The notes under the pieces were generated by a model, which saw only the letters and a list, made by a program, of their open reading frames with translations, had not been told where the DNA came from and made no database searches. From positions 23,314,001 through 23,378,000 of the forward strand of contig NC_087251.1 of assembly GCF_037042905.1 (NCBI RefSeq): a stretch of 64,000 bases of DNA. Direction: 5' to 3'. The translations under genes and the position numbers were made by a program. The stretch comes from Lytechinus pictus. Taxonomy: Eukaryota. Shown here in pieces: positions 1-64,000 of the stretch. Position 1 is the first letter of the stretch, and every line of letters begins with the position of its first letter.

Positions 1-574
1 TATAAAAGATAGTAACTTATGTTTTACAAATATAATGAATTGAATACATTAAATCAGAAAATCTGTAATACAAATATTATTCAAAATAAAGTATTCAGAT
101 TTCTGTAGGAAATAACTGAAATGAGAAAAGTAACCGTAAAATAGAAATTAAGTAGTACGATTACCATTGACATAACAAATAATTCCACTGAATTTATGAA
201 GAAAATTAGTTACATGTAAATGAGAATAGTCGAGCATAAAATACTAGATAGTAATATTGCAGTCAAGTAGAAATTAAGGAATATAATTATCACTGAGTAT
301 AACATATTGAGTAAATCAGTAGAAAAATCAATAAAATTAGTATCATTGAGCATAAAGTATTGGGAACTTAATTGCTTAAGGTATGAAATATATTATATGA
401 ATATCAACAAATTATAACATATTGGATAACCCATATCATTAATACAAGTCAGAGAGAAACAAAAATGGATCAAAATGTATCTAATACTAACACTGGAACA
501 CTGGAACTAACACTTTGCATTCTGGATATATTGGGGTATAGCATTCCATCAGTAAGCACCAAAAATATAAAAGA

Positions 575-890
575 TTAAAAAGTGATAGGTGAACAGTGGA
601 TATGACTACTAAAGACTATGTTAGAAAATCTAAAAGTTTGTTTAAAAAGTGATAGGTGAACAGTGGATGTGACTACTAAAGACTATGTTAGAAAATCTAA
701 AAGGTTGTTTAAAAAGTGATAGGTGAACAGTGGATGTGACTACTAAAGACTATGTTAGAAAATCTAAAAGTTTGTTTAAAAAGTGATAGGTGAACAGTGG
801 ATGTGACTACTAAAGACTATGTTAGAAAATCTAAAAGGTTGTTTAAAAAGTGATAGGTGAACAGTCGGTGTGACTACTAAAGACTATGTT
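575..890. repeat. 67-bp tandem repeat, about 4.7 copies
   Basis: gtgataggtgaacagtgg recurs at 582, 649, 716, 783 and 850. Confidence 0.95.
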
Positions 891-2788
891 CAATGGCATT
901 CTAAGTTCAATGACATGCTCCTTACTATTTCTTACAATGACATATGTGATTAAGGAACTCTACATCTGACTGATTCGATATTTTTATTATGCTTTGTTAT
1001 TCCAAAACTAAAAACTGTTTCTACAAATGGCATAGCGTCATTATCCATGTGCAGCAATCTAGTAGTCTAATTGGAAAGGATGATAACCATTTTAAAATGC
1101 CAAAGAGTTTCTGCTTGTTTTTTAGCCATGCAGACTTTCCTTTCATCTTCAATGTACAGCTTTTATTTATTTCCTTAATGCTTTCAGGATTTTTTTTTAT
1201 TTTCTTCGATAAAATTCAACAAGAAATATATATATATATACTTGCCTTTTAAAATATCTGGCAAGGATTGACATTTCATTAGGAACTTATTAATGACCCC
1301 ATATTTTGGTCAGTTAACTATGCATCTGACGCAACATGTAAAAAGATACTGCTTCTGCAGTCTGCCAGTAAATACAAAATAAGTTGTTTGTTTTCCACAT
1401 CATCATTTACATCCATCTCGACTTCCTTTTTTTTCTTATTTCTTATAGACCTTTTAATGTATATAAGTGAAATTTCAAATTACTACACCATGGCACCTCG
1501 CACTGATACACAATGGAAAGAAAGAACAAAACAAAGTAACAAAAATGATAATACAGTAAATGGTGTACAAAACTCCAAATTCCTACACAAACTCACTTTG
1601 ATTACATATATTTTCCAATATAGTCTACCTACAACCACATTATTTTTTATGAAAATATCCTCCCCAAATCACCGAAAAAACTTAGACAGGATAATTTTCC
1701 AGTAAATCAGGGTGCAGTGCAACCATCTTATCCCATTCTCTTTTTTTTTCCTGGAAAAAAACAACACATGTCTCACTAGAAAGCGCTAGGCCTCTATACG
1801 GACAGCACCATCTATCATGTTTGAGCCTACAGTCATAACAATGGCTGACTTTGCGAAGCTGCGGTGCTCGCTGCGATGATCCAATTGTAAAACCTAGTTT
1901 CATCGAGTCATTCTCTTTCTTTTGAGGTATGCTCAATGTATACCTCAATCATTTCAGCAGGAAAATTATCCAAGAATTTTGATAACCAATCGACTTCATT
2001 TCCCTAAAAAAAAAAATGCCTGTAATTTGCACTGACACTGCAGTGAATACTGTCTGTGTACGCCAAGCACAATAGATTATGTGTAGCTACCATAGGGAGG
2101 CAGCTGCGTGCATTTAATATTGGGTCTCCCAGATCTGGATAAATCCCTTATCTGGATTAGTGCTGGTCCCAATGTGTCCGGATAAGAGAGGTTGGACTGT
2201 ATATTTTCTGAGTCTTGACAAGGGCAATATGGGTCTACTGAGGGAAATGTATGTGTGGTATCTCCCAAAAATTAAAGCCAGTTAACATTATTATAAATAT
2301 AATTAGCTATAGGCCTACAGCTGTATGATGGGGAATTCAAGCTATTATTTGTGGCAATTTATGTCTATTTGCCTGTTGGTACTTCTGATTTCAGTTTATT
2401 TGTTAATTAAATAAAGTAATTCCATATCCAAGTAACTGTGACCTTAAGTGTATATAGCGAAGTCACGCATTATGCATGACGTGTACATACACTTCGTGCA
2501 TACACATGGTACACAAGGCTTGCGCTTGGGTTTGATGATTGGAAAGACAGGTATTATGGACCGATAATTTATTACAGAGGCACAATATGAAAACGACAAA
2601 ATTGTGGAAGGAGGGGTGTATGAATACGGTAGTATAATCCCTAGTCATACATCAGATCCTTAGCTTGGCCGTTTTACCAATTTTGTTTTGAGTTAATCAG
2701 TTAGACAGACAAAATTTTTGCCTTGATATCTGGTCTCCAAAATGCCTTATTCTGGTAATATTTTGTCTGTCTTTTGCATGTGTTTTAG

Positions 2789-2862
2789 GCAACAGAACAA
2801 GAGGACAAGCAGATGGTTTTGGACTTGAGATCCTTCCAAAGCTGAAAGATGTCAAAAGTGCA
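2789..2862 (+). CDS. FMN: Formin (FMN/Cappuccino subfamily) internal coding exon, FH2 domain: (G)[24 protein letters not shown]
   Basis: Acceptor tgttttag|GC at 2788/2789 and donor GCA|gtaagt at 2862/2863. The peptide matches the FH2 signature [24 protein letters not shown] of FMN1/FMN2/Capu. The upstream exons were not found in the window. Confidence 0.95.
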
Positions 2863-3307
2863 GTAAGTTATTTAGATAGATAGACAGAATGGTGTAATGA
2901 AATAATTCAATGTGCAGCTCTAGAGTTGAATTACATAATCTGTTTGCAATGGAAAGAAAGGTCATGGTGTCCTGTTTGAGATAAAGTTACTACCTTGGTA
3001 ACAGGGCTCAGAAGCCAATCACAATAAAGCTTTCCACAGTAAGTACAATAATAGAAAAAGTTACAATAGTTGTAATTCTTTATAATGCAGGCCCCAGGAC
3101 ATCTAAAACATATAATATGCTTGAGTAAATAGAGAAGCAAGATAGTAAAATTTCCACAAAATCAGATTTATGTAATAATTGTAAAAGTTACTCAATTTTT
3201 TAGTTTTTATTTTATGAAATGGTGATTTGTATAGTATGGACTATGGGCAAATTACTTTGCCATTGATATCATGAGCTCATTTTTACTTTCATTGTCATGA
3301 TGATGTA

Positions 3308-3479
3308 CAGGTAACTCTGCCTAAGTCGACCTTCCATAAGTCGAATAATCACCAGGTCGAAGCATTTTATTCGACCAGATTATTCAAACATGTGTTATAT
3401 ACCTCTTCTAATTCATATTTTGCCCAAGACTAACAGATTTCTCTGGTCTCAAGAGATTTGACTTCGGCAGAGTTACCTT
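3308..3479. mobile_element. Tc1/mariner-type MITE
   Basis: TA|caggtaactctgcctaagtcga ... tgacttcggcagagttacctt|TA: imperfect terminal inverted repeats of about 20 bp with TA flanks. Confidence 0.75.
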
Positions 3480-4630
3480 TATTTTAAATTGTGTATAGAA
3501 ATTATCTTTCTTCCAATTCAGAATGATTTAAAAATATGAAATGATCGTTATTGAATGACATTATTATTTTTAGAAAGATGAGCTTATGGTATCAAAGGTC
3601 TACTTACAGCCTGCATTTTCATTAAGCACATTTCAAAATGCCAGAGCTTGATTTTAAATGAAACATTTATATTTTTTGGCAATGTATTGATCCATTTCTA
3701 TTTTGATCAGTTTGTGAGGGGAAGTAATGTTGCCTCACAGAGTTTGCAATGCTTGCTATTTCAGAAATGTTGTTGCATGCATTCACTCAATTATATCATG
3801 TGATTCAAGATGCTTCTTTTTTTTTCTTTTTTTTTTGCTCCTGACCAGTTCATGGAATAAATTTGACCCCTGTTTCTTTTTCATATAGAGTGCATAACAA
3901 AAGTTACAAATTTTCACTGAATATTGTAAAATTGTCTGATTTACAAGCTGAAATGTAAAAGCAAATGAGGCAATACTTTGCATGAAGTCTATTGCTTTTA
4001 ATAAGACTAAATGGAGTACCAATGCTGAAACAATATCCATTTAAAAGCATTTTCATTAGCAGAATGTATGCTACCTAAAATTTCAAAATAGTTGTATTGC
4101 CAAGCAATATCTCCAAAATATGTAAAAATGTATACTGATAATAATAATGGTCTTCATTGATACTTATAAACACTTCTTGCAACCAAATGCTGAATTACTA
4201 ACGTATATACTACGATTCTGATAGAAAATTAGTTACATTGTAAATAAACCATTAAAATGCACATAGCTGGGTAATAATATTAATACCATGTTTTGTACTC
4301 ATCTTTAAAATCAGCTTTGTGCAGGCCAGAAATTGTTTGCCAAAATTCATTAGTTTTAATTGAAAGTTCATTATGTTATAATGTAATTGTTGATAAAACC
4401 TTGTTTTCAATCATTTTTTTTTACCATTGTGTAATCACTTTTCCAATTTCATAGTTCTTCTTAAATAATTTGTATATGGGATAGATTTAGAGGGACTCCT
4501 TCTTTTGATGCTTCTGAGTTTTATTATTTATTTGCTTTTCTCTTCATTTTTTTTCTTGAATTTCTCATCCATTCATCAAGTTCATAATGTTTGTTTTCTT
4601 AAACTATTTGTTTGATATATTTCACTGCAG

Positions 4631-4690
4631 GACAATGATGCAAATCTACTGGAGTATATTGTTGCATGCTATGTTCACAAAATCGATGGA
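4631..4690 (+). CDS. FMN: Formin exon, 60 nt: DNDANLLEYIVACYVHKIDG
   Basis: Acceptor ttcactgcag|GAC and donor GGA|gtaagt. Phase 0/0 continues the previous exon. Resembles the FMN segment DNxxxLxxYxVxxY. Confidence 0.92.
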
Positions 4691-5093
4691 GTAAGTTACA
4701 GCAAAAAACAAATGCTTTTTTATACATTAGTTCCTATCGATCTAATGTACATGTATTCTGTGATGCATGCCACTGTCATGCCTTTATATTCAGTAGTATA
4801 ATGCTTTCATGTAATACTTTAGTTGTTCCTGTCTTTACCCGTTTGGTGTAATTGTAAGTTATTTGATTTATTCACTGTCTGGATGTAATATCATATAGTT
4901 CCATTTAATTTACATGATAGACATAATATATTTGTCTATTCAATACATTGATGTGCTAGTGATATGTATCAATCTACATTTATTCACTGCATGCATATGT
5001 ATTAATCTATTCACTGGATTAACTTGATAGTTTTCTGTTCTAATTTATTCACAGAATCAGTTTGAAAGAATCACTGAATTGATTTGACCGTAT

Positions 5094-5529
5094 AATAAGC
5101 CTGTTCACGGTTGTAAACTGCGCACGAGCAGAAAAAGGTCATTGGAGACAACCATGAAGGTGGCTTTCAAAGTCACTGACATAGGCATTTGTGATTTGAT
5201 GATTATTCATGTATTCCTTTCAAAACATTTATCACATCCAAGCTGAAGAGTAATAAATAGAGCCTTCATAATCACTGGTATTTGACAGTAGCCTAAACAA
5301 TAGTCAAATGTGCCAAAGGCAGACAATAAAACAGATTTCCAAACTTTATTCCTGATGTACTATTCTAGTCACCTGGTCTATACAATGCCTTTTGTTCTTA
5401 GAATTTGAATACTCTACCGGTAAAGCTTACGCAACATCTACATTTGAAAATGATAGTGCTTATCCTAATGAAAAGAAAAAAGGTCATTTGGGAAAAGTTT
5501 ATCATGAGCTAACCGTGAACTGGCTTATT
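5094..5529. mobile_element. MITE-like element, superfamily unassigned
   Basis: Inverted termini aataagcctgttcacggtt / aaccgtgaactggcttatt (1 mismatch in 19 bp). Target site duplication unclear. Confidence 0.65.
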
Positions 5530-5731
5530 GCATCAAGTCAATCTATTTATACTTAATTGATATGATTGTTGTTCTTTTTTGTGAATTGCTGTTATAGTAT
5601 ATTGCATCAATCTATCTGCTATACAGAAGTAATACTGCATCAGCAGTAAATAACTAATATTTATTAATCAATGAAATTGACTTGCTGAATAATACATTCA
5701 TTTATTTTGTTATGTTTTGTTCTAATAATAG

Positions 5732-5852
5732 GATTCAGGAGCTGATCATACAATCTTGCCATTGCCTGAACCAAGTAAGGTAACCCAGGCTGGACTTATC
5801 AAGTTTGAGGATCTTGACAAGGACCTTAGAAAGATTCAAAAGGATCTCAAAG
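5732..5852 (+). CDS. FMN: Formin exon, 121 nt: DSGADHTILPLPEPSKVTQAGLIKFEDLDKDLRKIQKDLK(G)
   Basis: Acceptor ttgttctaataatag|GAT and donor AAAG|gtagcg. PLPEP and KFEDxxKDLRK motifs are characteristic of FMN-subfamily FH2. Confidence 0.93.
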
Positions 5853-7860
5853 GTAGCGTACAATAATCAAATATATATGTAATGGTACTCATGGGTAAAA
5901 TGTCCTATAAGGAGGCCATTTGAAAGAAGTTGGGGGGGGCTTACATATATGTCATAGACTTAATATGTACAATAGATTTCTCTTGATGCTTTTCGACAAG
6001 ACAATTAAAAGAAGATTTTTAATAGCGATTTGATCTTTATGTAAACGCCGTAGGCATCCTGTCATCTTATTGTTCATAGCCCTCACATTTGAACGCAATT
6101 ATTGTCAAAGAGTAAAGTGGATTATTATTCTAGTGGCTGTATATTATATGATCTAAGAATTGACTGGATCAAAATGCTGTATTCTTGGCAAGCAGCCAGA
6201 GACTGATAGAGTGATTGAGCACCTGAGTCTATTCAATGTGGCTGTTCTAGTTTGCCTTTGACCCTTAATTCGGCAAGCAATCTGTAGCAGGCCTCCATGA
6301 GCACAGCACTCTGCTTTCCATGTATTTCACTTCATTCATTTCCTTTATCTGTGGATATCATGCATATACGTCTTTCATTTCTCCTTGAGTTCATCTTTTG
6401 TGCATGCACTTCCTGTAGTATAGTCACGTTCAATTTCATAGAGCAATACATAGAAAAAGATTGGAAAAAAAAGGCGGAAAAAAAATCCAACTTTTACCTT
6501 ATTTATCTCTAAAATGACAGAAAATGCTCAAAATATCATAAAACAGTTTTGCATTAACGATTGATTTATTTTCTGACGGAAATATGGGCCTAATTTGCTG
6601 AATGTCAATCTTGTCTGCTCCTTCGATTGAATGTTGAGGTGCGGTGTATTGTGGATGATTGTCGACGGCTATAATCTTAAACCGTGCGCAAGGTTTACCG
6701 CGATTAGAGCCATCGACGATCGATGGGACATGCAGTTAAAAAAATAAAATAAATAAAATTGGTTAGCAAACACAAATTTATTACCAACATCTGCTCAGAT
6801 TCGATATAAAAAAAAGCAAACAAAAACTTCAAATTTACTCATGATATGATATATGAATAAAAAATCACACCAATTCTTTCTTACAGCATTATAATCAAGA
6901 ATATCTTTACCCTTCTGGTCCGCGTCCGGAATCATGATGTAATTTGTCACTCACGAAAATAATTGTTTTTCGTGGAGGGGTATGCAGCAAGTGCGATGCA
7001 AAGAAAACAGTTGTTAAATATAAAAGAAATATATTATATTCATAATTTTCATAATATTTCGAATAGCAAGTGCAAATTTTTCTTGATTGTATTTCCTCCT
7101 GTTGTCATTTTAAAGCACTGAAATAAAGGTGTCCGGCAATAGGATACACTGCCATACAAGCAATTGACAGTGCTTTATTCCTATCTATCCAACACTGACA
7201 GTGGAGGATTACCTCTAACTCTTAGTAAAGAAAAGACAAATATTCATAGTGCATTGGTGCCTATTTTTTACACTGTAATGAGGTGCAAACCTACACTATA
7301 ATGAGGTGCAAACAAGCACATTGCATATGCAGCTACCAGTATGAAACCATGCAAGCATTGCTAGTGGGACGATGGGGTTAGGTGCCATGCTCTCAGGGCC
7401 TCTCTGGTGCAGTAGCTAGCTATGTACACAATGCCAGCTTGCAAGCTGTCGTTGCCATTCACCACAGGAAATAAGATTTTATTTCACCCTGATTAGCTTT
7501 GTCATAACCCAAGATTTTTCAAGCATTAGCAGGCCTTAAGTAGTTCAAACAGGTATACTTCTTATATGGGAATGTCATTATATTCTGAAGGTTGCATACT
7601 GAAGAAAGTCTTTGTTAAAAAGTATTGTTTTGTTTCAAACCTCATTATCAGTAAGTGGGCTAGAGATCCCACCTGTGACATTCAAGTGATACTTTGGTTT
7701 TGACTGACCGTTACGAATAACAGAGAATAGATGCAAGTGCAATTAATATTGATATCCATTTAGCTTAGCAAGTAAACTGGCTTCCTCATTAGTGATAGGA
7801 AGTGAGATGTATTTTGTAATTTAGAAATGAGATCATGCATGATGCCCATCATCTCATATA

Positions 7861-8885
7861 AGAGTGTTAATGAACAGCAGCAAGAAGAGTATTAATGAAC
7901 AGCAACAAGAAGAGTGTTAATGAACAGCAGCAAGAAGAGTGTTAATGAACAGCAACAAGAAGATTGTTAATGAACAGCAGCAAGAAGAGATTTAATGAAC
8001 AGCAACAAGAAGAGTGTTAATGAACAGCAACAAGAAGAGTGTTAATGAACAGCAGCAAGAAGAGTGTTAATGAACAGCAGCAAGAAGAGTGTTAATGAAC
8101 AGCAGCAAAAAGAGTGTTAATGAACAGCAACAAGAAGAGTGTTAATGAACAGCAGCAAGAAGATTGTTAATGAACAGCAACAAGAAGAGTGTTAATGAAC
8201 AGCAGCAAGAAGAGATTTAATGAACAGCAGCAAGAATAGTGTTAATGAACAGCAGCAAGAAGAGTGTTAATGAACAGCAACAAGAAGAGTGTTAATGAAC
8301 AGCAACAAGAAGAGTGTTAATGAACAGCAACAAGAAGAGTGTTAATGAACAGCAACAAGAAGAGTGTTAATGAACAGCAACAAGAAGAGTGTTAATGAAC
8401 AGCAACAAGAAGAGATTTAATGAACAGCAACAAGAAGAGTGTTAATGAACAGCAACAAGAAGAGTGTTAATGAACAGCAGCAAGAAGAGTGTTAATGAAC
8501 AGCAGCAAAAAGAGTGTTAATGAACAGCAACAAGAAGAGTGTTAATGAACAGCAGCAAGAAGATTGTTAATGAACAGCAACAAGAAGAGTGTTAATGAAC
8601 AGCAGCAAGAAGAGATTTAATGAACAGCAGCAAGAATAGTGTTAATGAACAGCAGCAAGAAGAGTGTTAATGAACAGCAACAAGAAGAGTGTTAATGAAC
8701 AGCAACAAGAAGAGTGTTAATGAACAGCAACAAGAAGAGTGTTAATGAACAGCAGCAAGAAGAGTTTTAATGAACAGCAGCAAGAAGAGTGTTAATGAAC
8801 AGCAGCAAGAAGAGATTTAATGAACAGCAACAAGAAGAGTGTTAATGAACAGCAGCAAGAAGATTTTAATGAACAGCAGCAAGAA
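7861..8885. repeat. 25-bp minisatellite (agagtgttaatgaacagc[a]rcaaga), about 41 copies, in a formin intron
   Basis: Directly visible 25-nt period with few variant units. No spacers. Confidence 0.98.
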
Positions 8886-9874
8886 TTGTACAGCTGGGCT
8901 CAAAAGTTTTATACATCTATATGTCTAGTATAATTTTTTTTTCAACAAATTCCCCCATCTTTAGTTTCCTAAACAATTTGATTTCCTGCTTAATTCCACT
9001 ATGTCTTCTTGTATAATTAATGTTTACATTCATACATGATACTAGAATATATGTGATTTTTCAAGAAAGTCAAAATATGACCCACAATAAATACATTTCA
9101 ATATACCATATATACTGTATGAGAAGAATATAAGTAGACATGCAGTTTACTAAGAAATATGATTATATAGGCAACCAAGATGATGAAAATTTGAGAAAAA
9201 CTTTCTTTCTATTGTATAAACTTTTGACCTCAACTGTATGTAGCAATAGTGTTGCATTCTGCCCTAGAAAGGCGAGTCTGTGTTATCCCTTGCAATGTCT
9301 GTTCAAAGTTCAAAGTCATTTCTTTCACTATTCATAAAGAAATAATAAATGCTGTGTTACCATAGACCTACATAAGCAACAACAAAAAAACAGTGAAATA
9401 TAAACACTCTCTGGTGATTATTCTCACTATGGTGTATATTAATTTGGTATTAATATGGGTCACTTTTCATCACATGATTAGGCCCAAAAGATCAAATTAA
9501 AAAAAAAGTCTAATATACATGATTAATGCAAAAAGTATATCAAAGATGACTTATGGGAATGGGGGGTAATATCAAGAAATATATAGCCTTATAAAGCTGT
9601 AACAAGAAATAATTAATAAAGACCATTTATAAACATGGGAGGAGTAAAGGAGTAAGAAGGAAAAAATGGCAATCCTTTGGTCTGGGTTTTCAGAATCATA
9701 GATCACAATCACTGAAGTCAGCATTTTCAAGAGGAATGATTTATTTTTGTACAAGGTCATGTACAACAAGTATTAGTTCAAATGGGCAAATACAGTCCAA
9801 GATGTCATTCATAATGTCAAATATATCATTGTTTATGACGAGACCAGGAATGTCGGCTTATAATACATAATATG

Positions 9875-10545
9875 CAGAGGCGTCGATCCTGGGGGGGCAG
9901 GGGGGGCGATCGCCCCACCAATGAAAATATTGGGGGGGCAAACATATCGTTTTGCCCCCCCCCCAATAATTCCGCATGTGTAAAAAAAAAAATAAGATTG
10001 TAATGTTACACAGAAATCAGCAAGCGAGATCGAAATACACAACTCGTTCTTTATTTAAAATCATGCTCAAAATGTCCGCTTTTCAGATTGGAATATAAAA
10101 ATTTTCAGCTCCCGCTTCGCGCTCGCATCATTTCTGTAGCAAAAACCCATACTTTTCTTGATTAATAGGTGAATAGAATGTCCCGTTTTCAGTTCTAAGC
10201 CTCAAAATAACTCGCGGTTCGATTTGCAATAATCTTTTGTTGGATATATATCTTGTTCTTAATTTAAAACGTCCATTAAACTCAATTTTTTTCTGATCAA
10301 AATATCAAAATTTTTAGCTCGCGCTTCGCGCTCGCATCTATTGTTTTTTAGATACCCATCTTAATCATTGGTACCAAAAATGCATAGAATATCAAGCTTA
10401 CAGGTCAGAATATAAAGAAATTTCACCTCCGGCTCTCGGCACTCGCATTATCTGTGTAGTGAGATATGTATCCTCATGACAAACAGTCCTAAACAGGCAC
10501 CTTTTTCCTGTTATCAGATCAGTATACAAAAAAATTTCTCTTGGA
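9875..10545. mobile_element. Fragment of a G-tract non-autonomous DNA-transposon-like interspersed repeat
   Basis: Starts cagaggcgtcgatcctggggggg with G/C runs. Contains three related aaatttt(c)agctcgcgcttcgcgctcgcat motifs near 10100, 10310 and 10420. The right end was not identified. Confidence 0.6.
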
Positions 10546-11492
10546 CTATCCCCACCTTCACCAATCCTTTAGACCAGAGAGGGCAGCAGACAGGTTGCCA
10601 CACTGGGATGGACTCTCATTATAGGTATCACAGGCCTAATCCATTTCCCATAGACTCGTGTGTTAATGTGGCACTTAAAAAGAATTCATAAAAAATAAGG
10701 ATGAAATTCGAGGGTTGAATGTTTACTACCAGTGGATAGGATAAATGTCTGACATTCAATATCTGACCAGAAAAGGGTACCTCGACCAGCTCATTTTAAA
10801 AATAAATCAGCATTTATGAAGACTACACCTGATGGGATCAAATTCATCGCTTGAGAGAGTAAAATGGCCCTAATTCTTCCGCCAGTAAAAAAATAGTTTC
10901 AAAGTAGTGATATATCTTTCCGATTTGGAAAAAGGAAGTTAAGTAGGTACCCTCCCTAGAATCAGTGTTAGATTGTCAATCATATTCATTCATTTTGTCA
11001 GTCAGCAATATCAAATTTAAAAATTGAGCTATGGGTTGGCTCGAATGAATATCTTTTGCCTGCCAGTTGTAGTTAGGCCCGTGTGACCTTCAGTATTATT
11101 ATCATAGTACATTCCTTCTATTGTTTTTTTTTTCAATTTCGTACCATTATATGCAGATTTCTTTTAATCAAATAATTAGGAATACTCAGGAAACTACGGT
11201 TTCAGATGGATGATGTTTAAATACCATTATGATTGTAGAAAGCTTAATGAAAGGAATCTTATTATTGAAGACAAAGTTCACTCTCATCTGACTTGGGAAA
11301 GCCTTTGTGTGTGAGAAACAGGATTTTATACATATATATTCTGGCTGTAAGGAATTATTTATGCTTTTGGTGAGTTCATCAAATCAAATCATTTTATTTC
11401 CACAACAATATAGATAATATATAAAAAATAGAATGCACAAAAGAAATTATTATGAACCAAGTACGATTTAAATTCAATACAAAGAAATTAAT

Positions 11493-11643
11493 GTTTGCCC
11501 AACTTAACCAGATCTAGCTGTCTTTCAGCGCTCAGTGCATTCAATGAATTAATCCTGCCGGGTACCCAATTGCCTCACCTGGGTTGAGTGCAGCACAATG
11601 TGGAAAAATTTCTTGCTGAAGGAAATTACGCCATGGCTGGGAT
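11493..11643 (-). mobile_element. SINE fragment with CORE-like domain
   Basis: Reverse complement contains ttccttcagcaagaaatttttccacattgtgctgcactcaacccaggtgaggcaattgggtacccggcagga, related to the core of the SINE at 25693. Confidence 0.7.
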
Positions 11644-12977
11644 GTACAAATATGGTGATGATTCCAATGTAGAATTCGTAGAGAACATCCTATTATTGAA
11701 TGGATTCATCAAACACCCTTACTACTCATACCTGTAATGTACCTTTTTAATTGAATCAATGATTGGTTACCTGGGGCAGCAACTTTGAGGGTTGTGACAC
11801 CCGTTTGAATAGCTGAGGGTGTAGCACTTACCAATACTCAAGATATGTTGGTTCGTGCTTACATATTCTCAAAGGTTTGTAGGGATGCCAGTTTTCCAGC
11901 ATTGTCAGATCTTCCAATTAACCTCTCTTTTTTACCGTAAATTCTGGCTTCGTAAATAATTTGCTGTCTTTCCTTTTGATCCCACTGCAAATAAGTCAGA
12001 AGATATAAACAACAGCAGACTCGCGATGTTAGGTAGCTCACTCTCGCTGGACGGCTGGGCTGCATTGGGGGCAAGTGCAGTTTTGGCTAATGGCTTTGAC
12101 TGCCAGTGCAAGTTTTTTCATTTGACTACACTGATGTGATATTGATGCTGGTGTGAACAAGACTTCAACTTAAGTGGCTTGAATTAATGTTGTTTTAAAT
12201 TCTTACAAGCCTAGTTCATTCATTTTTTACTTCCAAAATGCATCAGAGTTACACATAAAATATGATTAAATATAAGGAGGAATGACCCTTCAGATTCACT
12301 CAGATTGCAGCAGAGAGCATCTAGAACCTGAGAGCTTCCAGGAATTCTAGCCGAAGGGACATTGGTCTCACATTAAAAAGATAAATAAAATAAATTAAAA
12401 AATATAGCTCTGGAGTCATTTGCCACTTACACCCCGTTGGTTTGGCTTTGGTTGTAGCGGCAAGTGGTATTTTTATCCATGGTTTATATCCGGTGTTATT
12501 TCCTTCATCTGGTCTGATCTTGTTTTATGAAAATGGACTCTGAGAAACTATGTTTGTGTGTTACTAAACTGCCACCAGAGTTATGGTGCATGTATCTGAA
12601 TTTGTTCAGCAGCTATTTTCCGCTATTTTATGGCAAACTATCATCATTTTTGTGGTGGCCCATTGATATCTACTTTGTCTCATATATTCAAATAATGCAT
12701 CATGTATTCAAATCAAATGTTTCTATTGTGTTTTGCACAATTCTTCACATTTCTATTTATGCATACCCCGAAATTGGGAGCTGCATTTTTTTTAGGAATC
12801 CCTTAAGGTTGAAATCTTCTCACATAAATACTATCTATTGAAGTGATGATAGATATGTTTGAACACCACTATTTGAATGAATGATATTAATTCTCAAAAA
12901 AAAAATTATACCAAAGGAAGAAGATTATCTGCTGACTATTATAGCTGACCAAAGAGAAAATATCTGTATTTTTTCAG

Positions 12978-13122
12978 GTTGTGAAACCAAAGCGGAGTCG
13001 GTTCGAAAGAATTCAAGTGACGAACATCGGCAGCCCTTCAGTGACAACATGGCTTCCTTCATGAGTGGAGCTTTGGAAGATATCAGCAAGGAGAGCAGAA
13101 GATTATCTGATACAAAGAAGAA
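12978..13122 (+). CDS. FMN: Formin exon, 145 nt: (G)CETKAESVRKNSSDEHRQPFSDNMASFMSGALEDISKESRRLSDTKK(K)
   Basis: Acceptor tattttttcag|GT and donor AA|gtaaga. Phase 1/2 fits both neighbours. Contains a QPFxxxMxxF motif. Confidence 0.92.
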
Positions 13123-13513
13123 GTAAGATGGGCTGGAAAATAGCATATCATTATTTAGCTTTGCCCCAAACGGTTTTTAAATGTTTCAGGAAAACTGGGA
13201 TTATTTATGAACTCATCAACTCAAAATATAGAGCTTCCTTATTAATATCAGCACTGGATAAAGGACAACGTTTCCTTGAAGCCATCAAGTGGCAGTACTC
13301 AAAAGTATATACTTTATGAGAATGATCCAAACACAAAATCAGGCATACACAATCAGAAGCTTGATAATTAGGGGCAAGTTTGATAAATATATATATTTCT
13401 TGGAAATTGTTCTCAGGATCTTAGAGCTTATGATGATCCTCTCATGTATATATGTTATCTTTGTGATTTTACCAATGACAAAAGTTATGCAATGTTGACA
13501 GTGATGTATATAT

Positions 13514-14459
13514 GAAGAGTTTGGTTGCAAAAGGGGTTAGATTCACTTTGGACCACTCCGAGAAAAATCATGTTTTTTTATTCTCCCATATTGCAATATT
13601 ATTATGAGAAACTAATTTGTCATGATGTACTACCCTATCATGTGAACATGAAATTGGGTATAAAAGAAATCTACCTGTCTTCAATTTTCTTTAATATATA
13701 TTTTTTTAAATTATCATTGTGGATCTAACCCATTTTGCTAGCAAACTAAAATGAATCCAATCCCTTTTGAATAAAAACATGATTTTTATTTGCCACTTTT
13801 ATTCAAGTTTTAATATGACTTTCAAATTTTCTTTGGTATCAAAAAAGCCAAAAATTATATTTACTGTACATGTTATGTTTGTTTCGTTTTGTTTTTACTT
13901 TGTATTGATAAAATGAAATAAATCAGAGTTTTATTAAATTGACCCATTCAGCTCTGCTGCTGATTAATATTATGTGTATATTCCAATAAATAAGATAAAT
14001 AATAATCATCAGAGTGACTAAAAATCTATAGGGTTTTAGACTGACCCCTTTTGACAAATGAGCTCTTCAAAAGAGTTTGGTTGCAAAGGGAGTTAGATCC
14101 GCTCCAAGAAAATCATTTTTTTTTATTCTCCCATATTGCAATATTCTTATGTAAAACTACATTTTCATGATACCCTAACATGTGAACATAAAATTGGGTA
14201 TAAAAGTCTTCATATTTTCTAAATATTCTTTTCCAAAAAATTATTTGTGGATCAACCCCTTTTGCAACCAAACTGAAATGGATCCAACCCCTTTTGAAAA
14301 AGAAGTGATTTTCTTTGCCATTTTTGTTCACTTTTTAATGGGAAATTCAACTTTTCTTTGGTATCACCTTGTAGAGCTACTAAAAAGTCTATTTTCATTG
14401 AGACAAAACATCAAATTTGATGAAAAATGGATCTAACCCCTTTTGCAACTGAGCTCTTC
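13514..14459. mobile_element. Head-to-tail dimer of a non-autonomous DNA transposon with ATAT flanks
   Basis: ATAT|gaagagtttggttgcaaaaggggttagat ... atctaaccccttttgcaactgagctcttc|ATAT. Copy 1 ends gagctcttc at 14068 and copy 2 restarts aagagtttggttgcaaagg at 14071. Confidence 0.75.
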
Positions 14460-14504
14460 ATATATGAATAAAATCAATCAATCAATCAGAGTTTTATTAC
14501 TGTT

Positions 14505-14990
14505 TAACTTTCTTTTTTTTCTTTCTCTTTTTCTCCCTTTTCTCTCATTTTATCCTCTTCATTCTTCTTTTAATGTTCCTTTATTCTTCTTGTCTTTTCT
14601 CCTATACCTTACCTTACATTTCTATCTCTTCCTCTGACTCTTCTTCCTTTTCCCAACCTCCTTCCTCTGTTGGTTATTCTTCTTTTTTGTGATTTGTTTT
14701 CCCCTTCTAACTTCTCACCTTTATTTCCCGTTTACATTCTTTCTTTCTCTTTCTCTTCATTTTACCCTTTCTCTTGCTCTTTCTCCTTTCTTGTTCTCAC
14801 CCTATTAAATCTCTACCTCTTCCTTTTCTCTTCCTCTTCCCATTTTATCTTTCTTATTCTCGTCCTATTCTTATTTCTCATCCTCTTCGTCTTCTTTCTT
14901 TTTCTCATCCCATTCCTATTTCTCTACTACCCTTTTCTTTTCCTTTTCTCTTTATCCTCTTCCTCTTGGTTTGTTCTTCAACTTTTAATA
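14505..14990. repeat. Polypyrimidine (C/T-rich) low-complexity tract
   Basis: About 480 nt almost entirely C/T on the + strand, ending about 100 nt before a formin acceptor. Confidence 0.9.
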
Positions 14991-15093
14991 TTTTTAATTG
15001 GAAGATTAAATTTAGCATTCTCACTCCAGTAAGAATATATAGTGTCAGTAATAACATGTAATTGATCATATGCTGTTATGATTTTTCATCCAG

Positions 15094-15243
15094 GTTCCAT
15101 GAATTAACAGAGTGGTTCTGTGTGAAACCCAAACAAAGTGACAATGAGGTAACCCCAGCCTATTTCTTCAGTCTATGGACCCCTCTATGTAGAGACTTCA
15201 AGGATCTATGGAAGAAGGAACAAAAGGTGGCTGCTAAGAAAAA
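15094..15243 (+). CDS. FMN: Formin exon, 150 nt: [49 protein letters not shown]
   Basis: Acceptor tttttcatccag|G and donor AA|gtaaga. Matches the FMN FH2 C-terminal KPKxxxxExxPxxxFxxWxxxxxDFKxxWKxE pattern. Confidence 0.95.
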
Positions 15244-16637
15244 GTAAGATATATAATTGCAACTATGACAGCACTACGTATGAAGTAAATTGTATGAAAG
15301 ACAATTCAAAATAAAGTTGATCAGAAAGTTATATTTATTTTAGTGTTCTGTTGGTTTCCTGCTCTGACACAAAACTTAAAACTTGTCTTTTACATTTAGA
15401 CATCTATATTAAAGTAGCACATTTAGGTTTGTATCCAAGTTGAATTATACTTGTAGGCATACTCCATAATCATAGTTCTTTGCACTGATTTTGGTTTCTC
15501 TCTTATTCATTAATTGTTGTACCAATATTATTTTACAACAATAAAAAAATCTTAGCCAAAATTTGATTTTGATTTAACCCGTAGACCACAATTTTTTATA
15601 TAGCATCTGACGACTAATTATTGCAATATTACCTCCACTGCAAAAGTGACATTTTTCTTCTCTTATGATATCTAACCACAAATGCAGACAGTCATTGAGA
15701 GTTCAAAATATGGTTTTATGATTATTTAAAAAAGAAAATCAAAATTGGATAGGCTAGGGTCAAGATAGTTTAATTGTGCTAGGGTTGGACAAGAAGAGGT
15801 CATATGTTGACGTCATTATCACATGTAGAGTAGTTAGTGGCAGTGGAGACGAGAGCTTTCTTATTGACGGATATGTCAATTGATTTAAGTTCATCACAAG
15901 AGAAACCTGTTAGTTTGTACGCATGACAATGTCAGAAGACTGTGTTGATGGAAATGTGGTAACCACTGAATAACTTTTAATCGTGCAGCAAAATCTGCTA
16001 CTGCAATTAAACACTGGTCAGCAAACATCTCCTCACTGTCCCCCACCCTGCCCCCCTCCCTCTCTCTATTTTTCTCTCTCTATGATATGTCTCAGTCAAT
16101 ATATCTTGCTCTGTTTATCCTTCTCATCTATTATCAACCCTTGTTTGGCCTAAAAGGGTGTTCAGAAACTGATTGAAATTTCAGGCTGCCCCCTCCAACA
16201 CACAAAAGTTGGGATTGATGATAGGAATACTCATTGTGAGAGATTGAATTTTTTCTTGATACATAGGAAAGATATGATAAAAAAAAATTGGCCAAGTGCA
16301 AAGGGTTGCTGTTTCGGTGCCTTCCTTCAAATAAAACAAAAATAACTGAATCATTTAAGCCAACAAACTGGTTGTAGTCTGTACATGCTTATCTGTGTGC
16401 AGTGCATACTACTTTCAGCAGAATTGAGTAATCTTGTTATCTTTTGGGCCATTCCATAATTCTTCAGCAAACACCAGTTCTTTGATTCATGTTAAATGTA
16501 CTTTAAACAGTAGGATTCTATCCACCACCCTATTTTAATTCATTCAGGTAATTGATTTATCAATAGATACTAAGAGATTGATATATGTCCCTTCATGTGA
16601 GTGAAAACATTTGTCAACTTTATTTTTTCTTTCTTAG

Positions 16638-16731
16638 GTTACTTGAAAATCAGGAGTTTGTACGTCAGAAACAGGAAGAATGGAGGAAAGCTGCTCCAAT
16701 AAAAACAGGGATAAAAAAGGCCGGTGGACTG
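16638..16731 (+). CDS. FMN: Formin exon, 94 nt: (K)LLENQEFVRQKQEEWRKAAPIKTGIKKAGGL
   Basis: Acceptor ttttctttcttag|G and donor CTG|gtaaga. Phase 2/0 fits the neighbouring exons. Confidence 0.88.
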
Positions 16732-17026
16732 GTAAGATTTTCTCTTCAATTTTTCATCTGTAATTCAACGTTTAAGGATGATGAAAATACCATGTCTGTG
16801 TATTGGAGCTTTATTATCCTCTGTATGGCATTAGTTCATTGATTTACAAAAAATCTTGAGAATCCTTTCATCCTGAACTTTATTTTTATTTCTATTTTTA
16901 TTTTTTTTAAGCACATGCACACATTGGTATCAATGATGCATAAAGCATTTTCATTTATTTGATGCAAGATAAAAGATCAATGTATATAATTGATAGTTTT
17001 AATTCCCCATCAGTAATTATGGTGGT

Positions 17027-17226
17027 GATGTGATCATGATAATGATAATAACGGCAATTGAAATAATGATACAAATTGTAGTAATGTTGACTATGATGAT
17101 GATGATAATTATGATGAGGAGGAGGAGGATGGTGATGATGATGGCTCATGATGATGATGATGATGATGATGATAATGATGATGATGCTCATAATGGTGAT
17201 GTTCTTGATGGTGATGATGATGATGG
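17027..17226. repeat. Degenerate (GAT)n microsatellite
   Basis: gatgatgat runs. Source of the poly-H, poly-D and poly-I ORFs here. Confidence 0.9.
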
Positions 17227-17753
17227 CTTTAGGTTTTCGTTCCCAGTCCATTGCAATATTTCCTTTTGCACTTGATTCAAACTTGATTCAAACTTGATTC
17301 AAACTACTATCAAACTACTACTTTAACCCATATATGACCATGGGTTATTTCAAGCAGCTTTCTTTCATCAAATTAGTTTTTCAATAATATGTTATTTTCT
17401 ATCTGGAATGAAAAATGAGAGAGATAAGGAAAATATATTTTGAAAAGTTTTCACATTGCTTTTAATATAACTTTTGGGGCATTTCAGTTGCATTTGCTAA
17501 GTCAAGGATTTTAGTGATTATTTTCCTACTAAAAACATATTCTAGCATTGGATGAAAGATGTTAAATGCAAATGTTACATTTTGTATGATTTTGAGGGTG
17601 TGGCATTAATTATTTTAATTATAGGGCCGACCAACTTCAAACATTGGTTAGGTTGTCCCAAATAGTAATGTATCATTTTTTTTTCTTGAGAGATAGTGCC
17701 CCCACCTGTCTCATTATTTTTATTTTGTTTATTTGTTTTTACTCTACTTACAG

Positions 17754-17792
17754 AAAGCAAGATTGAGCAAATCAGCTTCAGTGAAATTATAG
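17754..17792 (+). CDS. FMN: Formin last coding exon: KARLSKSASVKL-stop (basic FSI-like tail)
   Basis: A long pyrimidine tract ends in cttacag|AAA. In-frame TAG at 17790-17792. The junction gives GLKARLSK, similar to the FMN1/FMN2/Capu C-termini. The seven exons total 683 nt, and with 1 nt from the upstream exon this is 228 codons. Confidence 0.85.
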   Translation, partial: KARLSKSASVKL

Positions 17793-20170
17793 GTGAGGGT
17801 TATATTCTCATCCTTTGATGGATTCAGGAGACAGGGATTGAACTTCTATACCTAACTCAGGGAATGATGTATGGATTTAATTTAGTAATCATATTTTTAT
17901 GGATTCCCAATTAGACCAGCTGAAGATGGTAATGTAATGAGCTTAGGAGTTTGTATGGCTTTTGAGTGGCTTGAAAGTATTCTTATTGAACTTTATTTAA
18001 ACTTACTGGCTGGATTATTGTTACCTTTAGGCCGTATAATGAATAGAAGTTTATAGAATACATTTGTATTGTTTGTCAGTAAGTTTGTTAGTATTGGTTC
18101 TTTGCACATACAATAAAAGGCAATGTTTTTTTGGATACCCATTTATACAGTATACATGAATTCATATTGTGCATGTTTCATTGAAAAGGGGAAAAAAATT
18201 CCAATGGATTTTACAGGGTTATAGTATGGAGACCTTCCATTACAAAAGTTGTCATCGATCCAATCAAACTGAATTATGAAAGTCGGCATTGGCATCGTTA
18301 AGCATGTCTTCGTTCTTTCAAAATGTTCTCTCTGTGACATTTTTTTTTACAAATCAGCATGCTACTTTGTGTGACAATTTTATAATGCAATTGGTTCTAA
18401 AAAAGATTTCAAGAAGAATACAAAATTCTTTGCCTGCTATAGTTGAGATTGGTTGGATTTCTTGCAACTTCTGTGAAATAAGAGCCAGGTTTTCATAATA
18501 CTGATACTTACATTAAATAATAATAAGGAGTGATGCATGAATTTCTTGGAAGTTTGAAACCTGTTTCTTGTATCACCAATACATTCCCATAATCTTGTAT
18601 TCTTTCCATAGAGGTTAGCTGATTTGAGCCATTAGTTTGTGTATTCCTACTGCAGTACTACATCGTAACAAAAAGAAATTATGTAAAATATTTATTTATG
18701 GAGAGGACATTGTCATAATGAATTTGGAAAGCCTGCAAGTCAAAGACTTGCAGAATGATTTGTCATTGTGTTTTTTGTTGTACCAAAAGATCTCACCTAC
18801 TGATCATGTGGTCAATTCAAAAACTGGATGAGATGTTCAAGGTTATTTAAACCATTGCCTGCTGGAATCATAGTTTCCTACTACAAAGACTTTTGAAATC
18901 CCAGGATACAGTATTTAATGGGTTCAGATGCCCTTTTTGTACTTGTGCTTGGACACATTTTTTTTTCAATAAACAATGCTGAAAATGCAAAATTTTGTTA
19001 AGTCATTCTTTAAACTAACTTGACATCATTTAACAAAACAATTCAGGTATAAAATTAATTCATGTATTTTTTTATTTATTGGATATCTTTGTCTTCTCCA
19101 TATCTCTTTGTTTTATTCAGGGGGTTTGCCCACTTTTAAGTGCCCGCTTCTTTTACTATTACAAGTCTGAAATTGATAAGTTTTCAACAAGTAAACATCA
19201 AGATTTGTTTTTTCTTCATTTTTTTAAATAAAAAACATCCTTATAGAAAATTTAAGAAAATTGTGTAGTTATAGGTTTACATATACATGATTATTGAATT
19301 GAACATTCAGTTAATTGAGAACGTGTAACAATACCAGAATATTGTGGTTGCATTTTATTCATAGCAATAAAAATGTACAGTATTGTAGACCTATTCGATT
19401 TTATTTAGATATCAGAGGTAAAATTATTGTCAAAATAGTTACAAAACAAAATTTGTAGGCCCAAATTCACAATAGATGCTTAGACCATAGAGATTTTTAA
19501 CTCATACCGAGGCTTGTTAACACACTAAACTTATGCCAAAGTGAGCACACATTTACCATAGTCACACTTAAAGAACAATCTAATACAGTGTATGTGTTTG
19601 TGTGCACACTTACAACAACCCAGTCAGATGATTTAACATCCACTGTGAACTTGGGCTATAATATACTTTTGCATTGACTTTTGTATATTGTCATTTTATT
19701 ATTCTGAAACACTTTTTTTTTCTATTTTGCGTTTGTATTTGTGACACATTTGATATAGAAGCCTCTTAATATCCTTCCTTTTGTTCCTTTTGCCTTTAAT
19801 TTCTTTGGTTTCTTCTTGTATTTGTGTTTTCTTGTGATCCACTTGTTCTTTTGATACTATGCTCCTATTGATTATGCACCACATTGGCTTCCATTGTTAC
19901 TAAAATCAACTGATTGTTTTGTGTGTGATGTATAGCTGAACAAATAAATCTTTAGAAATCTATGCAGATAATATTGGCAGACAAATCGGCAGATAAAGAC
20001 ACATGGTTGATGACTGAAGCAATGGACTTAATAAATTATGTTTTCAAAGGTATATCATTCATATATTGTATCAGAGGATTAACTAATGACATTTAGAGAA
20101 TGTTGCAAATGTCAGTAGAAAATTATTGTGAATCCAGTCTTATCCTTTTACATTTCCATCCATTCCCCCC

Positions 20171-20177
20171 TCTCTCT

Positions 20178-20220
<43 letters not shown>
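20171..20220. repeat. (CT)n microsatellite
   Basis: Direct reading. Confidence 0.95.
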
Positions 20221-20227
<7 letters not shown>

Positions 20228-23200
20228 CTATGTCCATTCATTTCTGAAATCTATTTGAGTTCCTTCTCATATGTTTATATATAAATAGCTGTTGTATCAT
20301 TACATAAAAACCTCTGCTGCCCTCTATTGACTGCATTTATATTATTTGTGCCTACAGAGAGAGAGAGGTAATATGGTAAAAATGTTATCACTTAATCTCA
20401 AATGTCACTTGAAATTAACTTGACAAATGGAGATTCATGAATGTGTATTTGTAAATAATAATCAGACACATACTTTCTCTTTTCATCTCTACGTGTAGTG
20501 CAATAAATTTTCCTTTCATTTTAAGCGTGCTTTACATAATGGTACTTAAATTTATTAGGGAATATGCTAATTGTAAGCTATAGTTAAAGCAGTACTGTCT
20601 ATTGATCAATATAAAGTATCAGTTTCTTTGTTTCATGAGAGATATCAAATGTGTATGTTTGCAGTGTGGTTGACTTAAAATTGCTCCCAAATTGTAAACT
20701 TTCTCTCTTATAGTTATATTTTCTAATTATTCATAAAAAAACAAAAATTGCATGAAACTTCTGTCTTTCACAATTTGTATTCAAAAGGCTGAAGTCAATG
20801 ACTTATCCCCTTTTTTTCAACTCTTCTTTGATATACATCTCAATAGAAATGTTTTGTTTTCTTTCTTTTGCATATATTCTGATTGTAAGTCTTATGTGTA
20901 TATTATAATGTAAAGTGTACACTTATTGATATTTGTATTCATGCATGTACATCTAGCTTAAAATATGTCCTCAACTTATAATATGGCTATATTATTTACT
21001 CATGTTATATTTTTGAAGTTTTGGAGTGATGATAGTTATATCTGTGCTATTTCAAAATGTGTACAAAAATAGGTTGAAATTCATTAAACTAGGCTGATGA
21101 TACTTAACTAGATTTCTTGCTTTTATATTTATATTTGAAAATATGTGTATACTGTAGTATATATCTTGAACATATCTTTTTTGTTTTGCACAAGTGTTGT
21201 GTTAATTATGTCTCCTAATACCAACAAATCTTGTTTGGTTTTGAAAGGTATGTTTTTACAGAAGAACAAGTAAAATGGCCAGGTTTCTGAACTTGGAGGG
21301 AGGTGGTTTGTTTTCTTTTTATTTCCAAACAGGTAAAAAGAAATGCAATAAAAAACATATAAAAAATAAGTAGAAAAGGATATAGATTACAATTCAGCAT
21401 AAAGCCCAATTCTGTGTTGATATAACATTAAAAACGCCATTCCATTGCATGCTAAAATTATGTTATTACAAAATGCATGAGCAATGTGCAGTGTTTGAAA
21501 AGGCATTGTAATGAAAAAAAGATAACTTGGATTATTGCAGTGAAGAACATATGAAACATTGTCATTATCCTCAATAAAGGTTTTCATGACCATTCCATGA
21601 CATTAACTGGGTTTATGATTTAATTTATAAAAGTACTACCAAAAAGACATTCCAATTTTTATGTAAAACTGAAAGGGACCTTTGTCAAATGTGCTTCTTC
21701 AGTTGTACATTGATCTGCCGATCTTTCTGCTTCATGTCTCTCACAGCTCATATAAACCTTCAAATCTTTTGTATTGCATCTCAATATGTATATATTCAAT
21801 GACCAACTCTTTTCAAATCAGGTTGCCGGTTGCATGCATTGTATTGCCAATTTGGTATAATGATTTACTAAGGTACTATGAAGGTCATTGGTCTGCCATG
21901 AAGAGTATTTTACCAACTTAGTATTGCCATAAGACGATCAACTCTCCGCTCTTTGTATAAAAATACTGAAATGTCAGATCTGTGAGAACAATTATATGTG
22001 ATCTAGTATTTGCTCTATTTACCAGCTTTGTTTGAATTGAGTTTATGGATTAATCAAAATCCAGCATGTGTTGAAAGCTTTATGGTGCATTCCCATTGCC
22101 ATATTATGTTTGTATTCATTGCTTGTACAATGTTGGATAAACCTAATTACTTGCATTAGAAGTCTATTCTGCACTGCAAGTTTGGTATGCTGATCATTGT
22201 AAAAAATCAATGAAACAAGTTCATGAAAAGAGTTGGGAGTAATAACCAGTTTTTCATTCTCTCACCTGCATGTAGATGACTGAAAATCTGAAATGATATT
22301 CAAAATTAATTGCTTTTCCATACTCTACCTGATGCCGAAAAGCATTGAGAAATAAAAAAAAAATGTACCAAAGCTTTAATCAACTATTGACATGATCTCA
22401 ATATGATTAGAAAAGTTGCATGTATATTGCAATTTACATAAGCATTTCAATGCACAATACAAACCGAATGTTATATTATGATAGTATCTTGTCTTCCATG
22501 TCTTCCTTATCCTTTTCTTTGTCATTCTTTTTTATCTTATCATCCTTCCCATTTTCGTTCTTGCAAGTGTTTTTATGGACGAATGAACTTCACATTTTTG
22601 ATACATTCAATGCGACACTGATTTGAGTTGATTTCGGGACAGAAGGTAAAAACGTAAGATTTTGCGAGGCATCGGAATGTGCTGATATGGAAAAATAAAG
22701 TACATGAGACTTCATGGTGTCATTCATGCATACCAGCTTGGAGCTTCAAGTGTAAGAATAATTGCATTGCACTTGGGAATTGGGCAATTGTAACAGTCAT
22801 GACAATTGAGTCTTCTATTGGAATAACTCTCTGTAATCAGAGTTGAGAAAAAATCAGCATGTTCATGCGCTATCTATTTGTGGATCTTGTGCAGAAAAGA
22901 AGCAACGATTTCTCTTTCCAATCCCCTGGAGGGAATTCAGTCTTTCTATTGTATATCATGTTTTATCTTTTCCTTTCTCTTAATGTAATTATATTCTCAC
23001 ATTCTCTCACAACTATCATGGTTCCCATTGCTCTGATATTTCATTACATTCCTAAGAAAATGTTTACTGTCACTAAAAGGGAACCCTGCTGTAGTAGGGT
23101 CAAGATTCATATGCTATACTTTTTTTAATGTAAGTATATGAAATTTTAATATATTCTCTTCGTCAAGTGGGATTTGTTAAACTTAGTCTGGACCAGTAGG

Positions 23201-23577
23201 CGTTTGTTTGAATTAATTATTTTCAAACAGTCATGTTAATTTTCACAACGGTATACAGCTTTAGCGTCTACCGTATTGATACAGAAATCAGTATGGATAT
23301 TTGATATCCCTTGTGAATTGCATTTGTAGATTATTACAGTGCTGACGATTGTAGGATTTTATCCATGATTAAGTTAGAATGATAGACAATGGTAGCTATA
23401 TGACTTTGTATCATGCAAATGATTTTAAGAATGGTATATATACAAAGAGAGCAATAAATTATGGAAATTTAATCTAATACTTATCTCGCCATGCTCGTAT
23501 GTTTCTTTTGTGATAGTGGAATGCTATTTTCTTCAGAAACGCATTTAGTCAACTCTGACATAGTGGATGGATGTATA

Positions 23578-23808
23578 CAGTGGTGCTAAAAAGTTAGTGA
23601 ACCCCACCAGAATATGAAAATTCTTCAAGGTTTTCAAGTTCTGCCGTCTTTTAGATATTTAATTGTGAAGTCAGGTGATAAAATATTACATTCAATAAAG
23701 TTTGTTTCTCTTGGCTCGCAGGGCATTGTACTGGTGTTGTCGACATTCAATACTCGGCATGAACTAGTGCATTTTCTAGTGGGGTTCACTAACTTTTTAG
23801 CACCAATG
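23578..23808. mobile_element. Tc1/mariner-type MITE, 231 bp
   Basis: TA|cagtggtgctaaaaagttagtgaaccccaccagaa ... ttctagtggggttcactaactttttagcaccaatg|CA: terminal inverted repeats of about 35 bp. Confidence 0.85.
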
Positions 23809-23998
23809 CACATGTATGTGTGTTAACATTTTCATTTGAATGTTATCTTATCCATTTACCGAATACTAGAAGTTTTAATGAAGTTGGAAGTTCTTGTTGA
23901 ATACATGTATTCATGGTCTCAACTTTACCCTCATGATTCAACTGATATTACATTGTAAATCTATTTCTGTTGAGATGGATTTTTAACAATACCAATCG

Positions 23999-24343
23999 TT
24001 TTGTGTGATGATGACAATGATCGAAATATTATATCATTTACCAAACTGCATAGATAAAGACACATACACTTGTAACAAAAGTAATTTTGTCGATTCCTCA
24101 ATTCAAAATGGATTTCATATATAGATTAGTCTGGTCCTGTAGATTCATTGAATGAACCTATTAACTAAAAAATTTTGTGACAATGACAATGAAGAAATAT
24201 TGATATATCATTACCAAAATACACAGGCAAAGACACCTGCATTGGTAACAAAAGTAATTTCATCGATTCCTCAATGAAAAGTGGATTTCATTTATAAATT
24301 AGTCTGATCCTGAAGATTCAGTGAATAAACTTATTGACTAAAA
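23999..24343. repeat. Diverged tandem duplication of about 175 bp
   Basis: gtaacaaaagtaattt..tcgattcctcaat and attagtctg.tcctg.agattca each occur twice, about 173 bp apart. Confidence 0.85.
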
Positions 24344-25692
24344 TCTTCAATGAAATAGTAACAGATGACCTCTACTATTGATTTGTAATTCATTTTAGGT
24401 CTTGTTTTTCTGTATTTTATTCATATGAATCGCTTCATTGTCGCCTTATTGTTTGATTTGTTTTATACCTGTTTAATAACTGGCTAGTCTTATAATGGTT
24501 GATTGGTTTTGTTTAATGGGCTCAATGACTTATCTGTCTCTATCCTGGCTGGCAGGCTCCAAAACTTTGTTCACTGGATGATCGCTTTCGTAATTGCAAA
24601 TGGCTCGCGGGTGGGGCAAGTTTAAAAGAATGATTACTTGGTTTTACGACTTGTCTATTTAATAAAGAACAGATTGGTCAAATTATCAAAAGATTAATGA
24701 CTGGTCATTTATAAGATCAATAATTTGGTCCATGATCATTATTTATCTTTTCCAAAATAATGAATTATGTCGGTGCTACCATTATAATGCGTAATTGTCA
24801 ATTTTATGTCTGATGGTCTCCATTAATACACTGTCAACCCTCATCTAGAGAACCAGTCTATCATAGTGCATTCATGGTTCAGATCTTAGCACACCTCCCC
24901 CCGGCCCCCACTACCGTGACTACCATGAAGAGGAACAAAATTGACTCGGTCATGCTCCTTACTGCCATTAAATTGACAGAAAAGTTGTATTGAGAAAGAG
25001 GTGCAGCCGATGTTCCGTGTAAAAACTCGACTAATGGGACCATGCAAATCGACATGGAGTCGACACGATATCTATTGACATTCATTTGTCATAATAAAGA
25101 CAGGATCGACTTTAAAGAATGACAAATATTTTTTTATCTGCATTCTGCTGTTCGTGTAATGAGATGCTCGTGAGGCATCAAGCCAGAAAATACCCGCCCC
25201 TTAAAGCACAGAGGATTGTATGTTTCTCGTTTGACAGATGCGCCCAACTTCCCTGCTTAAATGAATTATTTGTATTAATACAAGAAAGACAGTACGGAAA
25301 AGGAATAAAGCAATGAAAAGAGATGTAATTGTTCAGCAATGATCGATAAAAAGCACCGAGCCGTATCGAGAATACAAATATAAGTTTGTATTTAACAGGT
25401 ATTATTCCTATGGTATCAATGCCCGGTGTATTGTATGGAATGATAAGCTCCGGGCGTCATCATACTCCACCGATTATTAGCGTATTATACTTGTTTTAAA
25501 CGGGCGCCACGCAGGCGATAGAACACGACGCAATTTCGTCTTTCGGGGAGTTTTGTGCTTTTAACTTGCAAAGTCAGATCTTTCATGCCGAGAACGAGGA
25601 ATATTCCGATAAATGATCATTCTTTTCTTGGCTTTGGTCTCTTTTCGTAACGTAAATCTAGTCATACAAATGTCTCTAATCTAATAGTGGAA

Positions 25693-26049
25693 GAGCCGTG
25701 GTGTAGTGGTTCTGACTCTCGCCTTGTAAACAGAGGGTCGTGTGTTCGAATCCCACCGCGGTCTAGCGTCCTTTGGCAAGGCGTTAATCCACACTTTGCC
25801 ACTCTCGACCCAGGTGCTAAATGGGTACCCGGTAGGATGCGAAAGATATTGTATGTTTGAATTTGCCAGCGCCATAATGAGGCTGCGATGAATGCAAGGA
25901 ATGCTCCCCAGGGAGTGGAAACTGTGCACTTTTCGTGCGGGATTGAATTGAATCCAATGACCGGGGTAATAATATGCTGTAACGCGCTTTGGGCCATTCT
26001 GGGAAAAGCGCTTTATAAAAATTGGCTATTATTATTATTATTATTATTA
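25693..26049 (+). mobile_element. Apparently full-length tRNA-derived SINE with CORE-like domain and (TTA)n tail
   Basis: Pol III A box tggtgtagtgg (25699-25709), B box gttcgaatccc (25744-25754), core gtcctttggcaaggc...cccaggtgctaaatgggtacc, and 3' end aagcgctttataaaaattggc followed by (tat)n. Confidence 0.9.
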
Positions 26050-29000
26050 ATAAACACGCAAGGAGACACAGAAGTTCTAAATAAATTAATGCTTTTGATA
26101 TTTTGGTAATGGCTTTCGTTCTGTCATCATATTAAGCCAAGATGGATTCTAGTCCTAAAAATGATAGATTTAGACCCATTAATGATAAGAGCTTCTGCTT
26201 TTTTTCATATTACGATTAAAGACACCACTGTCAACATTTTTGAAATAAAAATTACTTTTATAATAGCCTCGGTTTCAGTTTTGTTGATAATAGACTGTCA
26301 CCTCTGTATATTCTCTGATTTTGATATCGTTTATACGTTTATACTTGCTATTGAAAAATATACTTTCTGGCTTGCATTATTTTGTAGAAGATCGGTTTTA
26401 CTTTTCTTCAGTCGAACCCATTAAGAGAATAGTAAAATGTACCTTGTGGATTTTTTTTTCAACTTCATTAGATAATGAAAACGTCATATTTTATGGAAAC
26501 ATAAATTGCAAAGTCGTTGACAACTTTTTTTTTACAATATTTAATGGCAATTTCATCGAGTCATGCGTAAATTATAGCTCATTCACTGTTTAATAAAAAT
26601 GTATTTTTATTAGCTGTTTAGCGGGGTATAAAGAAATGCGGCGTTCTTTTACAAAATTATATCATCATCGAGGAAATAATGATCCTTCGTCTCTCAGAAA
26701 GAACAGGGAAATAGCATTGTGACGTACGTGTATAAAGGGTTCAATAACCTGCGAGTTAGGAAACCGCTTCGTATTTTTATCGAAATTATTGCCGAAAATG
26801 GCAATTGTCACCAATCTTTAACGTCAAGTGGAGGAGCAAGGATTTTTTAGGAAGATGGAGACACAGCGATTAGTCTGACTGGCGACAGGCAGCGCGATCC
26901 TGGTGTGAACTTGTCACATTCCAAACTCAGGGGTAGCTCTAACCCAAGACAGTATGTTGATGGTTGTATGGTCCGTACCCATAGGAGAAAAAACAGGTCT
27001 GCAGTTGGTCCACCCATGAAAGACGTTCCCTAGTGTTGCTCGGTGTAACAAAAAAAAAATATATATATATGTATGCTGTGATATCAAGGCGACTGAGGCG
27101 AAATCGGGTGAAACGCCCCGACCTTTATCCAAACACACTTTAATATCACGTTTGGATTAAGTGTTTGACGAGACAGTAGGGAAATACCAATAAACAAACA
27201 CAACCAACTGGTTCAGATAAATAACAATTACTTATGAAGCAATAGAAAAGTGGTGAAGGCGAACCTTTCTCTAACATGTCAAATAGAGATACAAGAGCCA
27301 CTGATCGGTTTTGACCCAATAAAAAAATGGGGCCTAAAGCCCCAGTCCCCGTTAGGTGCCCCCTGCTTGAATTATAGAAAAAAATAAGCTGTCATTTCAG
27401 AAACAATTGTGATTGCATGGATAGTTTTTAATAACTCAGGGCAACCGGGCAGAGCAATCTAGTGGTAGTGTTAACAGGCCGTGATAGTTGCACCCCCTCC
27501 ACCCATCTTTTGCTCCCCGTGTGCATTGGTGGTTACGGCACAGTATATGCCAATGCATCGGTTGGTTATAGGCGACCGGGGCTCCCACTGGGTCGCTAGG
27601 GTTGTATGTCCGCTCGGGTGCAACCTTTCGAGGATAAACGGATGTAGCCATCGCATCTCAATATTCTTATCATATTTTGATTAAATAATCTCATTTACAT
27701 TTTCTAAAACATATATGAATGAGAAGTGAGTGATGTGAATCACAGATTGAAATTATTACTTATATGTATGAAAAATCCACAACAAATTATTTCCTTCTAA
27801 AGGCCTATTTGGAAATTTCTTTAATACACGAAGTATAGAGTGAATATTGACGGTTATCTAGTCTCACTGTGTAATGTGATTTGGGGAGAATGTTTTTTTT
27901 TTAATAGCAAATGTTGCAAATGATTTAGAAATGTTCGAAAGAAACTCCAATATGTTTTTAGAACGATCTTACTTTATCGAGTGTTAAAAGTCTGATGCTA
28001 TGATATGTTCTGAGTCCGAAGGGCATTTTTGTTTATATTTCTTGAATGGAGAAAACATCCTTACTTGAATCATTAATGTTGTTTTATTATTATTCTCTTT
28101 ATGAATTAATAAATTATGCAGTGTTTTAAGATTTGTCCATGTATGAACATTATCATTTCCAGTGTTGGAAATAGTATTTCTAAATCACACACACGCGTCA
28201 CGGTCACGCACATACTCCCACCCTTTCGCACTTACACACCCTCGCAAACACGCACACACACACCCACATGTGCAGCCTTCTTTCTCTCCCCTACCTTTTT
28301 CTCAGGAATTTAATTCGGTACTCATTCTGTACTTAATGTACACACCTTGTTACAAAATACATCTAAAAGACATTTTTCTGGACTCAAATCATCGATGACT
28401 GGCTCAAGAATGTGAGAAAGTTTCAACAGAACTGTACTGAAATCAGTAATATTAAATAGACACCGTTCTGTATCTTATAACCCGTGATGTCATGACTTTA
28501 TTTCATGAGCATAACTATAAGTTTGAACATTGATATGAATTTCAGTCAAATGGTGCCGGGTCGTTCTGGTCAGACAAAAATGGAGAGAACGTTCCGACGC
28601 CACTGAGCCTAACAAATTGAAAAAAACTTCTTGAAAAAAACTTATCCTAAATGAATTAGGACAAAATGTTAATTTCTTAAAATTATCAAAATTCAAGTCG
28701 TTTTTGTTGCATGAAGATAATCTTTATTTGTACATGTATAAAAGTTTAAGCAAGGAGGTCGTTGGTTTAAGTCAGTAACATTGGAAAATTCTTCTTATTT
28801 CCCCCCCAAAGGTAAATGTTGTTTTCCAAAGTGTTTGCGAACTTTCAGAGCTGAGTCCCTGTTTTCAGTGTAGTATTGACCTTAACAGCTGCGGTCCTAT
28901 ACCCAGACCTAGTCTTGATCATGAATCAAGAGAACCCTGCATGGTACCAACGTGCTGGTCATAACCTCCAGATGTCGACAGGACCAAGAGGAAGGAAATG

Positions 29001-29862
29001 GTTTCCATAAAAACAAGTCTTACCCTAAGAAATCATAAGAGACTGTTTATAAAAATTTTATTCTGTAATATCCGTGAAGGTTTAGAACACATGCACACCC
29101 CATCCCCTGTAAGAAGGAAAACCGCTCGTGGTATTGTGTTTCATATCGTGGAAGTGTGCCTCTCAGTGGATGCCGCCGAAACTTGTTGTCAAAAGGATCA
29201 ATCTCTTTCTAAATAAGATGCAATAACTAGAAGCAGTCAGTCCAGCCGGCGAGACGCTTTCATCTACTACTCCTTCCCTCCTCTATCATCGCCATTTTCT
29301 CTTCCTTCTTTTTAATGTTTTTATTTTAAAAAGCTTTCGGCGTTTTCCACTTTGATCGGAGCCAACATTTTAACACTTGCTATTGATCGTCGAACTGTGG
29401 TAATTCATTTCCTTAACAATGTTAATAGAATTCATTCTAACATGGAGTCATTGGAGACAGGCGCCAACGGAGAAAGAAACATAAAGATTCAGAATAAAAC
29501 AAAAACAATCATAAATGAAACGTGCTATCCACACGGCTTCCAGGATTTTCGTACGACTTCAGAATGATTTATGCTAACATTTTCCTAAACAATATTTTTT
29601 TGTTTTCTTTATTCTATCTGTGTTCTCGTCTGAATTCATTCTTCAAAAGTATATTTTTAACACAATGAAGTATAATTATTGTCTTAAGCATGGCAAGTAT
29701 GAGAATATATGACTTGATAATTTCTGTGGTTAATGCACAATTGTCTTTATTGACGCCATTTTTGGTTTAGATTTCCTGAGAAAATTTAATGCAGCAAAAA
29801 CTGCAATTATTTTTTTACATTATCAAAATACTACAAGCATAAATTATGTGTTGTTATATTAT

Positions 29863-29940
29863 AATCATCATCGTCGTCGTCATCATTGTTTAATTCATCA
29901 TCATCACTTTCTACATCATCATCTTCATCATCATTATTAT

Positions 29941-29972
<32 letters not shown>

Positions 29973-29992
29973 TCAAAGTCGTCAACATCACC
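29863..29992. repeat. Degenerate (CAT)n microsatellite downstream of the gremlin stop
   Basis: Direct reading. Confidence 0.9.
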
Positions 29993-30668
29993 GTCCTTAT
30001 TTCTACTTGAGTTTACAGCCGTTTTTTCTTTGTCAAAACATAATTGTTTGAAAATTGTCAAAGACATTTCGATTCGGCAATATGACTTTTTACACTGTCA
30101 ACAAAGCAACAAAAAGGCATCACAACATTAATTGTATAGTTCATACATATCTCCATGTATTTACATTATATTTCACTCACAAAAATACGAGAGTAGTAGA
30201 GAATATCTTCATTGAATACAGTACAGATTATATCATTATACAATATGTACAATGTGAATATCTCATATCTTCTGTTATACAAATATCAATAATTAATGAG
30301 TGCATTATATTAATTGCATAAATATGGCGTTGTGCCTTTGAGCTCCCTTTGTACGCCACACAGAGCTGTTTGGACACCACTCAGTAAATGTCGTCATCTC
30401 GTTAAGTCACGTGATGATTCGTTGAGTTTCCTATTCCACCAATCAGAGCCTGCGACACGCATCCCATACACGATAATGTGTATACCTTGAATACTGTGTG
30501 TGTACCGTGTGGCCGTGTTTCTTCTTTTTTTTCTTGATACGATGAGATAGAAATAATATTGATACATGTCATAGATAAATTCATCAAAGATGTCCTTTTC
30601 ATCTCAAGTTTTGTCCACAGGATATAAATAGTGTTTTATAAAGTTATACCGTCCCATCGGATGTTTAT

Positions 30669-31244
30669 TTACGGAACATCCACCGCCATGCATCTGCACC
30701 GTTTTACTCTCGGAACCCGTTTCCTTTTGATAGGTGGATTCTGACCAGGGCATCGCAAAGTTACTGTAATGTGGTTAACTCGAAACGGTTTACAAAAAGA
30801 GCATGATTTGAAAGCTTCGTTGTAAGACGCCGCTTGTTTGGGGATAAAGAAAGAGTTACACTGTCCGTAACAGAATCTATTTGCGATGGTCCTTGGGATG
30901 CATCCTGGCTCTTCAATTCTTTGCTTCAAGGGTTGCGTTTTGCACCAGTCCCCGCGGAGGTATTGTTTTTCTGTAATCTGCATGGCTTCTTCGCTTGAAG
31001 GTTTCAGGACTTTGTGTGGGGCTATTCGAATCTCGGTTCCAGGTGGGAACGCTAAGGGGTCCAGGTCCTCCATCTGTGATTTTAAAGAAGTGTATTCCTC
31101 GAGAAGTAAGAGTGGGTTAGTTGGAGGTAGGTAGTGTGAATCGTCAACATTTCTCTCTGACGATGAACGATCTCCTGGCACCAAGGTAGACCCGGCCAAC
31201 ATAGGAATCATCCAAGTGAGACAGAGCAAACACAGTATCAACAT
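30669..31244 (-). CDS. GREM: Gremlin (DAN/Cerberus-family secreted BMP antagonist), 191 aa from the first ATG in the exon
   Basis: Hydrophobic N-terminus MLILCLLCLTWMIPMLAG, then DWCKTQPLKQ...GC...NRFCYGQCNSFFIP...SCSFCKP...TLRCP...RVKRCRC with the nine-Cys Gremlin pattern and the preceding SSxEAxxxTExxYL motif. The listed ORF starts at 31292, but 31252-31292 is intronic (ttttgtttatttgcttatgtctttgacag|GATCATCATG). Confidence 0.97.
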   Translation of the reverse strand: MLILCLLCLTWMIPMLAGSTLVPGDRSSSERNVDDSHYLPPTNPLLLLEEYTSLKSQMEDLDPLAFPPGTEIRIAPHKVLKPSSEEAMQITEKQYLRGDWCKTQPLKQRIEEPGCIPRTIANRFCYGQCNSFFIPKQAASYNEAFKSCSFCKPFRVNHITVTLRCPGQNPPIKRKRVPRVKRCRCMAVDVP

Positions 31245-32765
31245 GATGATCCTGTCAAAGACATAAGCAAATAAACAAAATACTTTATTCAATCAAAATG
31301 TTTATGATCAGATTGTGAAAAAAACAAGAACTATCTCATAACTTTGATGCTTAGAACAAACGCGACAAACGTGTTCATTCAAACTTCATTTTGATTACAA
31401 TCTCATTATTCCCAAAGGAGGGGGAGTCTGCGAATGATCTTTTCATGACCGATTTGATGAAATAGAATATAAATAATAAGTTATTCACTATTACAACGAA
31501 TAAGGTTGTCTGAATCTGTCAAAATAATATGCACAATATAAAGATGAATTAAAAAAAAGACAAATTCTCGGATGAATAATCACTTCACTATGTTTCATCA
31601 TTACCCCTGGGAAAATTTCTTAAACTTGAGGTCTCGAGGTCAGATCTCGAAAGAAAAAAGAACTCTAATAACCCCTGGGAGTTCATAAGGTGCCAAGGAA
31701 TCCCGATGGTTGCACCAGAGTGCCCTAAACCGATGTAACCCTCCCCCTCCTCACACAACCCCTTCCTCGATTCATTCCACTTTCTCCCTCTTCACTCTTC
31801 TTTCGTCGTATTCATTCATTCTCTCTTCTCAAAACAATCAACTTTGGGGAATTTTCTGCTGACTATATTGGGTAAATTGGTGTGTGTGTGGTGGTTTTTT
31901 TTCGGGGGGGGGGGTCCTTTATCAAGAAAAAAGTACAACACATCAGAAAGTAAATGAACTGATCGGATTTATTGGTGCATGTCAGAGATTTCACTGTATC
32001 CTTGTCTTTCTTATAATTTAACTATATTTTCAAGAAGAGGATAAAATGATCATTGTGTCAGAATACTTGACTCTCGAAAAGCATAAAGGAATCCAGCTTT
32101 TGAACTAAAAAGAACATTTATTGTTAATTTGAAAGTCTGTTTTTAAGATATGAAGATTCTATCAGGATGAAAGATAACTTTCTTTTGTCCTTTATCTGTT
32201 TCTTCCACTAAAGTTTCAAATTGGGTCGAATCTGAGTCGGATTGAAGTTAGGCTGTATTGTATATCTCTATTTGTATACACCTTATGATTTTCGGTAGTG
32301 GTATATATACAGTTGGAGTTATTCGCACTACATTAACGATCTCAGCTTAAATAATGAGTTTTGGGGCTATCATCATAGTAGGTGCATCACTTTATTCGAA
32401 TCTCTTGCCAAAAACTGCTCTTGAATATGTAAATATTTTGAATTAAATGTGCACATATTTTCAAAGTCAAATGTCATTCATTCTCTTTCTTTGCATATTA
32501 GTCAGTATAATCTTTATAAAAAATGTTCACAAATTACTTTGCTGTGATCGTTCGCATACACATAATTTCTTTCCACTTCATATTCATTTTTCCCACTCTC
32601 TTAAAGTCATGAAATTGTTAATCCTAATTCATAATTTTCAGGAAAAGTAGAGACTCTTATAACAAGAATCGTTACACAGTATTGATAATTAATTTGTTTG
32701 CCAAATACATATCACTGTTTAATATTGTTACACGAATATTTAAATGGAACTCTCTTCCTGCATCG

Positions 32766-33585
<820 letters not shown>

Positions 33586-34005
33586 GTAACAGCATCAGGA
33601 GCAGTAGTAATAGTCGTGTGACCAACTTCATTGTATGATGCATGAGTCCATGTACACGTGGGTATTATTTTTGAGTTACACTCCATTCCTGTCCATTTCA
33701 TAATAATGTGGCATTACATTTTGTATTTATTTTGATAACAAGTCTTTTGAATTGTTCGTGTTAGTTCTGTTTGGTAGAATAAATATATTTCCGATGTTCC
33801 CGGGCCATTATGTCGCTTTTTGAGGTCACCAAACCAGTGTTTTCCCAAACTATATGCAAACTGCGTGTTCCTTCACTATCGTTCGTCCGTGATGCACCTC
33901 CCCCCCCCCCCCCCCCTCCCGAAAAAAACACCTATGCGTAAGAAATCATTTTCAGAATACTTAATCATGGAAGGGGCTGGCTTCGAAAATTATGTTTTAA
34001 TTATT

Positions 34006-34402
34006 GGGCGATTCCATACGTGTCGTATGGGACATTTTTACAACAATTTCTAGTTTCCTAGCCGAATGCTTGAGCAATAAAATGCTTTTTTGTCAGTGAT
34101 GAAGCTATAGTGGGTAGTCATGTGAAAAACTAATAAGCAACACATAAAAAATTGATTATGGGTAAATTATAGGTGAAAATGTTGTGTGTCGTACGGGACG
34201 CAGAAATGACCCGTACGACACGCAACATTTTAAGCTCTAATTCACCTATGGACGACATATTTTTGTTGGTTGCCAGTTTTTTGCATGTCTACCCAGTAGT
34301 ACTTTAATATTACCACAAAGCAAATTGAAGTTCTTCGTTCGTTTGGACAGCAGGTTGATAAATGTTGTGAAAATGGCTGATTTTTCTAGCATGGAATCGC
34401 CC
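34006..34402. mobile_element. MITE (PIF/Harbinger-like GGGC ends) with internal palindrome
   Basis: Perfect 12-bp terminal inverted repeats gggcgattccat / atggaatcgccc. Internal inverted repeat aaaatgttgtgtgtcgtacggg / cccgtacgacacgcaacatttt at about 34176-34230. Confidence 0.75.
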
Positions 34403-37400
34403 TATATTGTATATATATATATGACTATATTTTCGAAATCACATTTAATGCTCTTGTTTATAATCATTATTAAATTTGCAGTAATTCTCCACACAAGACA
34501 AATGGGCTGGATAGGCCCGCTTCAGCGAATATGGCTGGTTTTCTGCTTGAATTCAAATGTTCTCTGATAAAGGCTTTTGACTGAACAGACAATTTGATAA
34601 TTCTATCTTTGGTGCTTTATTTATATTGGTTTGATGACCGACGATAAACACTCTTCATTGTGAACTTTAAATATATGAATGGATATATGGGAGTTTATGA
34701 TGCTCAATTTTTTTTCAGCATAGTAGAGATGGAGATGAATATTTGATATTCCAGCTGATTTTAGCATCTAATTCGCAGACGCTTCCTGCAACGTTCAGAA
34801 TCTATTGAGGTCATTGTTGAGAGTTGGTGGACCGGGACAGCACATCATCTTAAGGTTCGGTCCGAATAAAAATTGCAAATATGTCGTTTATTCAGAGTCC
34901 AGGACAACACTGCTGCTTTGATTCACTGATTTTCAACAAAAGCTTCTTTGTTTTGAAAGGCTTTTGACATAAGATTTTCTACGATATAGAAAGCGTCTGC
35001 CAAATGATTACTAAAATGTCGTGATGTCACCGACCGTTTTCACCTTCGTTAGCTTAGTTTATTGCATGTAGTATATCGACGGCTTTAAAAAAATATAAAA
35101 TACGTCTAAACGATTCTATCTTGTCTGCCCATAAATATAGATACATAAATAATATATCGGCTCATTTCTGCATTTTTTTCATGTCTGTAATTTCCAATTT
35201 GTTAGCAGTTTGTTTGTTCAATGTGCATATCAGATGAAAATAAATCAAAAAGAAAATCCAAAATAGACTCGGTGTTTTATTCACTTGAAGTCGGTCATTA
35301 AGGAATGCGACCCTATAAAAAAAAATCGGGAGACCTGACAAAAGAAATAGATATTGTTCAGCTTTTGTGAAAAAGGGCATTCAAATATTCAATTTGCGTG
35401 AATTCCTTGTCCATATTTCCGGTCGATTAATACAAGAAGAAAACATTTATTCCACCTTCGAAATGTAGATTCAATCTACATTATTATGTAACATCAAAAT
35501 AATGGTATCATCAGAAGGATTCTCTCCAAAGGTATTTTGCGCTCAGGCGGCTCGTCATTTGTTCCCTCTTTTATAAGCATTTTTCTGCGACGTAGAAAAT
35601 CATAATGTAATGTAGGTCTGTTTTGAGGAGTTCAAGAGAGGCAGTGGCATGTATTCACTGTGAAATTTCACCCTCGTAATGTGATACTAAATTGAAACAA
35701 GGGAAGAATCATTCGAGTTTATCCCATATTTCTCTATTGCCTTTGACTAAAACAGTTTCCGTCGACCCGGCGTCACAGCTCGCGCCAAACACACAAACGT
35801 TCATGTCATACAAAATAATGGCAGTTTCATTCTTCGCTTGCAATTCGAATTCATTGATCAATTGTGATTTTCACAAATCCTGAACATTATAATAGGAACC
35901 AATGCATCTTTATGAAAATTGTGTCTCCTTTCCTTTTGCTTTCGGTATAATTTTGATCTTTTTATGTCTTGTATACCAAGTACGAAAAGGAAAACTCACT
36001 ATTAGGGAATACAATAATTATGTAGGAGGAGAAGGACTGATGGGAAAGAAAAGAAATTATAAAGCCCGATGTGACAGATATAAAGACAAATAAGTTGGCT
36101 CCTACAATACTTGTGATTTCCTACAAAAATGAATACAATACGAACTATTCGCTCAACTGACTATCAAAAATGGGATTCTGTTATTTTGTTTTGGTTTATT
36201 CAGACGACTGCATGGCCCAATACATTGTTAGCCACTGGCATGTCGTCGCCATCCTAAGAGTCGAAGTATCACTCTCATGACATTCCAACTGTTGAAGATT
36301 ACTCCTCGCACGAGTTCATCGTAATTCTACTGGACAATAAGGTGGATAGCTCCAACAAAAGTACCCATGGATTATATATTTATATAAAAAGGAAGATACA
36401 CATAAACAAAAAATGCTTTCCAAGCCTTGTTGTATAACTTATTCAAATTGTACAAAACATTCCATCCCCCTACCCATATCAATATCCTCCTGAGATGGTA
36501 TCTATTAACCAAACAAAATTACTATAAATCATGGCAGATTTATCTTGTTACTTCGTTCCATTGGGAATAAAGTTTTAAATACCAGGTCCTATTTTATAAT
36601 ATCATTATATGCCTTCCAAGTTAGACACTAACTGAGATATAACGGCCACTTAATAGTAATTATACATAATGGGTTTTTGAATTAGATGAGGACTTAATGG
36701 TTTCCGTCGGAAACTCAACTTAACATGCCATTCTATTCGGGAGCTTCTCAGTGAATGAACGCTAATACGAATGAATGAATACCGTAATTGGACCCTAAAA
36801 CGACTTCATAACGACATGCTTGTCGGCTGATCCCCTCCCACATTATCTATTCTGTTTAGTTTGATTAGACAAAAATATGATTGTCAATGGTTGGTGTTGG
36901 TAGATGTGTAATAATTCACAGCCACGGTACCTGGCGTATAGTTAAATTGTATTTGATATCGTCTTGTGTAAAGTTCCTTAAACTTGAAGTTACCTTGGAA
37001 CCAACACACACTGATAGAATGAGTGGGCAGGCATTCACTCTGCCATAAGTACCGGCTGAATGATCCATCTTGACACGTGTTTGTTTGGGAAACGTCATTC
37101 AAATATATAGACTCCAACCTATGCCCTCCCTTCTCCTCCTCCTCCACCTCCTCCTTTTTCCTCTTCTCCTTCTTCAGGTCGTCCTCCTACGCAGAACCAT
37201 CATTGGCATTAAGCTTAACTGACTGTATTCATTGTATTTACTTTCAACCAATGATCAAGCTAAGCGATTGTTGACTTTACTAGTATTTAAAGAACGTAAT
37301 CTTTTGCTTTAATTCATTCCAATGACTAGTAATTAAAGGTGTTTTTAATATATTTTCCATCGGAATATTTTAAAGGGTTATCAGCAAATCAAAGTAAGAA

Positions 37401-38767
37401 AAGCACTGTTGTCTATGAACACATAATAGATCTGTTTTCAAAACGCAGCAATAATTGATAGCATCATGAGTTGAGAACCAACATTGTTGTAGACACTCAA
37501 GTCTTAACTTTTATACATTTAAAGTGGTATAATATATTCTGATTTGTAGGTGGTCCCAATTTTTTTTTTAAACATGTCCGGCATGTGCTAATTTATCTTC
37601 AAAAGGAGGATTATATGTTAACAAATGAGCAATACATCCCGAAAATAAACATGACTCTTTGTTAGATAGCAACTCTTTAAGAGTTCAGTCTCAACATCTT
37701 GGTGATGGAATTTAGCGAACAACCATGATATGAATATTAACAGGACACACTAAATCCGTTTTAAATAGAATGGCGACACGGGGTCATTTTAATGTCTCTT
37801 TTTAGTTTGTTTTTACCACGTTCTATCCCAACATAATGATTATTACAGTCACGTTTTGCCAAGTGCCAATTAATTGCTCACTTTTTCTTCCTTTTCTTGT
37901 GTTCCTTTTCTCCAATCAGTTTTTCCGTCTCACTAGACATTTCACGTCCTTTCGAGTTGTAAATTAGGTCCCAGACCCGTCTTAGGAATGAGTCGTCAAT
38001 TGTTCGCGAAGACTCGTGGAAAGTGTACCTTTTCATTTACTGCCCCGGACTGGCGACAGGTCGTTGGAAGGGAAAAGGGAATGGGAAAAAGCAAAATAAA
38101 GCACGCGCTTTCAAACGTTTTGCAAACACAATACGCCCAACTCTACGACAGTAAGCGAAGGCAATTTAGCCAAAGTTTGACAATAGGTTGAATTGGGCCA
38201 AGGGCGGAGTAAGAAAACCACACCATCTACTGGGAATCATAATATCCCCAACTACTTTTCTCATACTACCCTCTATTAAAAGGGAGAATCTATTTATGTT
38301 TTACCCTTAAATTGGTCTATAGTTTGTTTCGAGTACTCATAGAGAGCGCCTCTTGTCCAGTTGATTTCAACTATGCCTTACCTCTTCTATTCAACAATCG
38401 ATTGGAGTGGATATCTTTTCACGTCTTTAATCCCTATATTTATTCGTCCCTTAAAAAGTGACGTTTTTAAAAACGCCTTTAAATTGAATTAAGTTGTTTT
38501 AAAATGATCTAAATCCCTTTTCCTTGTGAATCTGGGGACAAAATCAACCACTCACTCCTATTAGAAATCTTTTTAAATTCATGATGATACGTTCATCAAA
38601 CTCTAATGTTTACATTCTAATTTGAAGATTGTTATAAACCTGTCAATAAACATGTTTTCGACATTTCGTTTAACGTCTTTTTACTATAATCTGATCAAAT
38701 TTGAGGTTATCATTTAACGGGTCTACCATTCGTATTGTCCGTGTGGAGGTCTTTCTTGCCTTTTTCG

Positions 38768-39015
38768 ATAATAATTAATTAAAATAAGTTTATGAAGCGC
38801 TTAATACAAAGTTTCTAAGCGAAGCATACTATGGCCACGCCTTTTGCATGGCTACTCTGATCGGGTGCTCGAGCGTTTAAAAGTATCCCATCGGATACCC
38901 ATTTAATGGAGGGTGAAGAGAGGCAAATGTAGACAAATGCCTTGTCAACGGACACGAGTGCTGCGGTGGGATTCAAACCCCAGACCTTGCAGTTCAAAGA
39001 CTTATAGACTGAGCT
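38768..39015 (-). mobile_element. tRNA-derived SINE with CORE-like domain, diverged
   Basis: Reverse complement: agctcagtc...ggtttgaatcccaccgc...gtgtccgttgacaaggcatttg...taaatgggtatcc...aagcgcttcataaa plus an AT-rich tail. Confidence 0.8.
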
Positions 39016-40306
39016 GTTACACACATCTTCATGGCGGTGATAAAAGCAACGGTAAAAAATGTGTATATTAAACTCTGTAGAGAATTTCACTGTATAAACC
39101 AAAGTTCACTTTGAGCTTGCTTCACTTTTCTCAATCAATACTGCAAGGGCCTTGTTAAGAGTTTTCACATTGTGATATTAAAGACAGGACATCTAAATCA
39201 ATTGGAAGTAGACAAATAGACAGACGGGGAAATGATAGTTGTCGAAACCAATTAATTATCCCCATTGTATCTCTGAGGGGAAGAAAGAAATTGAGAAAGA
39301 GTAAAAATAGCTTTGAATAGAAGACATCAATGTTTTTTTAAAATATTCACCATCCGATATTGATTAAATGATGTCTTGTCTTGCCTCAAGGAACTTACGG
39401 AGACATTTGGCCCAGATAAGTGATTCCATACCGAAAAGTACTCATTATCTTTTTGAAGGGATGACCTACTTCAGTTCCTTGTGAGTTCAAGAATTTCTCA
39501 TATCCATGAAAATCATAGTACTAATCTTCTAACAGCTTTTTTTACTGACTAATCGAAGAGAATCTGATTGTGCATTTTTAAATCAAATATCTTTATAAGC
39601 ATCGCCTTCAGTATAATTAATCAATTTATAATAGTTGAGGATTAAAGAGTACAATGGAATAACCAATATATATTCGAAATGACAGCGCAATAAATCAGAT
39701 AAACTAATTCATTATCATTTTCTATCAACCATGCATATTCTTCTTTTTCTGTCCCTTTCAAACTAATATTCTTTCTCCCTTACAATGATTATTATTCATT
39801 TTGAGCCAAGAGTTGTAACGCGACATATTAATTTCGAAGACAGTCAAATTGCTACCTAATAATTCAAACGAAACACCCTCAAATGGAGTGATTGAGTGAG
39901 AAATTGACAAAGCTATATGGGACTGGTTATTCAAAGCAATTGAACATCCTTGTATGTCGGGCGCCTCTTTCATCATATATCATTCTCCTTTACTATTTAT
40001 GAAAGATCAAAAAATAGGGCGAAGACAGTATTCTGAACCATGTCTGAAAGTTTTATGATATGTAGTTCATCCCAAAAGATCATACACGCACAAAAGAAAA
40101 TATTTGTTTGTATTTTGCCTTTTGGTTTTTTATTAAGTTACCTGTGATGAAGGGAAATTTGCACTTTGAAAAAGTTAATACGCAACCCGCAAGTGATAAT
40201 TTGTGTAGGAAAAATAATGTAACAAAACGTAAACATTAAATATTATGGATCAATTCATGAAAAGAATGAAGTAAGGATGTTGGATAGAACAGGAAAAGTC
40301 ACTTAC

Positions 40307-41000
40307 GTTGTAGATTCTCTTTTGAGAACGAAATGATAAAATTCCTTTTAGGGAATCCCAAGTGGATATGGTATCCGTAAATATGTTCCACGTTTCGGCT
40401 TGAATTCTCCGAGTCTGATTCAATACGAAATTGAAGACCAATAGATTCCTGGCTTCAAAATAGTTTCTCAGGATTCTTCAAATGTTATCTCCTCGTCCCC
40501 ATTTTGGAAAGGATCATCAAAGAACTCTCTCCCTTCATCCAAAGTTTCAGTTACACCCTTAAGAATGACGAACAAAGTATCGATGAGGTTTGCTGGCTTT
40601 CCTGCACGAAAATGGAATCTGATTTTCCTCCCAAAGAAAAGTTTCTTACTAGCCGTCCGTCTATTTACTGGTGATGGGTGGAGTCTATAGGGACTGAGGT
40701 ACTAATCGCTGTCCCTTGATCTATAAGGTGTCCACTTCATCTGATGGCATTGAATCGATCTATCGAATAAAGATATGATTTTCATCAATCTCATTTGATG
40801 AATTGCTGAATTGATTTAGAAATGTTATTTAAATCGGAGTTAAGTTGATCCTCCCCCAACTATCTCATGGATATGATGTGATTCCGATGCGATTTATCCT
40901 CGAGGATGATACGGATAGTAGCCCATGGTTGGATGAATCTTTATAATCACTGTTTACCCACCACTTTACAATCGGACACTGTAGCTATTGTAGAAGATGA
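40307..41000 (-). other. Candidate non-coding first exon (5' UTR) of gremlin; 5' boundary approximate
   Basis: Minus-strand donor CAAC|GTAAGT at 40307/40306, just downstream of a CpG-rich promoter-like block. No in-frame ATG, because a TAA lies 14 codons upstream in the gremlin frame. Inference only. Confidence 0.35.
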
Positions 41001-41450
41001 CACACGCGGAAAAAGGCGCTCTCTACCAAAGAAAAAAGTTTTGTTGGAATGCGTGTGGTGTCCCAAGTGTGATTGGTTACGACTTGCTAGCATAATAATG
41101 ACTTGCGCGCCTCCGTTTCATTACGGAGGCCAACTGCACGCGCCTTCTTTCTTGCTCCCAGCCACCCGATATTTTTGGAATTCCATGACTGGTAGCTATT
41201 TTCTGTGATATAATTAGCAGCGGAGTGAGTTTCGGTGCCAAGTGCAAGAACAGTCGCCGTGGAGTCGGTTGTTATGGTAACGGGAAGGGATGATACCAGT
41301 GCTGGTAGTCTGTCTGACGTCCTATCATATGAGAGTATGGCGACTGAGTGACAGGTCCCCGGCGTATCAGCTCCACTCTCTGGATAAGTTATCAACCAAT
41401 GAGCGGCCGTTCCCATTCCACTTATCCAACAGTTTGAAAACGCTCCAAGA
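41000..41450 (-). promoter_or_regulatory. CpG-rich promoter-like region upstream of gremlin
   Basis: Locally GC/CpG rich. CCAAT boxes at 41071-41076 (gattgg) and near 41396-41400 (ccaat). RFX-like palindrome gttgttatggtaac at 41268-41281. Confidence 0.4.
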
Positions 41451-44029
41451 ATAGTGTTATCGAGGGGGCTTCCTATCGTTCTGCCTGCCCCGATATTAAT
41501 AATGATTCATAAAACTTGCTACATAAAATAGTTCTTTGCCAAGGCAATAGACGGTAACGCGACACACATGGTCGCTTGTGTGAAGTGCATAAAGGATTTG
41601 AACTGGTCTCGCGGCTGCTATGTATTTGTATTGCGGCGCCTGTGATGCATTATTATTCCACGAGTTAGCATGTAGCCGACTGGCCTAGGCTGATAGCCGG
41701 GCACCATACATCTCCCATAGTAGCCACGCTTATCATACTACAACCCTTGAGATGCGACACTGGTAAATATTGACTACCAATTAAAGTTCAACTTGCAAAA
41801 TAGGGGATAAAAACTTCCATCTGAAACAAGACCCAGAAAATAACAATCCAATTGATAAAACCATTTGTTACTTTGATTTCCTCCTTTCACAAAGTAAAGG
41901 CATGTTGTAAACTGTCATTGAGACTATATTTATGATGCCATTGAGCGATGGAAAAGTCATAAAACTATTATGAAGTTTTGAAGAGAAACGTCAGGAGGAC
42001 CAAAGTTTGACAGATAACCCACCTGCTTCATAAAAACACGTTAAAGAATCCACCCCTGCACTGGCGCCACTTTGTGAGCAAGTTTGCTTATAAAGTCATA
42101 ATGATACCAAAACAGGAATGAAGCCAAACTCGTTACCACTATCAAATTACATGAGCAAACAAGACTCTTCCATTATGACTACATGCATTCCCAATTATAT
42201 TCATAATACTACCCATGATCTCAACGATGAATTGGTAATACCCGGTAATTGAACCCCACCAGAATAAGTATTAAAGTCATAAAACATAAAATATTTGTGT
42301 AAAATACTTTTTTCAAACGACAAAAAAAAAAAAAAATGCGTTTAGTTCGATTCGAATGGTATCATTGTATTTTGGTATGCTTTGGCGAGTCCTCTTTTGC
42401 AGTCAGTCGTAATATTTTCATCCATGCAAACGATCCGTCGGAGAATATCGTTTTTCCTTTCCTAATATGTCGACCTTTTTATATCAAACTTGAAACAGCA
42501 AGCACCAAGATTCGGTCCTTTATGCAGTCATTTGGACTTAACATATCAAAAAGAATTCAAAGCTTCTGCACAGTCAATGGAAACATATTAGTTCTCAAGA
42601 ATATTTCACACATCACGTTTTCTGAACACAAGATCAATAATAATATTTCATATTCATCAAAAGTAGTCACTTCAGCTTTATCAGCTGGTCTTAAGGGGGG
42701 CTGCGAAATATGTTATTATTATCATTTTTCCATTCTTAAATGCCGAGTGTTAAAAATGACGTGTTAAAAGTCTTCTGAAGAAAATAAATCTTGGAACCTC
42801 CTAACATGATGACATTTCAGCAGATTGAATTTCTCGTATACAGGCTTCCAAACAAAACTTTCCTCAATTTAATTTGTCCTGAATAAATTATTTTAATCGA
42901 ATTTCTTTTGTAATCATGCACTTAGGAATTATCATTTCACCCATAATTTATGTTCAAAGTTAATCTCTATTTCTTTCAAATATAGTTAAGAGGTAACAAA
43001 TCTATACTAAGTATATTTATCTAACTACTATCACATAATCATACCTCTTGCAGATTAATCTCAAAACTACGGATAAACCTTGAGATTATTCTGAGTGCTT
43101 GAAAATCACTAATCATGCTGATAGCAGTGTTAATTAAATACTCGCGCCAATTTAATCGAGAACAAGGCTTATGAACTATTGCAAATGAAGACATCACTTA
43201 CACCACAATATATGCAAATAGGAACTCATGAATTCGTAAATTCCTGTAGAAAATCAAAGTTAGCATCAACATGGGAGAATGACACAGAGACGAGTCGGTT
43301 TGTTAGATTTAAACAAAAATCAGGAAATTCACGGGATTTATGTCGATATCTTGTTAACTCTCAATATGCGATGAAATTTGTATGGAAGACGCTACTAAAT
43401 TACTGTCAGCAAATTAAATTCATATTGTTCTCCATGAAAAGAATAAGTCCCATACAGACCACATTAATTTAGATCACACTTTAAAAATATGAGGAAATGA
43501 CTTAATCGTTAAATACTCGCCATATCAAACTGAAATCTGATGGAATGAAAAACATAATTGTCAAAACATACATATGTTTATATCCATTTGGTACACCAGC
43601 GTATCGTCACCAACGCACCTGTTTGGCAAGCTCAGAGCTGCTATGAGATGCGTGCCGATTGGTATAGGGCAACGACTTGTATCCTCTTATCGTCTCTTCT
43701 CTGGAGATTCGTTGACGCCATGTTAACTATAAATTGCTGATGAGTACTAGTATCTAGAAAAATACCAACATCAGCATCATACATGATTTGATATATCAAG
43801 AGCTGCAGTGCCGTTATTCATCTGTGTCTACCGATTATTTTCTTTATTTTATTTTTTCTAATCGAGTTAATATCAAATTGTGGTATTAAGGCATTATTGT
43901 CTTTTGTACTTCGTAACAATTTTATTTGTTTCATCCATTCCAAAGGATACTGAAACAACTATCGTTGTCTGTATCACTATTCACCACCAATACCAATGCA
44001 TTCAACAAAAAGAATGTGATCAGTAACAT

Positions 44030-45370
44030 AACGTCCACTGCCATCCCTACCAATATCACACTACCCTTACCGCCATTATTTTCATTAACATCATCACCCA
44101 TGCCGTCCCATTAACATCGGCATCGGCATTACTACTATCACATCAACACGACTCCCGTCACCACCATCGTCACCACTAACCGCCATCACTATCACTTCTT
44201 GCTTCTAGATCACCACCCATCAACATCACCACCATCATTACCAACACCTGAATCACCATCATCACAAGGCCTACTGATACCACAACTCCATCATACCCAT
44301 CACAACCACCCCACCACCACCATCGTCGCTACCAACCACCATCACTATCACTCCTTGCTTCTAGACAATCTATTCCACCAACATCACTACCAACTACTCA
44401 ATAACCACCATCACTACTGATACCTACGCCATCATCCCCATCACCACGACTCCCACTGCCTCCATCGTCACCACTAACCGTCATTACCTCTCGTCATGCT
44501 CGTAGCATCTACATCAACACCTCCATCACCATCACTCCCAGCGTTACCAGCACCTCGATCACCACCATTCATCGCTATCATCCCTATCACCACGACTCCC
44601 ACCACCAGCAGCGTCATCACCATCAACCACCATTCTACTTCTCCAATCATCTCCATCATCACCCTCACCAACATCATGACCAGCACCTAAATCACCATCA
44701 TCTCTACCGATACCGCCACCTCCACCATTTCCATCGATTCACGCCGCCAACATTGTCACCATCAACAAATATCACCAACTCTTCTATCACCACCAGAATC
44801 ATCATTACTAGCACCTCGATTATCCCTATCTCCATGATCCCCACGACCCTCAGTACCACTATCGTCACCACCAGCAACCAACATGTTACCTTCTCCTAGC
44901 TCACCACAGTCACTACCAACACCTCAATCACCATCATGATACCAACTCCATCATCCACATCACCACGACTCCCGCCACAATCATCGTCACCACCAACCAC
45001 CATTACTACCCCTTCTAACATCTCCATTACCACTTCCACCACCATCCATACCACTACCTCAATCACCATCAGCAATACCACCATCTCCCTTATCACCCCC
45101 TCCATGACTCCCACCACGCTGTTTCTCATCGTTCTACATCTTCTGGCATATCCCTCACGACCACCGACACGACCCCCAACCACTACTATCGTCACCACCA
45201 CCAACAACCATCACTGCCTCTCCTAGCATCTCCATCACCAATTCCACCATAATCACTACCGGTACCTCGATCACCATAACCACCACCTTCATCATCCCAT
45301 CACCACTACTCCCACCACTACCATAAGCAGGATCCCTTTTCAAAGTATTATCACCTTCGCTACCACGAGG
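44030..45370. repeat. Degenerate CAC/CAT-rich minisatellite-like region
   Basis: Recurrent acgactccc...accatcgtcaccac and cacctc(g/a)atcaccat motifs with strong C/A strand bias. Confidence 0.85.
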
Positions 45371-48300
45371 TCACCATTTCTATGCATTAATTTCTAGTCA
45401 ACGCAATATCACCAACAACGCAAGGCAATATTTGAATACGAATTGTGTGGAATTGATCGCAAAATCGCAAATCCTAGAAAATAAATTGACTAATTTTATT
45501 TCGATTTCATTCACCTAGAACTGCTGTTTAAAGTTTCGAATTGCAGTGAAAATCAACTTATCATTTGGGATCCTATATTTTGCAGAGGAAAAATAAATGT
45601 TATCATAAATATATTCCATCAGAAAAAATAGCTTCTCTGGGCAAAACTATATGATTTGCTCATTCTATTATATTTTTTCTTTTCAAGCTTAATTTCTTCG
45701 GTGTATGACTCTCAGTCATATTTTCCTGAAAATTACCATTTCCAAGTCCGGAGTCAAAATGGCTTTTTCTTGAGAAGTTCATCAGTGGAGATATCAAAGC
45801 AATAGAAAGAAGAAAGAGGCTGATCCTGTTTCAATCTTGAGTTTGATCTCCTGCAGAGAGCGAAGGACCAAGCGAGATGGCCTGTGGTTACCCTGCCCTC
45901 GTCGACTGGAGGGACTTGACTGCTCAATGGGGCACCTCTATGGCTCCGTGGGCAATTACACGTCGACATAAAACCATCGGGAATTATTTTTGCCAGAAAT
46001 ATGCTTGTTAAGAAACATGATAATTCGAATCGACAGACAGTGGGCAAGTTATACACCGAGCATGGTATCTATTATTGGCCTGGACTTATACAATTAAAAA
46101 GGTTCATTTCCAATCCGTACGAACACATTCCTCATCGAATAGGAAGAGTTTATAGTATTTAACTTATATACATGTGTCATGTTTGTGTTACTTGTATTAA
46201 TTAAATCAAAATTGCAGTCTTAGGCTATCATAATCCCTGATAATCAAGGTTCGTAGAACTTGTATAGGTATCCAAGGATCATTTCAAGGATATTAATACA
46301 ACGCTGACCGAAATGAAATTGCATAATCATTTTAGGTAGGTTTCGGGTTTTGAAACCGAACCCATGGTGTACATAAGAGCTATCATCAGCAATCATCTGC
46401 AACCAATATAAGGCGGCTACTTAGGGTCCATATCCATCACTATGGCTCCTCAACTAGCCGACTGGACTGGAGGAATATTATCTTAAAAGCGCCAGACCTC
46501 TCCTCATATCACTTAAATCGTAGTCATTTACCCAGGGTCTGGTGTATAGGACAGATCTTATCAATCTAATTAATTAAGAATTATATTATCATGGACTCTG
46601 TGTGACCGGTACAGCCAGATCGTGCCCTGGAACTCTGGCATGATGATGTAATATTTCGGTACTTCTATACATCTCAGAGCAATCTCTGCTATGGTGACGC
46701 AAATATTGGTGGTGAGTTCGTCAGGTTAAAAGTTAGTAATAATCCTAAATTCGATGCCCACATAATGCAATTGATTAACCATCTCCGATTCTTTTTTTTT
46801 CTTTGTCGGAATTTAAGAATTACTTGAAACATGACCGATCACTTTAAATAGGTAAATACCACAAGTTTATTTTGTCTTGTTGCTCCTCAAGCTCATAATT
46901 ATTTTTTCATTATATACATCAGTTGAATATCTTGACTTTTGAAATTAAATTCATCTTCAAAATAATGTTTATGAAGGATTATGTCACTCACGTTGCTTTT
47001 TAACCAAGTTTGGGCAATCCAATTCGCGCCTTTCATGTTAGTGCACCTCTTGATACAGAGTTATAGACCATCGTGATAAAAGTTCGGATATTTTGTAAAT
47101 CGAAGCTCCCAAATTGTTCAAATCACTTACGTTCTTGAAATTCTAAACTAGAATGATTTCTTGATGTGATTTTAAGAATTTGTTCTTTTTCTATGTGTCT
47201 TCTATTTTTCTATATATCTGAAAATTTGGCTTCCCAAAAAACTTTTTAACATGTGTAATTAAAAAAAATGATTCGGGTATACCTGCCTTTGGCAAAAATT
47301 TTAGCCTAAACTTCAAGATGATCCGTAAGTATAGAAAAATCTTCTAATATTACTTTTACATATAGGAGCATGTACAAAATACGGTAACAATTGCGTTTTC
47401 TCGAAGTAACAATTTGTGTGCTAGTACATATTTTAGTCAAAGTCTCCATGTATTAATCATTATTACAATCCTGAATGCATGTGGTTAAAAGACCTTTCCA
47501 TTCATCTCATTACGTTTCATGTCAGCAAACTTTGTGAGAATAATTCCCAAGATATAAAAGAACGGATGTCACGGTTACTAACCAAGCTTAACATACCAAA
47601 TACACGACAGCTCGACCAGGGGGTGTATCTTGATTCTAGACAAGTATCTTTGTTTTAATATCACCGGATAACATTTTTTAGCATTCTCCGATTGGGAAAA
47701 TGAGCAATATACAATTGAATAACTTTGCATAGCGTCTTAAAAAAATCCACGTCTTAAAATTATTTTTACGAGATTTTAAAAATTGAATTAAAGGGATTAT
47801 TTTGGTGTAGTTATCGAAATATCCTTTAAATCTTAACACAATTAACACATCGATATTATTCTTGAATTTCTTGGGACATCCATTGTGAAATTTTCTTTTT
47901 GTGTATGTTATTTTCATATCCAATTGAAAATGAAACAGGTGCTTGAATCAGCCTTTTAAACTTCGTTGAAAAAGTCCAACTTCGACATTCGCTCTCAAAC
48001 AGGAAATATATAAATCGCTAACCACCGATTAACATGAAAACTAAATTGTTCGAGATATAACACTTAATAAATCCAACAAATTAACCACAAACTTCCTTCT
48101 CCCGGTATATCATGGATTAGATACCGCATTATTAATCCTTTCCTCTTATTCTTTTATTGAAATAGTTTCGTGGTAAATCTATTTTATCCGTATGACGGCG
48201 ACCCCTGTTGAAGCGTGCGCCCATTCCTGTTCAGTGAATTGTTTTATTAGATTCAACTATCAGCATGACGTCACCAGTGCTGTCTATTTGATTTACTGGG

Positions 48301-51039
48301 AAAAAATACAATGCCTAACGAAATTTTATGAATTTTATCACTGAACTATCACTGCTTGTCCCCATTCTTTGACCTATCCCCCTCTTCCAGTATTAGTTAA
48401 CAAACTAGGAAGTATTCACTGTTCTCTTATTCATTTCAATTGATTTTATGTGTGAAGGTTGTGTAAGAATGTATGATTTTTATTCAACGAAGTAACCCTC
48501 TCCCTCCCCCTCTCTCTCGCTCTGTGTGTGTGTCTCTCTCTCCCTCCTCTCTTTTTCTCTTTCCCGCGCATTCTTATATTGATATGAAGACTTGTTATTT
48601 CCCAATCACATTCGAATCAATGTTCAATCGATGAAAATACGAAAAAGGCACAAAAGCGTATTTGAAAAGCGCTTAGTCATAATCTAACAATCATTTCCAG
48701 GTCCCTCTGATAGGCTGCTTGCTTGTGTTTTTTAGCAGTGATGAATTGAAAAAGAAACACTTATAAACTAAATCCATTATGAATAATATTGATTTATCAT
48801 GCATGAATGTGCAGAGATATCAAGATCAATACGACTGTCCACCATGCTGTTCAATTAACATTTTCACTACTATAGTGGATAGTTCATATCAATCTATTTT
48901 CGGTTGGTAATATTTTATCATCAGAGGATGATTAAATGGTTGAGATCAAGTTTGATTTTTTTTAATGTTGCACCCAACGCTAGCCATTTTATATCCGGTG
49001 TTTCACTATCTTCCTTAGATAGCAGTGATATCAAATTATCATTAATGTAAATATAAAGATGCAGCAGGGAATTTATCATCATTTATTCTTGCTTTTTATC
49101 CAGTAAATTGTTTGGTTTATTCATTTCAAGGTTTCTTTTTTCTTACACCGTCTGTAAAAAAAATACCTGCATCATCATACCAACTCACATGAACGGTAAA
49201 CGGTGATAACCTTTCTTTTTTTGAACGATCTCATTCATACATCATTTAAATGTTCATCGGATACCTGTGGAATTCGAGGAAGAACATTTCGATTGAAATG
49301 TCTGAAAATCAATCAATGCGGATATGACAAACGCTGTAACTCAATAATGTTTAATTCAATCTCTTTTCACTGACCTGCATAACTCTTGAGCTCTGACTCG
49401 TTAAACAGGTCTGATTGAATGGAGGATTGGACGACAAACAATCCACCTCATGAAGATTATCATAGATTCAATTGTTGATGATCCTCTAAATCTGTCTAAA
49501 GAATGTCTTGGACGACTGGTCCGGCTATGCCGAGTCAATTGTTGAGGGGTCCACTCTCCCCTGTTTTGTTTTCTTTTCTTTCTCTCTTCTTATCATTTAT
49601 GAGAATCCTTCCTCTTATCCTTTTTATTTTCTTGACAGTTTGAAGGTTATCGACAGAACAGTCGGACAAAAACACCAGTTGAGATCACGCCACATGGAAT
49701 ACTTCATGGCATAGAGGATTTACTGGATATGGTTTGAATTAATAGGAGATGTCACCGACTGGACAATTAAAAAAAAATACAGTGATACAAAATATAAATG
49801 TTTAACACTGTACATGCTCTATATTATTGCACGTGGCTAGACTCATTAATTTGGAATTCTAGATAAATTCAATTTTCCCGTAATTGATTTTTTTCCTTTA
49901 TCACCAAACCTAGGTAATGCTCCATGATAAAGAACAAGTTCATGAAATATGCGATATATGAGTAACTAAACGAACAATATCAATCAGAAGCTTATATCTG
50001 CATATTCCCAAGACCTTAAATACGATTCAAATGTTATGTGATCTAGATTTCGAACGCGTGTGTGACAGGGTATACTATTCCTTAATAAGCATTCTAATTC
50101 TTATTTATCAAATTCAAACAATCACAATATATCCAGTATATTTCATGAAGTAATTTCAGGTAACGACATACTTCTTAGAAGTTATAAAAAATAAACATCC
50201 CGTGTGCCCGTACATGCTGTACATCAAATTAAAGGGAGGGGGGTAGGGAAACTCGAGAGATATCTCAATCAGCAATATCAATCGTGGTTATATTTTTTCT
50301 TTATTATTATGCTTTCTCGTACAATTTCATTAATTTGTATTTAAATACAAATTGTACGACGAAAACTTAACTTCGTGCACACTTAAAACTACAAGTGTAA
50401 AAGGCAAAATGTCCAGTTACCATGGAAACGCAGAAATTAGACCTAATTTCAATGAACTTTGCAAGGATCAAAATATTTGCAAGGTGTGTAATTCATAGTT
50501 CAAAACCAAGCCGTGATCCTCTTGTTACCAAACACACTTCAATTGATTCAAGATTATAATACTCTGAAAGTAGGCTAATATGTAAGTTCGACGACCTAAT
50601 CCTAGGATAATCCTAAAAATCTTTTTTTTTTCTTCTCCCTTTCCTCCGTCTCTCTTCCTCTCTTTAGTCTTATGAAATGTGTTGTTTGTTTCCGAGGTTT
50701 GCTAAACGCCGCAATGGAGCGAAGAGAGTGACGGCAAACCAAGCTTGGATTTAGACATCAACATGTAAAGCAGTATAAAATGCTCAAATATCATGACATA
50801 ATAGACATGGTAAATATTGGTAAATTCTTGTAAGTTAGTCAGAGTGAGTTGAAACAGATTGAAAACCAAAATTAGTTACTTACATCGTATAAACTCGACA
50901 TCTTAGTACCCAGTTTTCTGAGAGTGATGAGCGATGATGGTAGTATAAGAAAATTGCGAAAGTTTTTGAAGAATGTGGTCATCAGTGAAAGTTTTCGGAA
51001 AATGTGGTTATCAGTGAAAGTGATGGTGAAAACGGGAGG

Positions 51040-51230
51040 GTGATCTATTGTTTCATGGTGGTGATAATGATGGTGGTTGTGACAGTGGTGGTCTTAGTGG
51101 TGGTGGTAGTGGTGATGATGATGATGACGTGACGATGGTGATGACGATGAATAATGGCAATAGTGGGTTTAATAGTGTTAGTGGTGATCACGGCAATGGT
51201 GGTGGGTCTAACAGTGATGACTGAAATGAT
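51040..51230. repeat. Degenerate (GGT/GAT)n tract
   Basis: Direct reading. Confidence 0.8.
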
Positions 51231-51234
51231 AGTG

Positions 51235-51493
51235 TACACTGTAAAAAAAATATTGGGTAAAACTTTTACCACCACGAGGGTAATTATGTGTCCAACCAAC
51301 TTGGGGCAGTATTTTATTCAATGCGGGAAGCATATTGTCCAGTAAGGCTAAAAAATAAGCAGCAATTACTTGAAAATGGGCAAAATTTTCATCACACTGG
51401 ATAAATAAAAATGCCCAAAAGAAGTGACAAATGGTGGTTGGACACATAATTACCCTCATGGAGCACTTTTACCCAATATTATTTTAGAGTGTA
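51235..51493. mobile_element. MITE with long imperfect terminal inverted repeats (TACACT...AGTGTA)
   Basis: tacactgtaaaaaaaatattgggtaaaa...gggtaattatgtgtccaacca is inverted as tggttggacacataattaccc...ttttacccaatattattttagagtgta. Flanked by agtg on both sides. Confidence 0.85.
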
Positions 51494-51903
51494 AGTGGAG
51501 TTAGTGATTATAGGGGGTTGGTAGGAATGATACATGTATTGGTAATGGCAGTCATGATAGTCATCTTAAGATTGTGGTATGGTCTAACGATATACATACA
51601 CCGCTTCATGCTTCACCGAGCATTCAGATGACTTCTCATATTATGACGAGATGCAGATGTATATGAGACTGGAAAATTTATTCTTTAAGAGAAGACTCTA
51701 TAGGAGTTGGTGGGATGCCTGAAACATCCGAGTTCCACTACATCGGAGGATTCGGATAGCATTGAATGTGCACAATTTGCGTTTCACTTTGTTTCCCTTC
51801 ACTTCCATGAACCCATGTACAAAATATGCCGCCGCCCCCCCCCCCCCCTTCCCGGTCCCTGTTCTCGGAAATAGTGGACGCCGTGTTTGAGAGTTTCACT
51901 TAC

Positions 51904-52032
51904 CAGACAGGTCTCTTTCCACACGTTCGTTGATGATTTGGATGACGATAACAAAAGGTCATGGAGAAAACGACCCCGATAATGATCAGTGATGAGGCAC
52001 GGCACCAGCCTTGGAAGTACCACTTATCGTAT
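51904..52032 (-). other. Candidate 129-nt internal exon, in frame with gremlin
   Basis: Minus strand: branch point CTAAC (52065-52061), AG-free pyrimidine tract, TAG acceptor at 52033, donor TG|GTAAGT at 51904/51903. One frame is open throughout and contains an ATG at 51962. Confidence 0.4.
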
Positions 52033-53754
52033 CTAGACAACCAGAGACCAGAGAAGGATGGTTAGGGGCGTTGCTCCTTCTCCATAAATATCAAACAAAT
52101 TAATAGATAATAAGATGTGGATATTCTTTCACAATTTGTCTCTTCGATTTCAATGCGGACCAATCCATGCAATTATTTGCCCATGTCTGTAATTGGGGTG
52201 GGTGATGGAGGGATTGCCACTATTCACCCACACAGCAAAATAAATGAATCTCATTATTAAACAGTTAAATGTTTTATTTCATCAAATCGATTATATTAAG
52301 TTTTGGTGTTTGTAGGTTGTTGAGTGAATTGGCAGTTTAATGTCCTGTCGGGGTGGGGGCTGGTAATGAGAGGAAGTCACTTCTTGTTGCATTGATTTAA
52401 TCTCGAACCCAGGTATCAATATTTCGAGGCCACGGATATATTTGATCATTGAAATTTATTCGATGGTATATTTTCGTAACGTTCCCGAATCAATATATAG
52501 TGTAAAAAGAATTTTTGCAGATCATACCGTCTTTAATTATAAGCTGTTATTCAATACACTTCGTTGTTGAAAATAGATTCTAAAGACACAAAATAGCAAA
52601 GATTGACTCAATACCTTCACAAACCAAGTCAGCGAAGCCATTTCCCAACCATTATAAGATGCTGCCTCCATTTTGTTTTAGTCTGAGTAACTGCGGTCAT
52701 TCACCTTGTCATTATTTTGATTGGACAATCCTTTTCCCCTTTTTTTAGAGTTGAAAAGACATATAATCACATCATGTGCGTGGGTTGATATCCATCTTGC
52801 GATTAAGGTACAAGTAATGTCTGTTTTGACATTTCTTCGAATTATTATTAATCTGAAGCAGTGAACACGATGTCATGAGAGAGACTGATGACCCTCGACA
52901 GATGAAGCGATCTAAGGCAGACCAATTAATTAGGCCAACAATGATTGCATTCCAAGATTTAAATTGAATAATTTACGGAAAGTATTGAACTTCACAATCA
53001 TTTAAATCAGCATAGATTCAGTGCGTTCCCGTTGTTTATCAAAATAAAATTACAACCCCCCCCCCCCCAAAAAAAAAAAATCTACATCGAACAAACTCCA
53101 TTACCTGGTTGCTCAAAATTAATTTACCCCTGCCTTGTGATACAAACGAAAATCACATGGCGATGTGAGTTTCAACACAGAACATAGCCCATGAATATAC
53201 AAGATATCAACATACATGACATAACTCTGTTTGTATTCCTTTATTCGGTGTTACGAAGGGACAGTGACAAATTGGCACGAAATGTGTCAAGTGATCATCA
53301 TCTTTCCAACATTTCCCATCAAATAGAAACAAAGGATATGGCTTGAAAACATGAAAATAGAATTAAGATGCGTCACATTTCCCATGAGCCACCGGCTTAC
53401 AATTTCCTTTTAGTTTTGTAGGAGGGTCATTTTGATTGGTGAACTTAATGAAAGTTGGCCTGTGTTATTGTGATCAGGGCTTGGGTTGATTGGGACTGGT
53501 AGGCTAGACGTCTCGAGCACACAGACAGATTGACAAAACTCATTCCAAAAGGTCAATCAGGGAAAGACCTCAAGCATATGTCATGAGAAAATGACTGTAG
53601 AGAGATCGAGAGAAGGACAGATAAAGGGGTAACGTAAATTACACTGAATGAAGTGTTAAAAGGATGATACGCGAAAAGAAAGAGAGAGCGGATGAGCAGA
53701 AAGAGTTGGTGATATTTTACAGGGAGATGGATAATCCCTACTGAAAAGAACGAA

Positions 53755-54585
53755 GTGTCTTACAGTGTATCCCTCCGTGTGTACACAGTGTGTTCACAGT
53801 GTGTCGCAGTGTCTCACAGTGTGTCCATCCGTGTGATCACAGAGCGTCACAGTGTGTCTTACAATGTGTTCACGGTGTGTCGCAGTGTCTTACAGTGTGT
53901 CCCTCCGTGTGTCTTACAGTGTGTTCACGGTGTGTCACAATGTCTCACAGTGTGTCCCTCCGTGTGATCACAGAGCGTCACAGTGTGTCTTACAGTGTGT
54001 TCACGGTGTGTCACAATGTCTCACAGTGTGTCCCTCCGTGTGATCACAGAGCGTCACAGTGTGTCTTACAGTGTGTTCACGGTGTGTCGCAGTGTCTTAC
54101 AGTGTGTACACAGTGTATCACAGTGTGTCTTACAGTGTGTTCACAGTGTGTCCATCCGTGTGATCACAGAGCGTCACAGTGTGTCTTACAGTGCGTTCAC
54201 GGTGTGTCGCAGTGTCTTACAGTGTGTCCCTCCGTGTGTCTTACAGTGTGTTCACGGTGTGTCGCAGTGTCTCACAGTGTGTCCATCCGTGTGATCACAG
54301 AGCGTCACAGTGTGTCTTACAGTATGTTCACGGTGTGTCGCAGTGTCTTACAGTGTGTCCCTCCGTGTGTCTTACAGTGTGTTCACGGTGTGTCACAATG
54401 TCTCACAGTGTGTCCCTCCGTGTGATCACAGAGCGTCACAGTGTGTCTTACAGTGTGTTCACAGTGTGTCTTACAGTGTGTTCACATTGTGTCACAGTGT
54501 CTTACAGTGTATTCAGTGTGTCAAAGTGTATCACCGTGTGTCCCTCCGTGTGTTCAGTGTGTCACAGCGTGCTCCACACTGTGTA
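53755..54585. repeat. GT-rich composite minisatellite (cacagtgtgt subunits, 131-bp higher-order unit)
   Basis: gatcacagagcgtcac recurs at 53835, 53966, 54042, 54162, 54293 and 54424. Confidence 0.95.
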
Positions 54586-57522
54586 AATAATCTTCATGCC
54601 GCCATCTGCAAAAGTTTAAGACCATATGAAAATTTGTGTGTATAGAACGTGTATACTGCAATAGTTTCATTAAAACCTGGCCTATATATTATTTGTTGGT
54701 GTTGATTCCGCGTTTAATTTGATGTTAAAGAAATTGTCTAGTATAGCTTGACTGGTCTCTTGTTCAAATATTTTTGAAAGCAAAATGATTATTCAAGCTA
54801 TTAGACAAGTTCTTTATAAACTAGTTTCCCTTTAACCAATCGAATAACACACGGAATCAAATACTTATAGACCAGTATGTATGTAGTTCCATGGTATATT
54901 CATACACGTGCTATACACACAAATTTTCAGGTGGTAATGCTCAAATTGTGACATCTCATTTGCAGATACCACGATGTGAAAACGCTGTCAAAATTCACAT
55001 TGGCAGGGATTGTAGAATTGAAAATTTTTATTTTCAGTATTTTAAGATTGTGGATAAAAAATCTTCACAAATTCCACTAAGTAAACACACTGTGATCACA
55101 TTAACATTGGATGAAAAAAAATATGTGCAGAATGGTGCATTGGATTCAGTACTGGAATCATGATGGGGGCAGTAGTGACTGTATTTCTGAACATAACTGG
55201 TAAATGGGAAAGTATTTCCGAGATATTCGCGGCTCGGCTTGCAGGGCGCGTTTAGGGTCTCGGAATCAAAATCAAGAAAAGATGTTTGTTGAGTGAAAAA
55301 AAAACATAGAAAATGTTTGTTTTTATGAATTTGACTGTTTCATATATGTTTAAATATATTCTTGTATATTTTATAGAAGGTTCGGGGCATCATTTTTCCA
55401 TTTTTTGGTTTGAAAAGCATGTGGTCGCATGTCGTGTACTGTGTACATAAATGCATTTTTAGAAAACCACCACCCCCTCTTAAGTTAGACAAGTAAAGAC
55501 CAAGGTAAACCTCATTAGTGTTCGAGAAAGTTGGGTAATATATGTATAGGGCCTACTACTGGTTGGGAAGCCAACAAAAAAAACCGCCTATTAATTCCCA
55601 ATACACTTCTGCCAACTTGAGGCAGTAGTTAGGAATTTAAGGGCACGCAGGACATGCAAGAATTCAATCGTGTGCAGGTGTGTGTTATCTATAAGGAGTT
55701 GGTACACAGTGGCGATTCTCCCTGTCGCGCGAAGCTCAAACGCTTCGATTCTTCGAATCCACCATATTTTGAGAGAACGAAAACACGGTATAGAAGTTAT
55801 GCTTTCAATGGCTAAAATTTGATATGATATAGATTTTTGTGTGATAAAAGATTTGAATTGGAGAATTATCAAACAAAGCGTTGTGGTGGGGTGAATACTG
55901 GGCGAGGAGGAAGCTTTCGCCATCCGCCCAAGTGTATAGAATGGACACTTTGATACTAATCATATTTTGGTGATGGAACTTAATTATGAGAAATATGCTA
56001 GTTGAAAGCATATGAGAACGCAAACTTGAGAATGTAGGATATTAAAGGATGTATGAATGATATTGGGTTCGACCTTCTATACGACAGAAACGCCAAAGCA
56101 ATTTTACATTGCATTAAATCAAACGAAGTTCACAATAGTCCTTGTGTGTATAAATATGTAAATGCAAATATCTGAGAAAAAAACATAAAATTAATGACAG
56201 CAAAAATTATATTCCTTTTTGTTATATCCAACATCGACACATCAACAAGATATCTGGCACGACTTTGCACATCGCAGAGTATTTCCTTTGCATCCATCAT
56301 ATCATCTAGTTTTGTTAATACATTTTTATCATCTGTTTAATCATTTGAAGATCACAGGTCGCGGTCACAATCATTAGGCTTATCTATCATTATAAAAAAA
56401 ATATTTCAAATTATTTAATTTCGTGCTAGGATGCGTGAATTTTAGTTGGTAGCCCCTGACTGGTCATAACTGCACTTGTGAAACCGACTCCATATACGGA
56501 TTTCGTTATTTCCAATGACATACAATCGGTATAGGTTTGGAGGTGGTTTCCTGAACATCAAGAACATTATTGGTTATTTGCAAGAGGATAACTCATTAAC
56601 GAATATAATGCCATTTTGGAATGCAGAAGTTTGGGTATAATTTCATTATTGCGTTGCTATTAATACGCATTTTGCAGGTCATAAAAGCAAAGAAGCATTT
56701 GACTTCTGTGGACTGCTCTCGATATGAAGTGCGTTGCATGCTCCGCACCACCTTCCAGAATCACTATACAAAGTTATTGTCAATGTCATTTGATTTTAGC
56801 GGCAAAGTCACAAAAAGAACATAATCGATGCTGAAAAGTATGGCCCAAATTTTCCAAATTGCGACCATAAAAAAGTAATGGTGCTAATGCGATGACAGGT
56901 CGGACCGCAGCTACTAAGGTGGTACGTCAAACATGAAAACATGCCGAGAGTTCCGGGGAGAATAGAAAAGAAAATCCGCTGGTGCCGGAACGGATCAGTG
57001 GGGCTAGTCCATGGATTGAACTTGTCCAATCCGATTTTCTTCTACAAACAACTATTCTTTGGAAAATCGTCGAAAGGGGGAAACTCAATTGCCAGTAATG
57101 CATATATGATGGACGCTGGATCAAATAAAGTGCGACACCAATATTCGTATCTGGGACTGAACCGAAAAAAAGGAGGACACAAACCTCGATTTCATTACTG
57201 GAATAAGTCTAATATTAACACAAAGACTCTTAGTTCGGGGTTTGCCAACTCCCGTCCCTCTATGTGATTCAAGCATTCAGTATCACGATACAACAATGCA
57301 TTCTTTCTCTTCAAATATCGTTTTGATTGACAGGTTGAGACTTACAATATTCAATCTAGATCAATTCTCCTATCATAATACTCCAACTATGTCATAAAAT
57401 TAAATGCGGTTCATGAGACAGAAATATTGATGTCACACAATAAACGACAACTTTTAAAGCTTTTAACCACAATGTATTTTGTAAAGTGATATGGGCCGTT
57501 AATATTGCGTTAATTGTTGAGT

Positions 57523-57805
57523 CAGTGGCGGATCCATGGGAGGGGGGGGGGGGGCAAAGCCACCCCCCTTGAGAGCCATAATCAAAATGTGTAATGCACA
57601 TATACCGTTTTCACCCAAGTGTGCTACCCCCCCCCCCCCCCCGCCCCTTGAAAGTGAGGACTTTTTTTTTGCTTGTCAAATTTTGATCGGACGAAATGAC
57701 CTTCAATTTCAGGTGAAAACCTTTTTTTTTGGGGGGGGGGAGGGAAGGTTGTCAACTTTTCATCGGGAAAATGTGCCCCCCTTGAAAATCCTAGATCCGC
57801 CAGTG
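57523..57805. mobile_element. G/C-tract MITE with 6-bp target site duplication
   Basis: ttgagt|cagtggcggatcca ... tagatccgccagtg|ttgagt. Confidence 0.85.
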
Positions 57806-60800
57806 TTGAGTCGATACTCTATGGATATCACCCAGCTCGTCCTTAATGAAGAGAGAGAGAGAGATGATGATCTCGCCTCTGCATCGATGAATTGATAGAC
57901 ATCATTCCGATCACAACGATCTTTTAATCTGATAAAATTACATCACACGAAGGAGAGCATATGTATTGAAATTCTGCCCAATAATTTATTTGTTAATAAT
58001 TTGTTAATACGTATTGTTATGTAATTACACACATAAACATGCCAGTTTGACATCAGGGAGCTTTCATTTTGCCATCAGGACGGTAAGAAATGGCGTCACT
58101 TTAGACCAAATTACACCTATCATGCCTGTACACACTAATCACAGGTTCCTTCCATCAATCTATACAGCGATCATTCAGCTCATATTCAACATGTTCAAAG
58201 TATCTTCCCTCCGGTCCAAAATACCAGAAATTTCTTCCTTTTTTTTTGGGGGGGGGAAGAACATTTTTAATGTCAAATTGCCATATTCTGATTCATGAAT
58301 GAGCAGAGTACCCAATCGTCTTTCTCTAGAGATCTATTATCTGAGAATAAAACCAACATCAGATCTAGAGATGGAGGATTTGATTTCAAGACCCCTGCAG
58401 TTTGAGCCTTCTCAAAACTCTTGACCCGATTAGGAATGGAACACATCACGTTTTTCGCATCAATTCATTTTTGCCTCATCGTTGAAATTATATCATACGA
58501 ACTACACCAGATACATAATCCAAAAAAAAGATAACACAACGTTTTTTACGGATTCCGAAATTTCTGAACAAAAAAAAATGTACAGCTTGCGCTATGGCCA
58601 ATACTTCTATATTTTGATAGAAATACTCTTCCCCAGATTGCTTTCAACTGAATAAAATAAATATATGTTTCTCTGTTAGGACCTATATCACGGACCGCCA
58701 GTATTTTACAAACCAATCGATAAATTCTATCTAGCCTATGCATGAAAAAATGGGATGATGCATAAACAACAAGTGTTAGACCACAACACTTTCATACTTC
58801 TCCGACGTTAGGGAACTTGAAGGAAATATTATCTCTATAAGGAAGAGTTTAAAATATGACAAGTATTTCAGTGTCAAATTTATAGGGCAATAGCATTGGC
58901 TCCATCGCTGCTTCCATATTTCATTATACCCTGCTGTGTGCGTAAATTATGAGCTAAAGAGAAGTGAGTGTACAAGCAAATCTCAAGTTTGCCCTTTTTC
59001 GGGTGAGCCAGTTGATGTTCACTTGCCACAAACAGATCAGACGTATGGTAACAACTGATATTATTCATCATTTCCGTTCAGATTCATTTTGTAACAGACC
59101 CTTCAAGCATTAAGTTGGACAGTAGAGTCAGTTTGCACCATTTCGCTTTATTTCTGACTGAGCTTTCATACTGGACAAAGTTTATGTTAGAAACAGAAAT
59201 CGACGATTCTAATGTAAATAACAAAGAACTGTGTTAATAATTTTATATATTTGAAAAGAACAAGAGATACATATTGGAGAAATTACATGAAAAGAATACT
59301 TGTGGAATGTTAGACCCTGGTTGGCGAGTTCTGTGTTTTCTTACATGCATGCATGCTGGTGTTTATGATACAAGTTCCATATAGAATTTTAAAAATAACT
59401 TTTCAATAACAACTTTGATAAATTAATAGACAGAGTAGATATATCAGCCGAGCTTAAATATTCATCTGCGCAAAGAATGCACACACCATGAATCTTCATG
59501 AATATACACATGCTTGCTTGCTGAACATACATTATCCCAACTTTGTGTTTCTTTCTGCTACTTCGATAATAATTATCTTCTCGCCTTAAATGATCCATTT
59601 TAGAAGATTGTTGATGAGAGGATGAGAGCAGAACGGGGCATGTGATACCACTGGGACGTGGTCTTCATGGCGCCTCTACTCACCACGTGTCAACCTACAT
59701 CACCAATCAACATTGCAATGGCGTCCGCCTGACACGCTCCTTACCAGGAAATCTCTCCACGGGTACAAGCTTGCCCCCTCAGTCCGTCGCTACCACTTGT
59801 GATAGCGATGGTGGAAGAGGCAAATAACCGGTCACACCACAAACTTAACCCCTCTTTGTGTTGTGGCGTTTGAGGAATTTGATATTGGTCGGTCAAGAGC
59901 ATTCTAAGTGTAGTTTACTTTAAGCATGTTAAGTGTCGGCATATACACTTTAAAATGTTTATATTTAATGCAAGTCCTTGAACGCGTAGGCATGATTGGG
60001 AAGTATAATCACCAACAAACGAAAAGTGTACCCCAACAAAGGGCATAATCATTCTCTCCTTTATATGTTTGACCGAAAAAAAATAAGTAAGCCTATTTGT
60101 AATTCACATTTTATTTTTCTTTATGAGATATGCCTACACACTGATGTTTCACCCTTTCATTCCCGAAAATAAACAAGTTGCAAATGGGATTCCTTTTGGA
60201 CTTCAATGTTTGCTGCTTCGTTTGAAACTGTAAAGTTGTCGAATGATAGATCAAGATGGAATACCACTTATATTAATAATATTCATTATTGATATTATAC
60301 GATATCATTGCGACAAGAAGGATAATAATACACCACATCAGAAGGATTGCAAAGTGGAACATTGTTTAAAGACAAAGGACAGTGGAATACAAGTACAGAA
60401 TGTAAAAGAAAAAATGTGAGAAAGAGAGAGAGAGTCAATTATAATGATGATATGAAATAAAACAGAGGCAAAATGTCACATTTTGATCGAACAAAAGAGA
60501 CAGCTGGGTCTACAATTTGGTAATATCGGATAGGAATAATTGGGTGGTTACCACTAACAATGCTACCAAAGATAACTGATGGAATTAAGCTATTCAAAAG
60601 GCCTAAACACAAATTAAAGTAACAGGACAAACAGTATATCCGAACGTTGGTATTTGCTGCATGATGACGATATCTGGGGGTCTGACCCTTCTGTGCACAA
60701 CTGCTTTTTGCGATGCTCTTTATTTATTTGTGATTGTTATATTCTGTTGAAAGACGCCGTGTTTTCTAGACGATCAACTTTAAGATGTAAGCAATTGATG

Positions 60801-62843
60801 TCTGGACATGCTCTCATGTCAACATTTCATCAGTCGTAATTTTTATCGAGATATATTTCACAGGATGACGACCAAGTCTAGTAGCGTGGCATGTCTCCAT
60901 GATAAGACACTTATGGAGCGACCATCAACGATTGCTTGGTAGATTCAACAGACTTTTTTTTACTACTTCTTTTCAGCAAGAAATGATGACAAATAACGTT
61001 CTAACACATTTTTTTTTCAATATAATCTGGTACAAACACACACACATATATATATTACCATAGGACATTCCCCAACCTCTACCTATAGTCTTTATTCTAG
61101 TAATGCAGGAGGACTCGTGCATTAACCACAATTTTGATGGGGTACACTTGAATCATCTCGTAATTTGTGTTGAATCATGATATGTCGATGAATCCAAAAC
61201 GAAATACGTCTTACACTGATTATAAAACAATCATTTCCAAAAAATTGTGCCTTCCTCTGCCCCCCCCCCCCCCATTATCCACCCGTATCCGTATCCCTTT
61301 CTTCCCATTAGTTCTTCAATATTCCCTCATTATTCTGTCACATGAAATATAGGTATATACTACCAGCAAGTATAAGCTTATATAGATATGAAAACGACAT
61401 ATTGAATATAGAAAGTCTATATCGTCTACATCTATGAAGTCCACCAACCCTTTCAAAGTCTTCAAAGGAAGAGGAAGAAAGTGGCCGAGACGCATCCCAT
61501 CACACATGTTCAGGGATTTGAGCATGATGCTCGGGGTGCTTGTGCAGGATTTCCCTCAAGATTAGTCCTTTTATCCTGCTTTCAGCAAAGATGCCATCTC
61601 GAGGCCCCACAGAGCCCGTTTCCGACACCACTTCTTTCATCACGCCTAAGTTAAAGAGTCGCCATATAGTGTTGTTGGGCTAAATCCGCACAGCACACCG
61701 CGAAAACGGCTCACTGACCCCTTGCTCCCAGGCCAGAATTCTCCCGTGGGTTGTCAGCCTCGCGCCGCATCGGCTGAACCCGTAATAGCGACGGACGTAA
61801 TCGACATACCATCGGAATAATGGGAGCGTGGCAGCTATAGGTCCTTGCCTCTTTTTCCCCCTTTGGGATTCATTTGGGACTCGTTGGAAATTCAGCGAGG
61901 TGACAGGCGAGCTGTGAACTGGGTTTAACACTTAACTGATGGTTAACTGACAGATTGAGGACGTCGAAAAGCTCGGGCCAAAACCAAACACCCTCCCCAC
62001 CCCCTCCCCCCAAACATGGGGGGGGGGGTATTAATATGCAGACCAAAATCATATTTTGTTTTACCATGCAGGTATACTTTAAAACTAAACGAATTGCGAA
62101 ATTCAATTACATTGAAAATTCTTATTTCTTTATCTTAGAAATGAAATGCGTTCAGCGCATATGGTTGCATTGGAGCAGTGTTAACCTCCTGCCCTCGCTA
62201 AACATTTGTCGCAGTCAAAATTCTTTTGCTTAAAATATCGCGGATAGATGAGGATAAATGCTGTCAATCCCATGGCTCGTTTGTCATTAATCATACTTCA
62301 ACTTTCTGTGTGTTCATCCATGTAATCAAACGTGTAATATTTGGAATAATAACATTCTCTCGAGCTTCCTCGCTCTTCGTATCGCCGCAGCTCCACCCCT
62401 AGATCCCGGCCCTATATAGATAATCTGTTTCTTTAGGAATGCATTGGTCTTCCCGGTTCTCGTCGACAAACCCTTGGTTCTCTTTTCATAATTAATTTAG
62501 AGTCATTACTAGACATTACACTTAGAGGAAAGGGAGAAATTTAACATGTATTATGAGTAGGGGAAGGAAGTAAAGAAAGAGAATGGGATGCACAATAAGC
62601 ATTAAATTTGCATTTTTCATGCTTTAAAATTATCCCAGTGGATCCCGATGCGTTGGACAACTATTGGATCTTGCACTTTTAAGGGTGCCCCAACATGGGC
62701 AATGCGCGAATTCACATCGACTTACCTCTGCAAAACCTTTTCTTTTAATAAGGATTATGCAGATGGATATTTTCTACCCAAGAATACACTACCGAATGAT
62801 TCATTCTTAAACATATGTCTCGAAATCTGCGCTTGACAGTGAG

Positions 62844-63083
62844 CAGTGGCGTGATGAGCCAAAATTTGTGAGGGGGTATTATGACACATCTTGCAAAGTT
62901 TATAAAAACTTGCGAGCGATCAAAAATTTCGACATTTTTATTAAAAATAGCTAATTTCGTGATAGATTTTGACATGATATTCAGAAAACAATATCATATT
63001 TCACCACTCTCTTTCCTTTTCTTTTGGTCGTGAAAATGGGAGGGGTGGGGCACGCACCCCAAGCCCCCATCTGTACACCATTG
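62844..63083. mobile_element. hAT-like MITE with 8-bp target site duplication
   Basis: acagtgag|cagtggcgt ... acaccattg|acagtgag. Confidence 0.8.
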
Positions 63084-64000
63084 ACAGTGAGACATATTAA
63101 TAATACAGGATCATTAATTACTTTTGTGGTCGATCAATTTCACATCATTTTCTTAGAACGCATTTTCTTTTCTTAATTCATCAATGACCAGAAAGAAGCG
63201 AAATTCATCCTTGAAAATATGAGCTGCAATCCAGAAAGAGGGCGTGTTTCCTCGGAATTTTTTGATATTGTAACAACGTAACAACCCTCCCTATTTCCTT
63301 CCCGAGCCGTGACAAAGTATATTTAAAAAAAATCGGCAAGCCTGCAGTGAGGTGGTATAAATCACAATTTCATCTTGTTGGTAGTTCTCGGCAACCTCGC
63401 GTAGGTGGTAAAAAAAGTGCTACTGAAAAAAGTGACAAACTTTAATTCCCGTTATTAGCCTGTATATTACGTGACTGTGAGCTTAACCTTCTCCAAGATT
63501 AAGAAAGGTTGCTAAGAGTTAAAAAACGAATAAAATGCCATGAATGCGTGGACCATTTGCTAAATGAAGACAAGATGAGTCTACAATTGAGAGGTTTGCA
63601 TAACAGTGTTGCGCAGACATTGAAAGGGCATATTTATATATATATATAAAAGATCTACTATCAAATTATTAGAACGTTCACAATTTGCATGAGAAGGAAT
63701 GTCATAAGCATGAACTACAACATGATTGCATATGGTGAGGGGGCTGCGGAAACTATTTCTTGGTGTCAAGCTTGGGAGAAAGTAATCCAAGCGGTCAGTA
63801 AATGAACAAGTGAGCGGGGAAGCGAGAGGGCCATTTGCGATCAATATTCCTTCTTCCCGTTCCTCTTTTCCATAGTCTATTCACACCAGAAGGGGGTGCC
63901 CCTCTCTATTCGGGCCTATTAAAGGCCAAGTAACATCGGAACCAAATCAGCTGCGAATCCATCCGAATACACGTATTCCCGTGGTTTCGGGGGTATTTTG

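Follow-up and report, generated by a model that had tools for sequence, protein, structure and literature searches.

A Formin and a Gremlin Gene Tail to Tail in a Sea Urchin: An Ancient Microsyntenic Pair, New for Echinoderms, and Putative Regulatory Block

Introduction

Grem1–Fmn1 is a textbook case of limb enhancers lodged inside a neighbouring gene, and its study, in the literature examined, is confined to jawed vertebrates. Is the linkage of the two genes older than the limb, and if so, what has kept it? A 64,000-bp stretch of DNA from Lytechinus pictus (hereafter the window) carries a compact, single-copy version of the pair, which indicates that linkage came first and allows one to ask whether regulatory dependence predates limbs or came later. 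The first-pass annotation of this DNA had taken the genome for an invertebrate one, possibly that of an echinoderm, and it is indeed that of a sea urchin. Linkage alone is a modest addition, since known ancient pairs of this kind number in the hundreds and a Grem-FMN neighbourhood was reported from non-vertebrates in 2014; a demonstrated enhancer would be the real result.

The Two Genes

The plus strand of the window carries the end of a formin gene:

2789..17792, plus strand: 3′ part of a formin assigned to the FMN/Cappuccino type; last 7 coding exons, with the end of FH2 and a basic tail
2789-2862, 4631-4690, 5732-5852, 12978-13122, 15094-15243, 16638-16731, 17754-17792, plus strand: formin exons
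17793..23454, plus strand: formin 3′ UTR, ~5.7 kb; CpG o/e 0.26; AATAAA at 23453

Exon ends are AG/GT in 7/7 cases, and a single reading frame runs through all the exons as far as one stop, whose last base is 17792. Their residues are identical to those of L. pictus XP_063958323.1 (226/226) and match the proteins of L. variegatus (220/226) and S. purpuratus (193/225); about 1150 N-terminal residues are encoded upstream, beyond the window. RNA from four runs was mapped to 12500-32400, a span that covers the last three of the six formin junctions. All three are supported by reads of runs X22/X23 (7/9, 5/6, and 4/6) and by one RNA contig each in X12 and X17. The 3′ UTR was joined from X12 and X17 contig pieces running from 17753 to 23454, no single one of which covers the whole.

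In single-exon scans the Pfam FH2 match concerns only the first window exon and lies below the cut-off. The subfamily was assigned by FH2, from a search that started from the L. variegatus orthologue: among the best 120 of 1635 matches, all 111 non-echinoderm proteins (111/111) are named formin-2, at ~421–431 bits. In the PDB, DIAPH1, INF2, DAAM1, and FMNL3 score at most 133 bits, with another query and library, so that the comparison with the formin-2 bits is a rough one. A tree made without other formin subfamilies, and in which FMN1-like rows are unnamed, places the urchin formin outside a 13-row vertebrate-type FMN clade (100/100). The short basic C-terminal tail, a putative Spire-binding element, resembles by eye the tails of FMN2 and its invertebrate homologues. 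Judged by its FH2, the window formin most probably belongs to the FMN/Cappuccino subfamily, nearer FMN1/FMN2 than other subfamilies; the FMN type proposed earlier agrees with the formin-2 matches and with the identity to the L. pictus FMN/Cappuccino-type protein.

Gremlin lies on the opposite strand:

30092..31251, minus strand: gremlin coding exon; acceptor 31251, ATG 31244, stop 30669, 3′ UTR to at least 30092
40307..41520, minus strand: candidate non-coding first exon of gremlin

The gremlin ORF (31244-30669, minus strand, 191 aa) contains a DAN domain (Pfam, E 3.5e-36). In the PDB it matches GREM1 (E 2e-43) and GREM2 (6e-43) far above NBL1 (8e-13), and a tree of 116 columns, with no non-gremlin outgroup, groups it with echinoderms and hemichordates (100/98); both results uphold the earlier reading of this gene as a gremlin. 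The knot cysteines are unchanged across 18 aligned sequences. By these comparisons the gene appears to be a single pro-orthologue outside GREM1 and GREM2, and its product, with an N-terminus that is hydrophobic in sequence, is a predicted secreted BMP antagonist. No named sea-urchin gremlin is found among the best 120 of 138 protein matches, and the protein collection searched has no entry for the window's own gremlin protein. Gremlin RNA contigs hold 868 and 1214 extra letters absent from 12500-32400. When the 1214 bases that follow each of 18 strong minus-strand donors upstream of gremlin are compared, those after the donor at 40307 are the richest in CpG, and 40307-41520 is as a first exon a candidate with about equal chances of being right and wrong.

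The Space around Gremlin

The first-pass annotation described a convergent pair about 12.9 kb apart with no gene in between. The two stops, at 17792 and 30669, are tail to tail with 12,877 bp between them, as it said. The transcript ends are far nearer than the stops, with formin contigs extending to ~23454 and gremlin contigs to ~30092, which leaves the following:

23455..30091, no strand: true intergenic gap, ~6.6 kb, without a detected gene; CpG o/e 0.88
23574..23780, no strand: multi-copy element; high depth, loose ends, opposite-strand joints; inverted ends seen in sequence
25687..26000, plus strand: multi-copy repeat; depth >1000, loose ends
31252..64000, no strand: flank without a detected gene on the gremlin 5′ side, at least 32.7 kb; CpG o/e 0.78; RNA coverage only to 32400

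The absence of a gene between formin and gremlin is supported by three kinds of evidence. In the gap, 0/8 ORFs of at least 90 aa match Pfam at E 0.05; there is no Rfam or tRNA match anywhere in the 64-kb window; and RNA depth is 0 in 4/4 runs for bins 24452-25115 and 26444-27771, and at most 1.09 for 27772-29763. The gap is gene-free as judged from four RNA runs, which leaves room for a gene expressed elsewhere. Its two high RNA peaks are multi-copy repeats: the element at 23574-23780 is probably MITE-like, and the one at 25687-26000 we take to be SINE-like from its tRNA-like head. On the gremlin 5′ side (31252-64000), none of 21 non-repeat ORFs of at least 90 aa matches Pfam.

Introns and CpG

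The six formin introns in the window measure 1.0–7.1 kb and have CpG o/e of 0.18–0.42, versus ~0.8 past the formin 3′ end. The change point lies at 23150, with a gain of 115.9 and a 2-log-likelihood-unit interval of 22400-24900; it falls at the formin poly(A) signal, and the longest window intron keeps CpG in a patch at 6400-7000. This pattern suggests that the formin gene body is methylated and the gremlin domain unmethylated. Being a record of methylation in the germ line, CpG depletion would miss enhancers that are short or that become open in somatic cells; it was therefore dropped as a refutation of intronic enhancers, as too weak an argument.

Ancient regulatory blocks usually consist of a developmental gene and a neighbour unrelated to it (PMC3514665), and gremlin with formin as bystander has this composition. 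Genomic regulatory blocks are also expected to show very long bystander introns, and 0/6 window introns exceed 10 kb, a yardstick derived from human genes. For the six terminal introns, all shorter than that and CpG-depleted, this prediction fails or is weakened; the introns upstream lie beyond the window.

Linkage in Other Animals

Trees place the urchin formin and the urchin gremlin outside the vertebrate duplicates. In the amphioxus B. lanceolatum, FMN records CAH1261393-396 are followed by GREM CAH1261397 on one contig, and in a second annotation XP_066282776/777 are followed by 779/780. The crinoid Anneissia has XP_033105443 and 449/450 on one 1,648,852 bp scaffold, and the starfish Acanthaster has XP_022104818/819 and 836 on one 618,158 bp scaffold. 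FMN and GREM records are on contigs of equal size in 6/8 species having both, and the UniParc ids of the S. purpuratus formin and of an urchin gremlin are consecutive. The FMN-GREM accession distance of Apostichopus, 515, lies inside the distance of 700 of the control, and those of Asterias rubens (5,598) and A. amurensis (8,660) exceed it; in B. belcheri the two records are on contigs of different size. These accession and contig/scaffold proxies carry neither the strand of the gene order nor an intervening-gene count. Little was made of finding both genes on the same chromosome in Patiria, Apostichopus, and A. amurensis, because they are in one ancestral linkage group. A tblastn search with 14 FMN C-terminal parts gave 0 matches in 64 metagenome gremlin loci, most of them a few kb long and uninformative.

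Since the pair is together by proxy in amphioxus, crinoid, and starfish, and directly in this urchin, FMN-gremlin linkage predates vertebrates and limbs; trees and proxies thus bear out the claim that it is older than the vertebrate duplications. The deuterostome ancestor, and probably a still older one, very probably had one FMN and one gremlin lying tail to tail, an arrangement that the urchin keeps; the ancestral orientation was presumably that of today.

Linkage outside vertebrates is less novel than the first-pass annotation suggested. Roch and Sherwood (2014) list FMN among the genes of the Grem/SOSD neighbourhood common to limpet, amphioxus, and human; their text gives no adjacency or orientation, no echinoderm, and no link to the limb landscape (PMC4079206). 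Hence the echinoderm case is new, and FMN in a shared Grem neighbourhood is not. GREM and FMN are absent from the 156 block pairs and the developmental-gene table of PMC7530604, appearing only in ohnologue table S6, and no publication treating gremlin and formin together with amphioxus, Nematostella, sea urchin, or invertebrates was found in a search that most subscription papers fell outside. In conclusion, an ancient microsyntenic pair is genuinely present in the urchin, a case new for echinoderms, and its standing as a putative regulatory block is plausible but unproven.

Why the Pair Persists

The genes, their orientation, the empty gap, and the CpG step are observed directly in the window. 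To account for them we infer a regulatory constraint on the pair. Formin would be an actin nucleator that is transcribed broadly and methylated in its gene body, and gremlin a secreted BMP antagonist inside an unmethylated developmental-gene domain. If the gremlin regulatory domain extends past its 3′ end, across the 6.6 kb gap, and into the formin 3′ part, breaks between them would be selected against, and this would be the most likely reason that the pair persists. Vertebrates would later have lengthened the formin introns and built limb enhancers in a locus where the two genes were linked already. Ancestry and constraint taken together stand evenly in the balance. We give rather little credence to the fuller version, in which FMN-gremlin is an uncatalogued block of the bilaterian ancestor, formin-internal elements (e.g., 6400-7000) drive gremlin in echinoderms and amphioxus, and vertebrate fin/limb enhancers were built on an older landscape. 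Against the mechanism are the six short, CpG-depleted introns and the 32 kb or more that gremlin has on its other side, as well as the vertebrate elements missing in fugu and medaka, the large Asterias accession distances, the differing B. belcheri contigs, the neighbours of GREM3, and the ruminant break.

The pair may instead be ancient but unconstrained, which we consider possible but somewhat unlikely. Gremlin would be run from its first intron and the gene-poor stretch on its 5′ side, few harmless breakpoints between the 3′ ends and slow rearrangement would preserve the order, and the later vertebrate intronic enhancers would be the only real constraint. The ~6.6 kb between the 3′ ends, at least 32 kb without detected genes upstream of gremlin, the short and CpG-depleted window introns, the accession distances in both Asterias species, and the absence of limb elements from fugu and medaka (PMC3541112) all speak for it. 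Harder to reconcile with it are the retention of the pair at two vertebrate duplicate loci (PMC3541112, PMC5274524) and the general result that linkage of a pair in at least four lineages with few intervening genes has a false-positive rate of <0.0002 per pair in gene-order shuffles, which ignore the slow decay of ancestral order (PMC3514665).

The coincidence of the change point at 23150 with the formin poly(A) signal could also mean that the constitutively transcribed, methylated formin body delimits the gremlin domain on its 3′ side and is kept as a border and not as an enhancer host. This is improbable: a step of this kind should accompany any broadly expressed invertebrate gene (PMC8857917), any of which could serve, and the mouse Grem1 TAD reaches into Fmn1 (PMC8455560). 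Shared elements acting in the same tissues are a very improbable explanation. Both genes are said to act in kidney development, but the source of this statement knows of no shared enhancer (PMC11933693), ancient co-regulated pairs are mostly head to head (PMC3514665), and the raw-read runs X22/X23 have spliced formin reads and almost no gremlin reads. Misassembly, or an independent origin of the adjacency in urchin, is scarcely credible; although only this window was seen directly, the other species being represented by proxies without orientation, the orientation is that of mouse, and independent proxies exist in amphioxus, crinoid, starfish, and a second urchin.

Comparison with Known Systems

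The second vertebrate locus, FMN2-GREM2, has a convergent orientation, and FMN2 proteins are, among the matches listed, the best named vertebrate matches to the urchin formin. FMN2 adjoins GREM2 in vertebrates, and in ruminants a breakpoint at GREM2 split the region, with GREM2 lost (PMC5274524). No FMN is among the genes listed as neighbours of GREM3 in vertebrates (10.1101/794404).

Grem1 and Fmn1 are linked in every vertebrate analysed, and the mouse Grem1 limb enhancers sit between Fmn1 exons 19 and 23 (PMC3541112, PMC8455560). As at this locus (limb deformity), the urchin has the orthologous families in tail-to-tail order; as in mouse Grem1, the gremlin coding sequence occupies a single exon, preceded by a separate 5′ exon that is a candidate in the urchin case. 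Unlike the mouse genes, those of the urchin are single pre-duplication copies in an animal with no limbs. Urchin introns of 1–7 kb contrast with the 50–70 kb of mammals between exons 19 and 22; the same introns of ray-finned fish and frog have ~3–7 kb (PMC3541112, PMC8455560). The known vertebrate limb elements, absent in fugu and medaka, accompany intron growth (PMC3541112). The urchin pair differs from blocks of the Islet-Scaper and Otx-Ehbp1 type in having no long bystander introns within the window, and resembles them in that a developmental gene adjoins an unrelated gene to which it is linked across phyla (PMC3514665, PMC7530604).

Formin and Gremlin Genes

The first-pass annotation described a formin and a gremlin lying tail to tail about 12.9 kb apart with no gene between them. 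Genes, strands, and stops hold up, and the pair is real and correctly identified.

2789–17792, + strand: formin, seven exons, stop at 17792
30669–31244, − strand: gremlin ORF (31244–30669), 191 residues, stop at 30669
40307–41750, − strand: candidate gremlin first exon and promoter, the donor at 40307 adjoining a CpG-rich patch; best of 18 candidates

All seven formin exons have AG/GT ends and form a single frame to the stop, and the 226 encoded residues are fully identical to the C-terminal end of P0131 (the 1378-aa L. pictus formin record). The same stretch is identical at 220/226 positions in L. variegatus and at 193/225 in Strongylocentrotus purpuratus; the window thus derives from L. pictus or a closely allied form. 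RNA was mapped over 12500–32400 using two runs of raw RNA reads (roughly 6% of each run) and two contig sets tentatively taken to be RNA. All three formin splice junctions of this interval are found in the RNA data, with the first mates of junction reads on the − strand, as expected for + strand RNA. Formin contig pieces extend beyond the stop as far as about 23454, the site of an AATAAA. One formin intron holds a tandem array (7860–8885, 25-base unit ×41).

The formin is of the FMN type, as first proposed. With the FH2 domain of the L. variegatus ortholog as query, the best 120 of 1635 matches are 9 from echinoderms and 111 from vertebrates, the latter all under the name formin-2, and other-subfamily formins with solved structures reach at most 133 bits. 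In a tree of 33 hand-selected rows, all FMN-type, the urchin protein falls among urchin sequences. A 13-row clade (support 100/100), to which it does not belong, comprises named FMN2 rows and seven unnamed ones; the tails of six of the seven presumably resemble FMN1. Among homologs, the FMN models of Branchiostoma lanceolatum (P0299, P0429–P0433) have an acidic C-terminal extension, versus a short basic tail in the others. The 1397-aa FMN of S. purpuratus (P0122, P0134) appears at two loci, LOC115929551 and LOC579678, on an equal-sized scaffold, as a duplication or a haplotype copy.

The DAN gene (domain E = 3.5e-36) is likewise a gremlin. Among solved structures it matches Gremlin-1 and -2 at E ~1e-43, versus 8e-13 for NBL1; its top named matches are starfish, sea cucumber, crinoid, and acorn-worm gremlins, and these it joins in a 27-row tree (support 100/98). 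Judged by sequence, the window formin and gremlin are each a single pre-duplication gene. Gremlin contigs run from 30092 or 30135 to 31251, ending at an acceptor site, and hold 868 or 1214 extra letters from beyond 12500–32400; hence a separate 5′ exon exists. The candidate patch has a strong minus-strand donor and 15 ATGs in 1214 bases.

The window gremlin is 97% identical over its full length, signal peptide included, to P0143 (an urchin gremlin record), against 86% for the formin tail in S. purpuratus. If P0143 comes from S. purpuratus, the urchin gremlin is unusually conserved. What is available of PMC3467216 describes urchin embryos without left-right asymmetric gremlin expression.

The Intergenic Region and CpG Content

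The transcript ends are about 6.6 kb apart, narrower than the 12,877 bp between stops. This gap contains two multi-copy repeats, with little or no RNA depth elsewhere in the four runs, and none of the eight longer ORFs between the stops has a Pfam match; no intervening gene was found. Upstream of gremlin, 0/21 non-repeat ORFs over 32.7 kb match Pfam (low-complexity ORFs excluded), and Rfam and ARAGORN give no match over the whole window. A 156-base contig of X17 (a contig set) at 28811–28966 has 1 difference, whereas contigs of that run differ at 107 of 1893 bases over the formin 3′ UTR (Poisson p = 0.0015, for a single piece out of many and at low depth); it is possibly a conserved element or a longer gremlin 3′ UTR. 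The highest-CpG 500-base windows upstream of gremlin lie at 61350–62000, which could mark an element or the promoter of another gene. Other tandem arrays are at 32801–33588 (TAG ×264), 53755–54510 (76-base ×10), 575–890 (67-base ×4.7), and 24004–24343 (173-base ×2).

The CpG observed/expected ratio is low within the formin, 0.18–0.42 across the six introns and 0.26 for the 3′ UTR; it reaches 0.88 in the gap, 0.85 at gremlin, and 0.78 on the upstream side of gremlin. The best change point, 23150 (range 22400–24900), coincides with the formin 3′ end. Across that range the fraction of C followed by G rises sharply, from 0.054 to 0.145; the transcript end is marked by CpG content alone. The longest formin intron (7.1 kb) has two CpG-retaining patches: 6400–7000, with ratios up to 1.4 (a young insertion or an unmethylated element), and 9800–10500, which we take to resemble a transposon piece. 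The step fits presumptive gene-body methylation of a broadly expressed formin adjoining an unmethylated developmental domain (PMC8857917, available text).

Probable Linkage in Other Deuterostomes

Linkage was assessed by equal scaffold size and by closeness of accessions, proxies that are silent on orientation and number of intervening genes. FMN and GREM records have equal scaffold sizes in six of the eight species with both: Acanthaster (618,158), Anneissia (1,648,852), B. lanceolatum, Patiria, Apostichopus, and Asterias amurensis. Sizes differ in B. belcheri (140,108 vs 1,940,265, possibly from different assemblies), and no scaffold match was made for Asterias rubens. Accessions are close in 3/6 species with both: in B. 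lanceolatum they follow directly on each other in one annotation and differ by 2 in a second, and the difference is 6 in Anneissia and 17 in Acanthaster. They are distant in Apostichopus (515), A. rubens (5,598), and A. amurensis (8,660). As a control, an older annotation splits the L. pictus formin into two halves whose accessions differ by 700; 515 therefore does not refute adjacency, and the Asterias distances are compatible with separation on one chromosome. UniParc identifiers are consecutive for P0143 and the formin record of S. purpuratus. Taken with vertebrate linkage, these proxies make it very probable that the pair is ancestral to deuterostomes.

What Keeps the Pair Together

Of the four published regulatory-block predictions (PMC3514665, in part), one is seen here, gremlin lying beside an unrelated formin; long bystander introns are not found within the window. 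We rank highest, at about an even chance, a regulatory constraint on the 3′ side of gremlin, which would be located in the gap or in the 3′ part of the formin. This ranking follows from the mouse data and from the pair having been kept in different phyla and at two duplicated vertebrate loci. That enhancers lie inside the invertebrate formin itself is doubtful.

The main rival, that the pair persists because it offers a small target for breakage, seems unlikely, though it is to be taken seriously. Next comes retention of the formin in a boundary role, which we consider improbable; co-regulation of the two genes is very improbable, and an artefactual adjacency scarcely credible.

Comparison with Known Loci

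Searches pairing gremlin and formin with invertebrate terms found no report, and as far as they reach the pair is new for echinoderms. It is foreshadowed for amphioxus and limpet: the accessible part of Roch and Sherwood (PMC4079206) describes a SOSD- and Grem-bearing limpet scaffold that has DAAM, Lgmn, and FMN in common with amphioxus and human, and a figure or supplement there may already display the adjacency. FMN–gremlin counts among several hundred ancient pairs of its type; the main text of PMC3514665, as available, names neither gene, and its supplementary pair lists may include them. In the portions available, PMC7530604 confines GREM and FMN to an ohnolog table, 10.1101/794404 lists GREM3 neighbors without FMN and has formin nowhere in its text, and PMC8455560 describes the shared Grem1–Fmn1 landscape without the words "invertebrate" or "amphioxus". 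The neighbor of GREM2 is FMN2, with a breakpoint there in ruminants (PMC5274524, in part). According to the accessible text of PMC3541112, Grem1 and Fmn1 are linked in every vertebrate analyzed, the mouse limb enhancers of Grem1 are located in the Fmn1 interval bounded by exons 19 and 23, and the conserved elements, missing from fugu and medaka, appear together with intron growth. The urchin pair offers a compact test of whether this landscape of limb enhancers developed out of an older gremlin block.
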